Origin: an uncultured Pelagibacteraceae bacterium | GTDB lineage: Bacteria; Pseudomonadota; Alphaproteobacteria; Pelagibacterales; AG-422-B15 | Assembly (NCBI GenBank): GCA_902523455.1 | Contig: CABYZG010000003.1 | Coordinates: forward strand, 1,625-65,624 | Direction: 5' to 3' | DNA: 64,000 bases | Shown here: positions 1 to 64,000 of the stretch, piece after piece | Layout of the letters: each line of letters begins with the position of its first letter | Numbering within the stretch: the stretch's first letter is position 1 | The notes under the pieces: generated by a model | The model's input: only the letters and a program-made list of their open reading frames with translations | Told to the model about the DNA's origin: nothing | The model's database searches: none | Position numbers and translations under genes: made by a program

Positions 1-2
1 CT

Positions 3-608
3 TACAATCAAAGACCGCTAGAGCATGGAATTGACATTGTTAATCACTCGACAACAAAATATATCAACGGTCACTCCGATGTTATTGGTGGAGCATTGGT
101 AATTGGAAAGAATAGAAAACTTGAGAAAAAATTAGCCCTAATACAAAATTCTACGGGCGCCGTTCCAAGTCCTTTTGATTGTTTTCTTACCTTGAGAGGA
201 ATTAAAACACTAGCTATTAGAATGAAAAAACATAATGAAAATGGAATTAAAGTTGCTCGCTTTTTAAGATCACATAAAAAAGCATTAAACGTAACGTACC
301 CTGGATTACCAAATCATAAACAGAAAGATATTGCACAGAAACAAATGAACGGTTTTGGTGGAATGATCACTTTTATCTATGATGGGAATATGTCAGAAAT
401 ATCCAAATTTATGCGTAAATTAAGAATTTTTACTATAGCTGAGAGTTTGGGGGGAGTTGAGTCTTTAATTGAGTCCCCTGCTTTAATGACACATGCATAT
501 TTAGACGATAAATCCTTTAATCAAGTACCCAAAAAGCTTGTCAGATTATCTGTTGGCATAGAAGACAGTGATGATCTTATAGAGGACTTAAATCAAGCTT
601 TTAAATAA
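3..608 (+). CDS. Cystathionine gamma-synthase/lyase family PLP enzyme (5'-partial)
   Basis: Frame is open from base 3 (YNQRPLEHGIDIVNHSTTKYINGHSDVIGG, PLP-lysine motif); C-terminal AESLGGVESLIESPALMTH and LVRLSVGIED. Confidence 0.9.
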   Translation, partial: YNQRPLEHGIDIVNHSTTKYINGHSDVIGGALVIGKNRKLEKKLALIQNSTGAVPSPFDCFLTLRGIKTLAIRMKKHNENGIKVARFLRSHKKALNVTYPGLPNHKQKDIAQKQMNGFGGMITFIYDGNMSEISKFMRKLRIFTIAESLGGVESLIESPALMTHAYLDDKSFNQVPKKLVRLSVGIEDSDDLIEDLNQAFK

Positions 609-1508
609 TTAATATGTACAAATTACAGCATTTACAATAGATGCTATTCTAGATTTTTCATCATCTGATCTACTTGTTATAACAACAGGACTTTTACCGC
701 CAATTACAAATCCTCCAGCAGTAGCGTTCGCAAAATGTACAAGAGATTTTACGAGTGCATTTCCTGTTTCTATATTTGGAACAATAATAACATTGGCATT
801 ACCTGGAACTTTCCCTAGTGTTCCTTTTATTTTTGCGGATTCTTGTGAAATAGCATTATCCAAAGCAAAAGGTCCTTCAACAGGAGTATCTGAGTAATTA
901 CTTTTTGCCCATTCAACGAGATCATGTGCTTCAATAGAGCTTGGCATTTGCTTTAGTTTCTCTTCGGTTGCTGATAAAACGGCAACATATGGATCGAAAG
1001 AAGAAATTTTTTTAATGTAATCGAGTACATTCGATAAAATATGTTTTTTTGTCTCTAAACTTGGGGATATATTCAAAGCACCATCAGTAATAATAATTGG
1101 ATTACGTGAATCATTTGGAAAAGTCATAAACCAAATGTGGCTTAAGCGCTTTCCCCTTATTCTTAAATTATATTCTTTTTTTATATACTCGCCCATCAAA
1201 ACATCTGTATGAAGATGGCCTTTTATGATTATATTTTTTTCTAAACCGGTGTCCCTACTCGCTACCTCACAGGCAATTTTTGATGACTCTTCTTCTGAAT
1301 AACTCTCAATTAATTTATCTTTTGATAATGACCACTCATGCTTATCAATGAAGGCTGTCATAAATTCAATATTTCCTATGAGTACTGGATTTATTAATTT
1401 TTGACTTTCTGCATCCATAATTGTCTTTAGAATCAAATCATTATTAGCATTTGCAACTATACCTCGAGTAATTCTATTTTTGTCAATATAATCAATATTT
1501 TGTATCAT
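609..1508 (-). CDS. Phosphate acetyl/butyryltransferase family protein
   Basis: KGHLHTD, DGALNISP, EGPFALDNAIS, IVPNIETGNAL, PVVITSRSD motifs. Confidence 0.85.
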   Translation of the reverse strand: MIQNIDYIDKNRITRGIVANANNDLILKTIMDAESQKLINPVLIGNIEFMTAFIDKHEWSLSKDKLIESYSEEESSKIACEVASRDTGLEKNIIIKGHLHTDVLMGEYIKKEYNLRIRGKRLSHIWFMTFPNDSRNPIIITDGALNISPSLETKKHILSNVLDYIKKISSFDPYVAVLSATEEKLKQMPSSIEAHDLVEWAKSNYSDTPVEGPFALDNAISQESAKIKGTLGKVPGNANVIIVPNIETGNALVKSLVHFANATAGGFVIGGKSPVVITSRSDDEKSRIASIVNAVICTY

Positions 1509-1581
1509 TTTAATAAAGTAAATTTTTAGTAATAATTAATATTAAAGTATTATTTGAATATAATATTATAATATACTGATT

Positions 1582-1704
1582 TTACTTAATATTTTTAAAA
1601 AAATTGAATAAATACGCTCCCACTATCAAAATCAAAATAATGAATGAAAATGCATAAAATATAAGTGAAAGGTCTTGAAATAGTGAAATTAAAAACTCTA
1701 TCAC
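1582..1704 (-). CDS. Putative 40-aa single-TM small protein (not in ORF track)
   Basis: Hand translation from GTG: MIEFLISLFQDLSLIFYAFSFIILILIVGAYLFNFFKNIK; starts 1 nt after the stop of the upstream sORF. Confidence 0.35.
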   Translation of the reverse strand: MIEFLISLFQDLSLIFYAFSFIILILIVGAYLFNFFKNIK

Positions 1705-1705
1705 T

Positions 1706-1789
1706 TTATGCAAAAATCAGTGTCAATGCCCAATAAAGTAGATATAAGAATGAGATCGTTACTAGGCCACCTATTATCCAGTCTAACAT
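1706..1789 (-). CDS. Putative 27-aa single-TM small protein (not in ORF track)
   Basis: Hand translation MLDWIIGGLVTISFLYLLYWALTLIFA. Confidence 0.4.
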   Translation of the reverse strand: MLDWIIGGLVTISFLYLLYWALTLIFA

Positions 1790-1828
1790 ACGATAATTTT
1801 AACATAATTTTGCAAATATTACATAAAT

Positions 1829-3019
1829 ATGAATAGAGAATACGATTTAATAATCTATGGGGCATCTGGTTTTACCGGAAGATTAGCTGTTGAGTACTTA
1901 GATGAAAACTATAGCGACCTAAATTGGGCTATAGCGGGACGTAATGAGGATAAATTAGTCAACATATCCAAAAATAGTGAGTGTAAACCTGATTATTTTA
2001 TTGCAGACAGTGAAGATAATGAAAATTTGCTAAGAATTGCTTCCAAAACGCGTGTTATTGCATCTTTAGCTGGTCCATTTAACAAGTATAGTAATAATTT
2101 AGTTACACAATGCGTTGAAGCTGGAACTCATTATTTAGACATTACTGGGGAAAATATATGGGTACGTGATCTTATTGATAAACATCACGAGGCAGCAGAA
2201 AAAAAGCAAATAAAAATTATTCCATCATGTGGTTATGACTCTATTCCATCAGATATGGGGTGCTTTTACTTGCAAAGAAGTCTCAATCAAGAGTTACAGA
2301 GAATTGATGGTTATCATCGAGGTAATGGAGGTGTAAGTGGTGGTACGATTGAAAGTGCATTTTCCATGCGTAACTACAAAAGCAAATATTCAATGGGACA
2401 TCCATTTTTACTCAATTCAAAGGAATATATAAAAACTCAAAATATTTCTGAAAATAAGGATAATTTCAAAATAAAATACATCGATGATATTAAATTATGG
2501 TCTGCGCCCTTTGTTATGGCAATTGCAAACACTAGAGTTGTTAGAAGAAGCTCTGAAATCCATGATAAAAATCAGGCAAGTTATGGAAGTGAATTTAAAT
2601 ATCAAGAATATATGATGTTAAAAAAATACAGTTCTGCATTTCTTGTGACAGCCGGACTTGCTGTTTTTGGGCTGATGTTAATAAGTCCAATAAGTGGTCT
2701 CTTTAGAAAATTATTTACTAAAGCTGGTAATGGACCTGATAAAAAAACAAGAGAAAATGGTTGGTTTGAGAGTATTTTTATCGGAAAAAATAAAAATAAC
2801 GAAAAATATAAAGTGAGGATGTTTTGCAAAGGTGATCCCGGTTATAAATCAACTGCTAAATTAATATGCGAGTCCGCTCTATGTCTTGCATTAAATAGTG
2901 AAAATCTCCCCAATACCAACGCTGGTGGTGTCTTAACTACTTCAACTGGCCTAGGGTCAACATTAATTGATAGATTAAAAAATGCTGACGTATTATTTGA
3001 AGGTCCAAGTAAAATATAG
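1829..3019 (+). CDS. Saccharopine dehydrogenase-like / trans-acting enoyl reductase family oxidoreductase
   Basis: IYGASGFTG Rossmann motif, AGPF, HYLDITGE, CGYDSIPSD. Confidence 0.85.
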   Translation: MNREYDLIIYGASGFTGRLAVEYLDENYSDLNWAIAGRNEDKLVNISKNSECKPDYFIADSEDNENLLRIASKTRVIASLAGPFNKYSNNLVTQCVEAGTHYLDITGENIWVRDLIDKHHEAAEKKQIKIIPSCGYDSIPSDMGCFYLQRSLNQELQRIDGYHRGNGGVSGGTIESAFSMRNYKSKYSMGHPFLLNSKEYIKTQNISENKDNFKIKYIDDIKLWSAPFVMAIANTRVVRRSSEIHDKNQASYGSEFKYQEYMMLKKYSSAFLVTAGLAVFGLMLISPISGLFRKLFTKAGNGPDKKTRENGWFESIFIGKNKNNEKYKVRMFCKGDPGYKSTAKLICESALCLALNSENLPNTNAGGVLTTSTGLGSTLIDRLKNADVLFEGPSKI

Positions 3020-3098
3020 ATCGTTAAGATAACCCAAAATGGGTATTTATAAGCTTTAATTTTAAACCATATTATTAGATAATTAATTTAAAGCCCAA

Positions 3099-3125
3099 TG
3101 TAGGTGCGGTTTTTCTGCACCTACA
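3099..3125. terminator. 11-bp hairpin (terminator-like, no clear U-tract)
   Basis: TGTAGGTGCGG-TTTTT-CTGCACCTACA, one G-U pair. Confidence 0.5.
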
Positions 3126-3151
3126 AATTAACACTTGGAGAAATCACTTAT

Positions 3152-3436
3152 ATGGTACAAAATGAAACTGGAATGTTTGTCATGCCATATAAAAAACTTG
3201 ATAACAGCAAAACTGATATGGATGAAGAGCTGGTAAATAAAATTAAGGAAATTTCAAAATTAAGAAAATCTATCTCAATAGATTTAAAAACCATCGCTTC
3301 AAAAACAAAAATCTCTACAAATCAACTAAAGAACATAGAATCGTTTAAATTCGATCGCTTGCCTCCAAATCCAATGAGATCAGCTTTTATTGATCAGTAT
3401 TGCACTGAAGTAGAAAAGCTTAATAAAATCTCTTAG
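3152..3436 (+). CDS. Stand-alone RodZ-like XRE helix-turn-helix protein
   Basis: LRKSISIDLKTIASKTKISTNQLKNIESFKFDRLP; start moved to ATG 3152, which follows GGAG (the caller's GTG lies inside the hairpin). Confidence 0.6.
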   Translation: MVQNETGMFVMPYKKLDNSKTDMDEELVNKIKEISKLRKSISIDLKTIASKTKISTNQLKNIESFKFDRLPPNPMRSAFIDQYCTEVEKLNKIS

Positions 3437-3888
3437 ATATAATTTCTCTTAAGAAGCCTGTTATACAAATAAGCAAAAACAACAATTATAAAAGCCCCAA
3501 CAGCAACAGGTAAGAAAACAAAGCTTATACTCTGGCCAGTTAATATCACAATTATTGGGTTTGCTCCTGCTGGAGGATGTACGGTGTTAGTCATCATCAT
3601 TACAAAAACAGCTAAAGCCACTCCTAAGCCTAACGAGATAAACGTATTACCGAGAAGATAAAAAATAATTACCCCAGACAATGCTGATAGTATATGGCCA
3701 AGAATTAAATTTTTAGGTTTTGCTAGTGGGCTATCATATACAGCCATGACTAAAACCATTGATGCGCCAAAGGGCGGTATAAGCCATATCGCACCTTCAA
3801 TAGAAGAATTTAAATATGCTAAAAATCCTATACACACAAAAGCTCCTAATGAACTAAATAATGCATTGATCAAAGCTTGTTTATTCAT
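3433..3888 (-). CDS. HPP family membrane protein
   Basis: PPFGASMVLV, SPLAKP, TVHPPAGANP. Confidence 0.9.
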   Translation of the reverse strand: MNKQALINALFSSLGAFVCIGFLAYLNSSIEGAIWLIPPFGASMVLVMAVYDSPLAKPKNLILGHILSALSGVIIFYLLGNTFISLGLGVALAVFVMMMTNTVHPPAGANPIIVILTGQSISFVFLPVAVGAFIIVVFAYLYNRLLKRNYI

Positions 3889-3896
3889 TAATTTAA

Positions 3897-4301
3897 TTGT
3901 CTATGATAAAACTCTATTTGACTACCCTATTTTACTTTTTGATAATAGATACAATCGGTATTCAAACATTTGTTGTACGTATTTATAATAAAAATCTTCC
4001 AGATAATCTAAAAATTAATCTCGATATAACTTCCGCTGTAATTTTTTATCTAATATTTGTACTCGGGCTAGTTTATTTTGTAGTGGCTCCATTTAAGAAT
4101 GCTTCTTTAACAAGTGTAATAGTGCCAGCTGCTATGTATGGACTTGCTACTTACGCAACATATGCACTAACTGTAAAAGCGGTGTTTAATGTATTTAACT
4201 GGACTATTGTTATTTCAGATATTGCATGGGGTATGGCACTTTGTACTGCAATTTCACTACTGACTGTATATACAATCAGCAAAGTTGGATTTCTAAATTA
4301 A
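3897..4301 (+). CDS. DUF2177 family membrane protein
   Basis: AMYGLATYATYALT...W...DIAWG pattern. Confidence 0.8.
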   Translation: MSMIKLYLTTLFYFLIIDTIGIQTFVVRIYNKNLPDNLKINLDITSAVIFYLIFVLGLVYFVVAPFKNASLTSVIVPAAMYGLATYATYALTVKAVFNVFNWTIVISDIAWGMALCTAISLLTVYTISKVGFLN

Positions 4302-4344
4302 TTATTGTTTTAAATAATAAATTCAATAAATTAATTTCTTCAAG

Positions 4345-4436
<92 letters not shown>

Positions 4437-4446
4437 AGAATTCCTA

Positions 4447-4755
4447 TTAGCCTGCTCTATCAGACCTTTTTTGACCAAGACTAGCATCAACCCATGTTTC
4501 ATCCATCACGCAAGATGCAGCATCACCTAAATCAAAAAATGCCTTCATTGCCTCACCCGTAGGCTCAGCTCCAATTCCCCATGAGCCTGTTTCAGCTTCA
4601 ACTACGAATGCAACCATATTTGGATTTGGCCAATAGAACTTTGCTGAATGAACTCCATCAGTACTTTTTGCAACCTTACACAAATTCAATGCAGCTGTTC
4701 CCAGTTTATCTCTGCTTGCATTTTCTTGTCTTTCCCATTTGCTTATGTGTAACAT
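4447..4755 (-). CDS. Hypothetical protein (102 aa, soluble)
   Basis: Clean ORF with GGAG SD upstream; no family recognised. Confidence 0.65.
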   Translation of the reverse strand: MLHISKWERQENASRDKLGTAALNLCKVAKSTDGVHSAKFYWPNPNMVAFVVEAETGSWGIGAEPTGEAMKAFFDLGDAASCVMDETWVDASLGQKRSDRAG

Positions 4756-4872
4756 AAGATCTCCTTTGTAAACAAATTATTGATTGACTTTATGTTAAGT
4801 ATGAAATTTGAGTGAGTAATTAGTATATTTTAACACTAATACTTATGTATTAATATTTTACGATCTAAATAC

Positions 4873-6543
4873 TTACCTTTGATAAATCTGATAGTTAGGA
4901 CTTTGCCAAGTTTTTAATTCTATTCGGGGCAGAGGCTTATCACCCAATATATTGTCACTTATTTTCTCAGCAATCATAATTGTTGGTGCATTTGTATTTC
5001 CATTTGTCGCAAAAGGCATAATCGAAGCATCAACAACACGCAAACTATTGAAACCGTGAACTCTGCCTTGATTATCAACAACTGCATATTTATCTGTTTT
5101 TAACCCCATGCGTGCCGTGCAGCACAAGTGCCATTGACTCGTAATGTTGGAATTTAATTTTGCATCAAGTTCGTCATCTGATTTGAAGTTTTCACCAGGA
5201 AAGATTTCATCACCCTTTATGTTTGAAAAAGCAGGTTGATTAAGTAGTTCGCGCGCCAAATGAATGCCCTTTCGTAACAATTCTCTATCACGTTTGTCTT
5301 TGAGATAATTGACAAGAATACGAGGCGGATCAGCAGGATTTTTTGATCGTAATTCGATCTTACCACGACTGTGAGTTCGCATCAAACCGACGTGAACTTG
5401 AAATGCATGTTCTTGAAGCAGTTCCCAACTATTGTCTTTCATGGCAATTGGTGAAATACATAATTGTAAATCAGGGTACTCAACACCAGGTGCTGATCTT
5501 ACACATGCAACAGTATCGAAGTGATTGGATGCACACATACCCTCTTTAGTTATTAGCCATTGTATACCAGATCCTATACTACTTAATCTCTTTGTTTTTG
5601 GCCAAAGTGAAACAGGTTTTAAGCATTTATATTTCATTATAAAATCAGGATGATCTTGAAGATTTTGTCCAACACCCTGTAAATCAGCTAATGTTTTAAC
5701 TCCTATTGAATCTAAATGCTCTTTTGGCCCAATTCCTGAGAGCATAAGTATGTGTGGTGATCCAACTGCACCAGCACTCAGAATTACTTCTTTTTTTGCC
5801 TTTACATTTACTGTTTCATTATTTTTATTTTTAAAACATATGCCTTCTGCTGTGTTATCTTTAAAACTTAAATTGCAAACAAGCGCATTTGTTAAAATTG
5901 TTAAGTTTTTTCTATTACGTATCGGATCAAGGTAACCCTTTGATGCGCTCCATCGCTCACCGTTGAATACTGTCCGATCAAATATACCAAAACCTTCTTG
6001 GCAAAATCCACTTATATCATCTGTTTCTTTATATCCTGCTTCTTTTCCTGCATTAATAAAAGCCAGTGAAAGTGGGTCTTTGGGAATGCTTCTATGTACC
6101 TTTAATGGACCTGACTCACCTCGAAAATCATCCCCTCCTCCACTGTAACATTCCATTTTCTTAAAATATGGCAAGACATCTGCATATCCCCATCCATCGC
6201 ATCCCATTTGTCTCCAACCTTCATAATCAAGTGTGTTTCCTCTTATATAGACCATTCCATTTATTGATGATGAGCCACCAATGGTTTTACCACGGTCATG
6301 TTGAAGTTGACGGCCATTTAGTTCGGGTTCTGGCTCACCTTTAAATGCCCAATTGTGTTTAGTACTTTTGAGATTCGATAAAACGGCAGCAGGCATCTTT
6401 AAGGTTAAGGATTTGTCTTCCCCGCCCGCTTCAAGAAGAAGGACAGTATTCTTTGAATTTGAGGTCAATCTATTCGCTAATACACAGCCAGCAGATCCAG
6501 CGCCTACAATGATATAGTCGTATTCAGTATCGATTTTTAACAT
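4873..6543 (-). CDS. betA: Choline dehydrogenase-like GMC oxidoreductase
   Basis: YDYIIVGAGSAGCVLANRL, GGSSSINGMVYIRG, LRVVDASIMP, GNTNAPTIMIAEK; substrate not proven. Confidence 0.75.
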   Translation of the reverse strand: MLKIDTEYDYIIVGAGSAGCVLANRLTSNSKNTVLLLEAGGEDKSLTLKMPAAVLSNLKSTKHNWAFKGEPEPELNGRQLQHDRGKTIGGSSSINGMVYIRGNTLDYEGWRQMGCDGWGYADVLPYFKKMECYSGGGDDFRGESGPLKVHRSIPKDPLSLAFINAGKEAGYKETDDISGFCQEGFGIFDRTVFNGERWSASKGYLDPIRNRKNLTILTNALVCNLSFKDNTAEGICFKNKNNETVNVKAKKEVILSAGAVGSPHILMLSGIGPKEHLDSIGVKTLADLQGVGQNLQDHPDFIMKYKCLKPVSLWPKTKRLSSIGSGIQWLITKEGMCASNHFDTVACVRSAPGVEYPDLQLCISPIAMKDNSWELLQEHAFQVHVGLMRTHSRGKIELRSKNPADPPRILVNYLKDKRDRELLRKGIHLARELLNQPAFSNIKGDEIFPGENFKSDDELDAKLNSNITSQWHLCCTARMGLKTDKYAVVDNQGRVHGFNSLRVVDASIMPFATNGNTNAPTIMIAEKISDNILGDKPLPRIELKTWQSPNYQIYQR

Positions 6544-6661
6544 AATAAATTACTTTTTTTATACTTCTCAATATTTTTTGACTAGCAAATTATTTAATAT
6601 CAAATCTTATAGAACAATTAATATATTTTATTACTAAAACTTATGTACTAATATTTTATCG

Positions 6662-7609
6662 ATGGCAAAAGAAAATAATTTTTTAGCAATAGCTTATATT
6701 TTAATGGGTATGACTGCATTTGCATTTCAAGATACTGCAGTAAGATTATTAGCTGTTGATATTTCAATACTTCAGGTCATGTTTGCAAGAAGTGTCATCG
6801 CTATTGTTCTTCTTGTACTATTTTTTTATTTTACAGACCAAAAACTAATTTGGAAAACTCATTACCCAAAGTTAACAATCTTTAGAACAATAATGTTTAT
6901 TTTTGCGTTCGTATTTTATTATATTGGTCTTGCGTACTTGTCTTTTGCAGTTACAACGGCTCTTTTTTTTACAGCACCATTCTTTATTACTATATTTTCA
7001 TCTATTTTTCTTAAAGAAAAAGTTGGCATCATTAGATGGCTGACAATTATTTATGGTTTTGCAGGTGTAATGCTCATTGTTTCACCAGATTTCGAGACCA
7101 TTAATATATTCATGATATTTCCAATACTATGTGCTGCAGGATATTCTGGCAGTATGATTATAATAAAATATACATCAAATGAGGATAATGTTTACACACA
7201 AACACTTCATGTATACATCGCTACTATAATTTTATGTCCCATAATTACCTATTCTGGTTTTTATTTTGATATGGATAATTCTGGAAATGAAATTTTAGAA
7301 TTTTTATTTAGATATTGGTCCTTCAATGACGCAACAACTCTCTTGATGTTATTTTTAGTTGGTGTTTGTGTAATTTTTGGTTTTGTATTTATTTTTAACG
7401 CATATCGATACGGTAAACCTTATATTGTTGCACCATTTGAGTATGTATTTTTAATTTGGGCTGTACTATTGGGCTGGTTTATTTGGAGTGAAACTGTTTC
7501 ATTGAGAACAATAATTGGTATATTAATTATTGTTTCAGCGGGAATATTTATTTTGTATAGGGAGAAAATTAAAGAACAAGAAATAACAACAGACCAACCG
7601 TTAAGATAA
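6662..7609 (+). CDS. DMT/EamA family transporter
   Basis: About 10 TM helices, FFTAPFFITIFS..FLKEKVG..RW, APFEY. Confidence 0.88.
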   Translation: MAKENNFLAIAYILMGMTAFAFQDTAVRLLAVDISILQVMFARSVIAIVLLVLFFYFTDQKLIWKTHYPKLTIFRTIMFIFAFVFYYIGLAYLSFAVTTALFFTAPFFITIFSSIFLKEKVGIIRWLTIIYGFAGVMLIVSPDFETINIFMIFPILCAAGYSGSMIIIKYTSNEDNVYTQTLHVYIATIILCPIITYSGFYFDMDNSGNEILEFLFRYWSFNDATTLLMLFLVGVCVIFGFVFIFNAYRYGKPYIVAPFEYVFLIWAVLLGWFIWSETVSLRTIIGILIIVSAGIFILYREKIKEQEITTDQPLR

Positions 7610-7610
7610 C

Positions 7611-8096
7611 TCAGTCTCTAAAATTAATATATTGAAGAGGTAATTCTAATTTTAGTTCTTTAATTTTCGATATTGCTTCTTGTAAATTGTCTTTTTTTGC
7701 GCCACTTATTCTCAGCTCATTTCCTTGAATTTTTGCTTGCACCTTCAATTTTGACTCTTTGATTGATTTTGTAATTTTTTTCCCCACCTCTTGATCAATA
7801 CCTTCCATTAGATCGTAATTTTGTCTGATTGTATTGCCAGATGCACTTTCAGATGATTTTAGTTTTATTACTTTTGGGTCAACGTTACGTTTTATTAAAT
7901 TTGAAATTAAAATATCTAATACCTGTTTAGCCTTCATTTCGTCCTCAGAAAGCAAGATAATCCCTCCCTCAGTTCTCTCCAATTTGGAGGCAGAACCTTT
8001 AAAGTCATATCTCTGTCCAATTTCCTTCATTGAATTAGATATAGCATTATCAACCTCCTGCATTTCAACTCTGCTAACAACATCGAAACTAGGCAC
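7611..8096 (-). CDS. yajQ: YajQ family nucleotide/c-di-GMP-binding protein
   Basis: MPSFDVVS, RYDFKGS, KVQAKIQGNELRISG, LPLQYINFRD. Confidence 0.93.
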   Translation of the reverse strand: MPSFDVVSRVEMQEVDNAISNSMKEIGQRYDFKGSASKLERTEGGIILLSEDEMKAKQVLDILISNLIKRNVDPKVIKLKSSESASGNTIRQNYDLMEGIDQEVGKKITKSIKESKLKVQAKIQGNELRISGAKKDNLQEAISKIKELKLELPLQYINFRD

Positions 8097-9229
8097 TATA
8101 ATAGAACTCCTTTATTTTCTAATTCTTTGATTTGTTCCTCAGAAAAACCAATATCAAGCATTATGCTTTTGTTATCTTGACCAACTTCTGGTGCAGGCAA
8201 TGGTTTTTCGGATGGAGTAACACTAAAACGTGGTGCCGGTGATGGTTGGCGTACATCGTTAATATTTACAAAATTATCACGCGCTTTCATGTGTTTATGA
8301 TTAGCTGCCTCTTCGATAGAGAGAACTGGTGAATAACAAACATCAGACCCTTCAAAGATTTCATCCCATTCATCCCTTGTTTTAGTTTTAAATATTTCAG
8401 CTAATTTAATTTTCATATTATCCCACTGATCTAATTGCATTTGATTTTTAAATTCATCACCAAGATTTAATTTCTCAATTAAGAGTTGGTAAAATTGAGG
8501 CTCTAAAGATCCTATTGAAACGTGCATGTTGTCTTTTGTCTCATAGACTTGATAAAAGGGCGCGCCACCATCAAATAAATTATTACCTCTATTATTTACA
8601 TTCCACAGTCCTGACTGAGATAAACTATGAAATATTGACGTAAGAACCGAAACTCCATCAATCATAGCGGCATCAACTACTTGACCTTTACCTGTTCTAT
8701 TCGCTGACAGTAAAGCTGCGCATACGCCAAATGCAAGAAACATAGTGCCTCCACCATAATCACCAATTAAATTGAGGGGTATTGATGGTTTATTTTCACC
8801 CCAAATTGAATATAGAGCGCCTGCTAGTGCGATATAATTAATATCATGGCCAGCCGCCTGTGCTAGAGGACCATTTTGACCCCAACCTGTAATTCTGCCA
8901 TAAACTAACTTTTCATTTTGTTTTAAACATTCTTCAGGTCCAATCCCTAGTTTTTCAGTTACCCCTGGTCGATAACCTTCTACTAGTGCGTCTGCATTTT
9001 TTATTAATTTAAATAAAACCTCTTTAGACGCGGGATCCTTTAAATTTAAACAAATGGATTTCTTACTTCTTCCTGTAATATCAAATTTTGGTTGTTGATT
9101 AGGCATAACGGTATTTTTTCTATCAACACGAATAACTTCAGCACCAAGATCGGCAAACAACATTCCGCATAATGGTCCTGGTCCAATCCCTGACAATTCG
9201 ATTATCTTATATCCAGATAAAACGCCCAT
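8096..9229 (-). CDS. CaiB/BaiF CoA-transferase family III (alpha-methylacyl-CoA racemase-like)
   Basis: GIGPGPLCGM, EGYRPGVTEKLGIG, AGHDINYIA, LIGDYGGG; probable start MGVLSG at 9229. Confidence 0.9.
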   Translation of the reverse strand: MGVLSGYKIIELSGIGPGPLCGMLFADLGAEVIRVDRKNTVMPNQQPKFDITGRSKKSICLNLKDPASKEVLFKLIKNADALVEGYRPGVTEKLGIGPEECLKQNEKLVYGRITGWGQNGPLAQAAGHDINYIALAGALYSIWGENKPSIPLNLIGDYGGGTMFLAFGVCAALLSANRTGKGQVVDAAMIDGVSVLTSIFHSLSQSGLWNVNNRGNNLFDGGAPFYQVYETKDNMHVSIGSLEPQFYQLLIEKLNLGDEFKNQMQLDQWDNMKIKLAEIFKTKTRDEWDEIFEGSDVCYSPVLSIEEAANHKHMKARDNFVNINDVRQPSPAPRFSVTPSEKPLPAPEVGQDNKSIMLDIGFSEEQIKELENKGVLL

Positions 9230-9236
9230 GTTTCTA

Positions 9237-11603
9237 CTATAATGCCTGTAATTCCTTTGCAAAAGAAAAAGCTTTATATATTCGATCTTTATTTGATGTT
9301 TTTTGGTAATTATACACCAATGTTTGGTCTGATCTTAACTTTAAGTCATACTTATATTGAGACATAAATTCAACCAGTTGGTCTGTTTTTTCGAAATGAT
9401 TGTTTTTAAATTTTATAGTTAAACCTTTATTTCCAATATCAAATTTTTCTATTTTCAACTGTTTACATATAATTCTAAGCTCAGTGATGTTATACAGATG
9501 CTCAACCTCTTTAGGTGCTTCACCAAATCGCTCACTCATTTCTTCCTTAATTTTTCTTAATTCCTCACTCGAACTTAAGTAGGCAAGCTGCCGGTAATAA
9601 AACAGTCTAGTGTTTAAATTTGGCATATACTTTTCAGGTATTAAGACGCTTAAACCAAGATTTATTTGTGGAGACCACTCATTATCAACTGTCGATGTAT
9701 CTGATTTTAATTCCAATATCTTATCTTTTAGCAATTTATGGTAAAGTTCGAGACCAACTTCTCTAATATGCCCAGATTGAGCATCGCCTATAATGTTTCC
9801 TGATCCTCTCATATCTAAATCATGACTCGAAAGATTAAAACTTGAGCCTCTAGAATTAAATTTTTTAAGAAGCATAAGTCTTTTGTAAGCATTTTCAGTT
9901 ATTCCATTGATGTCTTTAACTGTATAAAAACAAAATGCTTCAATATTAGATCTGCCAATTCGTCCTCTTAACTGATAAAGTTGAGATAATCCAAATTTAT
10001 CAGAATTATGAATAATCATTGTGTTAGTTTTCTGCAAATCCAGACCCGACTCGACAATTGTGGTACACAGTAATAATTGAAATTCATTATTATAAAAATC
10101 AATCATCGTATTTTTAAGGTTTTTGGACGGCATTTGACCGTGGGCAATTTGATACTTTACATTTGGAAGTTTACTTTTTAAAAAATCCTCAACTTCTTTT
10201 AATTCGTTAATTCTTGGGCAGACATAATACACCTGGCCATTACGACATAATTCATATTCAATTGCAGAGATTATTTTTTCATCATTAAAATCAATAACTT
10301 CAGTATTTATATTTTGCCTATTTAATGGTGCTGTAGAAATAATTGACAAATCCCTGAGACCTACAAGTGACATTTGTAACGTGCGTGGTATTGGCGTAGC
10401 TGTTAAAGCAAGCACATGTACATTTGACCGCAATGACTTAATTTTTTCTTTTTGAGAAACTCCAAAGTGCTGCTCTTCATCAATAATCAGCATACCTAAT
10501 TTTTTAAATTTAATTTTACTGTTAAGAAGCGCATGTGTCCCAACAACTACATCACTTTCTCCACTATTAATTCTTTCAATAATTTTATTGTTTTCAGAAG
10601 TTGAGTTTAATCTTGAGATTTGGTCTATTTTCAATGGAAAGTTTTTGAATCTTTTTGTAAAATTTTCATAGTGTTGACTGCATAGTAGTGTTGTTGGAAC
10701 AATAAATGCAACTTGAGCACCGCTCATGGCTACGTTGAATGCTCCTCTTAATGCAACTTCTGTCTTACCAAAGCCAACATCGCCACATATCAAACGGTCC
10801 ATTGGAAGTCCACTGTTTAGATCAAACAGTAATTCTGATGTTACATTTGCTTGATCTTCGGTATCCTGAAATTCAAATTCATTTATAAAATTTGAATAAT
10901 AAGGTTCTTGAACGGTATATTTTGTCGCTTCTTTTAGAGATCTTTCTGCCGCAACTTTTATTAAATCTTCGGCAATTTCATTTATTTTATTTTTTGCGCT
11001 AGCTTTTCTAAATTGCCAATTTGAACTTCCAAGTTTATCAATTTGTGCGAATTCACTATTCCCACCGTACTTTGACAAAAGTTCAATATTCTCAACAGGT
11101 ACATAAAGTTTATCATTATTGAAATATGATATTTCAATGCAATCATGATCGTTTTCTAGGACAGTAACATTTTTTAATCCATTAAATTTTCCTATTCCAT
11201 GATCAACATGAACAATTAGATCATCTTGTTCAAAAGTACTTAGATCAGTTAAAAAAGTATCTGCTTTAATTGTTCGTTTGCTTTGATTGAAAGAGAACTC
11301 ATTAAAGGGTTTGATTATGAGTCTGAACAGACTTTGTATCGATTTTTGATTTTTAGGATTAAATTCTTCAAATTTTTCGATCTCATCACCAAATATGTTA
11401 ATACGAACTGGATTCTTGAAGTCTGTTGGAAAAATATCAATAACATCTCCTTTTACAGAGAATTCACCATTTTCACGAATTGAACTTACGCGTGCATAAC
11501 CATTGGCAGATAAATAGTTAATTGTTCTTTCATAATCAAATTTTTCATCAATGTTGATATTTAAATTCTCATTAACTTGAGTCTTTAAGCGTGGTTTCGT
11601 CAT
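9237..11603 (-). CDS. mfd: Transcription-repair coupling factor, N-terminally reduced (788 aa)
   Basis: UvrB-homology segment, RID (VHVDHGIG), CGDVGFGKTEV, DEEQHFGV, QLRGRIGR, DLDMRGSG, TRCF C-terminal domain. Confidence 0.92.
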   Translation of the reverse strand: MTKPRLKTQVNENLNINIDEKFDYERTINYLSANGYARVSSIRENGEFSVKGDVIDIFPTDFKNPVRINIFGDEIEKFEEFNPKNQKSIQSLFRLIIKPFNEFSFNQSKRTIKADTFLTDLSTFEQDDLIVHVDHGIGKFNGLKNVTVLENDHDCIEISYFNNDKLYVPVENIELLSKYGGNSEFAQIDKLGSSNWQFRKASAKNKINEIAEDLIKVAAERSLKEATKYTVQEPYYSNFINEFEFQDTEDQANVTSELLFDLNSGLPMDRLICGDVGFGKTEVALRGAFNVAMSGAQVAFIVPTTLLCSQHYENFTKRFKNFPLKIDQISRLNSTSENNKIIERINSGESDVVVGTHALLNSKIKFKKLGMLIIDEEQHFGVSQKEKIKSLRSNVHVLALTATPIPRTLQMSLVGLRDLSIISTAPLNRQNINTEVIDFNDEKIISAIEYELCRNGQVYYVCPRINELKEVEDFLKSKLPNVKYQIAHGQMPSKNLKNTMIDFYNNEFQLLLCTTIVESGLDLQKTNTMIIHNSDKFGLSQLYQLRGRIGRSNIEAFCFYTVKDINGITENAYKRLMLLKKFNSRGSSFNLSSHDLDMRGSGNIIGDAQSGHIREVGLELYHKLLKDKILELKSDTSTVDNEWSPQINLGLSVLIPEKYMPNLNTRLFYYRQLAYLSSSEELRKIKEEMSERFGEAPKEVEHLYNITELRIICKQLKIEKFDIGNKGLTIKFKNNHFEKTDQLVEFMSQYKYDLKLRSDQTLVYNYQKTSNKDRIYKAFSFAKELQAL

Positions 11604-11863
11604 TTTTTAAGCATCGTAAAATCTTTGAGTAAATGCATGACGCGATTGTCAATTTCTTTTGGAATTGTCACCTTATCTAGCGCATATCGATATATGTCAT
11701 TATCATCAAGTTCTAATATAGTCTCTAACATTTGAAGCTCACCTTCATTAAACAATTTGATGTATTTCTCAACAAAAGATCCCAAGAGAATATCCATTTC
11801 CTTTGACCCCCGATGGGAGGATTTAAACTGAAGCTTTTTTTGAAGTGTATGTAAATCGTTCAT
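11600..11863 (-). CDS. sdhE: Succinate dehydrogenase assembly factor 2 (FAD assembly)
   Basis: HRGSKEMDILLG motif; conserved position between mfd and recG. Confidence 0.9.
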   Translation of the reverse strand: MNDLHTLQKKLQFKSSHRGSKEMDILLGSFVEKYIKLFNEGELQMLETILELDDNDIYRYALDKVTIPKEIDNRVMHLLKDFTMLKK

Positions 11864-11896
11864 ATTTTTTTTATCGATCTTTGATACAATACATAT

Positions 11897-13954
11897 ATGA
11901 GGCCAAAGATCTTATACAAGCTTTTTTCAAATATAATGACGATAAAAGGGATTGGACCAAAGAACGCTAAAATAATCGAGAGATTATGTGGTAAATATAT
12001 TGTTGATTTATTATTTCATAAACCAGCCGCATACATAGACAGAAGAAACAGTCCTAAAATTATTGATTTGGAAGAAGGAAGCATTGCAACTGTCGTTGTT
12101 AAAATTGATAGTCACACTCCTGCTTTCAATAGAAGAATGCCATATCGAGTTAATGTCTCAGATGGCAGCGGACAAATGTCAATCGTCTATTTTAATCTAC
12201 GAGGTCCATACATAAAAAAAATCTTACCGATCGGTAGCACTAGGGTTATAAGTGGTAAAATTGAAAAATTTAACGATTTGTATCAAATTACGCATCCTCA
12301 TCATGTAGTTGATATTAAAAACTTAGATTCTGTTAAAAAGATTGAGTGTGTTTACCCTTTAACAGCAGGAATGACATCTAAAATTATACAAAAATCAATT
12401 AATTCTGCATTAAGTATGGTTGATGAATTGCCTGAATGGATACCTGAGAAGGTTTTAGAAAGAAACAAATGGCCATCATGGAAAGACTCTATTTATCAAA
12501 TGCATAATCCTAAAGATGTGAAGGAAAATGATGATAATAAATATATAGAACGGCTTGTTTTTGATGAGCTGTTCTCTCAACAGTTAACAATTAGATTAAT
12601 TAAAAACAAAATTAGTCATAAAAATGGAATTTCACTTCCTAAAAAAAATAAATTATCAAAACAATTAAGAGATCAATTGAAATTTCAACTCACTGGTGAT
12701 CAAGAAACAACTATTGAAGAAATTTCAAACGATCAAGAAGGTTCAAGTAAAATGTTAAGACTTCTGCAAGGAGATGTAGGTAGCGGGAAAACCATTGTTG
12801 CATTATTTGCAATGATGCAATGCATTGAAAATAATAAAAGATCAGTTTTAATGGCACCAACAGAAATTCTTGCTGAGCAGCATTTTAATACAATCAAAGA
12901 ATTTATCAGTGATTTAAACCTAACATGTTCACTAATTACATCTTCAAATAAAAATAATCATAATTTTGAAGCTGACATTATTATCGGAACACATGCATTA
13001 TTTCAGCAAAAAGTAACCTTTGAAAACATTGGCTTGGTTGTCATTGATGAACAGCATAAGTTTGGAGTATACCAAAGGATTTTATTAAATGAAAAAGCAG
13101 GAAATAGTTGTGACATCTTATTGATGACCGCTACTCCTATACCTCGAACGATGGAATTGGCAGCTTATGGAGATATGGATATATCCAAAATTTCTGAAAA
13201 ACCTAAAAACAGAAAGGAAATAATTACCAAATCAATCAATATCAATAAAATTGACCAACTAAAAGAAAGCCTTACAAAAATATTAAATAAGAAACAAAAG
13301 ATTTATTGGGTATGCCCTTTAATTGATGAATCTGAAAAACTTCAATTGCAATCAGTCAACTCAAGAGTCAATGACTTAAAAAAATATTACTCATCAAACA
13401 ATGTTGGTTTAGTTCACGGTCAAATGTCACAAGAAGAAAAAAACGATGTCATGTCAAAGTTTAAAGATAATAAAATAGATATTTTAGTCGCAACATCAGT
13501 AATAGAAGTAGGAATAGACGACCCTGATGCAACTGTGATGATTATTGAGAATTCTGAGAGGTATGGCCTTTCACAACTTCATCAACTTCGAGGAAGAGTT
13601 GGTAGAGGAAATGTACAGTCAACGTGCATATTACTTTTTGAGGGGCCACTCACCGATAATGCTAAACGAAGATTAAAAGTGATGAAGGAAACAAACGATG
13701 GTTTCTTAATCGCTGAAGAAGACCTTGATATTCGAGGTGCTGGGGAAATATTAGGCTCAAAACAAAGTGGTATTCCAAATTTTAGACTATCAAATCTAGA
13801 CAAGCATAAGCATATACTCGAGGAAGCGAGAGGCGTTGCCATGGATATCGTTAAAGAAGATCCGGATTTGAAAAAATCTGCGGGCAAAGCACAAAGGACA
13901 CTTTTGCATCTATTTAGAAATCAAGTTGCAATCGATTATTTAAAAACTGGCTAA
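11897..13954 (+). CDS. recG: ATP-dependent DNA helicase RecG
   Basis: OB wedge, LQGDVGSGKT, DEQHKFGV, MTATPIPRT, QLRGRVGRG, DLDIRGAGE. Confidence 0.95.
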   Translation: MRPKILYKLFSNIMTIKGIGPKNAKIIERLCGKYIVDLLFHKPAAYIDRRNSPKIIDLEEGSIATVVVKIDSHTPAFNRRMPYRVNVSDGSGQMSIVYFNLRGPYIKKILPIGSTRVISGKIEKFNDLYQITHPHHVVDIKNLDSVKKIECVYPLTAGMTSKIIQKSINSALSMVDELPEWIPEKVLERNKWPSWKDSIYQMHNPKDVKENDDNKYIERLVFDELFSQQLTIRLIKNKISHKNGISLPKKNKLSKQLRDQLKFQLTGDQETTIEEISNDQEGSSKMLRLLQGDVGSGKTIVALFAMMQCIENNKRSVLMAPTEILAEQHFNTIKEFISDLNLTCSLITSSNKNNHNFEADIIIGTHALFQQKVTFENIGLVVIDEQHKFGVYQRILLNEKAGNSCDILLMTATPIPRTMELAAYGDMDISKISEKPKNRKEIITKSININKIDQLKESLTKILNKKQKIYWVCPLIDESEKLQLQSVNSRVNDLKKYYSSNNVGLVHGQMSQEEKNDVMSKFKDNKIDILVATSVIEVGIDDPDATVMIIENSERYGLSQLHQLRGRVGRGNVQSTCILLFEGPLTDNAKRRLKVMKETNDGFLIAEEDLDIRGAGEILGSKQSGIPNFRLSNLDKHKHILEEARGVAMDIVKEDPDLKKSAGKAQRTLLHLFRNQVAIDYLKTG

Positions 13955-14593
13955 TTATTTCCTTGGTGGTACCACCATGCCTGCTGATACAACCAATTTA
14001 ATCGCATCTTCAACAGACATATCAAGTTCAACGATATCATCTTTAGGTATGAAGAGTAAAAACCCTGAGGTAGGATTTGGTGTGGTTGGAACAAATACAT
14101 TGACCATTTCTATTTTCTGTCTTTCCTTAATTTCACCTTTTGTCTCACCTGTCATAAAGCCAATTGCATATATATCTTTTCTTGGATACTCGATGAGAAC
14201 AACTTTTTGATATGCTGAATCAGTATTTGAGAATGTCTCAGTGATCTGCTTGATAGCTTTATAGACATTGCCGGCTAATGGAATACGTGTGATAAGATTG
14301 TCAAAATAACCAAGAATGGCTTTTCCAAATAAGGTTGAAAATATTAGACCGATTAAGATAAAAGATAGAAATGCTATAATTAATTCAAGGCCAGGAATTT
14401 TATAGCCAATGATTTCAGGTAGCAGCCCATTTGGGTTAAATCTGTCTGGAACCAGACCAGCAATAAATTCGACAATAAATATTGTAATGTAAATCGTCGC
14501 TCCAATTGGCGCCGATATTAAAAGACCTGTAAAAAAATACCTTTTAATAAAATTAATGACTGGGTTTCCTTTTTTCTTATTTGCATCTGCCAT
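13955..14593 (-). CDS. DUF502 family membrane protein
   Basis: VFVPTTPNPTSGF, MSVEDAIKLVVSAG. Confidence 0.92.
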   Translation of the reverse strand: MADANKKKGNPVINFIKRYFFTGLLISAPIGATIYITIFIVEFIAGLVPDRFNPNGLLPEIIGYKIPGLELIIAFLSFILIGLIFSTLFGKAILGYFDNLITRIPLAGNVYKAIKQITETFSNTDSAYQKVVLIEYPRKDIYAIGFMTGETKGEIKERQKIEMVNVFVPTTPNPTSGFLLFIPKDDIVELDMSVEDAIKLVVSAGMVVPPRK

Positions 14594-14667
14594 AGGTTTT
14601 AAATAGACTGAATCATTAAAAAAATTTTAAAGAGATTATCATATTTTTGGGGTTAATATAATCAATA

Positions 14668-16170
14668 ATGGCTATTTTCAAAGAATATACAAATTATGAT
14701 GGTTTGGGCATAGCCGAATTAATTAGAAATAAAGAAATATCCCCTATTGATCCTCTTGATAGTGCCATTGATCTAATTGAAAAACTGAACCCTAAATTAA
14801 ATGCAGTGCATCGTACAATGTATCACTATGCATTCGAGTCAATAAATAGAAACAAAGAATTAAATGGAACTTTTATTGGAGTTCCTTTTCTTATGAAAGA
14901 TATGGATAGTTCTTTAGCTAACTATCACATGATGCAAGGCAGTAAGTATTTAAAAAATACTAAAATGCCTTACGACAATCACCTCACAAGACAATTTAGA
15001 GAAACTGGTGCTGTTATATGTGGAAAATCTGCAACACCTGAATACGGTCTCATGGTTACAACTGAGCCAACTGAATTTGGCCCAACAAGAAATCCTTGGG
15101 ATACCAATAGAACGACAGGTGGTTCAAGTGGTGGTGCGGCTTCAGCTGTTTCAAGTCGCATAGTTCCTATTGCGCATGCAAGTGATGGTGGCGGATCAAT
15201 TCGAATTCCTGCAGCATCATGCGGTCTGGTTGGATTAAAGCCTAATAGAGCAAGAACATCATTCGCACCTTCTCACGGTGACAAATGGGGAGGTCTTACC
15301 CACTCCGGTATTGTTTCTCGAACAGTCAGAGACACAGCTTATATGTATGATTGTTTGTTCGGAAATGTTGTGGGTGATCCTTATGGCATTCCATACAAAA
15401 AAGGTTCTCTTGTTGAAGCTCTAAGTAAAAAAAATAAACTTAAGATTGGATTTAATCTTAAAAGTCCTGTTGGAATTGAACCTTACTCTGATGCAATTGA
15501 AGCAATTAAATTCAACGCCAAATTATGTGAAGACTTAGGACACGATGTTGAAGAAATGAATTTCAGTTATGACGGACTTCTTGCTGCAAGAGCATTTACA
15601 ATAACTATATCATCTCATGTAACCCAGATGTTTAATGAATTGAAAGATGTTGTTGGAAGAGGATTTAAGAAAAATGAAGTTGAAACTGCAACTAGACTAT
15701 TTAATTATTTGGGAAAAAGTTTCAGAGCAAGTGACTACACTTGGGCGCGTTATACTATGCAGAAGATTGCTCGATCAGTAATGGAAGAAACTGATAAGTA
15801 CGATGTAGTCTTGACTCCTATCATATCTCAGAAACCTCCTCTCATTGGCGAAATTAGACCAAACAAGCAAGCAAGTATTTTAAGTGAAATTATTATGACT
15901 TTAAAATTGGGTTGGGTATTTCGTATTCAATCAATAAGAGACTCAATTCTTAATAACTTAGCACCTGAGAGTTTATGGTACTCGCCTGATGCAATGTTGC
16001 AAAACATCACTGGGCAACCATCAATTTCATTACCAACATATTGGACTAGTGACAATCTACCTTTAGGCGTACAATTTACATCTAGATATGCAGATGAAGA
16101 AACATTAATTTCTCTGGCTGCTCAATTAGAAGAAGCATCGCCGTGGATAGACAAAATACCTAACGTATAA
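14668..16170 (+). CDS. Amidase signature family enzyme
   Basis: GVPFLMKD, GGSSGG, ASDGGGSIRIPA, LPLGVQF. Confidence 0.92.
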   Translation: MAIFKEYTNYDGLGIAELIRNKEISPIDPLDSAIDLIEKLNPKLNAVHRTMYHYAFESINRNKELNGTFIGVPFLMKDMDSSLANYHMMQGSKYLKNTKMPYDNHLTRQFRETGAVICGKSATPEYGLMVTTEPTEFGPTRNPWDTNRTTGGSSGGAASAVSSRIVPIAHASDGGGSIRIPAASCGLVGLKPNRARTSFAPSHGDKWGGLTHSGIVSRTVRDTAYMYDCLFGNVVGDPYGIPYKKGSLVEALSKKNKLKIGFNLKSPVGIEPYSDAIEAIKFNAKLCEDLGHDVEEMNFSYDGLLAARAFTITISSHVTQMFNELKDVVGRGFKKNEVETATRLFNYLGKSFRASDYTWARYTMQKIARSVMEETDKYDVVLTPIISQKPPLIGEIRPNKQASILSEIIMTLKLGWVFRIQSIRDSILNNLAPESLWYSPDAMLQNITGQPSISLPTYWTSDNLPLGVQFTSRYADEETLISLAAQLEEASPWIDKIPNV

Positions 16171-16171
16171 T

Positions 16172-16876
16172 TTAGCTCAGCTGCTTTAGTTTTTGAAATC
16201 CAAATGTAAACATAAACATTGAGACTAGCATGGCAATGACAATAAGTTTTTGTAAGATTACATTAAGCCTAAGTATGTCCATTGAAACAAATCTAACAAA
16301 GTTATCTCGATCATTTACTGGGTCAATTTGAGGCATATCCCCCATGAAAATGATATAAGCAACAACACTAGCGAGAAGCAAAAAAGCACCAATTGTATAA
16401 ATGTTGCTAGCTTTACTGAAATAAAAGGCCAACATTAGAAATAATACGCCAGGCAAAGTAAGTCGAAATGCAGTGAAAACGGCAAATACGTGTGCATTAA
16501 AATATAAATCGCCAGGAGTTAGACCCACCATTGCATAAAAAATAGTTGAAAGAAATATACAAATCGCACCTAACCAAGCAAAAATATAAGCCTTTTTATT
16601 TTCTTTAAAAAAGAATGGCATAAATAGAAATCCAAAACCTTGGGCAACAAATAAAAACATTGCACTGTTAAAGAAAAAAGCAGATAGAAAATTAATATCG
16701 TCAGAAAAAGTTTTATAGAAACCTAATTCACTGAAAAAATTTCGCGTAAAATCATAGCCAACTTGTGTGCTATCAAGGTGATTTCCACCCGGAAAGAGAA
16801 TTATCGCCACAAGATTCGCTAGTATAAAATACACAATTACAAATCGAGGAATATGAACTGCCCAAAAAGTATTCAT
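16172..16876 (-). CDS. Hypothetical membrane protein (DUF998-like)
   Basis: Multiple TM helices; FPGG...NFFSELG motif. Confidence 0.6.
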   Translation of the reverse strand: MNTFWAVHIPRFVIVYFILANLVAIILFPGGNHLDSTQVGYDFTRNFFSELGFYKTFSDDINFLSAFFFNSAMFLFVAQGFGFLFMPFFFKENKKAYIFAWLGAICIFLSTIFYAMVGLTPGDLYFNAHVFAVFTAFRLTLPGVLFLMLAFYFSKASNIYTIGAFLLLASVVAYIIFMGDMPQIDPVNDRDNFVRFVSMDILRLNVILQKLIVIAMLVSMFMFTFGFQKLKQLS

Positions 16877-16962
16877 AATTTATGCTGAAAAACTGGAGTA
16901 TAATATAAAAACAACGAACGCAGCCACCATCACGTACATTATTTTATTGTCAAGATTCATGA

Positions 16963-17325
16963 GTGAAATATAATATCGAACATATGGAAAATCCACAAAG
17001 ATATACAAATTATAATGATTTTTTTCCTTTCTATCTAAGAGAGCATAGTAAGAAAAGTACGAGAGTAATGCATTATTTTGGAACAATTGGCTATCAAGTA
17101 TTGTTCTGGTCACTTTTGCTAACTCAAAATTACTTGTTTTTACCACTAATCTTACTCGCGGGTTATGGGCCAGCGTGGATTGGACATTTCTTTTTAGAGA
17201 AAAATAAACCGGCTACGTTTAAATATCCTTTGTGGTCACTCATTGGTGATCACCATATGGCTTATTTGATGCTTACAGGTAAACTTAAGAAAAGATTATC
17301 TGAAGCTGGTGTGTCAGCTACTTAA
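16963..17325 (+). CDS. DUF962 / Mpo1-like protein
   Basis: FFPFYLREH, RVMHYFG, GYGPAWIGHFFLEKNKPATF. Confidence 0.88.
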   Translation: MKYNIEHMENPQRYTNYNDFFPFYLREHSKKSTRVMHYFGTIGYQVLFWSLLLTQNYLFLPLILLAGYGPAWIGHFFLEKNKPATFKYPLWSLIGDHHMAYLMLTGKLKKRLSEAGVSAT

Positions 17326-17736
17326 AACATAATACGCTGTTCCAAGAAACAATAACAACAAAGCAGTTTGAGAAAAAATCCATATGGCGCCTCTTGCTGC
17401 AGTGTTGTTGAAACAGATATGTACAATGGAATGGATCACTCTAAATAATAAATATAACCATGCACAAATTAGCAAAAAAGTGCTTTCAATTTCAATAAAT
17501 ATGATAACCCCGATTAGAAAATAAAAAATAACTGAAAACTCAAATATATTTGAAATATTATTTTTTATGATTTTTAAATGTAGCGGCGCATCTTTATAAG
17601 GCTCAATAGGAATTCCACTTTCCTCCCAGTCCTTGCCTTTACCCATTAAATTAACTGATGCTATTGTATGAATTAATCCAATAACAAAAGTTAATAAAAT
17701 AAGCCCAAGTGCTGGAACTAAAATATTAGTTAACAT
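17314..17736 (-). CDS. MAPEG family membrane protein (copy 2)
   Basis: NNISNIFEFSVIFY, RVIHSIVH; probable start MLTNIL at 17736 overlapping the upstream TGA. Confidence 0.75.
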   Translation of the reverse strand: MLTNILVPALGLILLTFVIGLIHTIASVNLMGKGKDWEESGIPIEPYKDAPLHLKIIKNNISNIFEFSVIFYFLIGVIIFIEIESTFLLICAWLYLLFRVIHSIVHICFNNTAARGAIWIFSQTALLLLFLGTAYYVLSS

Positions 17737-18173
17737 CAGATCATTAAAGAACAGGCTCGATAAGCCATCCATGCTAGGATAATCGTAGAGGGTAACCAAA
17801 ATAGCGTTCTAACTGGTAATGCAACACCAGGTATGATTTTATTATAAAATATGTGAACGATTGAGTGTAGAACTCTTAACCAAAAGAACCATGTTGCTAA
17901 CAACATAAAATACTCATCAACTGTTCCCGTTACATAAATCATAATGCAAACAGCGTAAAAGAAGATTGGAAATTCGAATAAATTTGTCAAATTTCGCTGA
18001 CTATTTTGAATTAATTCGCTGCCGTTTTCAAATGTGGGTATTTTAAAATCATCTTCTGTATTCTGCTTATCGATGACAATGGCCTTTAGTCTAAGCACTG
18101 TCCCAAAGGCAAAAACAGCCAAAGAAAGCCACAGCATATTGATGACTGGCTCAAAAATTAATTCGGGTTGCAT
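17736..18173 (-). CDS. MAPEG family membrane protein (copy 1)
   Basis: RNLTNLFEFPIFFY, RVLHSIVH; probable start MQPEL at 18173. Confidence 0.78.
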   Translation of the reverse strand: MQPELIFEPVINMLWLSLAVFAFGTVLRLKAIVIDKQNTEDDFKIPTFENGSELIQNSQRNLTNLFEFPIFFYAVCIMIYVTGTVDEYFMLLATWFFWLRVLHSIVHIFYNKIIPGVALPVRTLFWLPSTIILAWMAYRACSLMI

Positions 18174-18224
18174 AATAAACTCCTTGATTGAAATAAGAAT
18201 CCAGTAAATTATATATACTAATAC

Positions 18225-18394
18225 AGTTTTAACCATATTTAATGAAAGGAGGTGGTCTATGTCTATAGGTAGTATAGAGGAGCTTTGCTCGAGTAGTGAA
18301 ATTCCATGTGATTGTAGATGTGGAAACCTCCACTTTTTGAGTGGAGCTCCGTTTTAACTACATTAAGCCTCCATTAATTTGGGGGCTTTTTTTT
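18225..18394 (+). ncRNA. Candidate ~170-nt structured RNA carrying a 32-codon sORF (18259..18357)
   Basis: Putative TTGAAA-18-TATATA promoter, extended SD, nested helices, intrinsic terminator; GC-richer than flanks. Confidence 0.4.
18365..18394. terminator. Intrinsic terminator
   Basis: AAGCCTCC-ATTAATTT-GGGGGCTT followed by a T-run. Confidence 0.75.
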
Positions 18395-18761
18395 AGATCT
18401 TTAAATTTGGTTTAAATTTTCTTGTTTTATTTTTGTCATTGATAGCAACGTAGGAAAACTCCCCTACCGCCACTTCAACTTCCTTTTGATTCATTTCAGA
18501 ACGCATTGCGGTAATTTTGAATATCATTTTCGACTGCTTTACGGATACAATTGATCCGTAAACATTGACAAATTTACCAACATGCATTGGATTTTTATAT
18601 TTAACTTTAGATTCCACTAATACGGCATTTCCTTTTGAAACAAGCTGAGTCATATAAATACCTCCATGAGCCATTTGTTTAACGATCCAGGCTCCATGAG
18701 CCGTTCCATAAGGATTGCTATCCGGTGGTTGACATATATTTCTAATTAAAAGTTTACTCAT
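18393..18761 (-). CDS. Acyl-CoA thioesterase, hotdog fold (YciA-like)
   Basis: NPYGTAHGAWIVKQM, PMHVG, FSYVAINDKNK. Confidence 0.8.
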   Translation of the reverse strand: MSKLLIRNICQPPDSNPYGTAHGAWIVKQMAHGGIYMTQLVSKGNAVLVESKVKYKNPMHVGKFVNVYGSIVSVKQSKMIFKITAMRSEMNQKEVEVAVGEFSYVAINDKNKTRKFKPNLKI

Positions 18762-19116
18762 TTTTTTTTCTTAAATAACTTATTAGATAAATAGCTGATA
18801 CACAACCAACTATATTTGCAAAACCTTCCATTATTACAAAATCACGAAACGGTATAAAAAAATGTATAAACTCAATAAAAACACTTGTGATCAGGGCTAA
18901 GCTGATACCAAATACAAAGTCATTGTTTTTATTGTAAGCGAGTTGAGCCAAGGCGCCGAGTATGAAAAATGAGATAAAGTGTATTCCATAGTCAGTAATA
19001 AAATTTGCTACTTCTCTTACTGTAGAGTCAGAAGGCACAGGTCTCACATATGAATAATAAAGATAAAATAAATAAAAAAAGAAGATTAGTCGAAGAGGAT
19101 TTGCTAAAATGCTCAT
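18754..19116 (-). CDS. VanZ-like membrane protein
   Basis: HFISFFILG, IEFIHFFIPFR, ANIVG. Confidence 0.75.
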   Translation of the reverse strand: MSILANPLRLIFFFYLFYLYYSYVRPVPSDSTVREVANFITDYGIHFISFFILGALAQLAYNKNNDFVFGISLALITSVFIEFIHFFIPFRDFVIMEGFANIVGCVSAIYLISYLRKKNE

Positions 19117-19142
19117 GAACGTACTATAAGTTTATATATAAA

Positions 19143-19820
19143 ATGAGCAATATATTAATCATAGGAGCCAATCGAGGTCTTGGACTTGAATTTGTAAAGC
19201 AATACAGCAATACAAACCATAACATCATTGCAACCACTCGAAATAAAGATAGCTCAAAAGAGTTGATTGAAATTAACAATATCGATATCGCTGAACTTGA
19301 CTTAACTTCTGATGCAAGCGTGAATAGTTTTGTAACAACTATCGGGTCTCAAAAAATTGATATACTCATTCACAACGCAGGTATTTTTAGTGATGAGCAA
19401 TTAAAAGAAGATCTTGATACAGATGCCTGGATGAATGAAATGAGAATTAATGCTGTGATACCTATAATTCTTGCACGAAAATTAAAGAACAACTTAAAAA
19501 TGGGATCTGATAAGAAAGTCGTTTTTATATCCAGTCAAATGGGAAGCATTGATGACAATTACTCTGGTAGATTTTATTTTTATCGCTCATCAAAATCAGC
19601 TCTTAATTCTGCAGCAAGAAGCTTATCAATAGATTGGAAAGAAGATGGTATATCTGTCCTTATTTTGCACCCAGGATGGGTAAAAACAGATATGGGTGGC
19701 ACAAGTGCCAAATTAGAGATACCTGAGAGCATTACCCAGATGATCAATGTTATAAATGAACTAAATCTTGATAACTCTGGCTCATTTTTAAATTATAAAG
19801 GAAAAAAACTCGAATGGTAA
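19143..19820 (+). CDS. Short-chain dehydrogenase (CsgA/C-factor-like SDR)
   Basis: GANRGLG, NAG, YRSSKSALN, HPGWVKTDMGG. Confidence 0.92.
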   Translation: MSNILIIGANRGLGLEFVKQYSNTNHNIIATTRNKDSSKELIEINNIDIAELDLTSDASVNSFVTTIGSQKIDILIHNAGIFSDEQLKEDLDTDAWMNEMRINAVIPIILARKLKNNLKMGSDKKVVFISSQMGSIDDNYSGRFYFYRSSKSALNSAARSLSIDWKEDGISVLILHPGWVKTDMGGTSAKLEIPESITQMINVINELNLDNSGSFLNYKGKKLEW

Positions 19821-20440
19821 AAGATCATACTCACGATAAACCTGATTTCTATAATGATCTTGATAAGACTTATGAAAATATTTGGGATCAACTCATAATT
19901 GGTAAATCAAAATCAAAATCTGAATTACATCAAGGGTATATTTCAACATTCAATGACTCATTTCCATCTGTTAGAACAGTTGTCCTCAGGCATGTTGATA
20001 AGAAAAATAATACCATAAGCTTTCATACGGATATCCGATCCAGTAAAATTGATGAAATAAAAAAAAATAACTCTGTAACCATGCTGTTTTACGATCATGG
20101 CAAAAAGATACAAATTAAAGTGTCGGGAAAAGCTGAAATTAATCATAAAAACGATAAAGCAAAAATGGCCTGGGATAACTCAAGGTCATTTAGCAAGAAA
20201 TGTTATGTTGTTGAAAAGGCACCTGGAACCCCCTCAGATGAACCAACTTCAGGGTACTTACCAGAGCATGAAAACGAACTGCCGGACGATGATCTTTTAC
20301 AAAACGGTTACAACAACTTTACTTTAGTGGAAATTCAAATTCACTCGATTGAGTGGCTTTATTTGCATCGTCAAGGTCATCGCCGAGCATTGTTTACATC
20401 CACAAATGGCAGTTTAAACAAGGAATGGCTAACGCCATAA
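19814..20440 (+). CDS. Pyridoxamine 5'-phosphate oxidase-like FMN-binding protein
   Basis: PSVRTVVLR, FHTDIRSSK, IEWLYL...HRRA. Confidence 0.85.
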   Translation: MVKDHTHDKPDFYNDLDKTYENIWDQLIIGKSKSKSELHQGYISTFNDSFPSVRTVVLRHVDKKNNTISFHTDIRSSKIDEIKKNNSVTMLFYDHGKKIQIKVSGKAEINHKNDKAKMAWDNSRSFSKKCYVVEKAPGTPSDEPTSGYLPEHENELPDDDLLQNGYNNFTLVEIQIHSIEWLYLHRQGHRRALFTSTNGSLNKEWLTP

Positions 20441-20476
20441 TAGTGTCTAAATAAAGCAAGAAAAGGTTAAATAGTT

Positions 20477-21313
20477 TTGAAATATTTGTCAGAAAATAGA
20501 TATAAAGGAGAGATAAAAGGTTTGGTATTAGACTGGAGTGGAACTACTGCTGACGCATACGTGATTGCTCCAACTATAGTGTTTGTTGAGGTTTTTAAGA
20601 AACAAAAGGTTGTAATCTCCATGGAAGAGGCAAGAGAACCCATGGGTTTACGAAAAGATTTACATATAAAAGCACTCACAGAGAACGCTGAAATAAGAAA
20701 GCGCTGGAACATAGTACATGGTAAAGACCCACAAATGTCTGATGTTGAAAATATGTACGCAGATTTTGTTCCACTGCAGCTTAAATGCTTAAAACAATAC
20801 TCAAAATTATTACCCGGAACAGCAGAAGTAATTAAACGGGTTCAAAATAGCGGTATAAAAGTTGGTTGCACAACTGGTTTTGTGCGGTCAATGGTTAATA
20901 TTTTAGAGGAAGAATCAGCAAAACAGGGATATGTCCCTGATGCGTCAGTTGCAGGTGATGATGTTAAAAATGGCGTTCGGCCCCTTCCCCACATGTTATA
21001 TAAAAATTTAGATATAATGAATATAGAATCCATTCAATCAGTTATAAAAGTTGATGATACTGTTTCAGGAATTGGAGAAGCAATTAATGCTGGTTGTTGG
21101 GGTGTTGGTGTAACGCGATATTCGAATTATATGAATATAAATTCCTTAAAAGAAGCTGATGAACTGAGTAAAGAAGAAATTGATATGAAACAAGGATATG
21201 CAAAAGATCTGCTTTATAAAGCAGGTGCGCATTACGTAATAGAAACTATTGCAGATATCGAGGCCGTTATTTATGATATTAACAAAAGGCTTTCACGTGG
21301 TGAAGGGCCTTAA
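20477..21313 (+). CDS. phnX: Phosphonoacetaldehyde hydrolase (phosphonatase)
   Basis: HAD motif DWSGTT, Schiff-base segment PMGLRKDLHI, KVDDTVSGIGEA, GAHYVIET. Confidence 0.9.
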   Translation: MKYLSENRYKGEIKGLVLDWSGTTADAYVIAPTIVFVEVFKKQKVVISMEEAREPMGLRKDLHIKALTENAEIRKRWNIVHGKDPQMSDVENMYADFVPLQLKCLKQYSKLLPGTAEVIKRVQNSGIKVGCTTGFVRSMVNILEEESAKQGYVPDASVAGDDVKNGVRPLPHMLYKNLDIMNIESIQSVIKVDDTVSGIGEAINAGCWGVGVTRYSNYMNINSLKEADELSKEEIDMKQGYAKDLLYKAGAHYVIETIADIEAVIYDINKRLSRGEGP

Positions 21314-21825
21314 AAGTTGATTACAAATTTTTCTTGTTCCTCTGTTTCAATTGTACCTGGCCGGCAATTCCTTACATGATTTATGCATTGGTTTGAATCT
21401 AGTCCTAGTGCCTTTAAAATAAGTGAAGCAAACATTCCAGATCTACCTAATCCAGCATAACAATGCAGGTAAACATTTTTATTGAGTTCTAACTGAGTAA
21501 CACAATCTCTGATAATTTGACTATATTCATTTTTTTTAATCTGAGCTGGAATACCATAGTTTTTTATGGGCATGCTGTAGGCCCTAACATTCTTCTCCTC
21601 TAGATCTTTATGGAACTGATTAATTTCAAAATTTCTAATTTCATTAAGTTCTATCAATGAAACAACGAGTAATATATTTAAGTCGATGATAATGGTTAAA
21701 TCTTTTTTATAAGTAAATTTATCAAATCTAGAATTACTGATACCTGGACAACTGGATATAACCAAATTACCAAGATTTTTTTTTGCTTTAATAATTTTCG
21801 AAAGCTTTATTTTAGTAAAGTTCAA
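21310..21825 (-). CDS. CDKN3-like/dual-specificity CX5R phosphatase
   Basis: SSCPG, PIKNYGIP, HCYAGLGRS, RNCRPGTIETEEQ; TTG start overlaps the phnZ TGA. Confidence 0.85.
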   Translation of the reverse strand: MNFTKIKLSKIIKAKKNLGNLVISSCPGISNSRFDKFTYKKDLTIIIDLNILLVVSLIELNEIRNFEINQFHKDLEEKNVRAYSMPIKNYGIPAQIKKNEYSQIIRDCVTQLELNKNVYLHCYAGLGRSGMFASLILKALGLDSNQCINHVRNCRPGTIETEEQEKFVINF

Positions 21826-22421
21826 ATATAGGACTTTTTAATAAAAGGATGAAAGAATGAAATAGCTTCAGTTTTCTTTCCCCTAATTTTTGCATTGTCA
21901 TCATACTTTCGAAGTCTTACTGCATCTTCAAAATATTTATGACTTTCCAGTTTTCGAATAGCATCTTTGTTTAAATATCCGCCTTGAAGTTTAAAACTTC
22001 TTTTGGAGCCATCTGAAAGACCGTCATAATAATCTGATTGAACGGAACATAGATATCTCTTTGCAATAACGTGCATTTTAATTGGGTAAGTAACTTCTTC
22101 AGGAAAATACTTGGATAAAAAAGATGCAGCAACGTTTTCATGATACTTGTCATTGTTTAAAAAATCATGGCTATTTACATCTTCGCCAGTCAACATATGC
22201 CCTAAATCGTGAAATAATGAAGCAGTAATAAATTTATCACTTTCATTATTTTCTTTAGCTAAGGTTGCGCACTGAAGAGCATGTTGTAATTGAGTAATCT
22301 CTTCGTCATAAAAACTGCACGAACCTCTTTGATCAATAATTTCACATAAAACATTGGTACGCTCAATAATTGAAGCTGAATTTAATTTATTTTCTAGAGA
22401 TTGGATTTTATCTAATTGCAT
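21822..22421 (-). CDS. phnZ: HD-domain diiron oxygenase of the PhnZ/TmpB family
   Basis: ITQLQHALQCA, LFHDLGH, HENVAA, HVIAKRYLC, LSDGSKRSFKLQGG, RKYDDNAK. Confidence 0.85.
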   Translation of the reverse strand: MQLDKIQSLENKLNSASIIERTNVLCEIIDQRGSCSFYDEEITQLQHALQCATLAKENNESDKFITASLFHDLGHMLTGEDVNSHDFLNNDKYHENVAASFLSKYFPEEVTYPIKMHVIAKRYLCSVQSDYYDGLSDGSKRSFKLQGGYLNKDAIRKLESHKYFEDAVRLRKYDDNAKIRGKKTEAISFFHPFIKKSYI

Positions 22422-22466
22422 GAATTAAATGATTAATTATATTTTCTTTAATGTCAATAATTTGAG

Positions 22467-22516
22467 CTGTAACATTAGTGTAATAAATTGCAAAATATCT
22501 GTAATAAAAATGCAAC
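22467..22516 (+). promoter_or_regulatory. Pho box array upstream of phnC
   Basis: Half-sites CTGTAAC 22467, GTGTAAT 22478, TTGCAAA 22488, CTGTAAT 22499, ATGCAAC 22510 (spacing 11,10,11,11). Confidence 0.7.
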
Positions 22517-22555
22517 TTTGATTTAATTTTTTTGTATTACTTTTTATTCATACTA

Positions 22556-23359
22556 ATGATCAAAGTAGAGAAATTAAATAAGTATTTTGGTGACAACCGT
22601 GCAGTAAACGATGTCACATTTGAAATTAATAAACCTGAAATGATTGGTATCATTGGCAGATCTGGTGCTGGAAAGTCAACATTACTGAGAATAATGAATC
22701 GTCTAACCGACGCAACTAGTGGATCTATTTTTATTGAAGGCAGAAATATACTTTCATTAACAAAGAAAGACAAACGAGCATGGCAAAAAGATTGTGCCAT
22801 GATATTTCAGCAATTCAATCTTGTGCCCCGTTTAGATGTTTTAACAAATGTAATTCTTGGAAGATCAAATATTCAAGGTACTTTACGATCAAGTTTAAAA
22901 CTTTTCACTAAAGATGAACGCGTTGATGCATTGATGGCTCTGGATAAATTGGGAATGGCTGAAACCGCGCTGCAAAGAGCAGAGACTTTATCTGGTGGAC
23001 AGCAACAAAGGGTTGCAATTTGTAGAGCTATGATGCAGCAACCAAAAATGATTTTAGCCGACGAGCCTATTGCATCGCTAGACCCTCTTAATGCCCGACT
23101 TGTAATGGAATCACTTAGAAATATTCATAGAGAAAAGCAGATTACTGTTCTTGCAAATCTTCATACTCTTGATACCGCTAAAAATTATTGTGACAGAATC
23201 ATTGGCATGAGACTTGGGGAAATTGTTTTTGATGATGTACCTTCAAGTTTAAAAGATGATGTTGCTAGAGAAATTTACGGCGCTGAAGCTGAAGAAGCAT
23301 TTGAACCAACAGTTACTTCAACTTCACTTGGTGACGAACAGTTTGCAGAGGCAGGATAA
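22556..23359 (+). CDS. phnC: Phosphonate ABC transporter ATPase
   Basis: [40 protein letters not shown]; start moved to ATG 22556. Confidence 0.95.
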
Positions 23360-23411
23360 TGTTAGCCTTTTCAAAAAAAAACTTAACAACTAACAAGGAG
23401 ATATACTAAAA

Positions 23412-24371
23412 ATGATTAAAAATTTAGTAAGGTCTATTATTGCTTGTTCATTCCTTTTCGTGTCTGCAAATGCATACGCATGGGATGTATCTGGCTATAA
23501 AGGGCCAACAATGGACTTGAGTAAATATCAACCTGAAATGAGACTTGGATTTTTAGGCGATGAATCAGCTCAAGACATTATTAAGAATAATGCATGTCTA
23601 AAGGAATATGCGGAAGTTGCATATGGAGTACCAGCTAAAATTTATACTTTTAAAGATTATGCAGGAACAATGGAGTCAATGCTTGGTGGCAGCTTAGATT
23701 ATGCTTGGTTTGGCTCATCAGGATATGCGGGTATATATCTAGAAGATCCTACCGCTACTGTACCAATTTTAACCAGAATGCAGCCAACAGGAGATATGGG
23801 CTATTATTCAGTCATGGTTACAAGATCAGACTCGGGTATCAATTCACTTGATGATTTAAAAGGTAAATCTTTTGGATGGGCTGATCCTAATTCAACATCT
23901 GGTTATCTAATACCATCAATCGAATTAAAAGCTGCAGGAATGGATCCAGACTCATACTTTGGCTCTACACAATTTTCAGGTGGTCATGAAAATAACGTTT
24001 TGGCAGTTCTTAATGGTGATATCGATGCAGGTGTGACATGGGTATCTGGAGTTGGTGAATGGAGCGAAGGTTACTCTTCTGGAAATCTGAGAAAAATGGT
24101 TGATAAAGGACTATTAAATATGGATGACATCAAACAGATTTGGTCATCTGCTTTGATACCAAATGGACCGATTGTAATGCCAACTAATATGCCTGTGAGA
24201 GCGCATCAGGTCATGGTAGGCATGAAGCAGTGGATCCATGAAAATGACCCACAATGCAGCGAGAATGTTGCAAATGGAGTTGTTAAAGCTTGGGTGCCAG
24301 TCGACCATAGTTTCTATGAAACTATTGTAGCTGCTCGTAAAGCTAAAATTGAAGCTAAAAAAGCCGAATAA
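23412..24371 (+). CDS. phnD: Phosphonate ABC transporter substrate-binding protein
   Basis: Signal peptide, DPNSTSGYLIP, FSGGHEN, strong AAGGAG SD. Confidence 0.93.
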   Translation: MIKNLVRSIIACSFLFVSANAYAWDVSGYKGPTMDLSKYQPEMRLGFLGDESAQDIIKNNACLKEYAEVAYGVPAKIYTFKDYAGTMESMLGGSLDYAWFGSSGYAGIYLEDPTATVPILTRMQPTGDMGYYSVMVTRSDSGINSLDDLKGKSFGWADPNSTSGYLIPSIELKAAGMDPDSYFGSTQFSGGHENNVLAVLNGDIDAGVTWVSGVGEWSEGYSSGNLRKMVDKGLLNMDDIKQIWSSALIPNGPIVMPTNMPVRAHQVMVGMKQWIHENDPQCSENVANGVVKAWVPVDHSFYETIVAARKAKIEAKKAE

Positions 24372-24394
24372 ATTTCGGTAGTTGTTTGCTAACT

Positions 24395-24422
24395 TAAGAG
24401 GATGGCATGCCCCATCCTCTTA
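24395..24422 (+). other. Intercistronic stem-loop between phnD and phnE
   Basis: TAAGAGGATGG-CATGCC-CCATCCTCTTA, 11-bp perfect stem; typical mRNA-stabilising element after an SBP gene. Confidence 0.65.
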
Positions 24423-24435
24423 GTTAGTTGTTTAT

Positions 24436-25302
24436 TTGGAGGAAACAGTGCAATCATCATTGCCAGAAAATTTAATTAAAATTGAAAATAATTTAAAATC
24501 TCTTACAAGAACAAGATCAATTTATTCTTTTCTCTCAATTGCGGCATTGATAGCAGTTATTTATTCGGGTTTAATTGTAGCAGAAACAGGAAATGCGACT
24601 AGCATCTGGGTTGGATTACCTAAATTTTTCGATTACCCAGTTGATCTATTTGTTGGGTCATGGGAATACGGCTATAGATGGAATTTATTGTTACTTGAAT
24701 ACCTTCCAGATTTAATAAGCACTATTAATATGGCTCTATTTTCAACAGCAATGGGTACGTTGCTAGCCTTTTTTTTAAGTATTTTTTCAAGTCGTAATCT
24801 AATCAAAAGTAAAACTACTGTATTAATATTTCGACGCATCATGGATATATGCAGATCGTTTCCAGAATTAGTTATTGCGCTTGTTTTGTTGTATCTACTG
24901 GGAAAGTCAGCACTGCCTGCTGTAATTGCCATCATAATTCATACCGCAGGAGCTCTTGGCAAACTGTTTTCAGAAGCTATTGAGAATGTGGACAAAAATC
25001 CAATTGAAGGTCTTGAGTCCTGTGGAGCTTCATGGTTTACCAGAATAAGATTTGGTGTGGTAACTCAGGCACTCCCTCTATTTCTAACTTACACAATTTT
25101 AAGATTTGAGATTAATATAAGGGCTTCAACTATTTTGGGATTTGTTGGCGCTGGAGGTATCGGTGAGCAACTTTACACTAATATACAGTGGAAATATGAA
25201 GCTGACACTATTGCAATAATGTTTTTACTTGTGTCTACGATCATTGCATTGGATTACTTATCAAGTTATTGGCGAAAATCATTAATAGGATTGAAATCAT
25301 GA
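24436..25302 (+). CDS. phnE: Phosphonate ABC transporter permease
   Basis: RSFPELVIAL, GALGKLFSEAIE, RFEINIRASTILGFVGAGGIG. Confidence 0.93.
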   Translation: MEETVQSSLPENLIKIENNLKSLTRTRSIYSFLSIAALIAVIYSGLIVAETGNATSIWVGLPKFFDYPVDLFVGSWEYGYRWNLLLLEYLPDLISTINMALFSTAMGTLLAFFLSIFSSRNLIKSKTTVLIFRRIMDICRSFPELVIALVLLYLLGKSALPAVIAIIIHTAGALGKLFSEAIENVDKNPIEGLESCGASWFTRIRFGVVTQALPLFLTYTILRFEINIRASTILGFVGAGGIGEQLYTNIQWKYEADTIAIMFLLVSTIIALDYLSSYWRKSLIGLKS

Positions 25303-26708
25303 ACAGGTCTGAAATTATTAAAAATTATTCAGATATAGTAGTTACTAAATTTTCATCTAAAATGTGGTCAACTTTTTTAGTGCTCGGGATTATAGTGTAT
25401 TTAATCATAGCAATTTTAAGCCTCGACATATTGCAGATTCATAAAAAATGGAGTCCTGAAAGAGCTTCATTGTTTGCCCTCGACACATATGCACATAAAG
25501 ACCATGTCACAATGAAATGGAGTGAACCAGATGATATAATTATATCCTTTGAAGGAAGCAGGTGGTCTCAGTATGTTGGCCCCTATCAAAAAAGTGACGG
25601 TCTTCCAGAAAGGTATCCTGAATGGACTTCCATAGGTCCAGAGGGTGAAACAAAAATAAGTTTTAAAAATGGAGGGTTTGCAAATCTATACGATGATAAA
25701 GTTACAATAGAAAACTGGCCAGACACCAAAGAAACACTTGTTTTTCGTCTTGATGCACAAGGTAAGCCTTACGTTGAAAATGTAGATAATCTCCCAAAAT
25801 GGATAAGGGTAACGGAAAATAAAATAGAGGTTAGACCATCTCTTTACGAAAGAGTTCAAGTTTATTCAAAAAAAGTTGAAGTACATAGGTACAATCTTGG
25901 TTGGAACTATTTCTGGTTTGACTTTGACAGTCCTTTAGAACCATATGGAATTTGGAATGCTATTTCACTTTCATTCTCAGGCGATAGAGTTGACCCCAAT
26001 ATTTCAAATTTTTCGCTTCTAATTCAAGAATTTCTAAATAATGATATGTGGCATCATGGACAAATATTGTGGGCTTTATTAGAGACAATTTTTATGGCTC
26101 TATTGGGCACCCTACTAGCAGCTCTTCTGGGTTTTCCTCTGGCATTTTTTGCAGCTTACAATGTAACGCCTTTTAAATTTGTTCGAACGATATTAAGACG
26201 GTTATTTGATACATTAAGAGGCATCGATTTTTTGATTTGGAGCTTAATTTTTTTAAGAGCCTTCGGACCAGGACCATTTACTGGAATATTTGCTATTGCA
26301 ATTACAGATACAGGAACTCTTGGAAAATTAATGTCTGAAGCAATAGAAAACACTGAAGAAAAGCAACAAGAAGGTGTAGAGTCTACGGGAGCGAATAAAA
26401 CTCTTCAACACAGATTTGGAATTATACCTCAAATACTTCCTATTTTTATTTCCCAAACTCTTTACTACTTAGAATCAAACACGAGAGGAGCTGTTATTAT
26501 AGGTGCCATGGGCGCAGGCGGCATAGGTTTACAATTACTTGGAGCAATAAATACGGGTACCAGTTGGGAAAATGTTATGTATATGTCATTATTGATTTTA
26601 GGAGTTGTTATTTTCATGGATACAATGTCCGCAAAAGTAAGAAGAGCTTTGATTGGTGATGAAACGCTAGGAGCAGAATTACAATTGGCAAAAATGGCAA
26701 AAAAATAA
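25299..26708 (+). CDS. phnE: Phosphonate ABC transporter permease with large periplasmic insert
   Basis: GTLGKLMSEAIE, ESNTRGAVIIGAMGAGGIG; ATG 25299 overlaps the upstream TGA. Confidence 0.9.
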   Translation: MNRSEIIKNYSDIVVTKFSSKMWSTFLVLGIIVYLIIAILSLDILQIHKKWSPERASLFALDTYAHKDHVTMKWSEPDDIIISFEGSRWSQYVGPYQKSDGLPERYPEWTSIGPEGETKISFKNGGFANLYDDKVTIENWPDTKETLVFRLDAQGKPYVENVDNLPKWIRVTENKIEVRPSLYERVQVYSKKVEVHRYNLGWNYFWFDFDSPLEPYGIWNAISLSFSGDRVDPNISNFSLLIQEFLNNDMWHHGQILWALLETIFMALLGTLLAALLGFPLAFFAAYNVTPFKFVRTILRRLFDTLRGIDFLIWSLIFLRAFGPGPFTGIFAIAITDTGTLGKLMSEAIENTEEKQQEGVESTGANKTLQHRFGIIPQILPIFISQTLYYLESNTRGAVIIGAMGAGGIGLQLLGAINTGTSWENVMYMSLLILGVVIFMDTMSAKVRRALIGDETLGAELQLAKMAKK

Positions 26709-26761
26709 TTTTTTTTTTGAGATCTTAATATTTTTTTAACAATCTATTTGTATCATTAATT

Positions 26762-27199
26762 ATGACCAAATTTATTCAATTCTTTTTAATAACGTCGTAC
26801 ATGTTATCATCTCTTGCTCTTGCAGACAGTCATGAAGACAATACAATTGGGCAAGCTGGAAGTGACTATTCTACCAATACTGAAAGTACATACGAGAGCA
26901 ATATAGGAAACTGTGAAGATTTAAGTGTATTAACGCTCCGTGGATCAGTTAAAAACGATATACAGCGAGCTGACCCAGATTCAGCAACGAAAGCACATAA
27001 TTTAATGCTTGAAGGAATGGAATTGTGTAATAAAAATCAAAACGTCCTTGCAAAAATGAAATTGAAAGAGGCTCAAACTATAGCGAGAGAAGGCAATGTT
27101 GCCGGACAAGATATGAGAATTGGAATTGTTAATGAGTCAGACGAACTGCAAGAAGAGACAGAAAATGAAAAAGAAAAGTCATGGTGGCAGATTTTTTAA
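26762..27199 (+). CDS. Hypothetical exported protein
   Basis: Signal peptide (SSLALA), two Cys, helical core, ends KSWWQIF. Confidence 0.7.
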   Translation: MTKFIQFFLITSYMLSSLALADSHEDNTIGQAGSDYSTNTESTYESNIGNCEDLSVLTLRGSVKNDIQRADPDSATKAHNLMLEGMELCNKNQNVLAKMKLKEAQTIAREGNVAGQDMRIGIVNESDELQEETENEKEKSWWQIF

Positions 27200-27544
27200 C
27201 TACACCTCTTCTAATAACGTACAAAAGCCAGGATCACTACCATTAAAAAAAGTTTCTAAATTAGAAGAACAGTGATTAATCACACATTGGTCTGACTCAT
27301 AAAAATAATCATCAATATTTTTAGCTGATTTAATATTCTGCAACATACAAAGACTATACTCATTGAAGTTACTGCTAGGATGAGTATTAAAATATATTTC
27401 ACAATTAATTATTGTCTCATCGTACCCTATTTCTAGAGATGAAGTGTTTTGAAAATAAGCTATACAACTCTTAAAGTCGTCAGCATAGATGTTTGTGCTC
27501 AGCAGAATTTTAAAAATGAAAATTAAAAGCACGAATCGTTTCAT
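27200..27544 (-). CDS. Hypothetical exported Cys-rich protein
   Basis: Signal peptide (TNIYA), six Cys in 114 aa. Confidence 0.6.
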   Translation of the reverse strand: MKRFVLLIFIFKILLSTNIYADDFKSCIAYFQNTSSLEIGYDETIINCEIYFNTHPSSNFNEYSLCMLQNIKSAKNIDDYFYESDQCVINHCSSNLETFFNGSDPGFCTLLEEV

Positions 27545-27581
27545 GTAATATTATTGTAATATTTCTTAACATTTTTGTAAT
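27543..27581 (+). promoter_or_regulatory. Possible Pho boxes upstream of the MFS gene
   Basis: ATGTAAT 27543, TTGTAAT 27554, TCTTAAC 27564, TTGTAAT 27575 (11,10,11); AT-rich context lowers specificity. Confidence 0.45.
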
Positions 27582-27676
27582 ATTTAAAAATTGGTAAACA
27601 ATCTATTTTTTAACTATTGTAAAAATAACAAATTTATTCAATGACTTATAAAAATAAATACTAAACAGGCATCAAG

Positions 27677-28888
27677 TTGAAAGAAAATAATAGTTTATTT
27701 CCTGTTCATACTATTGGAATTGTAACAATCATTGGTTACGGATTTTTATTCTATACTATTGCCCCATTAAAAGAGTATATCTCACTGCACACCAATTTAA
27801 GTGAGGAATTAATTCTCACAATGTTTAGTTTAGCACTGTTATTTCAAGCCCTATTAGCGCCTCGGATTGGAAAATGGTCAGACCATCATGGAAGCCTAAT
27901 CGTAATTAAATACGGCCTGTTATTAGGTATGATAGGCTCAATTTTTATTGGAATAACAGAGATTGATTTATTTATTTTCAAAAATGTATTGTGGGTGTTT
28001 ATTTCTATGTTTCTAATTACCTTGGGGCTTGGTATGTCAACCTATGAGGTGGCGTTTAATGCGGCAGTCCAAATGGATGAAATCAATTCTAGAAAAAATA
28101 TTTCAATAATTACTTTTTATGGAGCGGTAGCAAGCACTATTACCTGGCTTTCAATTTATCCACTTATATACAATGTAGGTTTATTCTATACGTGTTTATT
28201 TACTTCAATTATTTTATTAATTGGCTTTGTACTTGTGTCCTCAAAGGAAATGAAATACAAATCAAATATAGAATACTTAAATGAAAGTAAGTTATTATTT
28301 AATTGGAATGAGCTAAAGAAGACACAAAAGAAATCATTTTTTTATATTACAATATCCTCTTCTTTACAAAATTTCTTTTTTGTAGCATTTACCCTTGCAT
28401 TAGTAAATTTTTTTACAGAAACATTTAATGACATTAGTATCGCGGTTGTACTTGCGAGTATATATGGCCCGTTTCAACTTGTAGGAAGATACTTGGAAAT
28501 GAAAATTGGAAAGCATTACGACGCAAGATATACAGGCTTAATAGCCTTTTTGTTTGTAATTTTTTCAATTTTTACAGCTCAATTTACAAATAATATTTTT
28601 GTTGCCGCAATTAGTATGGCTTTTTTCGGAATGGGTCACGGTGTTTTAACAATAACATATGGTTATGTCACCAATATGTATTTTGAGTCACAAATTTATG
28701 GCCAAGCTAAAGGGTGGATGGCCCTTTCAAGGAGCATTAGCTTTGCCGTAGGTCCAGCATTAGGTGCACTTCTTTTTGCGTATAATTTAAACTTATTTAC
28801 GATTACGATTGTAATAACTGCAATCCTATCAGCGTTTTCTTTCTCACTAATAATTTTCGAGAAACCTACAAATCAAATGCACAAATAA
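27677..28888 (+). CDS. MFS transporter, ArsK-like
   Basis: About 12 TM; IIGYGFLFY, APRIGKWSDHHG, ITFYGAVASTITW, YGPFQLVGR resemble the ArsK-type MFS pattern. Confidence 0.7.
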   Translation: MKENNSLFPVHTIGIVTIIGYGFLFYTIAPLKEYISLHTNLSEELILTMFSLALLFQALLAPRIGKWSDHHGSLIVIKYGLLLGMIGSIFIGITEIDLFIFKNVLWVFISMFLITLGLGMSTYEVAFNAAVQMDEINSRKNISIITFYGAVASTITWLSIYPLIYNVGLFYTCLFTSIILLIGFVLVSSKEMKYKSNIEYLNESKLLFNWNELKKTQKKSFFYITISSSLQNFFFVAFTLALVNFFTETFNDISIAVVLASIYGPFQLVGRYLEMKIGKHYDARYTGLIAFLFVIFSIFTAQFTNNIFVAAISMAFFGMGHGVLTITYGYVTNMYFESQIYGQAKGWMALSRSISFAVGPALGALLFAYNLNLFTITIVITAILSAFSFSLIIFEKPTNQMHK

Positions 28889-29590
28889 TTATAATTTGCT
28901 TACTTCTAATTGAATTTTACTTCCAACGAAATAACTATCACTTATCTCAATTGGTTTGTTATTAATGTCTGTATTTATTGCTTTTGTATGTATTAACGGG
29001 TCTCCGATATTTATTTTTAAATATTTGGATTGTACATTATTCGCACTCTCTGCTGATACTGTTGTTTTTTTTCTATATATTTTTTTTAATCCATATTTAT
29101 TAAAGGACAATGTCATAGAGCCAGTTTTACGAAAAAATAAATCAAAATTTTTAAATCTTTTTTCTGGGACTAATCTTTCTGTTAAAATAAGTGGAATACC
29201 ATTAGCTTTAGAGATTGTATAAATATAGAAAACTGAATCATTTTTTTTTAAATTAAATTCTCTTATTTCATTGCTGTACCCTTTTCTCTTATCTATAGAA
29301 ATAATATCTACAGCAATATCAGTAGTCTCTTGATTTAAATTCTGTGATGCCCTTACTGTTTTTCCGATTTTATAATTTATTTTCTTAGAGTTGAGAAAAT
29401 ATCCTAAACCTCTTCTCGAATAAATGATATTTTCTTTTTTAAGGGCCTCGATTCCACGTCTAACTGTATGCCTATTCACCTTAAAAAGCTTAGCATAATA
29501 ATTTTCAGAATAGATTTTTTCCCCTAATCTAAGCTTACGATCAATAATATCTTTTTTTATTGAGTCCCTTATTTCTTCCCAGGCAAACAT
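28889..29590 (-). CDS. phnF: GntR/HutC (UTRA) regulator PhnF
   Basis: wHTH FKVNRHTVRRGI, RRGLGYF, C-terminal UTRA domain; divergent from phnG. Confidence 0.88.
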   Translation of the reverse strand: MFAWEEIRDSIKKDIIDRKLRLGEKIYSENYYAKLFKVNRHTVRRGIEALKKENIIYSRRGLGYFLNSKKINYKIGKTVRASQNLNQETTDIAVDIISIDKRKGYSNEIREFNLKKNDSVFYIYTISKANGIPLILTERLVPEKRFKNFDLFFRKTGSMTLSFNKYGLKKIYRKKTTVSAESANNVQSKYLKINIGDPLIHTKAINTDINNKPIEISDSYFVGSKIQLEVSKL

Positions 29591-29597
29591 TTAGCTA

Positions 29598-29671
29598 TTG
29601 TAACATATTTTTAATAAATAAATTGAAACGAATCGTCATAATAAGTATAGTATACTTGTATAGTTGTATAG
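29598..29671 (+). promoter_or_regulatory. phnG promoter: Pho-like pair, -10 and candidate PhnF operator
   Basis: TTGTAAC-ATAT-TTTTAAT (29598-29615), CATAAT 29637-29642, palindrome AAGTATAGTATACTT 29643-29657 followed by two TTGTATAG repeats. Confidence 0.5.
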
Positions 29672-29677
29672 ATTAAT

Positions 29678-30109
29678 ATGGAAAGAAAATTTTGGCTTAG
29701 TACATTGGCTACATGCAATGATGCCCACCTAACTTCTCTTTGGGAAAAATTTGGTATTGAGGTAAATTTCACATGGCTTAGAAAGCCGGAAATAGGCAGT
29801 ATAATGTGTCAAGGAAAAATTGGAGTAACAGGAAATAATTTCAATTTTGGTGAAGTTACTATTACCCGTTGTCAATTGAAAACCTCACAAGGAAAAATTG
29901 GTCACGGATACGTGCAAGGAAGAAATAAATATAAGGCTGAAATTGTTGCTATATGCGATGCTTTACTGCAAACAAATAAAAGAGATTTTTTAATCAAAAA
30001 TATAATACGCCCTCTAGTTGTAAGCGATAAAAATTTAAAAAAAGATGTAATGTCAAAATCAGAGTCAACAGCTGTCGATTTCTTTACATTGGTGCGAGGT
30101 GAAACTTGA
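29678..30109 (+). CDS. phnG: C-P lyase subunit PhnG
   Basis: RKPEIGSIMCQGK, FNFGEVTITRC, AICDALLQ. Confidence 0.92.
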   Translation: MERKFWLSTLATCNDAHLTSLWEKFGIEVNFTWLRKPEIGSIMCQGKIGVTGNNFNFGEVTITRCQLKTSQGKIGHGYVQGRNKYKAEIVAICDALLQTNKRDFLIKNIIRPLVVSDKNLKKDVMSKSESTAVDFFTLVRGET

Positions 30110-30665
30110 AATGATTAATACAAATGAAAACGAGTCTATTATAAAAGCCGATGCATTCAGAGCTATATTGTTTGCAACTTCTTATCCTGGATCAATTGAA
30201 AAGTTTTTAGAGATAAATAAACCTAAACAAATTTCTACATCTTCAGCTTCTATTTTGTCCACTATGTGCGATCACACCAGCACCATTTATATTGGAAAAT
30301 CATTAGACACTAAATCCTTAAGAGATTGGGTAGCCTTTCATACAAACTCTAAAATAGTAGATAAAAAATTTGCAAATTTTGCAATTGGTACTTTCCATGA
30401 CATGTTGCCCCTTACAGAGTTCTCTAGAGGATCAGACGAGTTTCCGGATAGATCATGTACATTAATAATTGAGACACCCTTTAAATCAGACAATGTAAGT
30501 ATTTCGGGGCCCGGTATCAAAGGTAGCAAAGATATCTACTTACCACATGCGAATAAAATAAGTGATGTAAATAACTCCTTCCCCCTTGGTATAGATTTCT
30601 ATTTTACCAATAAAAGCAATTTTTTTTGCATTCCAAGATCAATAAAAATTAAAAAGAAAGGATAG
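30099..30665 (+). CDS. phnH: C-P lyase subunit PhnH
   Basis: FRAILFATSYPG, GSDEFPDRSCTLII, GPGIKG, FPLGIDF, IPRS. Confidence 0.9.
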   Translation: MKLEMINTNENESIIKADAFRAILFATSYPGSIEKFLEINKPKQISTSSASILSTMCDHTSTIYIGKSLDTKSLRDWVAFHTNSKIVDKKFANFAIGTFHDMLPLTEFSRGSDEFPDRSCTLIIETPFKSDNVSISGPGIKGSKDIYLPHANKISDVNNSFPLGIDFYFTNKSNFFCIPRSIKIKKKG

Positions 30666-30670
30666 TTTCT

Positions 30671-31741
30671 ATGTATGTAGCTGTTAAAGGTGGTGAAAAA
30701 GCAATTGAAAATGCTCATAATTGGCTTTCAGAAATAAGGAGAGGTGATGTTAATGTTCCCAACCTCGAAATTGATCAAATTAAAGAACAGTTGACATTGT
30801 CTGTTGAAAGGGTCATGTCAGAAGGATCATTATATGATACTGATCTAGCAGCTCTCGCCATAAAACAATCAAGAGGTGACCTTATTGAAGCCATCTTCTT
30901 AATCAGGGCCTATCGTACAACTCTACCAAGATTTGGAACATCCCCCCCTATTAAAACAGAAGATATGGTATGCATGAGAAGAATCTCAGCAACTTATAAA
31001 GATATTCCTGGAAAACAAAAATTGGGGCCTACATTTGATTATACACACAGACTTTTAGACTTTAGTTTACTGGCTGAAGGCAATATACCTAAGGCAGAAA
31101 AACGAAAAGTATTAAAGGAAAAAATACCTCACGTACTGAGATTTTTAAATAAAGAAGGCCTTATTCAAAAAGAAAAAAATAATAATTATCAGCCAAAAGA
31201 CATCACAAGAAATCCACTTGAGTTTCCAGCTAATAGAAGTGAGAGGTTACAATCACTTTCTAGAGCCGATGAAGGATTTCTTCTTGCTTTAGCTTATTCA
31301 ACTCAAAGAGGCTACGCTAGAAATCATGCTTTTGTAGGTGAATTAAGAATTGGTTATGTAAAAGTTAAGTACAACATTCCAGAATTAGACATTGAGATCG
31401 ATATTGCAGAAATAATTGTTACTGAGTGCGAGAGTGTAAATCAATTTCAAGGAAGCAAAAAAACACCCGCACAATTTACACGAGGATATGGTTTGACATT
31501 TGGTCAATTAGAAAGAAAGGCAGTATCAATGGCCCTAGTCGATAGGGCATTAAGGTGGAAAGAAATTGGTGAAGAGTTTGTCGGAGCACCTGCTCAGGAT
31601 GAAGAGTTTGTATTGTCACATTGTGATAATATACAGGCAACTGGGTTTTTGGAACATTTAAAGTTACCCCATTATGTTGATTTTCAATCAGAGCTGGAAT
31701 TGGTTAGAAGAATTCGTAAAGAGTATGAGAAAAACAAATAA
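30671..31741 (+). CDS. phnI: C-P lyase subunit PhnI
   Basis: MYVAVKGGEKAIENAH, RAYRTTLP, DEEFVLSHCD, HLKLPHYVDFQSEL. Confidence 0.96.
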   Translation: MYVAVKGGEKAIENAHNWLSEIRRGDVNVPNLEIDQIKEQLTLSVERVMSEGSLYDTDLAALAIKQSRGDLIEAIFLIRAYRTTLPRFGTSPPIKTEDMVCMRRISATYKDIPGKQKLGPTFDYTHRLLDFSLLAEGNIPKAEKRKVLKEKIPHVLRFLNKEGLIQKEKNNNYQPKDITRNPLEFPANRSERLQSLSRADEGFLLALAYSTQRGYARNHAFVGELRIGYVKVKYNIPELDIEIDIAEIIVTECESVNQFQGSKKTPAQFTRGYGLTFGQLERKAVSMALVDRALRWKEIGEEFVGAPAQDEEFVLSHCDNIQATGFLEHLKLPHYVDFQSELELVRRIRKEYEKNK

Positions 31742-32615
31742 CGTAATTAAGATTAAAGATTTCAAAGTAGACAAAGGTCTACCTTTTGATCAAGAATATA
31801 ATTTTGCGTATTTAGATGAGAATACAAAAAAAATGATAAGACGTGCAATAATAAAAGCTTTATGTATTCCAGGTTATCAGGTTCCTTTTGCCTCTAGAGA
31901 AATGCCTATGCCATATGGATGGGGAACAGGTGGAGTCCAAGTTACTGCGAGCTGCTTAACAAAAAGAGACACTTTAAAAATAATAGATCAGGGAGCTGAC
32001 GATACTACCAACGCTGTATCAATAAGAAATTTTTTCAAAAAAACTTCAAATATTAAAACTACTGAAATTACTGAAAAAGCAACACTGATACAAACTAGAC
32101 ATAGAATTCCTGAAACACCATTAAAAAAGAAACAAATATTTGTTTATCAGGTACCCATCCCTGAACCCTTGGCCTTTCTAGAACCTAAAGTATCTGAAAC
32201 AATAAAAATGCACTCTCTTTCCGAATATGGCGCAATGCACGTAAAGCTCTATGAAGATATATCAAAAAATGGGCATATAGAAACCGCTTACGCTTATCCA
32301 GTAAAAACTAATGATCGTTATATAATGGATCCATCCCCAATACCAAAATTTGATAATCCTAAAATGAATAACTCACCAGCGATACAGCTATTTGGTGCTG
32401 GAAGAGAACAAAGAATTTATGCTATTCCACCATATACAAAAGTTAAAAGTCTCGATTTTGAAGACTACCCATTTGACCCATTTAAAGCTGAACACGCGTG
32501 TGATATTTGTGGATCAAAGAATACATATTTAGATGAAATTATTGTTGATGATGCGGGAAATAAATCTTTTATTTGCTCAGATACAGATTTTTGTAATAAA
32601 AGAAAAAATAAATGA
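31725..32615 (+). CDS. phnJ: C-P lyase radical SAM subunit PhnJ
   Basis: PGYQVPFASREMPMPYGWGTGG, CX2CX21CX5C cluster motif; probable start 31725. Confidence 0.96.
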   Translation: MRKTNNVIKIKDFKVDKGLPFDQEYNFAYLDENTKKMIRRAIIKALCIPGYQVPFASREMPMPYGWGTGGVQVTASCLTKRDTLKIIDQGADDTTNAVSIRNFFKKTSNIKTTEITEKATLIQTRHRIPETPLKKKQIFVYQVPIPEPLAFLEPKVSETIKMHSLSEYGAMHVKLYEDISKNGHIETAYAYPVKTNDRYIMDPSPIPKFDNPKMNNSPAIQLFGAGREQRIYAIPPYTKVKSLDFEDYPFDPFKAEHACDICGSKNTYLDEIIVDDAGNKSFICSDTDFCNKRKNK

Positions 32616-33382
32616 TAATCCCTCTTTTAAAAGTTACAAATTTAAGCAAATCTTATGATAATATTGTTGGATGTAAAAATATTTCAATGTCACTATATCC
32701 AGGTGAAGTATTGGGCATTGTCGGTGAGTCTGGTTCCGGTAAAACAACCTTAATTAACTGCTTATCCGGCAATCTTGAGCCTGATAGAGGAAAAATAATT
32801 TTCAATATTAACAACAAAGAAACCGACTTTTTAAATATATCAGAGTCAGAGAAAAGAAAATTTATTAGAACAGATTTAGCTTTTGTTCATCAAAACCCAC
32901 GTGACGGATTAAGATTAAATGTATCAGCAGGTGGTAATATAGGCGAAAAATTAATGTCTGTTGGCTATAGACATTATGGAAATATAAGAAGCTTAGCAAC
33001 AAAATGGATTAATAAAGTTGAAATAGACAAAAGTAGAATTGATGATCTACCCATTACTTTCTCAGGTGGAATGCTTCAAAGACTTCAAATAGCAAAAAAT
33101 CTAATAACAAGCCCAAATGTTATTTTTATGGATGAACCAACTGGTGGGCTAGATGTTTCAGTTCAAGCTCGTGTTCTTGATTTGATAAGATCACTTGTTA
33201 ATGAGTTGAACCTTACAGTAATTATTGTATCACATGATTTAGCCGTTATCAGATTACTTGCAGATAAAATGATTGTCATGAAAAACGGTACTGTAATCGA
33301 GTCTGGTTTAAGCGATCAGGTACTTGAAGATCCTCAGCAAGAATATACACAGCTATTAGTAAGTTCGGTGTTACACGTTTAA
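32612..33382 (+). CDS. phnK: C-P lyase ATPase PhnK
   Basis: GESGSGKTT, HQNPRDGLR, FSGGMLQRLQIA, DEPTGGLDVSVQAR. Confidence 0.95.
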   Translation: MIIPLLKVTNLSKSYDNIVGCKNISMSLYPGEVLGIVGESGSGKTTLINCLSGNLEPDRGKIIFNINNKETDFLNISESEKRKFIRTDLAFVHQNPRDGLRLNVSAGGNIGEKLMSVGYRHYGNIRSLATKWINKVEIDKSRIDDLPITFSGGMLQRLQIAKNLITSPNVIFMDEPTGGLDVSVQARVLDLIRSLVNELNLTVIIVSHDLAVIRLLADKMIVMKNGTVIESGLSDQVLEDPQQEYTQLLVSSVLHV

Positions 33383-33383
33383 T

Positions 33384-34058
33384 ATGATTGAGGTAAAAAA
33401 AGTTAATAAATCGTTTACTTTATTTAACCAAAATAACGCGAAGATAACAGTTTTTAAAAATTTAAATTTTGAGGTTAATCCAGGTGAAATTGTAGCCCTT
33501 AAAGGACCATCAGGCATAGGTAAATCAAGTATTTTAAAGATGATTTATGGAAGTTATATAATTGATAAGGGTGCTATAATTATAAATAATAAAAATATTG
33601 CCACTCTATCGGCTCAGGAAATACTTAAACTTAGAAAAACTTCAATTGGGTATGTGAGCCAATTTTTAAAAGTGATACCCCGTATTTCTGCTTTAGATGT
33701 AATAATGGAACCATTATTAAATTCAGGTGATAATAAAAATAATGCTTATAAAAAATCGATAAAACTTTTAAAGGACTTAAATATTGAGAAGAATTTGTGG
33801 CACTTATCTCCGCTAACTTTTTCTGGGGGCGAGCAACAGAGAATTAATATCGCACGAGGTTTTATAAAAGACCTTCCTTACTTGTTACTCGATGAGCCAA
33901 CTGCAAGTCTTGACAGTAGAAATCGTGATATAATTATCAATTTAATTAAAGCGAAATCTAATAGAGGCGTATCAATTATTGGAATCTTTCATGACGAATA
34001 TTCTCGAAAAAAGTTGAATGTAAGAGAGATTGATCTAAACATTGAAACAAAGCATTAA
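33384..34058 (+). CDS. phnL: C-P lyase ATPase PhnL
   Basis: GPSGIGKSS, YVSQFLKVIPR, FSGGEQQRINIARGF, GIFHD. Confidence 0.95.
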   Translation: MIEVKKVNKSFTLFNQNNAKITVFKNLNFEVNPGEIVALKGPSGIGKSSILKMIYGSYIIDKGAIIINNKNIATLSAQEILKLRKTSIGYVSQFLKVIPRISALDVIMEPLLNSGDNKNNAYKKSIKLLKDLNIEKNLWHLSPLTFSGGEQQRINIARGFIKDLPYLLLDEPTASLDSRNRDIIINLIKAKSNRGVSIIGIFHDEYSRKKLNVREIDLNIETKH

Positions 34059-34593
34059 AAGAAACGGCAAGGCTTTTATCGTCTTAGGTCCATCAGGATC
34101 TGGTAAAAATACCCTTATAAATGGAGCCTGTAAAAATATCGATAATCTAAAGGCGATCAAAAGATACATTACAAGAACTAAAATAGATATTAATGAAGAC
34201 TATAACCCTATTGATGAAAAAATATTTACACAAATGAAGAGTGAAAATTTATTTTGTACAACATGGAATGCAAATAATTGCAATTATGGTATTCACAAAG
34301 ATGCAATTGACGATCTTAAAGATGGGAAAAACATAATATTTGCTGGATCTAGAGAATATATAAATAATATATTATATGATATATCCTCTTCTATCGTTAT
34401 ACACATAAATGCTACTAGCAATTTATTGAGTCAACGAATTTTTGATAGAAAAAGAGAGAACGAATTCGAAATCAACTCTCGAATAAAAAGAGAAAATTAT
34501 AATTTACCAACAAGTACAAAATTTGTAGAAAATAATAGCAGTATTAATCAAGGTATTATGAATTTAACTGCATTAATTAAAAGTTTAATTTAA
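34042..34593 (+). CDS. phnN: Ribose 1,5-bisphosphokinase PhnN
   Basis: GPSGSGKNTL, RYITR, W.ANNCNYGI, GSREY. Confidence 0.85.
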   Translation: MKQSIKRNGKAFIVLGPSGSGKNTLINGACKNIDNLKAIKRYITRTKIDINEDYNPIDEKIFTQMKSENLFCTTWNANNCNYGIHKDAIDDLKDGKNIIFAGSREYINNILYDISSSIVIHINATSNLLSQRIFDRKRENEFEINSRIKRENYNLPTSTKFVENNSSINQGIMNLTALIKSLI

Positions 34594-35293
34594 ACCTTTT
34601 TATTTCCTCAAAATGGCCATTTTTATTTTCACCAAGTAAACTAATTTCATTAAATTCAATTACATTATTTGATATTTTGTAAATTAATTTTTCTAGTTCT
34701 AATTTTTGTTTGTTAGATAATTTATTGTTATTTTGGTTCATTAGCGTCATATGAAATTTAAACTGATCAAAGACGAATGGATATCCCCACTCTTTTAAAT
34801 ATTTGTTTTGCTTAATAGTTAAAGAATCAGGGATCCTTTTTTTTATTTCTGTTTTATTTAGCTCTGCCCTAAAAGTATCTAGATGTTTAACAAGATCATT
34901 CTCAAGGTTTATTAATAATTTGTTTGGTTTTCTGCTAGTTATGAAAGTAAATTTTTTACTATAAACAATTTTTAAACCTTGTATCTTAAATCTACTATGT
35001 TGTGCTGCTATATGGCTAATAACATCATAAAAATTTTTTGTTTTAACATTTCTTTTAAGTCTAAATGGTGCCTTTAATGTTGCGTGAAACCCATACTTTG
35101 CAGGCTGTTCACAATAGTCTTTAAGTTCATCAAAGAATGTAAAACCTCTACTAATAAAATATTTTTGACGTCTTGTTAGTGATATTTTTTTCTTTTTATT
35201 GATATCTCTACCTAAAAGGTTTTTTCCGAAGTTTTCTAAACTCGAGTTTTTTTTAGGCAAAAAGTAAATTGCCACTCTTTTGTAATTAGTCAT
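34577..35293 (-). CDS. DUF1045 2H-phosphoesterase (probable PhnP analogue)
   Basis: RVAIYFLP, YGFHATLKAPFRL, WGYPFVFDQFKFHMTL. Confidence 0.88.
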   Translation of the reverse strand: MTNYKRVAIYFLPKKNSSLENFGKNLLGRDINKKKKISLTRRQKYFISRGFTFFDELKDYCEQPAKYGFHATLKAPFRLKRNVKTKNFYDVISHIAAQHSRFKIQGLKIVYSKKFTFITSRKPNKLLINLENDLVKHLDTFRAELNKTEIKKRIPDSLTIKQNKYLKEWGYPFVFDQFKFHMTLMNQNNNKLSNKQKLELEKLIYKISNNVIEFNEISLLGENKNGHFEEIKRFKLNF

Positions 35294-35326
35294 AATACTT
35301 TAACAATAATCTAATAAATTAGTAAT
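35287..35326 (+). promoter_or_regulatory. Degenerate Pho-like 11-bp repeats upstream of phnM
   Basis: TAGTCAT 35287, CTTTAAC 35298, ATCTAAT 35309, TAGTAAT 35320. Confidence 0.4.
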
Positions 35327-35342
35327 ATCTTGTTAAATAAAT

Positions 35343-36485
35343 ATGAATGAATTTGTAATAAAAAATGCCCATATTGTTTGTCCGGACGAATCTTTTATGG
35401 GCCATGTTTACATTGCAAACGGTATAATAAAGGATTTAAGTAAAGGAAATTATACAGGAAATTCTGCTTTCGATTTAAACAAGGATTTCTTAATTCCTGG
35501 TTTAATCGAACTTCATACAGATAATATCGAAAGACATTTAACACCCAGGCCAAAAGTAGAATGGCCAATTATAAACGCATTGCTAGCTCATGATAGAGAA
35601 TTGTCTTCCGTCGGTATAACCACGGTATTTGATGCACTTAGAGTTGGATCGATACCAAAAGGGAACCTTCAAGGTGAATATAAAAAATATGCTAAAGCAA
35701 CAGCTGACCAAATTTCAACTTTAAAAAAAAATAAACTTTTTAAAATTGACCATTATATTCACTTGCGTGCAGAAACCGCATCTGAAACGTTAGCAAGTGA
35801 ACTTGATGAGTTTGATGAATCAAGCAACGTTAAAATGATAAGCATTATGGACCATACACCGGGACAAAGACAATTTAGAAATACAGATAAATATAAGGAA
35901 TATTTAGCGGGTAAATATCAACTATCTGATGAAGAAATGGAAAATCACTTCTCTAAATTAAAAGCACTGCAGTCAAAAAATAGTGAAATACATATAAAGA
36001 AAATATCTGAAGCACAAATGAGATTTCAATGTGTTCTTGCGAGTCATGATGACACTACTATAGAAGATGTATTAAGTTCAAAAAATCTAGGAGTTTCAAT
36101 AGCAGAATTTCCAACCACAATCGAAGCAGCAAAAGAGTCGCAAAAAGAAGACATGAAAATTATCATGGGTTCGCCAAATTTAATGAGAGGTGGGTCACAT
36201 TCTGGAAATATTTCAGCTCAAGAACTCATAGACGAAAATTGCCTTGATATTTTTAGCTCTGACTATATCCCGTCATCCCTACTTTCTTCAGCTGTCAAAT
36301 GGGGTTTAGAGTCCGGTAATATGCCAAAAGCAATTGCCTCTATTTCAAGAAACCCAGCAATAGCTACACAGCTTCTAGACCGAGGTAGTATACAGTGCGG
36401 CATGAAGGCGGACCTAGTTAGTTTCAGTATTTATAACAATTTACCAATAGTAAAAAAAGTATGGGTATCTGGACAAGCGATATAA
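35343..36485 (+). CDS. phnM: Alpha-D-ribose 1-methylphosphonate 5-triphosphate diphosphatase
   Basis: PGLIELHTDNIE, MDHTPGQRQF, ASHDD, AEFPTT, GGSHSGN, SSDYIP. Confidence 0.96.
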   Translation: MNEFVIKNAHIVCPDESFMGHVYIANGIIKDLSKGNYTGNSAFDLNKDFLIPGLIELHTDNIERHLTPRPKVEWPIINALLAHDRELSSVGITTVFDALRVGSIPKGNLQGEYKKYAKATADQISTLKKNKLFKIDHYIHLRAETASETLASELDEFDESSNVKMISIMDHTPGQRQFRNTDKYKEYLAGKYQLSDEEMENHFSKLKALQSKNSEIHIKKISEAQMRFQCVLASHDDTTIEDVLSSKNLGVSIAEFPTTIEAAKESQKEDMKIIMGSPNLMRGGSHSGNISAQELIDENCLDIFSSDYIPSSLLSSAVKWGLESGNMPKAIASISRNPAIATQLLDRGSIQCGMKADLVSFSIYNNLPIVKKVWVSGQAI

Positions 36486-37124
36486 TTAATCGTAAAATCG
36501 AAGAATAAAATATGCAATTAAGAGACCAATTAATTGCATAAAAATAAACATCAACACGTGCTGTGGATCTATACCGGTAAATGTGTTGGTGAATGATCTA
36601 CTGATCGTGACAGCTGGATTGGCAAATGACGTTGAAGATGTGAACCAATAAGCCCCAGTTATATATAAAGCCACCGCTATTGCTGGATCTCTTTTTGCCT
36701 TTAGTGTGAGCACAATTGTAATTAATAAGCCTATTGTTGCAACCACTTCAGAGACATGAATATTAATTCCTGTTCTTTCTTTAGTTGAAAATTCAATAAA
36801 TAAATCATCAAAAATATAATTTGCTAAAATGACTCCAGAAGTGCCACCCACTAGTTGAAAAATGATAAATAATATCATCGTTACGTTATTAATATCTGAT
36901 TTAAATCTAAAATAAAGTGTAACAACTGGATTAAAATGAGCTCCAGATATAGGACCAAATATTGATATTATCACGTAAAGCATTGCTCCTGTTGCTATTG
37001 CATTAGCAAGCAATACAACACCTTCATTTGTAGGAGATAGATTTTCGGCCATTATCCCTGATCCTACTACCGAGAAAACAAGTAAGAGTGTACCCAGATA
37101 TTCAGAAAGTATTTTTTTAGGCAT
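36486..37124 (-). CDS. Aquaporin/MIP channel (AqpS-like, ars-associated)
   Basis: SGAHFNPVVT and TSFANPAVT loops; directly downstream of arsC. Confidence 0.85.
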   Translation of the reverse strand: MPKKILSEYLGTLLLVFSVVGSGIMAENLSPTNEGVVLLANAIATGAMLYVIISIFGPISGAHFNPVVTLYFRFKSDINNVTMILFIIFQLVGGTSGVILANYIFDDLFIEFSTKERTGINIHVSEVVATIGLLITIVLTLKAKRDPAIAVALYITGAYWFTSSTSFANPAVTISRSFTNTFTGIDPQHVLMFIFMQLIGLLIAYFILRFYD

Positions 37125-37553
37125 TTATTTAAGCAAATTTTCTTTTATTAATTGATCAATATAATCAAATGTAGATCTAAAAAACTTTTTGTGATCGACT
37201 TCGTTTAAGTTCTGTTTAACGGGGTCTTCAATATTGAAATGAAATGTTTTTGGAGCACCCGGCCAGATCGGACATGTTTCTTTAGCGGCATTTCCACACA
37301 CAGTAACGACATAATCCATAGAGGGAGAGTTGGGCTCACCAAATACGTCCCAACTTTTACTATAGAGTTTCTCAGTCGGTATTTTCATATCATCTAATAA
37401 ATCGAGTGTTTTAGGATTTATTATTCCTGAAGGTGTGCTACCAGCGCTATAGCCTTTCAGACTTTCACTATATTTATAATTGGTAATTGCCTCAGCTATA
37501 ATGCTTCTGGCTGAATTTTGCGTACATAAATATAAAACATTTTTAATGCTCAT
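37125..37553 (-). CDS. arsC: Arsenate reductase, LMW-PTP/thioredoxin type
   Basis: LCTQNSARS (CX5R), TVCGNAAKETCP redox Cys pair, EDP. Confidence 0.9.
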   Translation of the reverse strand: MSIKNVLYLCTQNSARSIIAEAITNYKYSESLKGYSAGSTPSGIINPKTLDLLDDMKIPTEKLYSKSWDVFGEPNSPSMDYVVTVCGNAAKETCPIWPGAPKTFHFNIEDPVKQNLNEVDHKKFFRSTFDYIDQLIKENLLK

Positions 37554-38236
37554 ATACCAAGAGAATATCCAGCAGATCTAATTGTTCTTATTGGGTCGTA
37601 TTCAAATCCTTCGTTTAATGCTTTTCTTAATCTTCTGATATGAACATCAACTGTTCTAGGCTCGACATATGGACTTGTAGTCCATACATAATCTAATAAT
37701 TGTTGTCTTGAAAATACTTTACCTTGATTTTCCATTAAAAAACGCAATAAATTAAATTCCGTAGGTCCAAGACTTATTTCTGTTTTATCCCTGGTGACAC
37801 GATGCGTTGAAACATCTAATTGAATTCCCTTATACGTAAGAACTTCATTATAAAAAATAGGTCTTAAGCGTTTAAGTACTGCTTTAATTCTTGCTACTAA
37901 CTCATTGACTGAAAATGGTTTTGTTATGTAGTCATCAATTTCAGTTTCAAATGCTCTTAATTTATCTTCTTCTTCTCCTTTAGCTGTGAGCATAATTAAA
38001 GGAATGTTCTTTGTAGTTTTATCTTTACGTACTCGTCTACACAATTCTAACCCAGAAATATTTGGGAGCATCCAGTCAACGATTATGAGATCGTATTTAA
38101 TATCACCAAATATACTATCCAATGCGCTATCGCCATCAAAGCATACGTCTACATCAAATCCACTAGCTGTGAGATTGTATTTTAATAATTCAACTATTGA
38201 GACTTCATCCTCAATTACTAGGATTTTAGGTTTCAT
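37550..38236 (-). CDS. phoB: Phosphate regulon response regulator
   Basis: DWMLP, LTAKGEEED, DDYITKPFS, RTVDVHIRRLRKAL; probable start MKPK at 38236. Confidence 0.95.
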   Translation of the reverse strand: MKPKILVIEDEVSIVELLKYNLTASGFDVDVCFDGDSALDSIFGDIKYDLIIVDWMLPNISGLELCRRVRKDKTTKNIPLIMLTAKGEEEDKLRAFETEIDDYITKPFSVNELVARIKAVLKRLRPIFYNEVLTYKGIQLDVSTHRVTRDKTEISLGPTEFNLLRFLMENQGKVFSRQQLLDYVWTTSPYVEPRTVDVHIRRLRKALNEGFEYDPIRTIRSAGYSLGI

Positions 38237-38928
38237 TACACCTTTTCCCACTTAATTCTTTTTTCCGACTTACGTTCTAAGGCTTGACCAGTTGTAATGA
38301 AGTGAATGTCTTCAGCAATATTTTGAACATAATCTCCTATTCTCTCTATGTTTTTAGCAATCGACAATAAGTGTGAACAGCCTGTAATTGTATCTGGGTC
38401 TTCTGCCATCGTCTTAAGAAGATCCCTGTAAATTGATAAATACAATTCATCAATATCGCCGTCTAAATCCCAAGCATTAATTGCTAGCGTATCTGATTTT
38501 TGAACGAAGGCATCTAAAACATTTTTTATCATTCTTTGAACGTTCTCACCCATATTGACAATTTCTGAAACCGGCGTGTCGGGCATATTTATTTTTACAT
38601 TTGCAACTCTTTTAGCAATATTGGTAGCGTGATCACCCATTCTCTCGAGATCGTTTGCAATGCTTAGTGCCGAAAGTACGGTTCTTAAATCATTAGCAAG
38701 CGGTTGCCTCATTGCAATTATTTTGTATGTTAAAGCATCAATTTCCTTTTCTAAGGCATCTATTTTATTATCATCTCTTAAAATTTCTTCTGCAAAAGCA
38801 GTATCTTTATCACCCAAAGCAACAAGAGAATTGTGAAGCTGTGTTTCAACCAATCCTCCCATTTTAATTAATGTACTATTTATTAAATCTAATTGCTCAT
38901 CATAAGATGAAACTATGTGTTCACTCAT
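38236..38928 (-). CDS. phoU: Phosphate signalling protein PhoU
   Basis: RQPLANDLR, LERMGDHA, IERIGDY. Confidence 0.95.
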   Translation of the reverse strand: MSEHIVSSYDEQLDLINSTLIKMGGLVETQLHNSLVALGDKDTAFAEEILRDDNKIDALEKEIDALTYKIIAMRQPLANDLRTVLSALSIANDLERMGDHATNIAKRVANVKINMPDTPVSEIVNMGENVQRMIKNVLDAFVQKSDTLAINAWDLDGDIDELYLSIYRDLLKTMAEDPDTITGCSHLLSIAKNIERIGDYVQNIAEDIHFITTGQALERKSEKRIKWEKV

Positions 38929-39689
38929 TAACCAAACCTCCCTGTTATATAATCTTGCGTTCTCTGATCTGATGGATTTGAAAAGATTGTTTCAGTCTTA
39001 TCAACTTCAACTAATTTACCTAAATGAAAAAAACCTGTCCTTGATGAAACTCTAGCGGCTTGTTGCATCGAGTGTGTAACAATAATTATTGTATATTCTG
39101 TTTTAAGATCTCCCATTAATTCTTCAATTCTAGCCGTAGCAATTGGGTCTAAAGCTGAACAAGGCTCATCCATTAGAATAATATCTGGATTTACGGATAT
39201 AGCTCTTGCAATACACAATCTTTGTTGCTGTCCACCCGAGAGGCCTGTTCCCGCATCGTATAATCTATCTTTAACCTCATCAAAGAGAGCCGCTTTTTTT
39301 AGACTGGTAACAACAATTTCTTCTAAATCAGATTTATGTTCTGCTATTCCATGTATTCTTGGACCATAAGCTACATTTTCAAAAATAGATTTTGGAAAGG
39401 GGTTCGGCTTTTGAAAAACCATGCCCACCCGTTCTCTTAGTTGTTCAACTTGCATGTCTGGTGCATAAATATCGTTGCCATCGATTTCTATTTTTCCTTG
39501 TACTTTGCATATATCAATAACATCGTTCATTCTATTTAAGCATCTAATAAAGGTTGATTTACCACAACCTGATGGACCTATTAAAGCAGTGACTTGTTTT
39601 TCTTCCATGTACATGGAAACATCGAAGAGTGCCTGTTTCTCTCCATAATAAACATTCAAGTTATCTGCTTTTATTTTTATACTTTTCAT
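38928..39689 (-). CDS. pstB: Phosphate ABC transporter ATPase
   Basis: [39 protein letters not shown]. Confidence 0.97.
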
Positions 39690-39697
39690 ATTCTATT

Positions 39698-40981
39698 TTA
39701 CCATTTTGTTTCAAATTTTCTTCTAATTAATACTGCAGCTAAATTCATTAAAATTAAAAATCCAAGTAACATCATAATTGTAGCTGAAGTTTTTTCAACA
39801 TAACCTCTTTCTGCGCTTTCTGACCATAAATAAACCTGAACTGGCAAAGAGGCAGAAGCATCCAGCGGTGTTTGTGGAACATCTACAACAAATGCCACCA
39901 TACCAATTAATAATAATGGCGCAGTTTCTCCAAGTGCTTGAGCAAGGCCTATAATTGTACCTGTTAATGCACCAGGCATTGCTACAGGAACTACATGATG
40001 CATTACTGCTTGCATTTTGGTTGCTCCGACTGCTAATGCTCCTTCTCTTATTGATGGTGGCACCGCCCTTAATGAGGCTCTAGTTGCAATAATTATTGTT
40101 GGTAGGGTCATTAAAGATAAGACTATGCCTCCAACCAGCGGTGTTGACCTTGGCAATCCAAATGTATTTAAAATAATACCAAGCCCCAATAAGCCAAATA
40201 CAATAGAAGGTACCGCTGCTAAATTATTAATATTAATTTCAATAAAATCGGTAACTCTATTTTTTGGTGCAAATTCCTCAAGATAAATAGCTGCAAAAAT
40301 TCCAATAGGAAAAGACAAAATCAAAACTACCAAAATTGTGAATAAAGAACCTACTATTGAACCTCCTACTCCTGCCAGTTCAGGTTCTCGGCTGTCACCC
40401 CTCATTAAAAATGGTAGATTGAATTCATAGCTGACAAGTCCCCTATCTACAAGGTCATCAAAAAATAAAAGTTGAATATCTTTAATTCTTCTTTTGTCTT
40501 CATCTAAGTCCCTTGGGTAGTTTCCTTTATTAACCTGATCTACATCGTCGGAGGCAGTTAAATATATTGTTTCTGTTTCATTTATATTTGACTTATTCGA
40601 TTTTAAAAATTCTCTTATTTCTTGCTCAAATTCAATACTGAATAATCGTATCAACATTTTCTTATCTTTTTTCTCTTCAATATCTGGGAAAAGTCCATAA
40701 ATAGCCTTTTTGGAAAAAGAATACATTGACAGGTTGTTAATATCCTCTGAACTCATTTCAGAAAATTGTGTCGTGTCTTCAATAAGATTTAAAAAAGGTA
40801 CATCTACCTGGATAACAGTTCTATAAAATGCTGAATAGCCAGATGAAAATATATTTAGAAATAAAATAAGCACCCATGCAAGCGCAAAGCTCATTGCACC
40901 AATACAATAAATCCTAAATCTTTTCTCTGAATTTAGCCTTTTATTTAAACTATTTATTCTTTGTTCTATTCTATCAGTCAT
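39698..40981 (-). CDS. pstA: Phosphate ABC transporter permease
   Basis: NLAAVPSIVFG, AQALGETAPLL. Confidence 0.95.
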   Translation of the reverse strand: MTDRIEQRINSLNKRLNSEKRFRIYCIGAMSFALAWVLILFLNIFSSGYSAFYRTVIQVDVPFLNLIEDTTQFSEMSSEDINNLSMYSFSKKAIYGLFPDIEEKKDKKMLIRLFSIEFEQEIREFLKSNKSNINETETIYLTASDDVDQVNKGNYPRDLDEDKRRIKDIQLLFFDDLVDRGLVSYEFNLPFLMRGDSREPELAGVGGSIVGSLFTILVVLILSFPIGIFAAIYLEEFAPKNRVTDFIEININNLAAVPSIVFGLLGLGIILNTFGLPRSTPLVGGIVLSLMTLPTIIIATRASLRAVPPSIREGALAVGATKMQAVMHHVVPVAMPGALTGTIIGLAQALGETAPLLLIGMVAFVVDVPQTPLDASASLPVQVYLWSESAERGYVEKTSATIMMLLGFLILMNLAAVLIRRKFETKW

Positions 40982-42365
40982 ATCTCTCCGTATATTTTTT
41001 TACGACCTGTAAAGCTATAAAATTTAGAGCCAATGTAACAACGAACAAGGTTAAACCCAAAGCAAAAGCTGACTGTGTTTTTGGGCTATCAAATTCTTGA
41101 TCACCGATTAAAATAACAACAATCTGAGTAGTAATTGTAGTTGCCGCATCAAGCGGATTAGCTGTTAATTTTGCATTTAATCCTGCAGCCATAACAACAA
41201 TCATTGTCTCCCCAATCGCTCTTGAGACAGCTAATAAAAAAGAACCTACAATACCTGGCAACGCAGCTGGCAATAATACTTTAACAATTGTTTCCCTTTT
41301 GGTTGCTCCCATGGCATAAGAGCCTTCTCTTAAACTTTGAGGTACAGATTTTATTACATCATCAGAAAGTGATGAAATAAATGGTATTATCATTATTCCC
41401 ATAACAAATCCCGCAGCTAGAGCGCTTTCAGAAGAAACAGTTAGTCCAGCACCCTGACCGATATCTCTCACTAAAGGTGCAACAGTTAACGCTGCAAAAA
41501 ATCCGTATACAACCGTTGGGATACCAGCAAGAATTTCAATAATTGGCTTCGCCCAATCTCTGACTTTTGGAGAAGCGTATTCAGACATATAAATGGCTGT
41601 GAGTAAACCAACTGGGACTGAGACACACATTGCAATTAATGCAATAAGAAATGTTCCAGCAAATAATGGAACAGCGCCAAATGCATTGGCCAAGTCTCTT
41701 GTATCAAGATCTCCAGCTTCTCTTACAAAAACTCTTTGAGGACTCCAATTTAATCCAAATAAAAAATCGGTTATTGGAACTTGAGAAAAAAAACGCAACG
41801 TTTCATATAATAAAGAAAAAATTATTCCAACAGTGGTCATTATAGCGACAAGTGAGCATGTAAAATACAAGACTAGTAAAAATTTCTCGACAATCTTTCT
41901 AGAATTAAGTTTGTTATTAATATTGAATAATGAGTAAAGAACCAGTAAACCTGACAACCCAAGAACTGTAACATAAGTTAAGTTTTCACTCGTCTTATTA
42001 ATATAATTTAATTTATTTACGGCGCCATCTATAAGAATAGTATTTTCATCAAAAAGTTTTATGCCCATTGCAGTGTTTTCGATTTGGGTAAATAATAAAC
42101 TTAGTTCTGTTTCTGTATAACTGCCAAGTGCTATGAAATCACTTAATACATATTGCTCAATAAAAAATGATTTAAACGAGGTAATCATCAACAGTATCAA
42201 CAGCGCCGGCACAACAGCCCATAGAGCTACGTAGTACCCATAATAATGACTAAGTGATTTAAGATTTTTTTGATTTGAAGTCCTAAGATTTTTTGCTCTT
42301 AAATTTCCTAGAAAATAGCTGGTGATACCAATTAGAATAATTAAAGAAATTAATATAAATCCCAT
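40974..42365 (-). CDS. pstC: Phosphate ABC transporter permease
   Basis: EILAGIPTVVYG, SRAIGETMIV. Confidence 0.95.
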   Translation of the reverse strand: MGFILISLIILIGITSYFLGNLRAKNLRTSNQKNLKSLSHYYGYYVALWAVVPALLILLMITSFKSFFIEQYVLSDFIALGSYTETELSLLFTQIENTAMGIKLFDENTILIDGAVNKLNYINKTSENLTYVTVLGLSGLLVLYSLFNINNKLNSRKIVEKFLLVLYFTCSLVAIMTTVGIIFSLLYETLRFFSQVPITDFLFGLNWSPQRVFVREAGDLDTRDLANAFGAVPLFAGTFLIALIAMCVSVPVGLLTAIYMSEYASPKVRDWAKPIIEILAGIPTVVYGFFAALTVAPLVRDIGQGAGLTVSSESALAAGFVMGIMIIPFISSLSDDVIKSVPQSLREGSYAMGATKRETIVKVLLPAALPGIVGSFLLAVSRAIGETMIVVMAAGLNAKLTANPLDAATTITTQIVVILIGDQEFDSPKTQSAFALGLTLFVVTLALNFIALQVVKKYTERYD

Positions 42366-42387
42366 GCTTCACCATAATGCTTATTCA

Positions 42388-42420
42388 ACAACTGAGACAA
42401 GCATAACTTGCCTCAGTTGT
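42388..42420 (-). other. Intercistronic stem-loop between pstS and pstC
   Basis: On the minus strand ACAACTGAGGCAAG-TTATG-CTTGTCTCAGTTGT, 14 bp with one G-U. Confidence 0.65.
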
Positions 42421-42436
42421 GGATTAATCAAGTCTT

Positions 42437-43510
42437 TTAGTCTAGATCGAGTGTTTCTAAGTTAGCAACTCTTGATCTTATATCAGATGCATCACCATCA
42501 GATAATGCAACTAAACCGATATCAGTTAGATATCCATCTTCGCCCATTGCATCAGGGCTTGTGAAAGCTTCAAGAAACTCTTCAATTCCTGGCACAACAC
42601 CTACGTGAGCTTTTTTCACGTAAAACTGTAATGGTCGTGCAATTGGGTAAGAATAATCCTGGATACCGGCAAGCGTTGGCTGAATTCCAGTGATCGAAGC
42701 AGATTTAATTTTATCTTCGTTAGCTAAAAGATAGCTGTAACCAAAGTAACCAAATCTTTCTGGATCCTCTGATAATTTTTGAACTATTAAAGTATCGTTT
42801 TCACCAGCTTCAATAACTCTTCCATCTTCTCGCACTACTGCACATTTTTTCTTTGCCTTTTCACCGGCATTTTCCCAAAGTGTGTATGCGCCTGCTGCTT
42901 TGCAACCTTTTTTCATAATAAGTGAATTCCAAGCATCTCTTGTACCAGATGTCGGCGGTGCAACTAGGATTTCAATTTTATGATCAGGTAATGAAGCATC
43001 AATGTCAGACCATTTTTCATATGGGTTATCAATTAAATTTCCAGCAATGACTTTACCCTCGCCATCTTTTGCAACATTAGCGGGTACTTTTTCTGCAATT
43101 GCTAAAAATAAATGCTCTTGCGTAAAGTCTGCATCGGCAGCATCTAAGCTATGAGCAAGCGTCAAGCCGTCATTACCAATTGTAATTTCAATTATATCAG
43201 TAACGCCATTTTTAGCGCATAATGCCTTTTCTTTACTTTTAATTTTACGAGACGCATTGGTAATATCGGGGTGATCGGTACCAACTCCAGCACAGAATAA
43301 TTTCATTCCACCGCCCGTACCAGTACTCTCAATCACTGGTGTATTAAATCCAGTCTTACCAAATCTCTCAGCAACTACGGTTGCATAAGGGTATACAGTC
43401 GACGAACCAACGATTTTTATAGTATCTCTAGCTTGAGAACTGAATGTAAAAATTGATGAAGCGAAAACTGCAATAATCATTATTTTGATTAATCTCATTA
43501 TTTTCTCCAT
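42437..43510 (-). CDS. pstS: Phosphate ABC transporter substrate-binding protein
   Basis: GSSTVYP, STGTGGG, ITNASR, PPTSGTRD, YPIARPL. Confidence 0.95.
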   Translation of the reverse strand: MEKIMRLIKIMIIAVFASSIFTFSSQARDTIKIVGSSTVYPYATVVAERFGKTGFNTPVIESTGTGGGMKLFCAGVGTDHPDITNASRKIKSKEKALCAKNGVTDIIEITIGNDGLTLAHSLDAADADFTQEHLFLAIAEKVPANVAKDGEGKVIAGNLIDNPYEKWSDIDASLPDHKIEILVAPPTSGTRDAWNSLIMKKGCKAAGAYTLWENAGEKAKKKCAVVREDGRVIEAGENDTLIVQKLSEDPERFGYFGYSYLLANEDKIKSASITGIQPTLAGIQDYSYPIARPLQFYVKKAHVGVVPGIEEFLEAFTSPDAMGEDGYLTDIGLVALSDGDASDIRSRVANLETLDLD

Positions 43511-43546
43511 TAAGGTTTAGAATCATCAATAAATTATTTTGACTTG

Positions 43547-43586
43547 GTTACATGTTTATAACAGTTTTATTACAGTTTTATGAATG
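43547..43586 (-). promoter_or_regulatory. Four-unit Pho box upstream of pstS
   Basis: Minus strand CATTCAT-AAAA-CTGTAAT-AAAA-CTGTTAT-AAAC-ATGTAAC, then 10 nt and TAATTT (-10). Confidence 0.85.
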
Positions 43587-43591
43587 TCAGT

Positions 43592-44314
43592 TTATTGTTG
43601 ATAGTTTAAATAACTGTTTTTATTAAGATATTTAAAGGGAAGATAAATTAATGTGAATATAATAACTGTTAACACAGCCAAATAAGGAATGTGCATTGGA
43701 GGAGATGGAAATATATCTAAAAGTGTGTTCGCGGCAGGCGTTATCATTAAATACCAATAATTTACACCTTTAAAGAATTGAGAAATATAAATATTTAGTC
43801 CATAAATTATAGGTAATAAACAAACGGCAAACAAAAGAACTCGTAAAACTGACCACCAGGTTAATTGAACCTTCGTACATACACAGGCATATATTACACC
43901 AAGCAGTAATAAACCATGACCGAAATAATAAGTAATATACTCTGCATCAGGAAATGAGAAATCCAAATCTGGTGTAATGATTGCAAGGAAATTTCCACTT
44001 AATCCAAAAAAATAACCCACTTCGAAAAAAAATTTAATCTTTGTATACACATATAATCCTATTGATATTGCAGCTATATGGCAAATGTGCAATGGCAATA
44101 CTTCGTAAATAGAATGATCATAAAATATCACTCGATAAAATGGCTTTATTATCTCATGAGAAATTAATATAAAACCAATTAACAAAAAAATTGATCTAGT
44201 TACATTTTTATTATTTATAAATCGAACAAAGAAAGGAAATAAAATTGAAATAGTCACAATTGTGAAAATTGTTGCCAAATGATGATAACCAAACAAAACA
44301 AATTGAGTCGCCAT
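43592..44314 (-). CDS. YwaF/TIGR02206 family membrane protein
   Basis: LPLHICH, AIITPDL, YYFGHG, NYWYL, P...TLLD. Confidence 0.85.
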   Translation of the reverse strand: MATQFVLFGYHHLATIFTIVTISILFPFFVRFINNKNVTRSIFLLIGFILISHEIIKPFYRVIFYDHSIYEVLPLHICHIAAISIGLYVYTKIKFFFEVGYFFGLSGNFLAIITPDLDFSFPDAEYITYYFGHGLLLLGVIYACVCTKVQLTWWSVLRVLLFAVCLLPIIYGLNIYISQFFKGVNYWYLMITPAANTLLDIFPSPPMHIPYLAVLTVIIFTLIYLPFKYLNKNSYLNYQQ

Positions 44315-44354
44315 ATCTTATTTTAACCAAGATTTGTTAAACTATTATTGCACC

Positions 44355-45449
44355 TTATGAAATGGGTGCAATAGGCAATTCTACTGAAAATGTACTGCCT
44401 TGATTTATTTCACTTTTTATATCTAAATGTCCTCTGTGCTTATTTAAAATATGTTTAACTATGGTTAACCCTAAACCCGTTCCACCGATTTCTTTTGATC
44501 TTGCTGCATCTACACGGTAAAAACGTTCAGTTAATCTTGCTAGATGTTTAGGATGAATGCCTTCGCTTTCATCTTTAACGCTGATTTTTGATACAAGTTG
44601 TGGAAACAGTTTTTTATTATCACTATAATCAGTTTGCTTTTTGATTTTTTCTGCCAATATATCTATTGAGCTGTTTAGTTTTCCATATTTAATCGAATTA
44701 TCTATAATATTTGTAAAGACCTGCACCAACTCATCTTCATTTCCCAATACAAATAAACCCTCACTAAGTTGATGGTTGACTCTTATTTTAATATTCTTTG
44801 TCAATGCGTATTCTTTAAGACTTTCAGCCACATTATCTATTGTTTTCAATAAATTAACTTTTTTGGTTGGATGAATATGCTCATCAGACTCTATTTTAGA
44901 TACGACAATTAAATCATCTATCAGTCTTTTCATGCGAATTGTTTCTTTATCCATAATACCAAGAAACTTAGACATAGATTTTTGATCATCTTTTGCTGGA
45001 CCTCTTATAGTCTCCAAAAAACCCATGATTGTAGCAAGAGGTGTTTTTAGCTCATGACTTACGTTTGCAATGAAAGAAGAGCGTACTCTTTCAATATTTT
45101 TTAAAGGAGTTATATTTTTCATGAGAATAACATAATTGTCTCTTGTGTTAGTTAATTGGAGATGATTTTTCTCATAACTAATCTCCACATTGTAAAAATT
45201 TGTTGATCTAGGTGATAAACTTCCGTACTCACTATTATATTCAATTATTTCTGTTTCTTTATTTTTATATACATTTTCTAATGCCTCTAAAACTATTGGG
45301 CTTCTAATTAAGTTTGTTATATTTTGACCAGTATAATTATTTTCAAATAAATCTATTGAATGGGAATTTTGAAAAACAATTTTTTGATCGGAATCAAGAA
45401 CGATTATTGCATCTTCTAGCTTATTAAGAATAAAACTGATATTTTCCAT
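44355..45449 (-). CDS. phoR: Phosphate regulon sensor kinase lacking TM anchor
   Basis: PAS-like N-terminus, ANVSHELKTPL, NIIDNSIKYG, ERFYRVDAARS..GGTGLGL. Confidence 0.9.
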   Translation of the reverse strand: MENISFILNKLEDAIIVLDSDQKIVFQNSHSIDLFENNYTGQNITNLIRSPIVLEALENVYKNKETEIIEYNSEYGSLSPRSTNFYNVEISYEKNHLQLTNTRDNYVILMKNITPLKNIERVRSSFIANVSHELKTPLATIMGFLETIRGPAKDDQKSMSKFLGIMDKETIRMKRLIDDLIVVSKIESDEHIHPTKKVNLLKTIDNVAESLKEYALTKNIKIRVNHQLSEGLFVLGNEDELVQVFTNIIDNSIKYGKLNSSIDILAEKIKKQTDYSDNKKLFPQLVSKISVKDESEGIHPKHLARLTERFYRVDAARSKEIGGTGLGLTIVKHILNKHRGHLDIKSEINQGSTFSVELPIAPIS

Positions 45450-45452
45450 TGA

Positions 45453-46946
45453 TTAAACAAATATAATTTTTTGTGATAATTTTTTGTGCTTTGAAAGCAT
45501 TAAAATAAATTTATTAAATCTACTGTTTAAAAGTTCTGAATAGTTTTTTGGGATAGAAAATATCAAATTTGAATCTTTTACATAAATACTGATATTGCTG
45601 TAATTAAAATTAGATAATTTTCCAATTTCATATACAATTCTTAAGAATAATCCAAGCTCAATACTGCTTAATAATTTATTTTTATTTATAATTTTTCTAT
45701 AATCTTTTATCTCATTTAGATCTATTCCATTGTGAAAAACATAAATAACAGTAGCGAGTGTAACTCTGTCAGAATGGCTAAACTTTAATATTTCTGATTT
45801 TAATATTTGTTTAAATACAAACAATCCCCTCTCGTCACGAGCTATACTGTCTCCCGTTGATAAATAACTTATAGAGGACACTCTTATTCTTTTATTTAAA
45901 TAGGATTTTCTTTTAAAAAAATTATTTGTGAATAATTTAATATTCTCATAATTTACGGTGCTAGGATTTAATTCGTTAGAAATTGCAGCAACTTTTAATG
46001 ATTGATATTCAAGCGGATCGCTATTTGAGCTTAAGTTTATTTTATGAGAAATATAGCCTTCTCTGATAGCTGTGTATGAAATAACTACTTGCCTAGCAGA
46101 GGCCTTATTTATTATTTCCAACGCGACCTTGGCTGCGTATCGTATAAATGGTGTTTTATCTTTTGTAATTAATGAATATTGTAGCAAGTCCTTTTTTTTA
46201 AAATTTGAAACTTCTTCAAGCATCGATACAAAGTTATCAAAATCAGGTTTGAAATGATGAATGACTTTGAGAGGATAGCTGTACTTATCAAAATATAATT
46301 TAACTAAAGCTCTCCACGTACCGCCCGTAAGGATTACCCTTTTAAACTTATTTTCATTAAGCCATTCAGTATTTTGTAGAGAGTTTTTGAATTTTTCTAT
46401 TATTTTTTTATTTTTAGTTTTTGCTCTGTGAACACCTAGTGGCAAGGACAATGTATTCATTATTTCTTTCTTTTTAACTTCTGCGAGTTCTAAGCTGCCA
46501 CCGCCGAGATCGGCAACGAGACCACTTGATTTTTTTAGACCAACAATACATCCCATGGCAGAAAACTTTGCTTCTTCATTACCATTTAATACATGTATTT
46601 TCTTTTTAAAAATATTTTCTACATCAGCAATAAATGCCTCTCTATTTTTAGCAACACGGACAGCTTCTGTTGCAAATATTTCATAATTTTTAATATTTGA
46701 TGAGTCTATCAATTCCTTTATATAATAGAACGCATTCATTGCTTTTTTTATGGAGTCTTTATTAAGCTTATTGTTTTTAATTAGATCTTTACCTAGCCCA
46801 CATGAAATTTTTTTGTTAAAAATAGCTATCTGATTAAACCTAAAGTTTTCAAAAATTTGAAAACGAACTGTGTCAGAGCCAATATCAATTATTGCAATGC
46901 GTTCGTCTTTAAAAAATAATTTTTTTTTGGGAATTAAATTATTCAT
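45453..46946 (-). CDS. ppx: Exopolyphosphatase Ppx/GppA family
   Basis: IDIGSDTVR, FATEAVR, EEAKF, DLGGGSLE, GGTWR. Confidence 0.9.
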   Translation of the reverse strand: MNNLIPKKKLFFKDERIAIIDIGSDTVRFQIFENFRFNQIAIFNKKISCGLGKDLIKNNKLNKDSIKKAMNAFYYIKELIDSSNIKNYEIFATEAVRVAKNREAFIADVENIFKKKIHVLNGNEEAKFSAMGCIVGLKKSSGLVADLGGGSLELAEVKKKEIMNTLSLPLGVHRAKTKNKKIIEKFKNSLQNTEWLNENKFKRVILTGGTWRALVKLYFDKYSYPLKVIHHFKPDFDNFVSMLEEVSNFKKKDLLQYSLITKDKTPFIRYAAKVALEIINKASARQVVISYTAIREGYISHKINLSSNSDPLEYQSLKVAAISNELNPSTVNYENIKLFTNNFFKRKSYLNKRIRVSSISYLSTGDSIARDERGLFVFKQILKSEILKFSHSDRVTLATVIYVFHNGIDLNEIKDYRKIINKNKLLSSIELGLFLRIVYEIGKLSNFNYSNISIYVKDSNLIFSIPKNYSELLNSRFNKFILMLSKHKKLSQKIIFV

Positions 46947-49068
46947 AATGCATCAGAGAGAGTAGTTTCTTAGGCTTTCTATTTCCTTTTAATTTTCCTC
47001 TACCTGACAAACTTGGATTTGACATGAAGTATTTATGTGCATTAAACGTCTTACCTTTTTGTTTAACTCTTTTGTATGTGCCATCATCGTTCATTATCCA
47101 CGTTTGCTCATTATCTAGGAAATTGGCAACCATTATTTGATTCAATATTTGCTCATGGACAGTGGAGTTCTTTATGGGGGTTAATATTTCAACTCTTCTA
47201 TCCAGATTTCTAGGCATAAGATCAGCTGATCCAATTAAAACGGTGTTGTTTTTTGATGGTATATTAGATTCGTTTGCAAAACAGAAGATTCTAGCATGCT
47301 CTAAATACCGGCCAATGATACTTTTAACAACAATATTTTCAGAAAGTTTTTTAACTCCTGGTCTTAAGCAGCAAATTCCTCTAATGAACAATTCAATTTT
47401 TACTCCCGCTGCAGAAGCCTCATAAAGCTTGGAGATCATTTGAGGGTCAACCAAAGAGTTCATTTTAAGCCAGATACCAGATGGTTTACTTTTCTTTGCA
47501 TTTTTAATTTCATTATCAATCATTGCATTAATTTGATTTCGCATTGCGGGTGGAGAGAGCACTATATCATTTAATTTCATTGGAGAAGCATACCCAGTCA
47601 TGTAATTAAAGATTCTTTCAATATCTTTGCAGATTTTTTCATCTGCTGTAAATAATGACAGGTCTTCATAAGTTTTAGCGTTTTTTGGATGATAGTTTCC
47701 TGTGCCAACATGTACATAGCTTTTTAATTTGCCTGCTTCTCTTCTGATAATTAGGCTTGCCTTTGCGTGCGTCTTCAATTGAGCAAAACCGTATACAATT
47801 TGAACTCCTGATTTCTCCATTTGATTGGCAAGAGCTAAATTAGATTCCTCATCAAATCTTGCTTTTATCTCAACAACAGCTGTAACACTCTTACCGTTAT
47901 CTGCTGCTTTTGTAAGGGCTTTTATAATTGGACTATCAGCAGTAGTTCTGTAAATCGTTTGTTTAATTGCTACTACTTTTGGATCTATAGCGGCCTGATT
48001 TAAATAATCAACAACGACATCAAAAGTTTCATATGGATGATGAACAACAAAATCTTTTGATCTGATGGCTGCAAAACAATTATTATCAAATTGCTTTAAC
48101 CTTTCAACAGGTCTTGAAATAAATTTTTTAAATTTTAATTTTGGTCTATTTAAATTATGAATCTGCGATAAATCTTGTAAACCAACATGCTTTGATAGAG
48201 CAATGACTTGCGCATCTTTAAGATTCAAATTTTTTTTTAAAAAGTTTTTCTTTTTAGATGATATATTTTTTAAAATTTCTAGCCTTACTATTTCCCCTCT
48301 TTTTCTTTTTGTTAATGCCTTTTCAAAGTATTTAATAACATCTTCATCGTCTTCATATTCGTAATCGATATCACTGTCTCTTATAACCCTGAATATAGCA
48401 CTATCCAACAATTTAGAATTTGGGAATAGATCTTTAAAAAAATATCTAATAATATCTTCAACAAATAAATAGTATTCTTTTTTACCCTCTTGAATAAACA
48501 CAAGTCTGTTTAATGCTCGCGGAACAATGATTACCGAATTAAACGGTTTATTTGAACCTCCTGCAACTAAACTCAATGAAATACACAATCCTTCATTTGG
48601 AATAAATGGAAATGGATGCACTGGGTCAATTGAAATTGGCGTTAATATAGGTAGTATTTCTTTATTAAAAAGTTTTTTTAGATTTTTTCTCAATCTTATA
48701 TTTAATTTATTAGGCGTAATATGAATTATTTTTTCTGTATTTAATTCTCTAACAAGTTTTCTTAAAGTAGCGTCCTGATCCTTAAATATTTTTGCAGATG
48801 CATTTTGTGCTGCTTTTAATTGTTGATGTCCAGTCATGCCGTCATGGCTTATTTTGTTTGGATTATTTTCTATTTCATCAAAAAGGCTTGGTATTCTAAC
48901 CATATAAAATTCGTCCAGATTACTTGCAGAAATTGAGAGAAAATTAACTCTTTCGATTATCGGCACTTTAATATTATTAGCCTCATCTAAAACTCTTTGG
49001 TTAAAAAGAAGCCATGATAGTTCTCGGTTTAAGAACTTATTGTCTGAATATGTTTTTTTTCTTATCAT
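46939..49068 (-). CDS. ppk1: Polyphosphate kinase 1
   Basis: NRELSWL, HHPYETF, KARFDEE, KTHAK, GTGNY, YLEHAR, SADLMPRN. Confidence 0.96.
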   Translation of the reverse strand: MIRKKTYSDNKFLNRELSWLLFNQRVLDEANNIKVPIIERVNFLSISASNLDEFYMVRIPSLFDEIENNPNKISHDGMTGHQQLKAAQNASAKIFKDQDATLRKLVRELNTEKIIHITPNKLNIRLRKNLKKLFNKEILPILTPISIDPVHPFPFIPNEGLCISLSLVAGGSNKPFNSVIIVPRALNRLVFIQEGKKEYYLFVEDIIRYFFKDLFPNSKLLDSAIFRVIRDSDIDYEYEDDEDVIKYFEKALTKRKRGEIVRLEILKNISSKKKNFLKKNLNLKDAQVIALSKHVGLQDLSQIHNLNRPKLKFKKFISRPVERLKQFDNNCFAAIRSKDFVVHHPYETFDVVVDYLNQAAIDPKVVAIKQTIYRTTADSPIIKALTKAADNGKSVTAVVEIKARFDEESNLALANQMEKSGVQIVYGFAQLKTHAKASLIIRREAGKLKSYVHVGTGNYHPKNAKTYEDLSLFTADEKICKDIERIFNYMTGYASPMKLNDIVLSPPAMRNQINAMIDNEIKNAKKSKPSGIWLKMNSLVDPQMISKLYEASAAGVKIELFIRGICCLRPGVKKLSENIVVKSIIGRYLEHARIFCFANESNIPSKNNTVLIGSADLMPRNLDRRVEILTPIKNSTVHEQILNQIMVANFLDNEQTWIMNDDGTYKRVKQKGKTFNAHKYFMSNPSLSGRGKLKGNRKPKKLLSLMHYE

Positions 49069-49078
49069 TATTAGAGTG

Positions 49079-49594
49079 ATGAAGCATTTATATCTATTGA
49101 GACACGCTAAATCAAGTTGGGATGATCCTAGTTTAAATGATTATGAGAGACCTCTTTCTAATAGAGGAAAAAACAATTGTAACAAAATTGAAACATTTCT
49201 TTCACAAAAAAAAATAATACCAGATATTTCCTATGTTTCATCTGCAAGAAGAACTGTTGATACATTTAATTTAGTTCTTGGAAAAATACTAAAGGCAACA
49301 TCGAAGGTTGTTTTTAGCAATAAATTGTATTTATGTGACGAAATCTACCTTTTTGACTTAATCAAAAACACTGAAAATAATTATTCAAATATTTTAATCG
49401 TTAATCATGAGCCCACAATTCGAAATTTAACAATGGATTTAAGTGTACCCACCAAAGATGAAAAATACTTAAATATTAAAAATAAATTTCCAACTGGAAG
49501 TCTTGCAATACTAAAATCTGATTTAAAAGATTGGAGTGAATTAAAATATAATTCATTTAAAGTTACAGATTTTGTTCGACCTAGATTCTTATAG
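49079..49594 (+). CDS. sixA: SixA-like phosphohistidine phosphatase
   Basis: LLRHAKSSW, RPLSNRG, SSARRT, NHEP, FPTG; start moved to ATG 49079. Confidence 0.88.
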   Translation: MKHLYLLRHAKSSWDDPSLNDYERPLSNRGKNNCNKIETFLSQKKIIPDISYVSSARRTVDTFNLVLGKILKATSKVVFSNKLYLCDEIYLFDLIKNTENNYSNILIVNHEPTIRNLTMDLSVPTKDEKYLNIKNKFPTGSLAILKSDLKDWSELKYNSFKVTDFVRPRFL

Positions 49595-49595
49595 A

Positions 49596-50093
49596 TTATA
49601 TTGATGCAGCGTAATCAATTATACTATTTTGAATTTTTATTAATACATCGTTATCGGAGGATGATTTTATCCAATTATTATTTTTTAATTCTTGAATGAA
49701 TATTCTTATGTCTAAGGAATCTGCTGTTAAATCATCACCAACAATATAGACATCAATTTTAATACGGCTCTTTATATCTTTTTCAATTGAAAACCAATCA
49801 GTCAATATAAAATAGTCTTCTTTGTTGGCTTCCAACACCGGCATGAATGACAACTTTGCAAGTGAAGCCTTCCATAACTTTTCTTTATTATTGATTAAAT
49901 TGTCATTGTTGATTGAGAGTGATTTACCTATTTCATCTTTTATCCATTTATTAAGGCTTATCCCCCTTGAGTTAGGATTTGCTGCGTCTTCTCCTCTTAT
50001 ATGGCCAGAGTCTGCTCTTTCTATAGTTAATGGAAGTTGAGCGCAGTTAGTGAGAGTGACTAAAATAAAAATGAAGAAAAAATACGCTTTCAT
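49596..50093 (-). CDS. DUF3576-like lipoprotein
   Basis: Lipobox LTNC, LWKASLAKLSFMP, ILTDW, KIDVYI. Confidence 0.75.
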   Translation of the reverse strand: MKAYFFFIFILVTLTNCAQLPLTIERADSGHIRGEDAANPNSRGISLNKWIKDEIGKSLSINNDNLINNKEKLWKASLAKLSFMPVLEANKEDYFILTDWFSIEKDIKSRIKIDVYIVGDDLTADSLDIRIFIQELKNNNWIKSSSDNDVLIKIQNSIIDYAASI

Positions 50094-50133
50094 TACTTAT
50101 TAATATTACAAGATTGTTACACATTTATTAAAA

Positions 50134-50164
50134 TAACCAGAGTGCAATATTTGCACTCTGGTTA
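50134..50164 (-). terminator. Porin gene terminator
   Basis: Perfect 14-bp hairpin TAACCAGAGTGCAA-TAT-TTGCACTCTGGTTA followed by TTTT on the minus strand. Confidence 0.75.
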
Positions 50165-50201
50165 CCATGATCAACTAACTTGAAAGGATTGAAACAGTTA
50201 G

Positions 50202-51134
50202 TTAAAAGCCAATTTTGTAGCCAATGAAGAAGTTTTCAACATCCGCATTTGAGCCCACAGAAGCAACATGATATTCAATTGAAGCTTTTACACCTCCACC
50301 GAATGACTTTTGCAAGGAAGCAATTGAGCCATCGTCATCAGCCGTTGAGCCAGTATTATCGACATCAAAATACTCGTATTGAAATGTTGCATCCAATCCA
50401 GGAATCTTTGGCGTTTTAACTCCTATAACTGTATAGCTGTCACCACTATCCGAGTCGTATAGACCATAACCGATTGTGTAACCTGCAAGCTTAGGTGCTT
50501 TAATACCAATCATGTAGTTTTCATCTCCAGTTCTAGAGTCCGTATTGCCTTCATCGACAATGCCTCCTTTAACTGAAAAACCAGCGATCTTTCCTGATAT
50601 TGAATAAGCCATTATGTCGTCATAACCAGCCGTTGTTCCAAATCCGATACCCGCTTTAACAGTAAATCCATTTATTTTAGGGGATGTATAGACAATTTGG
50701 TTGCTATCATCAAAACCTGCTGCACCAGTAACGCCGTCACCATCTTCATAATCAGCGCTTAAGCCTTGAGGTAATTTTCTTGAGCTTGCAAATGATGATT
50801 TTACAGGGTGGCTATCCATACTATCAACGGGGCCGCCTGAGAGACCATTACCAAAAGAAACTGTGCCCATGTCAGAAATGAATGAAATATCAAAATCACC
50901 ACCTCCACCAGATTCGTAAGCCATGACACCTTCTATACCCATACCATTGTCTAATGTATCTGTGTAAGTCACATATGCTGATTCTGTAACTGATATTCTT
51001 TCCTGAGACGCGTAAGAGTCTCCAGATCCCCACAAGCCATTAAAAGTACCGCCAACAGTTACATCTGCTTGCGCACTTGAAAGAGCCATTATACTAGCAA
51101 GTGCAGTCGTTGCACTTAAGATTTTATTATTCAT
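50202..51134 (-). CDS. Outer-membrane porin
   Basis: Signal peptide (SSAQA), Gly/Asp/Ser-rich amphipathic strands, C-terminal YKIGF. Confidence 0.85.
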   Translation of the reverse strand: MNNKILSATTALASIMALSSAQADVTVGGTFNGLWGSGDSYASQERISVTESAYVTYTDTLDNGMGIEGVMAYESGGGGDFDISFISDMGTVSFGNGLSGGPVDSMDSHPVKSSFASSRKLPQGLSADYEDGDGVTGAAGFDDSNQIVYTSPKINGFTVKAGIGFGTTAGYDDIMAYSISGKIAGFSVKGGIVDEGNTDSRTGDENYMIGIKAPKLAGYTIGYGLYDSDSGDSYTVIGVKTPKIPGLDATFQYEYFDVDNTGSTADDDGSIASLQKSFGGGVKASIEYHVASVGSNADVENFFIGYKIGF

Positions 51135-51414
51135 ATATTACTCCATTAATTAATTAATAAATGAAGTCATACATGAGATTTCATAAAATTTTAGTTAAGT
51201 AAATATTAACAATTATTAAGGTCTTTTAAAATTTTGTTTCAGATAAATTAATATTATTTCAACTTTGTTAAGATTATATAACGGTTTATTTTTTTATATG
51301 TTAAATAGTAATTTTTTTATTTCAGAATTATTTCATTTTAATTTCTTATTATTAATTTTTTATTTCAAATTCATTAAGATGATTACTGTATAAAAAAATT
51401 TTTTTGAAGTGTTG

Positions 51415-52422
51415 TTATTTTGCAACGCGTGATGCAGTTTGATGTGACAAAAACAGCTTAGAAACCTCATGCCAATCAAATTTTTTACTATAATTTATAC
51501 AATCTGTACGACTCACTTTTCTCGCCTTATCAATTGAATTAATTAAATTATGATCAAGACAATTATGTTTAAAATTATCAAAAACATCAATTGGACCTGG
51601 AACAGGATATGCGGCCACGGGAAGTCCACTGGCGAGAGCCTCGATCATGACCATTCCAAACGTATCTGTTTTACTTGGAAATACAAAAATATCTGAAGAT
51701 GCATAGTACTGGGCCAGTTCACTTCCTTTCTTCACTCCTACAAAAACTGCATCAGTATATTTTTTTACTAGTTTTTTCTTAGAGGGTCCATCACCTACAA
51801 GTAATTTTGTACCTTTTAAATTTAATTTAAGAAAATCCTCTAGCGATTTTTCCTTAGATATTCTTCCTACATATAAATAAATTGGTTTTTCTAATTTGAG
51901 ATCAATCTTTTTTTTCGGATGAAAGGCTTCAATATCAACACCCCTAGACCATTTAACTGTTCTTTTAATTCCATGTGAATTAAGTTCATCTATAATTGAA
52001 TTAGAAGATACCATTACTGCGCTAGAATTTTTGTGAAACCATTTCAAAATTTTATATGTAAAAGATACAGGTATCTTAGCCATCGTGTTTATATATTCAG
52101 GAAATTTTGTACAATACGAGGTTGTAAACGCATAATTATTCTTTGAACAATAATTCCTAACCGCTAAGCCAATAGGTCCCTCTGTAGCAACGTGTATAAA
52201 GTCAGGCTTAAACTTCTCAATGATCAAGCCAATTTTGAACCAATGATTAATCGCAAGTTTTATTTCAGGATAAATAATCAGTGGAATTGTAATAAATTGA
52301 TCTGGAGTTATGTACCTAACCTCATGTCCTTGACTTGTAAGTTTATTACCAAGTGTTTGATAAGTTCTAACAACACCATTTATTTGAGGGAGCCATGCGT
52401 CTGATGCGATGAGTATTTTCAA
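51415..52422 (-). CDS. agt: GT4 glycosyltransferase (glycolipid synthase for P-free lipids)
   Basis: DAWLPQINGVVRT, YVGRISKEK, FPSKTDTFG, EALASGLPVAA; adjacent to plcP. Confidence 0.8.
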   Translation of the reverse strand: MKILIASDAWLPQINGVVRTYQTLGNKLTSQGHEVRYITPDQFITIPLIIYPEIKLAINHWFKIGLIIEKFKPDFIHVATEGPIGLAVRNYCSKNNYAFTTSYCTKFPEYINTMAKIPVSFTYKILKWFHKNSSAVMVSSNSIIDELNSHGIKRTVKWSRGVDIEAFHPKKKIDLKLEKPIYLYVGRISKEKSLEDFLKLNLKGTKLLVGDGPSKKKLVKKYTDAVFVGVKKGSELAQYYASSDIFVFPSKTDTFGMVMIEALASGLPVAAYPVPGPIDVFDNFKHNCLDHNLINSIDKARKVSRTDCINYSKKFDWHEVSKLFLSHQTASRVAK

Positions 52423-53241
52423 TTAACTTAATACCTTTACGGAGTCCTTATGTTTGTTCAAAATTTCATACTTTTCAACGATATCTTTCCAAAAAAGAAT
52501 TTCCATTGATCCATCAAAATTTTCTATCATAAAGGAGCAACTTTCTACCCAGTCCCCATCATTATAGTAATGAACTCCATTTATTATTCGATGTGAAGCA
52601 TGATGAATATGTCCGCAAATAACTCCTTTTAGATTTTTCTTTTTTGCATAACCTGCAACTATTTCTTCGTACTTATTAATGTAAGAAACAGCATTTTTTA
52701 CTTTTAATTTCAGATACTTTGAAAGCGACCAATATTTCAAACCCAATAATAATCTTAATTGATTAAATCTTCTATTTAGCCATAAAGCTAAATCGTATGC
52801 GCTAGCGCCAAGATGGGCTAACCAGGGTGCGATATTGATAATTGAGTCAAATTTGTCTCCATGCAGTATAAGATATTCAGATCCATCTACTGTCTTATGT
52901 TTGATTTCATTAACTACTCTAATTTCGCCTAGTGTTATTGGCACAAATTTTCTAACAAGCTCATCATGATTTCCTGATACATAAAACACTTTAGTTCCAT
53001 GTCGTGCTTTTCTTAGAATTTTTTGTATTACATCACTGTGACTTTGTGGCCAGTACCATCTATTTTTAAGTCGCCACCCATCTATAATATCTCCAACTAA
53101 GTATAGGTAATCTGATCTGGTATTTTTTAAAAAATCAAGCAACTGTTCAGCTTGACAGCCTTTTGACCCTAAATGAATATCTGAAATAAATATGGAACGA
53201 TATTTTAAGAGAGGAATAACATTATTTTTTTCGTTGACCAT
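52423..53241 (-). CDS. plcP: Metallophosphoesterase, phospholipase C of lipid remodelling
   Basis: SDIHLG, GDIIDGW, GNHD, HGDKFD, CGHIH, NDGDWVES; coupled to a GT4 gene with an upstream Pho box. Confidence 0.85.
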   Translation of the reverse strand: MVNEKNNVIPLLKYRSIFISDIHLGSKGCQAEQLLDFLKNTRSDYLYLVGDIIDGWRLKNRWYWPQSHSDVIQKILRKARHGTKVFYVSGNHDELVRKFVPITLGEIRVVNEIKHKTVDGSEYLILHGDKFDSIINIAPWLAHLGASAYDLALWLNRRFNQLRLLLGLKYWSLSKYLKLKVKNAVSYINKYEEIVAGYAKKKNLKGVICGHIHHASHRIINGVHYYNDGDWVESCSFMIENFDGSMEILFWKDIVEKYEILNKHKDSVKVLS

Positions 53242-53271
53242 AAATTTGGTAAAAAAGAATCAATAATCATT

Positions 53272-53305
53272 ACATTATCAATAATTTATGAAAGATTTGT
53301 TAAGC
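53272..53305 (-). promoter_or_regulatory. PhoB-type promoter of plcP
   Basis: Minus strand GCTTAAC-AAAT-CTTTCAT, then exactly 10 nt and TAATGT. Confidence 0.6.
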
Positions 53306-53321
53306 CATACTTTCTAGAAAT

Positions 53322-53377
53322 CTGTCATAAAATTTTAATATTCTTGTAATTTTTATGACAAAATTAAAAATTATGAT
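53322..53377 (+). promoter_or_regulatory. Second, divergent PhoB-type promoter
   Basis: CTGTCAT 53322, TTTTAAT 53333, TTGTAAT 53344, ATGACAA 53355 (all 11 apart), then 10 nt and TATGAT 53372-53377. Confidence 0.55.
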
Positions 53378-53383
53378 TTAAGC

Positions 53384-53575
53384 TTTGAGTAACTAGACAG
53401 AAGACTGAACTTCCTCATTTAATCCTCCACCCTTCCAAATATAAATGGGGAAGTTCTTCTCTTATTTCCATTAAGGTAATTTGTATATTGGGATCATTAT
53501 AGGAAAAAAGAGGAAAAATCAGGATTTTATAAAAAAAAAGGCCCAAACAAAGTATTTTGAAAGGGCCTTTTTCTT
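53384..53575 (+). ncRNA. Candidate Pho-regulon sRNA (~190 nt)
   Basis: Predicted promoter, 15-bp hairpin 53407-53456 with C-rich CCUCC loop, ends at a bidirectional terminator. Confidence 0.4.
53531..53575. terminator. Bidirectional intrinsic terminator
   Basis: A9-GGCCC...GGGCC-TTTTTCTT with an internal CAAA/TTTG stem. Confidence 0.75.
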
Positions 53576-53590
53576 GATTATTCAGTCTTT

Positions 53591-54010
53591 TTACATAGTA
53601 ACGCCAATTCGCATGCCTGATCTATTGTACAAAATATTCATCAGTACAAATACGAGTATAGATGCAATCATTGGTACAGGGTTTGCACCGCCGTCAGCTC
53701 CCATATAAATTACAATTAATCTAATCGAATTTATAAATGAACCGACAAGCATCATTCTAAAAAAAACCGTCGATTGCTCAATCGGCGCAAGCAAAGTTGC
53801 AACAAATGCAATTGCAAAGATTATATATGTCCAACCCAAGTTAGAAATTAACTGCAAATGATTTGCGTCTATGTCCCCACTACTAGTACCAAGTCGCTCG
53901 ATAAATGCAGTAGCCGATTCTGCACCAGTAAACATGAAACCATAAAACAGGAATAATAATGTTAGAAAACAAATTATTACTCTACTTATCGTGTCTTCAA
54001 CTTTAATCAT
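53591..54010 (-). CDS. Hypothetical 4-TM membrane protein
   Basis: Four hydrophobic segments; GGAGGA SD upstream. Confidence 0.75.
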   Translation of the reverse strand: MIKVEDTISRVIICFLTLLFLFYGFMFTGAESATAFIERLGTSSGDIDANHLQLISNLGWTYIIFAIAFVATLLAPIEQSTVFFRMMLVGSFINSIRLIVIYMGADGGANPVPMIASILVFVLMNILYNRSGMRIGVTM

Positions 54011-54019
54011 ATATTCCTC

Positions 54020-54814
54020 CTAAAAATTAGATTGGTTTCTGAAGTAAATAGTCATTAGAACTATAAAATTCAAAATTATAAAAATTGCTAATAGAGGATT
54101 CCCGCTATCAGGATTGGTGGCAGTTCCAACCATTAATGCCGCAAGGAACATTGCAGCACCCACAGCACCCATTGAAACAAGAACGCCACTGAAACCCACT
54201 CGATACTGGTAAACCAATGAAATTAATATCGCTATATTAATCATAGTTATTCCAAGAACAGCATGCTCTGCTTGAGGACTGCTTTCAAGGTATGGTGTTT
54301 GTCTTATAAAACCACCAGGATCAATTACGTAACTGACAATATTGATTACACTTATAAGTATCGCAATGTAGCCCATAATTTGTGATGTTTTGTCTGTAAC
54401 GCCAAAAGCACTACTAGCCTTATCGTATGTAAAAGGCATTCCTGCTTTTACTCTCGATACAACAAGCAAGGCTAAAAGAATTATCCAGACTACAAGACCT
54501 GTAATGTTTTCCTCTCCAGTTTGTGCATTGGACATAATAATCCAAATTACTTGAAGCAGGACAACAGGTATTGCATAGGCAAAGAAGCCTCTATCAAGAC
54601 CTTTAAAACCCATATAAAGGATACCTACATATGCAACAAAGCTTACTGCTCCAAACCAGTTAAGAAAGAAAACTGTTGTTTGGTTATTCTCAAATGTTGG
54701 ATATCGTTCCATCATGAAATCTGTGTTGAACATCATGACGGCGCCATAAGCAAAAAATATAAGTCCTGCTAGAAACATGCAGCCTTGTATTAATTTATCG
54801 TCAGTATTAAACAT
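54020..54814 (-). CDS. Hypothetical 8-TM membrane protein (two-repeat)
   Basis: Two ~125-aa 4-TM halves, each resembling the downstream ORF. Confidence 0.75.
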   Translation of the reverse strand: MFNTDDKLIQGCMFLAGLIFFAYGAVMMFNTDFMMERYPTFENNQTTVFFLNWFGAVSFVAYVGILYMGFKGLDRGFFAYAIPVVLLQVIWIIMSNAQTGEENITGLVVWIILLALLVVSRVKAGMPFTYDKASSAFGVTDKTSQIMGYIAILISVINIVSYVIDPGGFIRQTPYLESSPQAEHAVLGITMINIAILISLVYQYRVGFSGVLVSMGAVGAAMFLAALMVGTATNPDSGNPLLAIFIILNFIVLMTIYFRNQSNF

Positions 54815-54989
54815 TTTAATTCCCCTATTTAATTAAAAATCAATTGAGATTATTAAGCTTAAATGCATATTTGAAAATTAAATTATCAATTATAATCATC
54901 TAATTTTTATCACTTAATAATTACAAAATGATGTATATTAAGGTCTTAAATTTGCTAAAACTTAAAGTAATTTATTAGAAATTATATAT

Positions 54990-55871
54990 ATGCAGTTGAT
55001 TCAATTAATAATTGATGGAGTAGCTTCTGGATGCATTTATGGGCTTGTAGCATTAGGCTTTGTACTAATCTACAAAGCAACGGAAACCATTAATTTTGCT
55101 CAAGGCGATATACTTATGCTCGGAGCGTTCGTAGCCTACTCACTTATTGGCATTTTAGGCATGGATTACCTCACAGGTTTTGCTCTTACTGTTTTAATAA
55201 TTGCAGTTTTTGGATTTTTCCTTGATGCCGTTGTAGTAAGGCAGATTATTGGACAACCTGCATTTGCAACCGTAATGCTAACTATCGGTTTAGGTTTTAT
55301 TTTTAGAGGATTTGCATCAATTTATTGGGGAACTGATATATTTTCATTCAGTACTCCTTTCTCTGGAAAGATAACTGAGTTTAACGGTCTTATAATTTCA
55401 TACGTCAATCTCTCTATCATTGTTGGAACTGCAGTTTTAATGTCTGCACTTTATTTCTTTTTTACATTTTCAAAAATTGGTGTGGCTATGAGGGCATCTT
55501 CAGAAAACCAATTAGCTGCCTATTATATGGGAATACCAGTTAAATTTATTTTTTCATTAATATGGTCAATATCCGCAGGTGTTGCCGCCGTTGCGGGTGT
55601 ACTTCTTGCACCAATTACTTTGGTTGACACATCAATATCATTGATTGGTCTAAAAGCTTTTGCTGCAGCTGTTCTAGGAGGATTTGGATCAATACCTGGA
55701 GCAATTGTTGGCGGTATTATAATTGGTATTGTCGAACAATTATGCGGAACTTACGAAAATTATTTATTTGAGGGGGTAAGAGAAATATCCGCTTACCTCG
55801 TTCTGATCTTAACACTAATTATTTATCCAAGAGGCTTGTTCTCAGATAAAGCAGAGGTCAAAAAAGTATAA
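54990..55871 (+). CDS. livH: Branched-chain amino acid-type ABC permease
   Basis: YGLVALGFVLIYK, INFAQG, AAVLGGFGS. Confidence 0.9.
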   Translation: MQLIQLIIDGVASGCIYGLVALGFVLIYKATETINFAQGDILMLGAFVAYSLIGILGMDYLTGFALTVLIIAVFGFFLDAVVVRQIIGQPAFATVMLTIGLGFIFRGFASIYWGTDIFSFSTPFSGKITEFNGLIISYVNLSIIVGTAVLMSALYFFFTFSKIGVAMRASSENQLAAYYMGIPVKFIFSLIWSISAGVAAVAGVLLAPITLVDTSISLIGLKAFAAAVLGGFGSIPGAIVGGIIIGIVEQLCGTYENYLFEGVREISAYLVLILTLIIYPRGLFSDKAEVKKV

Positions 55872-56944
55872 TGAGATTTATTTTTAAAACAAAATATTCA
55901 CAAGATATAAATATTGCAAAACATAACGGTGATCGTTTTTGGTATTCACTGCTTATTTTAATCATGGTTGCGTTACCGCTTGTATTAGATGATTTTTACT
56001 TAGGTGAAATCTCATATATTTGCATTCTATCCATTGCTGGTATTGGTTTAATGATATTATCTGGATACACAGGTCTTGCATCCTTAGGTCATGCAGCGTT
56101 TTTAGGAGTTGGCGCTTATACTCATGCCTTCTTACTTACGAATGGAATACCTTTTTATGCGTCAATTCCTATCGTAATAGTTGTTTCATTTCTAGTAGGT
56201 GCAGCAATTGGAATACCAATCCTACGCTTAACAGGGATGTATTTAGCTATCGCAACATTAGCCTTAGGCTTTATTGCGGAACATGTTTTTATAAAATGGG
56301 AACACTTTACAGGTGGCAATAGAGGGTTGCCTGTGCCTCAACCAGAATTCTTGGGTATGAGCTTCTATGACAGTGTTTTCTTTTATTATGTCTGCCTTGT
56401 CTTTCTTATTGCAGCGATGTTTGCGGCAATCAATATACTCAGATCTCCAACTGGGAGAGCGTTTGTTGCTATTCGAGACAGTGAAATTGCAGCACAAAGT
56501 TTAGGCGTTAACTTAGGTCTCTATAAAGCTTTATCATTTGCTATTTCTGGTGCTTTTACTGGATTAGCAGGTGCATTACTTGCTCATTACATTGGTTACT
56601 TAGCTCCAGATATATTTAATATCTTTTTATCTTTAACGTTACTTTTGCTTATCGTTGTTGGTGGAATGGGAAGTTTACATGGAACAGTGTTTGGAGCAAT
56701 ATTCGTTGGCTTCTTACCGCAATTAATTGCCATCTGTCGTGACTATTTACCAAGCTCTATTGGCTCACAACCAGGTCTTGAGCCAATGTTGTTTGGATTA
56801 ATACTTGTATTCTTCATTTTATATGAACCACTTGGGATTTATGGAAGATGGATGAAAATAAAATTATTCTTTGAACTGTTTCCTACTTACAAAAGACAAA
56901 CATTTAAGAAACAAAAAGTATTTACTAAATCGGACCGAGTATAA
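55871..56944 (+). CDS. livM: Branched-chain amino acid-type ABC permease
   Basis: GYTGLASLGH, YLAIATLA, SPTGRAFVAIRDSE, VVGGMGSLHG. Confidence 0.9.
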   Translation: MRFIFKTKYSQDINIAKHNGDRFWYSLLILIMVALPLVLDDFYLGEISYICILSIAGIGLMILSGYTGLASLGHAAFLGVGAYTHAFLLTNGIPFYASIPIVIVVSFLVGAAIGIPILRLTGMYLAIATLALGFIAEHVFIKWEHFTGGNRGLPVPQPEFLGMSFYDSVFFYYVCLVFLIAAMFAAINILRSPTGRAFVAIRDSEIAAQSLGVNLGLYKALSFAISGAFTGLAGALLAHYIGYLAPDIFNIFLSLTLLLLIVVGGMGSLHGTVFGAIFVGFLPQLIAICRDYLPSSIGSQPGLEPMLFGLILVFFILYEPLGIYGRWMKIKLFFELFPTYKRQTFKKQKVFTKSDRV

Positions 56945-57702
56945 TGAGTTTGTTTGAAGTAAAAAATATCACTGTAGCATTTGGAGGAGTAAAAGCCCTT
57001 AATGATGTATCGTTTGGTGTCGATAAAGGTGAAATATTTACAATAATTGGTCCTAACGGAGCAGGTAAATCAACACTCTTCAATGTAATAAGCAGAATCT
57101 ATGAGCCAAGCAAAGGTGAGATATATTTTGAAAATCAAAACATCTCAAAAACTAAGCCTCACAATATATCAAAGCTTGGAATAGCAAGAACGTTTCAAAA
57201 TTTAGAATTATTTGAAAATGCAACTGTTCTACAGAATTTACTTCTTGGACGACACATTTATAAAAAAACGAATATTTTATCTGAGGTATTTTTTACACCC
57301 AGTGCCCGCAAGCAAGAACATGAATACAGGCTCAAAGTTGAAGAAGTAATTGACTTCCTAGACCTTCAGCATTACCGAGATACTCTTATAAACGGCCTTC
57401 CCTACGGTGTTCGCAAAAATGTTGAGCTTGCAAGAGCTCTTTGCACTGATCCAAAATTACTTCTATTAGATGAACCGTCATCAGGATTAACAAATGAGGA
57501 AACAATTGATCTAGGCTTTTGGATAAAAGATATTCAATCTTTATTAGGAATTACCATAATTATGATTGAACACGACATGAGTTTTGTAAATAAAGTTTCA
57601 GATCGTATACTTGCGCTTAATTACGGTAAGATACTTGCATCTGGTCTACCTGAGGAAATTAAAAATAACGCTGATGTTAAGCAAGCTTATATGGGAGAAT
57701 AG
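56944..57702 (+). CDS. livG: Branched-chain amino acid-type ABC ATPase
   Basis: GPNGAGKST, ARTFQNL, LPYG, LLDEP, IEHDM, VKQAYMG. Confidence 0.9.
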   Translation: MSLFEVKNITVAFGGVKALNDVSFGVDKGEIFTIIGPNGAGKSTLFNVISRIYEPSKGEIYFENQNISKTKPHNISKLGIARTFQNLELFENATVLQNLLLGRHIYKKTNILSEVFFTPSARKQEHEYRLKVEEVIDFLDLQHYRDTLINGLPYGVRKNVELARALCTDPKLLLLDEPSSGLTNEETIDLGFWIKDIQSLLGITIIMIEHDMSFVNKVSDRILALNYGKILASGLPEEIKNNADVKQAYMGE

Positions 57703-57813
57703 TAGATAATCCCATAATATAAATCATTGATTTAATTACATAATTAATTGCCGTTTCACTCTCCTCTGACAGCATTAATAAATCTACCTGAAAACTAACA
57801 TTTTTTAATTAAA

Positions 57814-57836
57814 TTATTAAGAAACTAGTCCAAAAC
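57814..57836 (+). repeat. 23-bp direct repeat, left copy
   Basis: TTATTAAGAAACTAGTCCAAAAC, identical to 59619-59641. Confidence 0.9.
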
Positions 57837-57883
57837 ATAGGTAATTTTAACAAAATTGCCTTTTTACATCTGTACTATAAGAT

Positions 57884-58144
57884 TTGAAGATGGAATTTAT
57901 ATCTGATTATTTTGAGGTTATTGTTATTGTTCTTCTTATCGTAATAATAATTATTCAGGTTATGATAAATGATAATCGAGCGGAAGATGATAGAAAGCAG
58001 TTGGATGTGTTGATGATGATAGACAATAACTTGGAAGAAACAAACAAGAAGTTGAATGAAATTTCAAACACAGTCCACGATATCAACTTAAAAGATAATG
58101 TTGGGGATATGGTCAAAGATATAAGTACCATTGATGAAGAATGA
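57884..58144 (+). CDS. Hypothetical single-TM, coiled-coil small protein
   Basis: N-terminal TM followed by an acidic helical tail. Confidence 0.6.
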   Translation: MKMEFISDYFEVIVIVLLIVIIIIQVMINDNRAEDDRKQLDVLMMIDNNLEETNKKLNEISNTVHDINLKDNVGDMVKDISTIDEE

Positions 58145-58374
58145 AACACCTACTCTCCATATTAATTTTATTAGTATTTGTTTCGTGTGATGCTTTTGAA
58201 AGCTATGATTCTTCATACGATAGAGGTTACGATGATGGCTATGCTTCAGGTTATAACACCACATGTAATATTAGAGCGACGTTAATTGCAGGAGATTGGA
58301 ATAATGACGGATATTCTGATGGCTATGATGATGGATACTACGATGGGTCAAAAAGCTGTCGGATTGATAACTAA
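58141..58374 (+). CDS. Hypothetical lipoprotein with GYDDGY repeats
   Basis: Lipobox FVSC; YDRGYDDGYASGY and YSDGYDDGYYDG. Confidence 0.7.
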   Translation: MKHLLSILILLVFVSCDAFESYDSSYDRGYDDGYASGYNTTCNIRATLIAGDWNNDGYSDGYDDGYYDGSKSCRIDN

Positions 58375-58379
58375 GTAAT

Positions 58380-58925
58380 TCAATACATAGAATCTATTAA
58401 TTTATCAATTAATCTATCATTAGCATCTTTTGTAAATAGAATTACTTCTAACAAAACGACAAATCCTTCTTCATCGCAAAATTTACTGTCTAACTGTGCG
58501 AGATTCTTTCTGCAATTAATTAAAATAGTCATTTCATTAAAAAAACTAACTCGATTGTCATCTATTGCTTTTTTAAATACTCTTGATGTTTTAACACCAA
58601 GGTCATCTTTAAATTTTCTATGAATGCTAGATAAAGTTTTGGTATACATAAAATAACAACCTAAGGCATCATCCATAACTATTTCTACATCTCGATGCCT
58701 TTTCTTTAAAATATCTTCATGCGTATCAGTCATACATCCATTTATTGAAACACCATACTTATCAGCTATGTCTTGAGAGTATTCAGGTGTCATTTTAAAC
58801 AAGTTAAACGTAAGTTCGTGGATTTTCTCTATATCGTATAAGATATTTTGAAATTCTTTTTCAGATATATTTGCAGCTTGCAATGTGGAGCTAAATAGCA
58901 AAATAAAAATCAGATATTTAATCAT
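58380..58925 (-). CDS. Hypothetical exported protein
   Basis: Signal peptide (STLQA), four Cys, helical. Confidence 0.65.
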   Translation of the reverse strand: MIKYLIFILLFSSTLQAANISEKEFQNILYDIEKIHELTFNLFKMTPEYSQDIADKYGVSINGCMTDTHEDILKKRHRDVEIVMDDALGCYFMYTKTLSSIHRKFKDDLGVKTSRVFKKAIDDNRVSFFNEMTILINCRKNLAQLDSKFCDEEGFVVLLEVILFTKDANDRLIDKLIDSMY

Positions 58926-58995
58926 CTTATTTATTAAAGATTATTCAGATATAGAAATGAATGAAGATTTCTTAAAAATTTCAAAGCGTTTTTTT

Positions 58996-59286
58996 TTAGT
59001 AGCATATTATTTCAACTTCACCATTATTAGCGTCAAATTTGAGCTTTGCATTTGTATCGGCTGGATCAAATTCAAAATACTGATCACCAATGTCTATTCT
59101 ACACTCATAACTTGAAATAGATCTACTTGGATAATCCCCGGTATTCCAGCCGGGTTTTTGATGACAATGATAACCGCCTGTTTTGTTATTATTGTGACAA
59201 CCCTGACCGTTAAGACCTCCAGAGTGTCCAAAAGATAAGTTGGTAAACAATAAGGAAATGAATAAAATTTTAAATAGATTTATCAT
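58996..59286 (-). CDS. YHYH-type His/Cys motif exported protein
   Basis: GHSGGLNGQGCHNNNKTGGYHCH after a signal peptide. Confidence 0.75.
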   Translation of the reverse strand: MINLFKILFISLLFTNLSFGHSGGLNGQGCHNNNKTGGYHCHQKPGWNTGDYPSRSISSYECRIDIGDQYFEFDPADTNAKLKFDANNGEVEIICY

Positions 59287-59595
59287 TTAAGGTTCACAAT
59301 GTATTTTTGTGTTTAATCCTTGAAGAACACCACCCCAAAAACCACTGCCAGAGCCCATCTCGTTATTCATTGCTTCTGCGCGTGCACAGGCTAACATTCG
59401 TTCCTCTTCTCTTTGTTCAAATAGCAACATTAAGCAATTAGCAAACGGATCTGTTCCGTATGTAAACCCAAACTTTTCACATTTAACGGTATCTTCCTCG
59501 AGTATTTTTTCAAAATCACGATGATCTGCTATTGAGGGAAAAGAAACATACATAAAAAATAATATAACAAATAATAATTTTTTACTGTAATTCAT
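59287..59595 (-). CDS. Hypothetical exported protein
   Basis: Signal peptide, CEKFGFTYGTDPFANC motif. Confidence 0.65.
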   Translation of the reverse strand: MNYSKKLLFVILFFMYVSFPSIADHRDFEKILEEDTVKCEKFGFTYGTDPFANCLMLLFEQREEERMLACARAEAMNNEMGSGSGFWGGVLQGLNTKIHCEP

Positions 59596-59618
59596 TAAGA
59601 TATCTTATCATAAAATTG

Positions 59619-59641
59619 TTATTAAGAAACTAGTCCAAAAC
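59619..59641 (+). repeat. 23-bp direct repeat, right copy
   Basis: TTATTAAGAAACTAGTCCAAAAC, identical to 57814-57836. Confidence 0.9.
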
Positions 59642-59761
59642 TACTATTAATTCCTATTAATTAATACTAACTACATTTAATTAGAGATGAATTTAAAGGA
59701 CTGATATGTTTAGTTAATTGTAATTGGTTGTAATTAAATTTACCCATATATGGGGGAATAG

Positions 59762-60538
59762 TTAAATAATTAAAATAATATAGAACATCCATACTGGAAT
59801 AAATAATATCCAATACCCATACATCCACATCATCCCGACTACTCCGCCCCAATCGTTACTCTCAAAAGATAATTTTCGATCATTAATTGAGCTTTTTAAT
59901 TCCACTTTAACTTTTGATAAATCCACTTTGAATTCTTGAGCCTTAATTTCAGGATTATCATTTATTCTTTTTGTTATAGATTTTAAATGCAGCACTTGCC
60001 ATGGTAGATATAAAGCTCCAAAAACTATGTTAATAATAATAAGTGAATGATGAGCATTTGATAGATCTAAGCTAAGCATGGCTATGCTTAAAATCGTATT
60101 AATTAAAAAAATTACAAACCATCCAAACTCTTCATAAAAGTAAAAACGTTCGTATTTTAAAAGTATTGCACCCCAACAAAAAAACTGTGAAATAATTACT
60201 TGGATAACCATTAACCAAGAAATTAAATCAACAAGCATATATTGATCAGAATTAATAACCCTGAGCACATAACTAAACATATAGATGTATATCACCTCAA
60301 CAATAGTTACTAAAAATCGTGTCACAAATACTGATGAAAGAATTGAGTCGATGATTACTGATTTAGAAGCATAATTTACAGGAAATAAACATCTAAATGC
60401 AGAAACTGAAATTAAAATTATAGCAGGAACAACAAGGAATAGGTCATTGCTAATGTTTGCTATTGTTAAAGAGGCCCAAAGTAGAAATAAATTAGAAATG
60501 ACACCTATTCTGAGTCCTTGTAGGAAATATTTGTACAT
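59762..60538 (-). CDS. Hypothetical membrane protein
   Basis: About 7 TM helices; no family recognised. Confidence 0.7.
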   Translation of the reverse strand: MYKYFLQGLRIGVISNLFLLWASLTIANISNDLFLVVPAIILISVSAFRCLFPVNYASKSVIIDSILSSVFVTRFLVTIVEVIYIYMFSYVLRVINSDQYMLVDLISWLMVIQVIISQFFCWGAILLKYERFYFYEEFGWFVIFLINTILSIAMLSLDLSNAHHSLIIINIVFGALYLPWQVLHLKSITKRINDNPEIKAQEFKVDLSKVKVELKSSINDRKLSFESNDWGGVVGMMWMYGYWILFIPVWMFYIILII

Positions 60539-60931
60539 CTAATGTGCTAATTTGTATTTGCCTGGGTGAACAGCTGATAAAATTAATAAACCCGCGATTA
60601 TTCCTGTATTTTTAACAAAATTTTGAAGTTCATGCCTCTGCTCCAAACCTTCACTCATATTCCAAAAATCATGCATATAATAATTTATTAGTATTGTCAG
60701 AAGCGCTAATACAAAGGCAGATAATTTTGAATAATAGCCTACTAAAATTGAAATTGAACATACACTTTGTAAAATTATTGTTATTATTAAAGATATTTCT
60801 GTATACGGCACTTGATGATCAAACATATAATTAAGAGTAAGTTCATAATTAAATAATTTGAATATTGCTCCAAAAACTAAAAAATAAATTCCAATTATTA
60901 TTCTTCCTAAAAGTAAATTAACATTACTCAT
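60539..60931 (-). CDS. DoxX family membrane protein
   Basis: LLGRII, HDFWNM, NFVKNTGIIAGLL. Confidence 0.85.
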   Translation of the reverse strand: MSNVNLLLGRIIIGIYFLVFGAIFKLFNYELTLNYMFDHQVPYTEISLIITIILQSVCSISILVGYYSKLSAFVLALLTILINYYMHDFWNMSEGLEQRHELQNFVKNTGIIAGLLILSAVHPGKYKLAH

Positions 60932-60932
60932 A

Positions 60933-61469
60933 TTAATCGTTCCAATTCATATACTTTTTACAGCCCGTAGGTACATCTTCAAAATAACTAAACCCTTCCT
61001 GCCAAATATAACCTGCTTTAAGACAGCATGAAAGTTTTTCATCTGTATCACTGTGAAAATCATAACACATTTTTTCTAAGGGGACTCTTTTTTGATAGTT
61101 AAATGTCTCAATTCCAAAAATTATAATCGAGCTGACTAATAGATATAAAATCCCAACACCTATGCTTAAAATTCTAAATTTAGATACTAATGGTATAAAA
61201 AATAAATAAAATAACGTTGGCACTGGAGCAAACATGACTACCAAAATGTATGATGCATAATTAGGTATAATAAACTGAACATTTAGTTCGTTTGTGTAGT
61301 AGTAGTCTATAAAAGGCAAATAAGATAAGTATGCTAAATAGAGAAGCCACAATAGAAGAAAAAAAGATTGAAAGCTTAATAGTTTGTTGTGCGATTTTCT
61401 TTGATGAAATAAATAATAAGGAAGTGAGTAATAGGCTATTATTTTTATTGTTAAGTAAATATAAAACAT
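60933..61469 (-). CDS. Hypothetical membrane protein
   Basis: About 4 TM helices plus a Cys-containing C-terminal tail. Confidence 0.6.
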   Translation of the reverse strand: MFYIYLTIKIIAYYSLPYYLFHQRKSHNKLLSFQSFFLLLWLLYLAYLSYLPFIDYYYTNELNVQFIIPNYASYILVVMFAPVPTLFYLFFIPLVSKFRILSIGVGILYLLVSSIIIFGIETFNYQKRVPLEKMCYDFHSDTDEKLSCCLKAGYIWQEGFSYFEDVPTGCKKYMNWND

Positions 61470-62539
61470 TATTTATTTACTAACTTCCAAATTCCACTAT
61501 CTTCATTGTCAATAATAACATAAATTTCGCCAGTACTATTTGTTTCTACATCGCGTACTCGACCAACTTTCTCAAATAACGTAGTTTCATTTCTTGCTTT
61601 TTTACCGTCAAATTCGAGTGAAATTAATCTTTGTGCTTTTAAACTGGTCACCAAAATTTTATTTTTTAATTCAGGAAACAAGTCTCCTCCATAAAACGTC
61701 ATGTCACTGACCGCAATTGATGGGACCCATGTATAAATTGGTTTTAAAAGTCCTTCTTTCCATGCACTCCCGTCACCAATAATTGAGCCATCATAATCAA
61801 TTCCTCCCCAAGCAACATCCGCCCAACCGTAGTTAGTTCCTGCCTCTACTTTACCAAAAAAATCACCACCTCTTGGCCCGTGATTTGTAATATATATTTC
61901 ACTATCATTTGGATAGAGCATTATGCCTTGAGGATTTCTAAGTCCTATTTGATAGATCTCAGGCAACCAATCCTCGTTCATTGAATATGGGTTATCCTTA
62001 GGTGCTGACCCATCTTTATTAATTCGTATCATTTTTCCAAAGTAACTTGTTGGATCTTGTGCAACACTTCCATAACCGCGCTCACCAATACTTGCATACA
62101 ATAAACCATCTTTAAACATTAGCCTTGATCCCCAATGAATGTTGTTCCATGAAGAACCTGATTGGAAAATATTTTCTATTTTACTAAAACTGTCGTTTTC
62201 AATAAAACCTCGAGCTATTGACGTGCTGGTTTTATCATCTCCTCTGTCTTCTGTATAACTAACAAAAATCTCACCATCCTCGTAAATAATATCTAGCATT
62301 CCAGCTTGCCAATGCGGTTGAACAACTTTTAAATTATGAGGATAATTTTTTACTTCTTTTGTTGATAAATTAATTTTTAAAATTTCACCTGATTTTTGTG
62401 TAAGAAATAATTCATTATCGTTAATAAAACTCATACCCCATGGCTTATTAAGACCAGAGATGACTTTTTCTAATTTGTATTCTGATGCATTTAAATTAAA
62501 TGTGAGTAAAATAAAGATTATTGAGATAAAAAATTTCAT
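61469..62539 (-). CDS. PQQ-dependent sugar dehydrogenase (glucose/sorbosone DH family)
   Basis: GLNKPWGMSF, HWGSRL, GERG, GLRNPQG, HGPRGGD, NYGW, RVRDV. Confidence 0.9.
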   Translation of the reverse strand: MKFFISIIFILLTFNLNASEYKLEKVISGLNKPWGMSFINDNELFLTQKSGEILKINLSTKEVKNYPHNLKVVQPHWQAGMLDIIYEDGEIFVSYTEDRGDDKTSTSIARGFIENDSFSKIENIFQSGSSWNNIHWGSRLMFKDGLLYASIGERGYGSVAQDPTSYFGKMIRINKDGSAPKDNPYSMNEDWLPEIYQIGLRNPQGIMLYPNDSEIYITNHGPRGGDFFGKVEAGTNYGWADVAWGGIDYDGSIIGDGSAWKEGLLKPIYTWVPSIAVSDMTFYGGDLFPELKNKILVTSLKAQRLISLEFDGKKARNETTLFEKVGRVRDVETNSTGEIYVIIDNEDSGIWKLVNK

Positions 62540-62544
62540 TATTA

Positions 62545-62928
62545 TTAATTTAATCTATTTACCGCATGCTCTTCTAATTGCTCTTTTGTAACAAAGTTTA
62601 AAGAATTTAAATGACAACTTTCAAGGTGTACTTTTGGCGCAACGCCTGCATCATATGCTTCTTTCCATCTCAAAGCACAAAGGCACCAGCGATCACCTTC
62701 TTTTAATCCAGGAAAATTGAATTCAGGTCTTGGCGTTGAGAGATCATTTCCTTTAGATTTACTAAATTCTAAAAAATCATCAGTCATTACTGCGCAAACT
62801 ACATGACTGCCATAATCGTGTTCGTCTGTATTGCAGAAACCATCTCTAAAATACCCAGTCATCGGATCATAGCAACAAGCTTCAATTTCATCACCGAATA
62901 TGTTAGTCACCCTCTCTTTTTCAGACAT
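62545..62928 (-). CDS. DUF2237 family protein
   Basis: PMTGYFRDGFC, GNDLSTPRPEFNFPGLKEGDRWCLCALRW. Confidence 0.93.
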   Translation of the reverse strand: MSEKERVTNIFGDEIEACCYDPMTGYFRDGFCNTDEHDYGSHVVCAVMTDDFLEFSKSKGNDLSTPRPEFNFPGLKEGDRWCLCALRWKEAYDAGVAPKVHLESCHLNSLNFVTKEQLEEHAVNRLN

Positions 62929-62937
62929 ACAAATTAC

Positions 62938-63153
62938 TTATACCAAAAGATATATATTACCAATTATAAACAAGGGAATTTGAAGTCCAAAATTTGTTAA
63001 TATTGCACGATCTGCCATCATATACCCTACCATTGTCCATCCAATCGCACCTGTTCCATGAACAAAAATATTTAAGGGATAAATATTTAAATTAGTCAGT
63101 AAAATACCAACCAAGATAAAAAAAGTGCTAGCCCACTTAAGTTGATTAATCAT
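62938..63153 (-). CDS. Small hypothetical membrane protein
   Basis: LKWAST, NIYPLN, DRAIL pattern. Confidence 0.6.
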   Translation of the reverse strand: MINQLKWASTFFILVGILLTNLNIYPLNIFVHGTGAIGWTMVGYMMADRAILTNFGLQIPLFIIGNIYLLV

Positions 63154-63248
63154 AATAATCCTTTCAAATAAATAGCTGAAAAATCTGCTTGATTTAAAAA
63201 GCTCTATAAAGTCTAATACTCAAATTATTTATAAATCTGGGAAAAACA

Positions 63249-64000
63249 ATGATTAAAACAAAAATTACTGAAATGTTTGATATAGAACATCCTATTGTAC
63301 AAGGCGGGATGCATTACGTTGGCTTTGCTGAAATGGCTGCCGCTGTTTCTAATGCAGGAGGCTTAGGAATAATAACCGGTCTTACTCAAGCCAGTCCAAA
63401 AGATCTTGCAAACGAAATAGCTCGTTGCAAAGAAATGACTGACAAGCCAATTGGTGTTAATTTGACTTTCCTTCCAGGTTTTGCAAACCCAGATTATCCT
63501 GGCTATATAGAGTCAATTGTAAAAGGTGGTGTAAAAATTGTAGAGACTGCCGGAAGAAGTCCTGAAAAATTTATGCCACTTCTTAAAGATGCTGGAATAA
63601 AAGTAATACATAAATGCACGTCTGTTAGACATGCACTCAAGGCAGAAAAAATTGGGTGTGACGCGGCGAGTGTTGACGGTTTTGAATGTGGTGGTCACCC
63701 TGGTGAAGATGATATTCCAAATATGATACTTTTACCTCGTGCTTTTGAAGAATTAAAAATTCCTTTTATTGCTTCTGGTGGTATGGGGAATGGCCAACAA
63801 TTAGTTGCTGCCCTTGCAATGGGAGCAGAAGGTGTAAATATGGGAACACGCTTTATTGCAACAAAAGAAGCTCCTGTACACCAGAATGTGAAAGAAGCTT
63901 TGGTTAATGCAAGTGAACTCGATACTGAACTAATTATGCGTCCATTAAGAAATACTGAAAGAGTATTAAAAAATGATGCAGTTACAAAAATACTCGAAAA
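63249..64000 (+). CDS. Nitronate monooxygenase / FabK-like flavin oxidoreductase (3'-partial, not in ORF track)
   Basis: Hand translation MIKTKITEMFDIEHPIVQGGMHYVG...SNAGGLG...VETAG...IHKCTSVRHA...ECGGHPGE...ASGG...MGTRF. Confidence 0.92.
   Translation, partial: MIKTKITEMFDIEHPIVQGGMHYVGFAEMAAAVSNAGGLGIITGLTQASPKDLANEIARCKEMTDKPIGVNLTFLPGFANPDYPGYIESIVKGGVKIVETAGRSPEKFMPLLKDAGIKVIHKCTSVRHALKAEKIGCDAASVDGFECGGHPGEDDIPNMILLPRAFEELKIPFIASGGMGNGQQLVAALAMGAEGVNMGTRFIATKEAPVHQNVKEALVNASELDTELIMRPLRNTERVLKNDAVTKILE

Follow-up and report, generated by a model that had tools for sequence, protein, structure and literature searches.

The element described here lies in a short spacer between two minus-strand genes, those for a 4HBT thioesterase and for the first of two tandem MAPEG proteins, within a 64,000-nt stretch of DNA that we call the window, by which we mean the whole of that stretch. 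Exact-protein look-ups and a one-genome-per-species scan assign the host of the window to the Pelagibacteraceae (SAR11), represented mostly by single-cell genomes and marine metagenomes. On its plus strand the spacer carries an extended Shine-Dalgarno (SD) sequence, a small open reading frame (ORF), a rod-like stem and an intrinsic terminator (Table 1), and a check of the letters confirmed the positions that the original prediction, made from the window sequence, had given for the SD, the ATG, the ORF, the helices, the local hairpin and the ACCTCC motif. The gene cluster around the spacer (16172-19116 in the window, and loci L003-L107) is conserved across SAR11 lineages and encodes a 234-aa membrane protein, an Mpo1-like protein, two tandem MAPEG paralogues, the 4HBT thioesterase and a VanZ-like protein, a composition suggestive of a module related to lipids or acyl-CoA; there is an 8-nt overlap between the genes for the thioesterase and the VanZ-like protein. 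A mechanical ORF list draws the MAPEG frame out to 166 aa, reaching 18236, which we rejected as an over-extension; the public gene calls start at 18173.

Table 1. Features at and around the element, in window coordinates
Feature	Position	Strand	Remarks
MAPEG gene (first of two tandem)	start codon 18173	minus	public gene calls, 145 aa; SD AAGGAG at 18185-18180
Spacer with the element	18174-18392		219 nt; flanked by two minus-strand genes, thioesterase and MAPEG
Candidate small-gene promoter	18184-18212	plus	-35 TTGATT at 18184-18189, 17-nt spacer, -10 AATTAT at 18207-18212
Perfect TATAAT	18213-18208	minus	likely -10 of the divergent MAPEG gene; ATTATA invariant in all lineages
Extended SD	18244-18258	plus	GAAAGGAGGTGGTCT (= GAAAGGAGGUGGUCU); directly before the ATG at 18259
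Small ORF	18259-18357	plus	MSIGSIEELCSSSEIPCDCRCGNLHFLSGAPF; 32 codons plus TAA
C-terminal tryptic peptide of the small-ORF product			C/YGNLHFLSGAPF
Rod-like stem	18269-18361	plus	from codon 4 of the ORF to 4 nt beyond its stop
Rod P1, GUAGU/ACUAC	18269-18273 with 18357-18361	plus	
Rod lower stem	18279-18294 with 18336-18350	plus	
Rod apical stem	18302-18309 with 18318-18325	plus	
3' block	18322-18351	plus	GGAAACCUYCACUUUWUGAGUGGAGCUCCG; 30 nt, 3' arm of the rod, encodes GNLHF[LM]SGAP
Anti-SD-like ACCUCC	18326-18331	plus	
Local hairpin CTCCACT/AGTGGAG	18328-18346	plus	competing hairpin; within the 3' block
Intrinsic terminator	18365-18394	plus	stem AAGCCUCC/GGGGGCUU, 9 bp at 18365-18388, 5 G-C pairs; T8 run
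4HBT thioesterase gene	18393-18761	minus	convergent with the small gene; stop codon 18393-18395
SDR operon	19143	plus	

Copies of the element, 107 in total, were drawn from SAR11 genomes and marine metagenomes, and every locus examined has the element at the corresponding position. The thioesterase led to 37 species-level SAR11 genomes, all of which carry it at 70-100% nucleotide identity. Further contigs were reached through MAPEG homologues, and 50 metagenome contigs through a two-block DNA pattern that itself presupposes the SD and 14 nt within the 3' block; statements about the invariance of the SD and of the 3' block are accordingly made from the gene-anchored sets only. The neighbour order, MAPEG (minus), element (plus), thioesterase (minus) and VanZ (minus), is constant in the 37 genomes and the 50 metagenome contigs, while the neighbouring proteins diverge across lineages to amino-acid identities as low as 43% for MAPEG, ~40% for VanZ and 67% for the thioesterase. 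Because these proteins diverge while the neighbours stay fixed, the element is better conserved than the proteins that adjoin it. The viral contigs searched yielded no copy. Two metagenome contigs (L055 and L056) have a Nextera adapter (CTGTCTCTTATACACATCT...) fused right after the small ORF, at about 185-226 of their reverse-complemented first 226 bases, which is an assembly artefact of untrimmed reads.

We take the SAR11 16S rRNA 3' tail to be the canonical one (GAUCACCUCCUUUCU, with the free tail GAUCACCUCCUUUC). The SD forms 14 contiguous pairs with the free tail and a 15th with the G that closes helix 45, and the resulting duplex is worth -24 to -26 kcal/mol against the canonical sequence, assumed to hold for SAR11. 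That sequence is established for Bacillus subtilis, and a CCUCCU set at a constant distance from helix 45 is almost universal (PMC6107228). The GGAGG core stands 6-7 nt from the AUG, the canonical spacing. In the 37 genome loci found through a neighbouring gene the SD is invariant; the only variants encountered, G to A at 18255 (in two separate clades) and U to C at 18258, both leave the pairing intact or strengthen it. The window contains the exact 15-mer a single time, and its site is the strongest on both strands of the whole 64 kb, in agreement with the original prediction that it would exceed any other SD there (about -25 kcal/mol, against about -13 for the next best). The second-best anti-SD match, at 25554, lies within a gene and was set aside as coincidental.

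The stretch around the SD, 5' of the rod, is A/U-rich, and opening the SD costs 4-6 kcal/mol, to be set against the approximately -25 kcal/mol gained with 16S rRNA; 9-12 kcal/mol are needed to open the stretch from the SD through +16, the foot of the rod included. We rejected a translational switch, proposed earlier, in which the ACCUCC motif (ACCUYC across lineages) would sequester the SD: the fold that is forced to do so is 5-12 kcal/mol worse than the rod in six lineages, and the SD itself is cheap to open. A 5' hairpin, AACCAU/GUGGU, predicted in warm-water lineages was likewise discarded, as it is lost in cold-water lineages and in GGUGAUC variants. A tandem direct repeat, GTCTAT GTCTAT (18255-18266), spans the start codon and is complementary to a conserved RUAGAU in the apical part of the rod (18314-18319), where a second contact with the initiation region is possible.

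None of the 107 copies has a disrupted small ORF; AUG and TAA are shared by all of them, and they encode 22 peptide variants of 32-33 aa. Plus-strand frame 0 is free of stops in 23 of 23 unique ORF sequences, whereas each of the other five frames has stops in many or most of them. Changes in ORF length are 3-nt indels, except in the comparison of warm-water with cold-water lineages, where a 1-nt indel between GUAGAUA and UGGAAAC is offset by upstream indels, with the consequence that lineages differ in the frame used for part of the peptide's middle but agree in that of the C-terminus. In the consensus, MSI.SI is followed by approximately 15 unconstrained residues, then by GNLHF[LM]SGAP and a single variable residue before the stop. 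Changes of either kind, synonymous or non-synonymous, are almost absent from the conserved blocks, and those in the middle are mostly non-synonymous and frame-shifted. The features expected of a small coding ORF led by an SD were found together at this locus (canonical SD spacing, with frame, start and stop conserved in relatives), and this pattern of conservation suggests that the ORF is translated, or at least selected to be translatable.

The peptide is acidic or neutral and has no hydrophobic stretch of at least 15 residues. The original prediction had described it as Cys-rich and put forward a metal-binding micropeptide; the description holds for the lineage of the window, whose peptide has five Cys, and fails elsewhere, since none of the five is conserved, all are gone in cold-water lineages and one is retained in several warm-water ones. 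With no conserved Cys, the metal-binding idea is ruled out. Neither Pfam nor NCBIfam contains a family that matches the peptide, phmmer, run against 1.84 billion representatives, recovered nothing beyond a 39-aa call of this ORF and two spurious Cys-repeat proteins, and a literature search found the peptide strings in no paper. Gene callers mostly overlook the ORF. Where it is called (L051 1313-1432; protein P0042), the start is placed at an upstream in-frame ATG inside the SD (MKGGGP...), and the 39-aa product so obtained is probably a wrong call.

Almost the whole ORF is contained in a secondary structure of exceptional stability. The minimum free energy (MFE) fold of 18225-18394 on the plus strand has an energy of -58.6 kcal/mol (z = -5.0; none of 200 shuffles was as stable), and that of the minus strand -37.9 kcal/mol (z = -3.2). 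The five helices proposed earlier, GUAGU/ACUAC, GGAGCU/AGCUCC, GCUCGA/UUGAGU, AGUG/CACU and UUCCAU/GUGGAA, are all present in the MFE fold. This architecture is shared by every lineage, with energies of -49 to -67 kcal/mol for the element as a whole, and the rod taken alone has z = -4.1 to -7.3 in 11 lineages. Among lineages in which the neighbouring proteins are 40-68% identical, just two positions of the 3' block vary. This invariant 3' arm pairs with a variable 5' arm, in which the partners change from U.G to C-G and from G.U to A-U, and a change at either of the two variable positions of the block is matched by one in its partner, C-G alternating with U-A at one and U-A with A-U at the other. 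Realigning with a covariance model gives 92.6% paired cells, compared with 37-45% in slid controls, and three rod pairs show double changes and ten one-sided changes, counts that derive from an alignment fitted to the rod model, in which many pairs are invariant and the double changes represent few events. The covariation score is 0.159 against 0.118 in shuffles, and was reached by none of 500. We conclude with moderate confidence that the rod is kept by compatible and some compensatory changes, as judged from the aligned copies. Between lineages the 5' arm is displaced by 1-2 nt, and for that reason RNAalifold does not recover the rod from a plain MAFFT alignment; on this unfitted alignment it picks instead the local hairpin in the 3' block, whose closing pair switches among A-U, U-A and G-U, and both the rod and the local hairpin may matter.

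A second line of evidence for constraint on the RNA comes from codon usage. Between the window and distant lineages the small ORF keeps the same codon at 12 of 13 and 16 of 19 identical residues (P = 7e-4 and 1e-3), whereas in eight neighbouring genes 45-49% of identical residues keep their codon in the same comparison. The C-terminal block retains minor codons (CTC, 5% of its synonymous set; CCG, 7%; TTG, 13%; AAC, 23%; CAC, 26%). The element has a G+C content of 40%, the window 33%, and elevated G+C is a signature that has been used to find structured RNAs in SAR11 (Meyer et al. 2009). The almost frozen synonymous sites of the conserved blocks imply that the RNA itself is under selection too, and the conserved residues could then be by-products of RNA constraint.

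The account that we hold to be probable, if only by a modest measure, is that the spacer contains an independently transcribed, SAR11-specific small gene on the plus strand, whose RNA of approximately 170 nt, made from a promoter of its own and ended by an intrinsic terminator, is both translated and structurally constrained and whose long SD anchors ribosomes beside the rod. A rival account is a translation-gated riboregulator, in which the invariant 3' block with its anti-SD-like ACCUYC and hairpin is the functional part, the peptide is irrelevant and the ORF is kept only for ribosome transit, which would unzip the rod and thereby tie access to the block to translation. We regard this as unlikely, albeit deserving of serious weight. 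It would account for the almost invariant synonymous sites and the retention of minor G/C-ending codons in the conserved blocks, for a peptide middle that is read in different frames between lineages, for the coincidence of the L/M change and of the variable last residue with co-varying RNA pairs, and for a stop codon placed exactly at the foot of the rod; a combined sRNA and sORF has, moreover, been proposed in SAR11 for another motif (Stav et al. 2019, PMC6429828). Against it, the C-terminal block has retained its frame, although ribosomes reading in frame +2 would pass through the rod as well.

The strength of the SD raises the separate question of how it compares with initiation elsewhere in this genome. 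Our survey covers the 65 ORFs of 120 aa or more in the 64 kb, whose SD pairing averages -3 to -4 kcal/mol with best values of -12 to -13.5 kcal/mol. Mean pairing of SD regions in the window is -3.1 kcal/mol against -2.5 and -2.8 kcal/mol in mock regions (P = 0.3-0.5); about 11% of genes reach -8 kcal/mol or lower, compared with 2-3% of mock regions, and about 10-20% have usable SDs. The closest published parallel is rpsU, which encodes bS21, in Bacteroidia, where the SD takes up almost all of the 16S tail in a helix of 9-13 bp, worth -14 to -21 kcal/mol (McNutt et al., NAR 2023, PMC9976891); it is the only strong SD in an SD-poor genome and senses ribosomes with a free 16S tail (PMC9976891). 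The element resembles rpsU in being a single gene with an extraordinarily long SD in an SD-poor setting, as checked over 64 kb only, and its helix of 14-15 bp is of the rpsU type in length. It differs from rpsU in being alphaproteobacterial, in encoding an orphan peptide of 32-33 aa, with no Pfam or NCBIfam match to a ribosomal component, in place of bS21, and in having its ORF inside a rod.

By analogy, the RNA could serve as a sensor or sponge for ribosomes with a free 16S tail, its maximal SD favouring binding to, or translation by, one particular ribosome state, or could hold ribosomes between the 14-bp anchor at their rear and the rod. We judge this decidedly improbable. An SD helix at or beyond the length and energy of that of rpsU is consistent with such a role, as are SD-region pairing that barely exceeds the mock regions and the presence of bS21 in a Pelagibacter phage, but a tenth to a fifth of the genes in the window (~10-20%) do have usable SDs, the product is not a ribosomal protein by Pfam or NCBIfam, and the maintained frame points to complete translation rather than to trapping.

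The original prediction gave the element its own putative promoter and terminator; the terminator was borne out, being called by a terminator scan and conserved in its stem, while the promoter is reduced to a weaker, conserved candidate found by eye. A consensus promoter scan called no plus-strand promoter at the element, with the TTGATT/AATTAT candidate falling below threshold. TTGATT and ATTAT are invariant in all lineages, yet the candidate is weak and its conserved bases are common to the MAPEG promoter and 5' UTR. The transcript start predicted from it is near 18219-18225. The plus-strand -10 and the MAPEG TATAAT overlap almost completely, and the two divergent promoters could exclude each other. 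At the other end, the terminator scan calls the hairpin, G+C-rich and followed by a U-tract as in an intrinsic terminator, on the plus strand only, and its stem varies among relatives yet stays paired (AGCCCCC/GGGGGCU, AACCCUC/GAGGGUU or GGGGGUU). Position 18370 is T in the window copy but C in the metatranscriptome contigs and in nearly all relatives. The terminator abuts the stop codon of the convergent thioesterase gene, with A- and T-tracts on both sides in cold-water lineages, and is probably bidirectional, serving both genes.

The element is found in many marine metatranscriptomes, at a depth like that of the neighbouring genes in unstranded Logan contigs, a level that does not bear out the high expression proposed earlier. 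These contigs run past the predicted start into the 5' end of MAPEG, and one crosses the terminator; contig ends track sequence conservation and not transcript ends, and we did not use them for placing the ends of the RNA. [quoted passage not shown] Besides the layout, a weak resemblance to Phe_leader (23.8 bits), a stop codon 7 nt from the terminator stem in warm-water lineages and the one metatranscriptome contig that spans the terminator are consistent with this proposal. The Phe_leader score is, however, less than half of the Rfam threshold of 55; there is no run of regulatory codons and no residue that is consistently repeated across the peptide variants; the stop-to-stem distance is 10-11 nt in cold-water lineages; the rod and the terminator do not compete, and no anti-terminator is formed; and the next gene (18393-18761) is convergent, with no same-strand gene downstream. 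The attenuator reading fails because there is no gene to control, and we consider it highly improbable.

With contigs that are unstranded, it is the features of the DNA that favour the plus strand for the element: it has the sole open frame, the SD stands at canonical spacing, and the SD variants keep or improve the pairing with 16S rRNA; on the minus strand these variants would move the sequence away from a 16S mimic, and the element would there lie between the terminator and the invariant MAPEG TATAAT and should be largely untranscribed. Folding energies point in the same direction for warm-water lineages, where G.U pairs favour the plus strand by 8-15 kcal/mol, and not for cold-water lineages, where the minus strand folds about as well as the plus. 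It is barely credible that the element instead regulates MAPEG, either from the minus strand as an intercistronic or leader element or as a DNA operator, with the ORF and the apparent SD being the mirror of a 16S-tail-like sequence: contigs do join the element to the 5' end of MAPEG, the minus strand does fold (z = -2.5 to -5.3) and CCACCUCCUUUC could pair with the MAPEG SD AAGGAG, but only the plus frame is open in all lineages, a perfect TATAAT separates the element from MAPEG, the warm-water lineages fold better on the plus strand, and the R (G/A) variation in the SD fits pairing with a U of 16S rRNA and not mimicry of the tail, in which case most copies would carry C where 16S has U.

No described family accommodates the element, which belongs to the class of structured small-ORF RNAs. 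At gathering thresholds, Rfam (release 15) finds only a tRNA in the whole window; this tRNA-Ser (anticodon TGA, 4345-4434) is the sole RNA gene that Rfam and ARAGORN identify in the 64 kb. A permissive Rfam search gave SpF51 (26.4 of 50 bits) and Phe_leader (23.8 of 55 bits), both driven by the terminator. The original prediction would have been abandoned on an Rfam match, the lack of a transcript or the lack of conservation in relatives; we found no Rfam match, the sequence is present in metatranscriptomes, and ORF and structure are both conserved. The element matches no described motif of Meyer 2009 or Stav 2019, which have other neighbours or peptide motifs; HIMB5 sORF-1 and sORF-3 are undescribed.

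Several known systems share part of this organization. Like SgrS/SgrT, RNAIII/hld, SR1/SR1P and the SAR11 HIMB5 sORF-2 motif (PMC6429828), the element is a short, self-contained transcript with a conserved small ORF and a conserved structure, and like sORF-2 it is confined to SAR11 and is not placed to regulate a neighbour in cis. It differs from sORF-2 in its peptide motif (that of sORF-2 contains PPDT) and from dual-function RNAs in that its ORF spans the whole structured part instead of lying beside it. Type I toxin mRNAs such as hok and tisB also present a small ORF in a compact folded mRNA with its own promoter and terminator; unlike them, the element encodes no hydrophobic helix, its SD is exposed (4-6 kcal/mol to open) and maximal, and no antisense RNA gene is evident. 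Ribosome arrest peptides such as SecM, TnaC and ApdA/ApdP form a further comparison class, in which, as in our peptide, the last ~10 residues by the stop are invariant and those upstream are variable. The element departs from that class in having no cis-regulated gene and no known arrest motif, and RNA constraint explains the conservation at least as well. In the cryIIIA mRNA of Bacillus thuringiensis, a 5' stabiliser termed STAB-SD carries a complement of the 16S tail, GAAAGGAGG, near its 5' end that is not used for initiation. The element likewise has GAAAGGAGG near its 5' end, and a bound 30S subunit could protect the RNA; unlike the STAB-SD, its SD is followed by an AUG at canonical spacing.

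Returning to the small gene that is both translated and structurally constrained, we propose the following sequence of events. A strong SD can offset mRNA structure, and over-long SDs are aided by A/U-rich sequence upstream. Here the SD would lie in an easily opened, A/U-rich 5' stretch just upstream of the rod, and since the ~-25 kcal/mol helix exceeds the cost of opening and such a stretch is present, we read the SD as an anchor for the 30S subunit. The SD-16S helix would hold the subunit next to the rod and pay the 9-12 kcal/mol for opening its base, in a genome with little SD pairing elsewhere; the ribosome would then unzip the entire rod and stop exactly at its 3' foot. The output would be the peptide, of which only MSI.SI and GNLHF[LM]SGAP are conserved, and each round of translation would transiently free the invariant 30-nt 3' arm. 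As the useful product we rank the peptide first, the freed 3' arm second and ribosome occupancy third. A more speculative version, which we think rather improbable, makes the RNA a read-out of ribosome state, in which the invariant 14-15-nt SD captures the entire free 16S tail, a frame that serves for passage only unzips the rod, and the 30-nt block is released. Were this version correct, it would parallel the autoregulation of rpsU/bS21 in Flavobacteriia, but in Alphaproteobacteria and with an RNA as its output.

SAR11 bacteria are among the most abundant organisms in the ocean, and in their streamlined genomes regulators are scarce and hardly any DNA is superfluous. When a 219-nt spacer in such a genome surpasses the adjacent proteins in conservation, it must have some function. 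The element unites three features that rarely occur together, namely an SD that pairs with the whole 16S tail in an SD-poor genome, a reading frame that compensating indels defend although most of the peptide drifts, and a rod conserved at the RNA level. Understanding its workings would show how initiation is tuned in SD-poor bacteria, and the element would supply a very strong native ribosome-binding site for SAR11 genetics. For the biology of SAR11 itself, it might add a new small protein or a dual-function RNA.

Follow-up and report, generated by a model that had tools for sequence, protein, structure and literature searches.

Arsenic-type genes are embedded among phosphorus-scavenging genes in the 64-kb stretch of DNA analyzed here (the window), which raises the question of how many of the phosphorus functions carry an arsenic safeguard of their own. 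The stretch is a phosphorus island of Pelagibacter Ia.3 (HTCC7211-like), the warm-water SAR11. A preliminary description proposed that each phosphorus-import module is paired with such a safeguard: the phosphate pump with arsC and an aquaporin, the phosphonate transporter with an ArsK-like MFS permease, and phnZ with a phosphatase. Inspection of ORFs, translations and Pfam and NCBIfam matches confirmed the gene content and coordinates given in that description. The phnX gene for phosphonoacetaldehyde hydrolase (20477-21313, + strand; TIGR01422, 281.6 bits, above the 220 cut-off) is followed by the phosphatase gene and by a gene for a PhnZ-like HD-domain oxygenase (21822-22421, −), whose best NCBIfam matches are PhnZ-type families (152-188 bits, all below cut-off); a phnY partner for the latter was not found in the 64-kb window. 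Translations identify phnC-phnD-phnE-phnE2 (22532-26708, +) as a phosphonate/phosphite/phosphate ABC importer, with orthologues in related loci at 50-78% identity. Two small secreted proteins come next. The first, hyp145 (26762-27199, +), contains two invariant Cys, has no family match in Pfam or NCBIfam and is a conserved companion of phnCDEE, lying directly 3' of phnE2 in alpha- and gammaproteobacterial loci; the second, Cys-rich hyp114 (27200-27544, −), was seen only in Pelagibacter among the loci compared. Beyond the MFS gene lie the C-P lyase pathway genes phnF (−), phnGHIJKLN (+), DUF1045 (−) and phnM (+) (28889-36485; assigned from translations, Pfam and NCBIfam) and the pstS-pstC-pstA-pstB-phoU-phoB operon (37550-43510, −; ORFs and translations), extended by arsC and the aquaporin gene. 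The phoR, ppx, ppk, plcP and agt genes are also present in the window.

A Pho-box pattern, TGTAAYN5TGTWAY, was built from the pstS and phnC promoters. Pho-like boxes occur in the 64 kb beyond chance: four exact matches were observed compared to 0.15 expected, and 20 compared to 5.3 with one mismatch. All exact matches are in promoter regions, namely 5' of pstS, in the phnZ/phnC gap, 5' of the MFS gene and 5' of a DUF3576 lipoprotein gene. Only the last two are independent, the first two having supplied the pattern. The array 5' of pstS reads CTGTAAT-AAAA-CTGTTAT-AAAC-ATGTAAC (43547-43574, −), and two boxes occupy the divergent phnZ/phnC promoter region (22468-22516, +). The Pho-box-like array 5' of the MFS gene (27544-27590, +) consists of TGTAAT, TGTAAT, TTAACA and TGTAAT in 11-bp phase, 87-133 bp 5' of the MFS start; its exact match (27544-27560) is in the sense orientation to the gene, in agreement with the Pho-like boxes originally noted there. 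In gammaproteobacterial operons ending in the MFS gene Pho boxes are found 5' of phnC, whereas for most SAR116 copies of the MFS gene the search of the upstream region revealed none.

The safeguard on the Pst system is the best established part of the proposal. The arsC product (37125-37553, −) is a thioredoxin-type arsenate reductase of LMW-PTP fold with a C10-X5-R16 loop and C86 and C93. It matches Pfam LMWPc; its best NCBIfam match, arsC_pI258_fam, scores 64.5 bits, under the 174 cut-off. The top PDB sequence match, 8P5N, was deposited as 'low molecular weight phosphatase family protein', and the next are solved arsenate reductases (1JL3, 1LJL and others); identity to ArsC of a Litoricola ars operon is 50%. 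The final cistron encodes an AqpS-type aquaporin (36486-37124, −; Pfam MIP), 48% identical to an aquaporin in a Sinorhizobium fredii plasmid ars cluster. The phoB stop and arsC start overlap in ATGA, and the arsC stop TAA directly abuts the aquaporin ATG. The two genes are thus the last cistrons of pstSCAB-phoU-phoB, the translational coupling is real, and we infer that they are co-transcribed with the operon. Gene identities, coupling, the Pho box and a published SAR11 precedent uphold the claim of an ArsC-AqpS safeguard on Pst under Pho control. The precedent is the LMWPc_ArsC and AqpS module described for SAR11 (Giovannoni 2019, PMC6426599), which matches the window pair in both genes and in their order; it occurs in ecotype Ia.3, its frequency rises as phosphate falls, and strain HTCC7211 is arsenate resistant. 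The pair is described there as adjacent, whereas in the window it closes the pst-pho operon and shows translational coupling to phoB. As in Sinorhizobium operons of the arsR-aqpS-arsC-arsH type, an aquaglyceroporin takes the place of ArsB/Acr3 beside an LMW-PTP-type ArsC; unlike them, the window contains neither arsR nor arsH, and the genes are appended to pstSCAB-phoU-phoB. Phosphate starvation would then switch on the high-affinity phosphate pump and arsC-aqp together, and arsenate slipping in would be reduced by ArsC to As(OH)3, which would exit down its gradient through the AqpS-type channel.

The MFS permease (27677-28888, +), located between hyp145-hyp114 and the C-P lyase genes, was proposed to be an ArsK-like arsenic transporter at the phosphonate transporter. 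It has 12 TM segments predicted by hydropathy, as does ArsK, the arsenite/methylarsenite efflux MFS of Agrobacterium (NF033733), and the NCBIfam ArsK model is its only strong full-length named match (115 bits, E 3.5e-33; next family 20 bits). The same model is the sole strong named match for every family member tested (110-138 bits). Membership of ArsK itself was rejected, because the score is below the cut-off of 400, identity to ArsK is 21-23% and the proteins form a clade apart; for the first two of these reasons transfer of the ArsK substrate is weak. The permease is, judging by these comparisons, part of a distinct marine family that is sister to ArsK, and it also differs from ArsK in having a Pho box in place of ArsR control and in residing in a phosphonate locus. 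Its nearest relatives are nevertheless ArsK and MFS proteins of ars operons. Among six plasmid relatives whose context was read, five are ArsK or ArsK-like MFS inside ars clusters, and the sixth, an ArsK-clade MFS of Pseudosulfitobacter, lies in a phn-like cluster. Members of the family itself occur in ars operons in one lineage only, Litoricola-like, where the order arsR-arsC-MFS-arsH persists across relatives of 99% to 60% identity. These members retain 55 of the 63 family-invariant positions, Lys32, invariant across the rest of the family, being Ala in them.

Elsewhere the family adjoins phnCDEE-hyp145 or C-P lyase genes in at least five arrangements in Alpha- and Gammaproteobacteria, and most SAR116 copies are solitary with unrelated neighbors. 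Conserved intramembrane residues are uncharged polar, with no conserved Arg or Lys, which might hint at a neutral hydroxylated substrate. This part of the proposal is thus partly supported: the relatives in ars operons and the recurrence beside phnCDEE-hyp145 favor it, and the ArsK assignment does not hold. The best reading of these sequence patterns, which we regard as about evenly balanced between right and wrong, is that the permease exports trivalent arsenicals under Pho control and so probably gives the island a further arsenic efflux pump, one not described before. PMC6426599 counts only arsC and aqpS as arsenic genes in SAR11 and does not mention an ArsK-related MFS. By family context the permease would be proton-coupled and would add active efflux to the passive AqpS-type channel; points against this reading are that Pelagibacter already has ArsC and AqpS, that the family lies in ars operons in a single lineage, that most SAR116 copies are solitary and that Lys32 is replaced in the ars-operon members. 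PhnD-type proteins bind phosphate, phosphite and methylphosphonate, and their hydrogen-bond network is looser than that of PstS (PMC10284923); the permease may cover arsenate leaking in by the poorly discriminating PhnD/PhnCDE route.

The phosphatase (21310-21825, −) is a KAP/CDKN3-like dual-specificity enzyme with an HCYAGLGRSG loop (Pfam PTP-SAK, 46 bits; CDKN3, 23.5 bits, over the 20.7 cut-off). Its AlphaFold model (pLDDT 92) has KAP, 1FPZ, as top PDB structural match (TM 0.77), and a family alignment and Asp/Asn survey revealed that the general-acid Asp is replaced by Asn. Its TTG start overlaps the TGA stop of the phnZ-like gene, so the coupling reported earlier is correct. Its suggested likeness to VarH did not hold beyond the fold. 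VarH, encoded in the Vibrio cholerae operon arsR-varG-varH-arsJ, is likewise a Cys-based phosphatase of dual specificity, and human KAP/CDKN3 is the solved structure nearest to it in fold (PMC9601151); the window protein is set apart from VarH as described by the absence of gapdh, arsJ and arsR context and of the general-acid Asp. Vibrio loci were not found among its best 80 relatives, and arsR, arsC, arsH or acr3 was near none of these 80. SAR116 relatives head PTP-phnCDEE-hyp145 operons with Pho-box-like sites upstream, others lie beside plcP-agt lipid-remodelling genes, and phnZ-plcP-agt-x-PTP and DUF1045-phnM-PTP operons also occur; the relatives are thereby tied to phnCDEE, C-P lyase and plcP-agt. 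An arsenic role of the phosphatase is unsupported; it would be a member of the Pho regulon in marine Alphaproteobacteria that most likely acts in phosphorus salvage as a cytoplasmic phosphoesterase.

The proposed pairing therefore applies to Pst, plausibly to PhnCDE, and fails for phnZ and the phosphatase, since the latter has no arsenic link and PhnZ, being an enzyme, does not count as an import module; overall the earlier interpretation is partly supported. The reading we favor, with confidence that reaches about the midpoint, is a PhoB-controlled phosphorus-scavenging island with arsC-AqpS, an arsenical-exporting MFS and a non-arsenic phosphatase. Its arsenic-detoxification layer would be wired to the Pho regulon and not to ArsR; tblastn found no ArsR homologue in the 64-kb window, as had been stated before. 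Arsenic islands of arsenite oxidisers likewise link ars genes to pst/pho and phnCDEE (Li et al. 2013, PMC3834237), and on an NT-26 plasmid ars genes adjoin pstS-phoB. There, in soil bacteria, phosphorus genes lie within ArsR/AioR-controlled arsenic islands, while the window shows the inverse: an oligotroph lacking arsR carries arsenic genes inside a phosphorus island under Pho control. Here the known arsenic/phosphorus linkage is joined by a conserved group of as yet unstudied genes that accompany marine phosphonate transporters.

A sizeable minority of the probability goes to arsC-aqp being the only arsenic genes. The phosphatase (dual-specificity in Alphaproteobacteria, LMW-PTP in Gammaproteobacteria) would then free phosphate from imported organophosphorus or PlcP-freed headgroups, and the substrate of the MFS would be a phosphorus compound or the dephosphorylated product. 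Both genes are tied to phnCDEE-hyp145 and not to one another, the phosphatase operons described above fit, and in the gammaproteobacterial enzyme (C11), which is nearer YwlE-type phosphatases than ArsC, the Cys82/Cys89 pair is missing. Phosphorus-salvage genes adjoin the MFS, namely those for GDPD, PHP, histidine phosphatase and a CbiR-like TIM barrel (phosphodiesterase), and together with the Pseudosulfitobacter case they keep a phosphorus-related substrate in play. However, ars-cluster proteins are the nearest MFS relatives, the conserved core is unchanged in the conserved arsR-arsC-MFS-arsH operons, and a carrier of organophosphate anions should have the conserved intramembrane Arg/Lys that this family lacks.

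The full preliminary model, in which PhnCDE brings in arsenate and methylarsonate as well, a CX5R enzyme (the phosphatase, or C11 in Gammaproteobacteria) reduces or releases them and the MFS exports a trivalent or organic arsenical, is unlikely, and its methylarsonate safeguard is speculation. Two unrelated CX5R folds do fill one niche by phnCDEE and the MFS, resembling analogous displacement, and C11 takes the position of arsC in arsR-arsC-MFS-arsH. ArsH, by family a methylarsenite oxidase, is coupled to the permease alike in Litoricola (the MFS), Agrobacterium (ArsK) and NT-26 operons. VarH shows that a KAP-like phosphatase can serve in arsenate resistance, although it is reportedly confined to Vibrionaceae (PMC9601151), and dimethylarsenate induces HTCC7211 phnD about 2-fold (PMC6426599). 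Against this stand the 0/80 count for the phosphatase and its separation from the MFS, the two never being adjacent outside Pelagibacter in the loci compared. Among the papers covered by the literature search, none connected methylarsonate to PhnD or C-P lyase. We know of no bacterial methylarsonate reductase. Slightly less probable still is mere island assembly, with Pho-regulated and niche genes piling into an exchangeable cassette and neither the MFS nor the phosphatase taking part in phosphonate or arsenic handling. The phnX-to-aqp cassette is 95-100% identical between genomes whose flanks share 58-82%, one genome lacks phnX and the phosphatase, and phoR, ppx, ppk, plcP and agt are packed into the window. 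Yet SAR116, other Alphaproteobacteria and Gammaproteobacteria show the same gene pairings arranged differently, so hitch-hiking on a single cassette is insufficient to account for them.

The window matches a single-cell genome contig of an uncultured Pelagibacteraceae bacterium with 99.7% identity over 21 kb and has a G+C content of about 32%; the same locus was found in 16 other Pelagibacteraceae assemblies. The interval singled out in the preliminary description is part of a larger phosphorus island. The island starts with phnX (20477-21313, +), a dual-specificity phosphatase gene (21310-21825, -), a gene for a PhnZ-like HD protein (21822-22421, -) and phnCDEE (22532-26708, +), followed by the genes of two secreted proteins of 145 and 114 residues, hyp145 (26762-27199, +) and hyp114 (27200-27544, -). 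Next come an MFS permease gene (27677-28888, +), phnF (28889-29590, -), phnGHIJKLN (29678-34593, +), a DUF1045 gene (34577-35293, -) and phnM (35343-36485, +), and then an aquaporin gene (36486-37124, -), arsC (37125-37553, -) and phoB-phoU-pstB-pstA-pstC-pstS (37550-43510, -). Further on in the island are phoR, ppx and ppk and the lipid remodelling genes agt (51415-52422) and plcP (52423-53241). The sequence-level statements made earlier about the window all hold on re-checking. The second PhnE (25269-26708, +) has 479 residues, of which about 230 form an N-terminal extension, and its orthologues in related loci are of similar length (444-475 residues).

Among single-cell genomes the cassette from phnX to the aquaporin gene (about 20449-37124) is 95-100% identical, whereas the proteins encoded in its flanks (SDR and PNPOx to the left; arsC, phoB and phoU to the right) share only 58-82% identity in the same genomes. 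This fits a recent exchange of the cassette. One genome (locus L012) lacks both phnX and the phosphatase gene.

Pho boxes were searched for with the pattern TGTAAYN5TGTWAY, derived from the repeats in 11-bp phase that precede pstS and phnC. Four exact matches were found in the window against 0.15 expected, and 20 against 5.3 expected when one mismatch was allowed. The exact matches precede pstS, phnC/phnZ, the MFS gene and a DUF3576 lipoprotein gene (49596-50093, -); two of the four are the source sites of the pattern, and the other two are independent. One of the independent matches lies immediately upstream of the MFS gene, in sense orientation and within an array of four repeats (27544-27590), which bears out the earlier observation of Pho-like boxes at this gene. 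The other (50105-50132, -) suggests that the DUF3576 lipoprotein gene may also be Pho-regulated. At least two 7-bp direct repeats in 11-bp phase, as expected of a Pho-regulon promoter, are present upstream of pstS, phnC/phnZ and the MFS gene. No ArsR homologue was found by tblastn of the window, in agreement with the preliminary description.

The MFS permease has a single strong match in NCBIfam, the arsenite efflux MFS transporter ArsK (NF033733; E 3.5e-33, 115 bits), with the next family scoring 20 bits. ArsK is also by far the best family match (110-138 bits) of the other tested members of the marine family, as we call the relatives of the permease in marine Alpha- and Gammaproteobacteria. 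The curated ArsK equivalog cut-off of 400 bits is not reached. Neighbour-joining puts the marine family in a clade of its own, which shares 21-23% identity with ArsK and with MFS proteins of ars operons; members of the ArsK clade in the comparison are 27-69% identical to Agrobacterium ArsK. On these grounds we rejected the permease as a member of the ArsK family, although its relationship to ArsK is specific. Of its closest relatives on plasmids, six were examined in their surroundings. Five of them belong to ars clusters (in Burkholderia, Methylorubrum, Sinorhizobium, Agrobacterium and strain NT-26), as ArsK itself or as unnamed MFS genes. The sixth, in locus L162 of the Pseudosulfitobacter plasmid pSMR1-5 (1654-8002), is an ArsK-clade MFS gene (288 bits) in a phn-like cluster with the order PhnD-like binding protein, ABC ATPase, PhnE, methyltransferase, PhnM homologue, MFS and CbiR-like TIM-barrel protein. 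In loci L038-L044 the marine MFS gene likewise has a CbiR-like TIM-barrel gene as a neighbour.

To describe gene neighbourhoods, 80 genome loci of the marine family were taken, 17 representing the Pelagibacter island and 63 others. Co-occurrence with phn clusters, suggested earlier as a check, was found in 12 of these 63, where phnCDEE and/or C-P lyase genes lie no more than 10 kb from the MFS gene, in several arrangements. In Alphaproteobacteria the MFS gene follows phnCDEE-hyp145 after one or two genes, and in another alphaproteobacterial group MFS and hyp145 are convergent with phnCDEE; elsewhere the MFS gene is convergent with phnM. A single operon phnCDEE-hyp145-LMW-PTP-MFS was observed in Litoricola, Oceanospirillales, Litorivicinaceae and Wenzhouxiangella. 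The phn operons that contain the MFS gene have Pho-box-like sites upstream of phnC, and a scan directly upstream of MFS in the 63 non-Pelagibacter loci yielded only three doubtful matches. A single scan of metagenomes with the Litoricola MFS as seed gave only three loci, two of them again beside phn genes.

One Litoricola genome has the gene order arsR-arsC-MFS-arsH, where ArsH scores above its equivalog cut-off and the arsH start overlaps the MFS stop. The same four-gene operon is found, in independent assemblies, around relatives of the Litoricola MFS at 86, 68, 64 and 60% identity. The six ars-operon members retain 55 of the 63 positions that are conserved at 95% or more elsewhere in the family, and are therefore not a divergent offshoot. 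The MFS gene of the window has a Pho box and no arsR, so it does not belong to an ArsR-controlled ars operon (the usual setting of ArsK, typically with arsH), as the Litoricola-type members do. In two SAR116-type loci, L030 (3890-4612) and L049 (1758-2489), an ArsH homologue (66% / 49% identity) is encoded 5-6 kb upstream of the MFS gene; four genes intervene, one of them for a glycerophosphodiesterase.

Three observations speak against assigning the MFS firmly to arsenic. The copies of its gene in SAR116 mostly stand alone (no Pho box was found upstream of these copies), several MFS neighbours are phosphorus-salvage enzymes, and the ars-operon members have Ala in place of Lys32, a residue at the end of TM1. 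A hydropathy analysis gives Tyr, Ser, Trp, Gln, His and Thr as the conserved residues within the membrane, a set that might, as a weak indication, suit a neutral hydroxylated solute more than an organophosphate anion. The conserved charged residues were considered as a substrate site and rejected, since they are found in loops and resemble motif A repeats.

The hyp145 product has two invariant cysteines and ends in KPWWKFW in Alphaproteobacteria and in a transmembrane anchor in Gammaproteobacteria; no family assignment was found for it. In the phnCDEE operons of marine Alpha- and Gammaproteobacteria its gene is always located directly after phnE2 (in the window and in related loci L021, L038, L052, L067-L072, L086-L094, L111, L137, L169 and L177). 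In the gammaproteobacterial phnCDEE-hyp145-LMW-PTP-MFS loci (L066-L068, L070, L072 and L177) the slot between hyp145 and MFS is filled by a different CX5R fold, an LMW-PTP with a single cysteine in the motif LCSGNYFRS, whose nearest solved relatives are YwlE-type phosphatases. Its assignment as an ArsC was rejected because of the single cysteine, these relatives and ArsC matches with E of only about 0.2.

The phosphatase gene of the window (21310-21825, -) starts with a TTG that overlaps the TGA stop of the phnZ-like gene, and it is convergent with phnX, with a 4-base overlap. Its product has the loop HCYAGLGRSG and scores above the Pfam CDKN3 cut-off, though PTP-SAK scores higher; the predicted model (pLDDT 92) has human KAP/CDKN3 as best solved match (TM 0.77). 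A CDKN3-like CX5R phosphatase coupled to phnZ, as described earlier, is thus present. The PhnZ-like HD oxygenase (21822-22421, -) falls below all PhnZ-type cut-offs, and no PhnY partner was found in the window. PhnZ-like genes also head a phnZ-plcP-agt-x-PTP operon in SAR116 (L086/L087) and are translationally coupled to phnG in Litoricola (L067). In an exhaustive search the phosphatase fell into a very large family of dual-specificity phosphatases of about 170 residues, in which its closest relatives beyond its own 95%+ cluster share at most 38% identity. Asn (residue 89) replaces the general-acid Asp of the family (PIxD) in all four Pelagibacter versions (among them L082-L084), a change that would favour substrates with good leaving groups; the phn-linked SAR116 phosphatases keep the Asp.

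The surroundings of the 80 best phosphatase loci bear on whether this enzyme is an arsenic safeguard, as had been proposed. In seven SAR116 genomes the order is PTP-phnC-phnD-phnE-phnE-hyp145, preceded by Pho-box-like sites. In two loci phnZ-plcP-agt-x-PTP is convergent with phnCDEE-hyp145, in one the phosphatase gene lies beside C-P lyase and phnCDEE, another has DUF1045-phnM-PTP, and a Pelagibacter paralogue adjoins plcP-agt. None of the 80 has arsR, LMW-type arsC, arsH or acr3 within 6 kb. Comparison with plasmids by tblastn gave only generic CDKN3-family or ADP-ribosylglycohydrolase-fusion matches in uninformative contexts. VarH, cited earlier, is indeed a KAP-like dual-specificity phosphatase of the Vibrio cholerae arsR-varG-varH-arsJ operon (PMC9601151), and it shares with the window phosphatase this fold and the CX5R loop. 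However, the VarH operon includes arsR, gapdh (varG) and arsJ, whereas the relatives of the window phosphatase have no arsR, LMW-type arsC, arsH or acr3 within 6 kb. VarH is reported to be restricted to Vibrionaceae (PMC9601151), so the likeness is one of fold only; no Vibrio loci occur among the 80 best relatives. The arsenic role is not supported. Judged by these neighbourhoods, the gene appears to behave as a Pho-regulon gene without arsenic neighbours.

SAR11 are the most abundant heterotrophs of surface oceans poor in phosphate, waters in which the concentration of arsenate rivals that of phosphate. The preliminary description proposed that each phosphorus-import module is paired with an arsenic safeguard. 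The pairing stands for Pst, is plausible for PhnCDE, and fails for phnZ and the phosphatase, because PhnZ is an enzyme and not an importer and the phosphatase has no arsenic neighbours; the label "integrated As-proofing system" goes beyond the evidence. For PhnCDE, the family context, the Pho box and the recurrent synteny leave the chances evenly balanced that the importer is paired with an arsenic-type exporter. PhnD-type proteins bind phosphate, phosphite and methylphosphonate with a hydrogen-bond network looser than that of PstS (PMC10284923), and should therefore discriminate poorly against arsenate. Passages of Giovannoni et al. (2019, PMC6426599) report an about 2-fold increase of phnD with dimethylarsenate and suggest that C-P lyase might act on methylated arsenic; our literature search found no paper linking methylarsonate with PhnD or C-P lyase. 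A more elaborate scheme, which we consider improbable, would see a conserved, so far undescribed accessory set of marine phosphonate importers in hyp145 (as a small periplasmic protein), the ArsK-related MFS and a CX5R enzyme, which would be of the dual-specificity type in Alphaproteobacteria and of the LMW-PTP type in Gammaproteobacteria. The set would act as a reduce-and-export safeguard, driven by PhoB and not by ArsR, against co-imported arsenate and methylarsonate, and would include the first bacterial methylarsonate reductase.

Linkage of arsenic and phosphorus genes has precedents. Arsenic islands of arsenite oxidisers link ars genes with pst, pho and phnCDEE (Li et al. 2013, PMC3834237), and the same linkage is visible on the NT-26 plasmid. 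In low-phosphate Prochlorococcus populations a metagenomic study found arsenite efflux genes enriched together with phosphorus genes; the same study has the HTCC7211 MFS, with phn genes and without comment, among the over-represented genes of a Sargasso Sea station. What is new here is an apparently inverted control logic, with putative arsenic genes under predicted Pho boxes without ArsR, and an ArsK-related MFS that forms a distinct marine family. Also new is the recurrence of this family, hyp145 and a CX5R phosphatase as an attachment to marine phnCDEE operons; arsenic aside, it marks the three as unstudied parts of marine phosphonate acquisition. Should the MFS prove to be a Pho-controlled arsenical pump, the arsenic-handling capacity of SAR11, SAR116 and Litoricola would exceed the two genes counted so far, and arsenic efflux would be budgeted within the phosphorus-starvation response and not the arsenic response. 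The consequences would extend to the speciation of arsenic in the sea and to the cost of phosphonate use, hence to methane release from methylphosphonate.

At Pst, arsC (37125-37553, -) and the aquaporin gene (36486-37124, -) are translationally coupled after the pst-pho genes, as noted earlier: phoB and arsC overlap by ATGA, and the aquaporin ATG directly follows the arsC TAA stop. ArsC has a CX5R loop, C10-TQNSA-R16-S, plus C86 and C93 in the translation, equivalent to Cys82 and Cys89 of the thioredoxin-coupled enzyme, and it aligns to solved arsenate reductase chains. Its best PDB sequence match, 8P5N, carries just the label "low molecular weight phosphatase family protein", and arsenate reductases come next; against TIGR02691 (pI258 family) it scores 64.5 bits, below the cut-off of 174.3. 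It is a divergent branch of the thioredoxin-coupled LMW-PTP-type ArsC. The aquaporin is of AqpS type: it matches Pfam MIP, abuts arsC and has an ars-operon homologue, being 48% identical to an aquaporin within a Sinorhizobium fredii plasmid ars cluster. Passages of Giovannoni et al. (2019, PMC6426599) describe LMWPc_ArsC with downstream AqpS in most Ia.3 SAR11 strains, arsenate resistance of HTCC7211, and a gene frequency that rises as phosphate falls. The ArsC-AqpS pair at Pst is thus real and already known, and the window adds its coupling to phoB at the end of a Pho-box-preceded pst-pho operon. The pstS-pstC spacer (42366-42436) contains a long inverted repeat, CAACAACTGAGACAAGC...GCCTCAGTTGTGG, which may form a transcript-processing or attenuation hairpin setting pstS excess, and a gene for a TMEM164-family membrane protein (43592-44314, -) lies between pstS and phoR.

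What the first reader, a model, noticed from the sequence alone, without database searches (positions are those of the whole stretch)
53322..53575. Candidate PhoB-activated sRNA with an exposed anti-Shine-Dalgarno loop, divergent from plcP
Four 11-bp-spaced Pho half-sites, starting with a perfect CTGTCAT, sit exactly 10 nt before TATGAT but point away from plcP into a region with no credible gene. The predicted transcript (~53384-53575) has a 15-bp stem (53407-53421/53442-53456) whose 20-nt loop AUCCUCCACCCUUCCAAAUA displays CCUCC, like anti-SD alphaproteobacterial sRNAs (AbcR/cuckoo type), and it ends at a terminator. This suggests a trans-acting translational repressor of the P-starvation response. 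Alternative: on the minus strand the same loop is a GGAGG SD for two coupled micro-ORFs (53415..53471 MEIREELPHLYLEGWRIK; 53371..53418 MRKFSLLSSYSKLKS) leading toward plcP.
Basis: partly seen in the sequence, partly recalled or inferred. Interest (0 to 1): 0.7.

Follow-up and report, generated by a model that had tools for sequence, protein, structure and literature searches.

The report
Candidate phosphate-starvation small RNA in SAR11
Next to the lipid-remodelling gene plcP of an ocean SAR11 bacterium sits a second, outward-facing phosphate-starvation promoter that most likely makes a short hairpin RNA whose loop mimics the ribosome's mRNA-docking sequence. No such regulator has been described in this regulator-poor organism, and its expression is still unproven.

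Summary
Four 11-nt-phased Pho half-sites (53322-53361) lie 10 nt before a -10 hexamer (53372-53377) on the + strand. This is the same layout as the pstS and phnC promoters in this window. A scan finds only these three sites, against 0.07 expected by chance. plcP has its own separate Pho promoter on the minus strand (53305-53272), so the cluster is a true divergent promoter.

In 47 related SAR11 loci the -10 is TAnnnT in 46, and TATAAT in 33. The next 6-10 nt are hypervariable. The transcript then starts with an invariant GAGUAACU, followed by a 15-bp hairpin whose loop always carries CCUCCAC.

The minus-strand micro-ORFs are not conserved as peptides. Rfam has no match. The RNA resembles a single module of alphaproteobacterial "cuckoo" anti-SD sRNAs but is not a member.

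Weak points: no expression data, only two or three independent lineages, non-significant covariation, no clean terminator and no identified target. The 53540-53572 terminator belongs to the convergent gene. The conserved RNA ends by about 53470-53491.

Verdict: a plausible new PhoB-driven sRNA, restricted to one SAR11 plcP clade. The promoter is well supported. The trans-repressor function is inferred.

The parts
53322..53361 (+). Four Pho-box half-sites (CTGTCAT, TTTTAAT, TTGTAAT, ATGACAA) at 11-nt phase; predicted PhoB binding region at about -62 to -23 of the + strand promoter
   Evidence: 22/28 to the consensus; one of three such sites in the window; between the two lineages all three differences fall in the 4-nt spacers, none in the 7-mers.
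53372..53377 (+). -10 hexamer TATGAT, 10 nt after the last half-site
   Evidence: TAnnnT in 46 of 47 loci and TATAAT in 33. L060 keeps TATAAT despite an indel in the spacer.
53378..53386 (+). Hypervariable discriminator and predicted transcription start region (TSS about 53384-53387)
   Evidence: 19 alleles of 6-10 nt. This is the most variable 10-nt stretch in the 2-kb agt-plcP-sRNA block (entropy 0.69 against a median of 0.03).
53387..53394 (+). Conserved 5' octamer GAGTAACT, the predicted 5' end of the RNA
   Evidence: identical in both lineages (one GAGTACCT variant). On the minus strand it is read in different frames in the two lineages, so the conservation is at nucleotide level.
53395..53406 (+). 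Purine-rich single-stranded linker (AGACAGAAGACT)
   Evidence: the sequence differs between lineages (TAGAGAAAAGAG) but stays A/G-rich.
53407..53421 (+). 5' arm of the hairpin
53422..53441 (+). 20-nt loop with CCUCCACCC (53424-53432), an anti-Shine-Dalgarno-like motif
   Evidence: CCTCC invariant in all 47 loci; CCTCCAC in 46 of 47; CCTCCACCCTTC in 44 of 47.
53442..53456 (+). 3' arm of the hairpin
   Evidence: 12 of 16 tested pairs never vary. Pair 53407/53456 is G-C, G.U or A-U (and U.U in L103-L108). Pair 53415/53448 is U.G or C-G.
53457..53491 (+). Pyrimidine-rich tail (CTTCTCTTATTTC...ATTTGTATATT); possible weak termination zone and the end of the block inherited with plcP
   Evidence: conserved in window-type loci across three versions of the neighbouring genes. 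It differs in the L014-type lineage.
53531..53573 (.). Bidirectional terminator of the convergent 139-aa gene; would stop any read-through + strand transcript in this genome only
   Evidence: Absent from the other contexts.
53288..53305 (-). plcP's own Pho box, GCTTAAC-AAAT-CTTTCAT
   Evidence: Second half-site variants CTTTCAC and ACGTCAC. Positionally equivalent to TTGTAAC-AAAT-GATTAAT in the 75%-identity plcP clade.
53272..53280 (-). plcP extended -10 (TG-n-TAATGT), 10 nt after its Pho box
   Evidence: TAATGT, TAATAT or TATAGT in all relatives, and the 'n' varies. The discriminator 53264-53271 is the second internal variability hotspot.
52423..53241 (-). plcP (metallophosphoesterase, LpxH-like), first gene of plcP-agt
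   Evidence: Role in lipid remodelling from PMC4796936.

Best explanation
The plcP upstream region holds two back-to-back PhoB-dependent promoters. One (Pho box 53305-53288, -10 53277-53272, minus strand) drives plcP-agt. The other (four half-sites 53322-53361, -10 53372-53377, + strand) fires away from plcP at about 53384-53387.

The second promoter is predicted to make a short non-coding RNA of roughly 85-105 nt, longer if it reads through to 53573. The RNA has four parts:
- a conserved 5' GAGUAACU;
- a purine-rich linker;
- one 15-bp hairpin with a fully unpaired 20-nt loop carrying CCUCCACCC;
- a U/C-rich tail.

Inferred mechanism: under phosphate starvation PhoB~P induces the RNA together with plcP. 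The C-rich loop pairs with Shine-Dalgarno regions of the few mRNAs in this genome that have a strong SD, and lowers their translation.

Shown from sequence: the promoter architecture and its comparative signature, the hairpin and loop conservation, and linkage to plcP. Inferred: transcription itself, the 3' end, action in trans, anti-SD pairing and the direction of regulation.
For: 1. Same architecture as real Pho promoters in the same window. pstS is CTGTAAT-4-CTGTTAT-4-ATGTAAC-10 nt-TAATTT. phnC is similar. Only these three sites pass the scan, against 0.07 expected.
2. phoR, pstSCAB, phoU and phoB are encoded in the window.
3. plcP has a separate, conserved, correctly spaced Pho box and extended -10.
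4. In 47 loci the + strand -10 is TAnnnT in 46 while its inner positions and the following 6-10 nt vary freely. The next 8 nt are invariant. This is the pattern expected of a promoter followed by a functional transcript. The conserved TA is not a minus-strand stop codon, because L014-type loci read TAT there.
5. The window-type and L014-type lineages differ in the linker, loop edges and tail. They keep all four half-sites, the octamer, the stem and the loop core CCTCCACCCTTC.
6. Stem wobbles favour the + strand. 53415/53448 is U.G on the + strand but C.A on the minus strand in most sequences. 53407/53456 runs G-C, G.U, A-U.
7. The loop is wholly unpaired in the + strand minimum-free-energy fold of every variant.
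8. The element is single-copy and always beside plcP, in two genomic contexts (139-aa membrane gene or znuA).
9. SD-led genes are rare here. Only 2 of 68 ORFs have GGAGG, so an anti-SD RNA would be selective.
Against: - There are no transcript data of any kind.
- Overall divergence is tiny: plcP CDS differs at 0-6% of positions. Recombination is mosaic. Much of the identity is therefore shared ancestry. The covariance model counts only 1.53 effective sequences.
- Covariation is not significant: one pair changed on both sides, and 37 of 500 shuffles reach the observed score. The same pair is U.U in L103-L108.
- The hairpin is near-palindromic and folds about equally well on both strands.
- No canonical intrinsic terminator follows the hairpin: the loop is 20 nt, the U-tract is interrupted, and the scan finds none.
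- The minus strand carries a perfect GGAGG-5 nt-ATG in a genome where such sites are rare.
- No convincing target was found in the window.
- plcP relatives at 86%, 75% and 56% identity lack the element, so it is not needed for plcP control.
- One locus (L112) has TATAAC at the -10.
Confidence: 0.5

Rival explanations
1. The hairpin is mainly a transcriptional insulator or (bidirectional) terminator that shields the tightly PhoB-controlled plcP promoter from upstream read-through. The four outward-facing half-sites act as extra PhoB binding sites that help load PhoB at the weak plcP box. Any + strand transcript would be a short by-product with no function.
For: In the L014-type context znuA ends about 55 nt before the hairpin on the plcP strand. 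There the hairpin is followed by UUCUCUUUUCUCU. Both flanks of the hairpin are pyrimidine-rich downstream on their own strand. plcP's own box is weak, 10/14 to the consensus by my count of the sequence. The hairpin folds equally well on both strands.
Against: A 20-nt loop with a 12-nt conserved core is atypical for a terminator, and there is no T-run. In the window-type context the upstream gene already has a strong terminator at 53540-53572. This reading does not explain why a TAnnnT hexamer (mostly TATAAT) is kept exactly 10 nt after the last half-site while its neighbours mutate freely. It also does not explain the invariant GAGTAACT.
Confidence: 0.2
2. The functional strand is the minus strand. 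The loop is a strong Shine-Dalgarno site for a translated micro-ORF (53418-53371, MRKFSLLSSYSKLKS). The ORF would act as a leader or small protein upstream of plcP, with the start codon gated by the stem.
For: GGAGG, 5 nt, then ATG is a perfect ribosome-binding site, in a genome where only 2 of 68 ORFs have GGAGG. An ATG-initiated ORF is present in all 47 loci.
Against: There are 26 different peptides in 47 loci, with lengths of 7, 14-17 and 30 aa. The two lineages share only MxKFS(L/F)L, which is encoded by the stem arm and the pyrimidine tract. The conserved AGTTACTC is read in different frames. No conserved minus-strand promoter lies between the upstream terminator and the hairpin (my reading of the alignment), and the one promoter-scan hit there, lies downstream of the micro-ORF. 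The ORF's C-terminus coincides with the hypervariable stretch. Most sequences have a C.A mismatch in the minus-strand stem.
Confidence: 0.1
3. The element is a young, neutral relic, for example an inverted partial duplication of a Pho promoter and a gene start created when the plcP-agt block moved. Its apparent conservation reflects recent spread by recombination rather than selection.
For: Very low divergence and mosaic recombination. Restricted to one clade. The minus strand looks like a gene 5' end and shares ACCTTAATGGA and TGGAG..ATGAG with the pstS start region.
Against: Between the two lineages the differences avoid the half-sites, the -10 T/A/T positions, the octamer, the stem and the loop core, and pile up in spacers, linker and tail. 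L060 has a heavily diverged plcP promoter segment but a nearly unchanged RNA.
Confidence: 0.1

Closest known systems
Cuckoo RNA family of Alphaproteobacteria (RSs0680a-d/CcsR, Smr14C/NfeR1, alpha-r14), as defined in PMC4615179
   Same: Alphaproteobacterial host. The hairpin module fits the family's size limits (50-nt hairpin, 20-nt loop; limits are 24-50 and 9-27). The loop has a C-rich anti-SD-like motif, CCUCCACCC, which matches the family motif CCUCCUCCC at 8 of 9 positions. It is stress-induced from its own promoter (inferred here).
   Different: One hairpin instead of 2-4. The loop motif differs at one position. No Rfam hit even at E <= 10. The family was not reported in Pelagibacterales (one search finds only Pelagibacterium). 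Control here is by PhoB rather than RpoHI/II or NtrC. The genome is AT-rich with few SD-led genes.
AbcR1/AbcR2 sRNAs of Rhizobiales (PMC8844928)
   Same: Trans-acting alphaproteobacterial sRNAs that use exposed C-rich anti-SD motifs to repress translation, mostly of transporter mRNAs. The mechanism description is my own knowledge. The paper was only listed by a search and I did not read it.
   Different: No sequence or structure match in Rfam. Single motif, different regulator, different genomic context.
Phosphate-starvation-induced sRNAs: Bacillus PhoS (PhoP-stimulated, 3'UTR of phoPR; PMC11522486) and Haloferax sRNA132 (PMC6560208)
   Same: A small RNA placed under the phosphate two-component or Pho response and encoded next to Pho-regulon genes.
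   Different: No sequence relation. Those RNAs have experimental support. PhoS derives from a 3'UTR, whereas this candidate has its own divergent Pho-box promoter.
Canonical PhoB class II promoters (E. coli pstS type; PMC3465305, PMC10294691)
   Same: 7-nt direct repeats with 4-nt spacers, in head-to-tail orientation on the non-template strand. The repeats end 10 nt before the -10 and there is no -35. The E. coli rule is my own knowledge. The in-window pstS and phnC promoters show it directly.
   Different: The half-site consensus here is (C/T/A)TGTAA(T/C) rather than CTGTCAT. The promoter drives a non-coding RNA and sits back-to-back with a second Pho promoter only 16 bp away.

Membership tests
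PhoB-dependent (Pho-box) promoter | Two or more 7-nt direct repeats resembling CTGTCAT, with 11-nt periodicity, reading in the direction of transcription | tested here: met
   Four repeats, 22/28 to CTGT[A/C]A[T/C]. The minus-strand reading scores 16/28 (my count of the sequence). Only pstS and phnC score as well in the window.
PhoB-dependent (Pho-box) promoter | The last repeat ends about 10 nt upstream of a -10 hexamer, in place of a -35 | tested here: met
   Exactly 10 nt to TATGAT. 10 nt in the relatives (11 in L060), with TAnnnT in 46 of 47.
PhoB-dependent (Pho-box) promoter | Cognate PhoR/PhoB present in the genome | tested here: met
   PhoB (TIGR02154, 301 bits) passes its curated cut-off. 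PhoR is the best hit (TIGR02966, 288 bits) but falls below its cut-off of 334.
PhoB-dependent (Pho-box) promoter | PhoB binding and induction under phosphate limitation | not testable with these tools
   Needs EMSA, ChIP or expression data.
Cuckoo RNA family | 2 to 4 adjacent hairpins | tested here: not met
   Only one conserved hairpin. The family definition is from PMC4615179.
Cuckoo RNA family | Each hairpin loop carries CCUCCUCCC | tested here: not met
   The loop has CCUCCACCC in 44 of 47 loci. The other three carry CCUCCCCCC, CCUCCACUA or CCUCCACCCUCC. This is an 8/9 match, not the motif.
Cuckoo RNA family | Hairpin of 24-50 nt with a loop of 9-27 nt | tested here: met
   50-nt hairpin, 20-nt loop.
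Cuckoo / AbcR / any Rfam family | Match to the family covariance model | tested here: not met
   cmscan of 52900-54100 at E <= 10 returns only sub-threshold hits, mostly over the 53540-53572 terminator.
Rho-independent terminator | G+C-rich stem, short loop (3-8 nt), then a run of T | tested here: not met
   20-nt loop; tail CTTCTCTTATTTC without a T-run; the scan finds none.
Translated small ORF / leader peptide (minus strand) | SD and start codon at proper spacing | tested here: met
   GGAGG, 5 nt, ATG at 53418.
Translated small ORF / leader peptide (minus strand) | Reading frame, length and peptide conserved among relatives | tested here: not met
   26 peptides in 47 loci, 7 to 30 aa, with a frame shift between lineages.
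Trans-acting base-pairing sRNA (generic) | Own promoter, defined 3' end, conserved single-stranded seed, complementary targets | tested here: inconclusive
   Promoter and conserved unpaired loop: yes. 3' end unclear. No convincing target in 64 kb. Hfq not examined.

The most novel reading that the evidence does not exclude
This would be the first phosphate-starvation riboregulator of SAR11. It is a single-hairpin, cuckoo-like anti-SD sRNA with its own PhoB promoter that is inherited together with the plcP-agt lipid-remodelling cassette. It would selectively silence the handful of SD-dependent mRNAs in a genome where about 97% of genes lack GGAGG. In addition, both divergent Pho promoters carry hypervariable discriminators, which would point to ongoing population-level tuning of their output.
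Probability: 0.3. Interest if true: 0.7.

Novelty: new member of a known kind. Interest (0 to 1): 0.58.

Why it matters
SAR11 is the most abundant heterotroph of the surface ocean. It is noted for having very few regulators, and almost no sRNAs are known in it. My full-text searches found no phosphate-responsive SAR11 sRNA.

Lipid remodelling by PlcP/Agt is a major way these cells lower their phosphorus quota (PMC4796936). An RNA co-induced and co-inherited with that cassette would add a post-transcriptional layer to the P-starvation response of populations in P-depleted gyres. It would also give a simple natural test of what an anti-SD sRNA does in a genome that largely dispenses with SD sequences.

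The hypervariable promoter discriminators are a separate population-genetic oddity that could be mined in existing metagenomes.

Tried and rejected
- Rfam at a permissive threshold: nothing relevant.
- Own covariance model R1 over 394 kb of SAR11 loci, including plcP relatives at 86%, 75% and 56% identity: no second copy.
- Viral contigs: none.
- Loop motif in 185k genomes: found in SAR11 only beside plcP.
- Target search in the window by RNAduplex on translation-initiation regions and by exact complementarity: no hit stands out.
- One lead dropped. The tail 53465-53477 pairs over 13 bp with the pstS SD region 43516-43504. The pairing allele is in only about 8 of 47 loci, while the pstS initiation region is invariant. 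It is probably chance.
- Two contigs seemed to show the + promoter driving a protein gene. L062 joins to the interior of a SAR11 2H-phosphoesterase gene. L120 joins to Marinimicrobia aroB/aroQ. Both are assembly chimeras and were discarded.
- + strand peptide (MGKFFSYFH) and the 75-aa ORF 53481-53708: no SD, not conserved, and the ORF crosses the terminator. Rejected.
- Red Sea mdRNA-seq paper (PMC5069720): it maps TSSs to HTCC7211 during deep mixing. It is not informative for this clade or this condition.
- Co-variation test between the sRNA tail and pstS: no retrieved contig spans both loci.

Full report
**Source and setting.** The window comes from a SAR11 genome. Its PlcP is 100% identical to that of several Pelagibacteraceae single-cell genomes. 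The finding lies at the edge of a phosphate island on the minus strand:
- phoR 44355-45449
- a TMEM164-like acyltransferase 43592-44314
- pstS 42437-43498
- pstC, pstA, pstB, phoU and phoB 37550-42365
- ppx and ppk 45453-49068
- a porin 50202-51134
- agt 51415-52422
- plcP 52423-53241

plcP-agt is the lipid-remodelling pair described in SAR11 and other marine heterotrophs. For these clusters Pho boxes were predicted only in general terms (PMC4796936).

I scored every position of the window for four 11-nt-phased 7-mers against CTGT[A/C]A[T/C].
- Only three loci reach 22/28. They are the pstS promoter (24/28, followed at 10 nt by TAATTT), a site upstream of phnCDE, and 53322-53361 on the + strand (22/28, followed at 10 nt by TATGAT).
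- First-order Markov simulations give 0.07 such sites per window.
- Read toward plcP, the same 40 bp score only 16/28 by my count of the sequence.

The cluster is therefore as good as the two classical Pho-regulon promoters in the same DNA, and it is oriented away from plcP.

**plcP has its own promoter.** Alignment of 32 unique upstream regions shows GCTTAAC-AAAT-CTTTCAT (53305-53288), then 10 nt, then TG-n-TAATGT (-10 at 53277-53272).
- The second half-site varies as CTTTCAC or ACGTCAC.
- The -10 varies as TAATAT or TATAGT, always TAnnnT.
- plcP relatives at 75% identity have the equivalent TTGTAAC-AAAT-GATTAAT-10 nt-TAAAAT. The 86% relative has TTTTAAC-AATT-CTGTAAC. Both read toward plcP and both lack any hairpin.

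The 53322-53361 cluster is thus a second, divergent promoter 16 bp from plcP's box. It is not plcP's operator read backwards.

**Comparative signature of the + strand promoter and transcript.** I collected 47 loci with the element from genomes, metagenomes and contigs encoding PlcP variants. Parsing them on the + strand gives the following.
- The four half-sites are the same in the two lineages (window-type and L014-type). All three differences between them fall in the 4-nt spacers. The first half-site alternates between CTGTCAT and CTGTAAT, the latter being the pstS half-site.
- The -10 is TAnnnT in 46 of 47 loci and TATAAT in 33. L060 keeps TATAAT despite an indel in the spacer.
- The next 6-10 nt have 19 alleles, including length changes.
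- GAGTAACT follows in all loci but one.

The conserved TA cannot be a minus-strand stop codon, because it reads TAT in L014-type loci. This sequence of features (constrained activator sites, constrained T/A/T of the -10, free discriminator, constrained RNA start) is what a working promoter followed by a functional transcript should leave. The predicted TSS is 53384-53387.

**The RNA.**
- From 53387 the window-type sequence is almost invariant to about 53478.
- The L014-type differs in the purine-rich linker, loop edges and tail. It keeps the octamer, the stem and the loop core CCTCCACCCTTC.
- CCTCC is invariant in all 47 loci and CCTCCAC in 46.
- The + strand fold leaves all 20 loop bases unpaired in every variant.
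- Stem evidence is thin. Twelve of 16 tested pairs never vary. One pair (53407/53456) goes G-C, G.U, A-U, but is U.U in L103-L108. One pair (53415/53448) is U.G in most sequences and C-G in the L014-type. Both wobbles would be C.A or A.C mismatches on the minus strand, which mildly favours the + strand. The shuffle control is not significant (37 of 500).
- Total fold energies are similar on both strands.
- No canonical terminator follows the hairpin. The tail is U/C-rich.
- The block inherited with plcP ends near 53491. The 53540-53572 terminator belongs to the convergent 139-aa gene and is replaced in other contexts.

I therefore put the conserved RNA at about 85-105 nt. A longer read-through form is possible in this genome.

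**How strong is "conservation"?** It is weaker than it looks.
- plcP coding sequences differ from the window at 0-6% of positions.
- Recombination is mosaic. L012, L013, L015 and L019 are identical to the window through the first 100 nt of plcP and upstream, then diverge.
- The covariance model counts 1.53 effective sequences.
- The useful contrasts are the L014-type lineage and L060. In L060 the plcP promoter segment is heavily diverged while the RNA is nearly unchanged.

These contrasts argue for constraint, but they amount to two or three observations.

**The minus-strand alternative.**
- GGAGG, 5 nt, ATG is a perfect ribosome-binding site, and such sites are rare here. Only phoU and the neighbouring 139-aa gene, out of 68 ORFs, have GGAGG.
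- However, the ORF encodes 26 different peptides of 7 to 30 aa in 47 loci.
- Its second codon is R, G or W.
- The two lineages read the conserved AGTTACTC in different frames.
- Its C-terminus is the hypervariable stretch.
- I found no conserved minus-strand promoter between the upstream terminators and the hairpin.

Peptide-level function is unlikely. Bare translation cannot be excluded.

**Distribution and relatives.**
- The loop motif occurs in SAR11 genomes only beside plcP.
- My model finds no other copy in 394 kb of SAR11 loci, and there are none in viral contigs.
- The element occurs in two contexts: next to a pair of membrane-protein genes, or next to znuA.
- Rfam has nothing.
- The closest known kind is the alphaproteobacterial cuckoo family: 2-4 hairpins of 24-50 nt whose 9-27-nt loops carry CCUCCUCCC (PMC4615179). 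The present RNA looks like one such module with CCUCCACCC. It fails the hairpin-number and motif criteria, so it works like, but is not a member of, that family.
- Phosphate-responsive sRNAs are known elsewhere (Bacillus PhoS, PMC11522486; Haloferax sRNA132, PMC6560208). My searches found none for SAR11.

**Targets.**
- Nothing convincing was found in the window.
- The most eye-catching match is 13 bp between the tail (53465-53477) and the pstS SD region (43516-43504). The real pstS start is the second ATG at 43498, as gene callers agree.
- That match depends on a tail allele present in only about 8 of 47 loci, while the pstS leader is invariant. I treat it as chance.

**Artefacts removed.** Two short metagenome contigs appeared to show the + promoter feeding a protein gene. 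One continues into the interior of a SAR11 2H-phosphoesterase gene. The other continues into Marinimicrobia aroB/aroQ. Both are chimeras, and both break exactly at the hypervariable site.

**Verdict.**
- The divergent PhoB-type promoter is well supported by sequence and comparison. I put about 0.75 on it being functional.
- A conserved, structured, non-coding + strand RNA is the best reading (0.5 for the full statement).
- The anti-SD trans-repressor mechanism is a reasonable inference with no direct support.

This is a new, clade-restricted member of a known kind of regulator, in an organism where such regulators are scarcely known.

Noticed in passing
window 53374-53386 and 53264-53273: The stretches just downstream of (and inside) the -10 of both divergent Pho promoters are the most variable internal spots in the 2-kb agt-plcP-sRNA block. 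Ten-column entropy is 0.69 and 0.41 against a median of 0.03. The + strand site has 19 alleles with length changes, even between genomes whose plcP coding sequence is identical. The pstS promoter discriminator is not variable in 8 contigs. Cause unknown.
   Followed up: partly
window 53272-53305 (minus strand): plcP's own Pho box (GCTTAAC-AAAT-CTTTCAT) and extended -10 (TG-n-TAATGT) at canonical 10-nt spacing. This gives a predicted 5'UTR of about 25-30 nt with no SD.
   Followed up: yes
window 53591-54814; L001 1421-2647; L003 1389-2635: The 139-aa membrane protein next to the element is only 35-39% identical between genomes whose PlcP is 99-100% identical. The synteny (264-aa gene, 139-aa gene, livH) is kept. 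Neither protein has a Pfam or NCBIfam match. This is a hypervariable gene pair abutting a recombining conserved block.
   Followed up: partly
window 52423-53241; L012, L013, L015, L019: Mosaic recombination inside plcP. These loci are identical to the window upstream and through the first about 100 nt of plcP, then differ at 4-6% of positions.
   Followed up: partly
window 53465-53477 versus 43504-43516: 13-bp complementarity (one G.U) between the RNA tail and the pstS SD region. The pairing allele occurs in only about 8 of 47 loci while the pstS leader is invariant. The minus strand of the element also resembles the pstS start region (ACCTTAATGGA; TGGAG..ATGAG), which could hint at an origin by inverted duplication.
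   Followed up: partly
window 43496-43510: The longest pstS ORF starts at 43510. The second ATG (43498) has a GGAG SD at proper spacing and is the start that gene callers use in 8 contigs (353 aa).
   Followed up: yes
window 22467-22544, 43531-43597, 50105-50144: Other Pho-box clusters: upstream of phnCDE (divergent from a phnZ-like gene), upstream of pstS, and a weaker one (20/28) upstream of the unannotated 165-aa gene 49596-50093.
   Followed up: partly
whole window: Only 2 of 68 ORFs of 120 aa or more have GGAGG, and 10 have any 4-nt SD core, within 20 nt of the start. The two with GGAGG are phoU (start 38928) and the 139-aa gene (start 54010).
   Followed up: no
L062 (OBOA01002619.1) and L120 (ERZ1742198 NODE_6343): Public metagenome contigs that are chimeras. 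They join the plcP promoter to a SAR11 2H-phosphoesterase gene interior and to Marinimicrobia aroB/aroQ respectively. The junction is exactly at the hypervariable site.
   Followed up: yes
L054 about 2160-2500 (75%-identity plcP clade): The 343-nt intergenic region upstream of plcP in this clade holds an unrelated 10-bp-stem hairpin (ATGATGTTTA...TAAACATCAT). Model R1 finds no homolog of the window RNA there.
   Followed up: no
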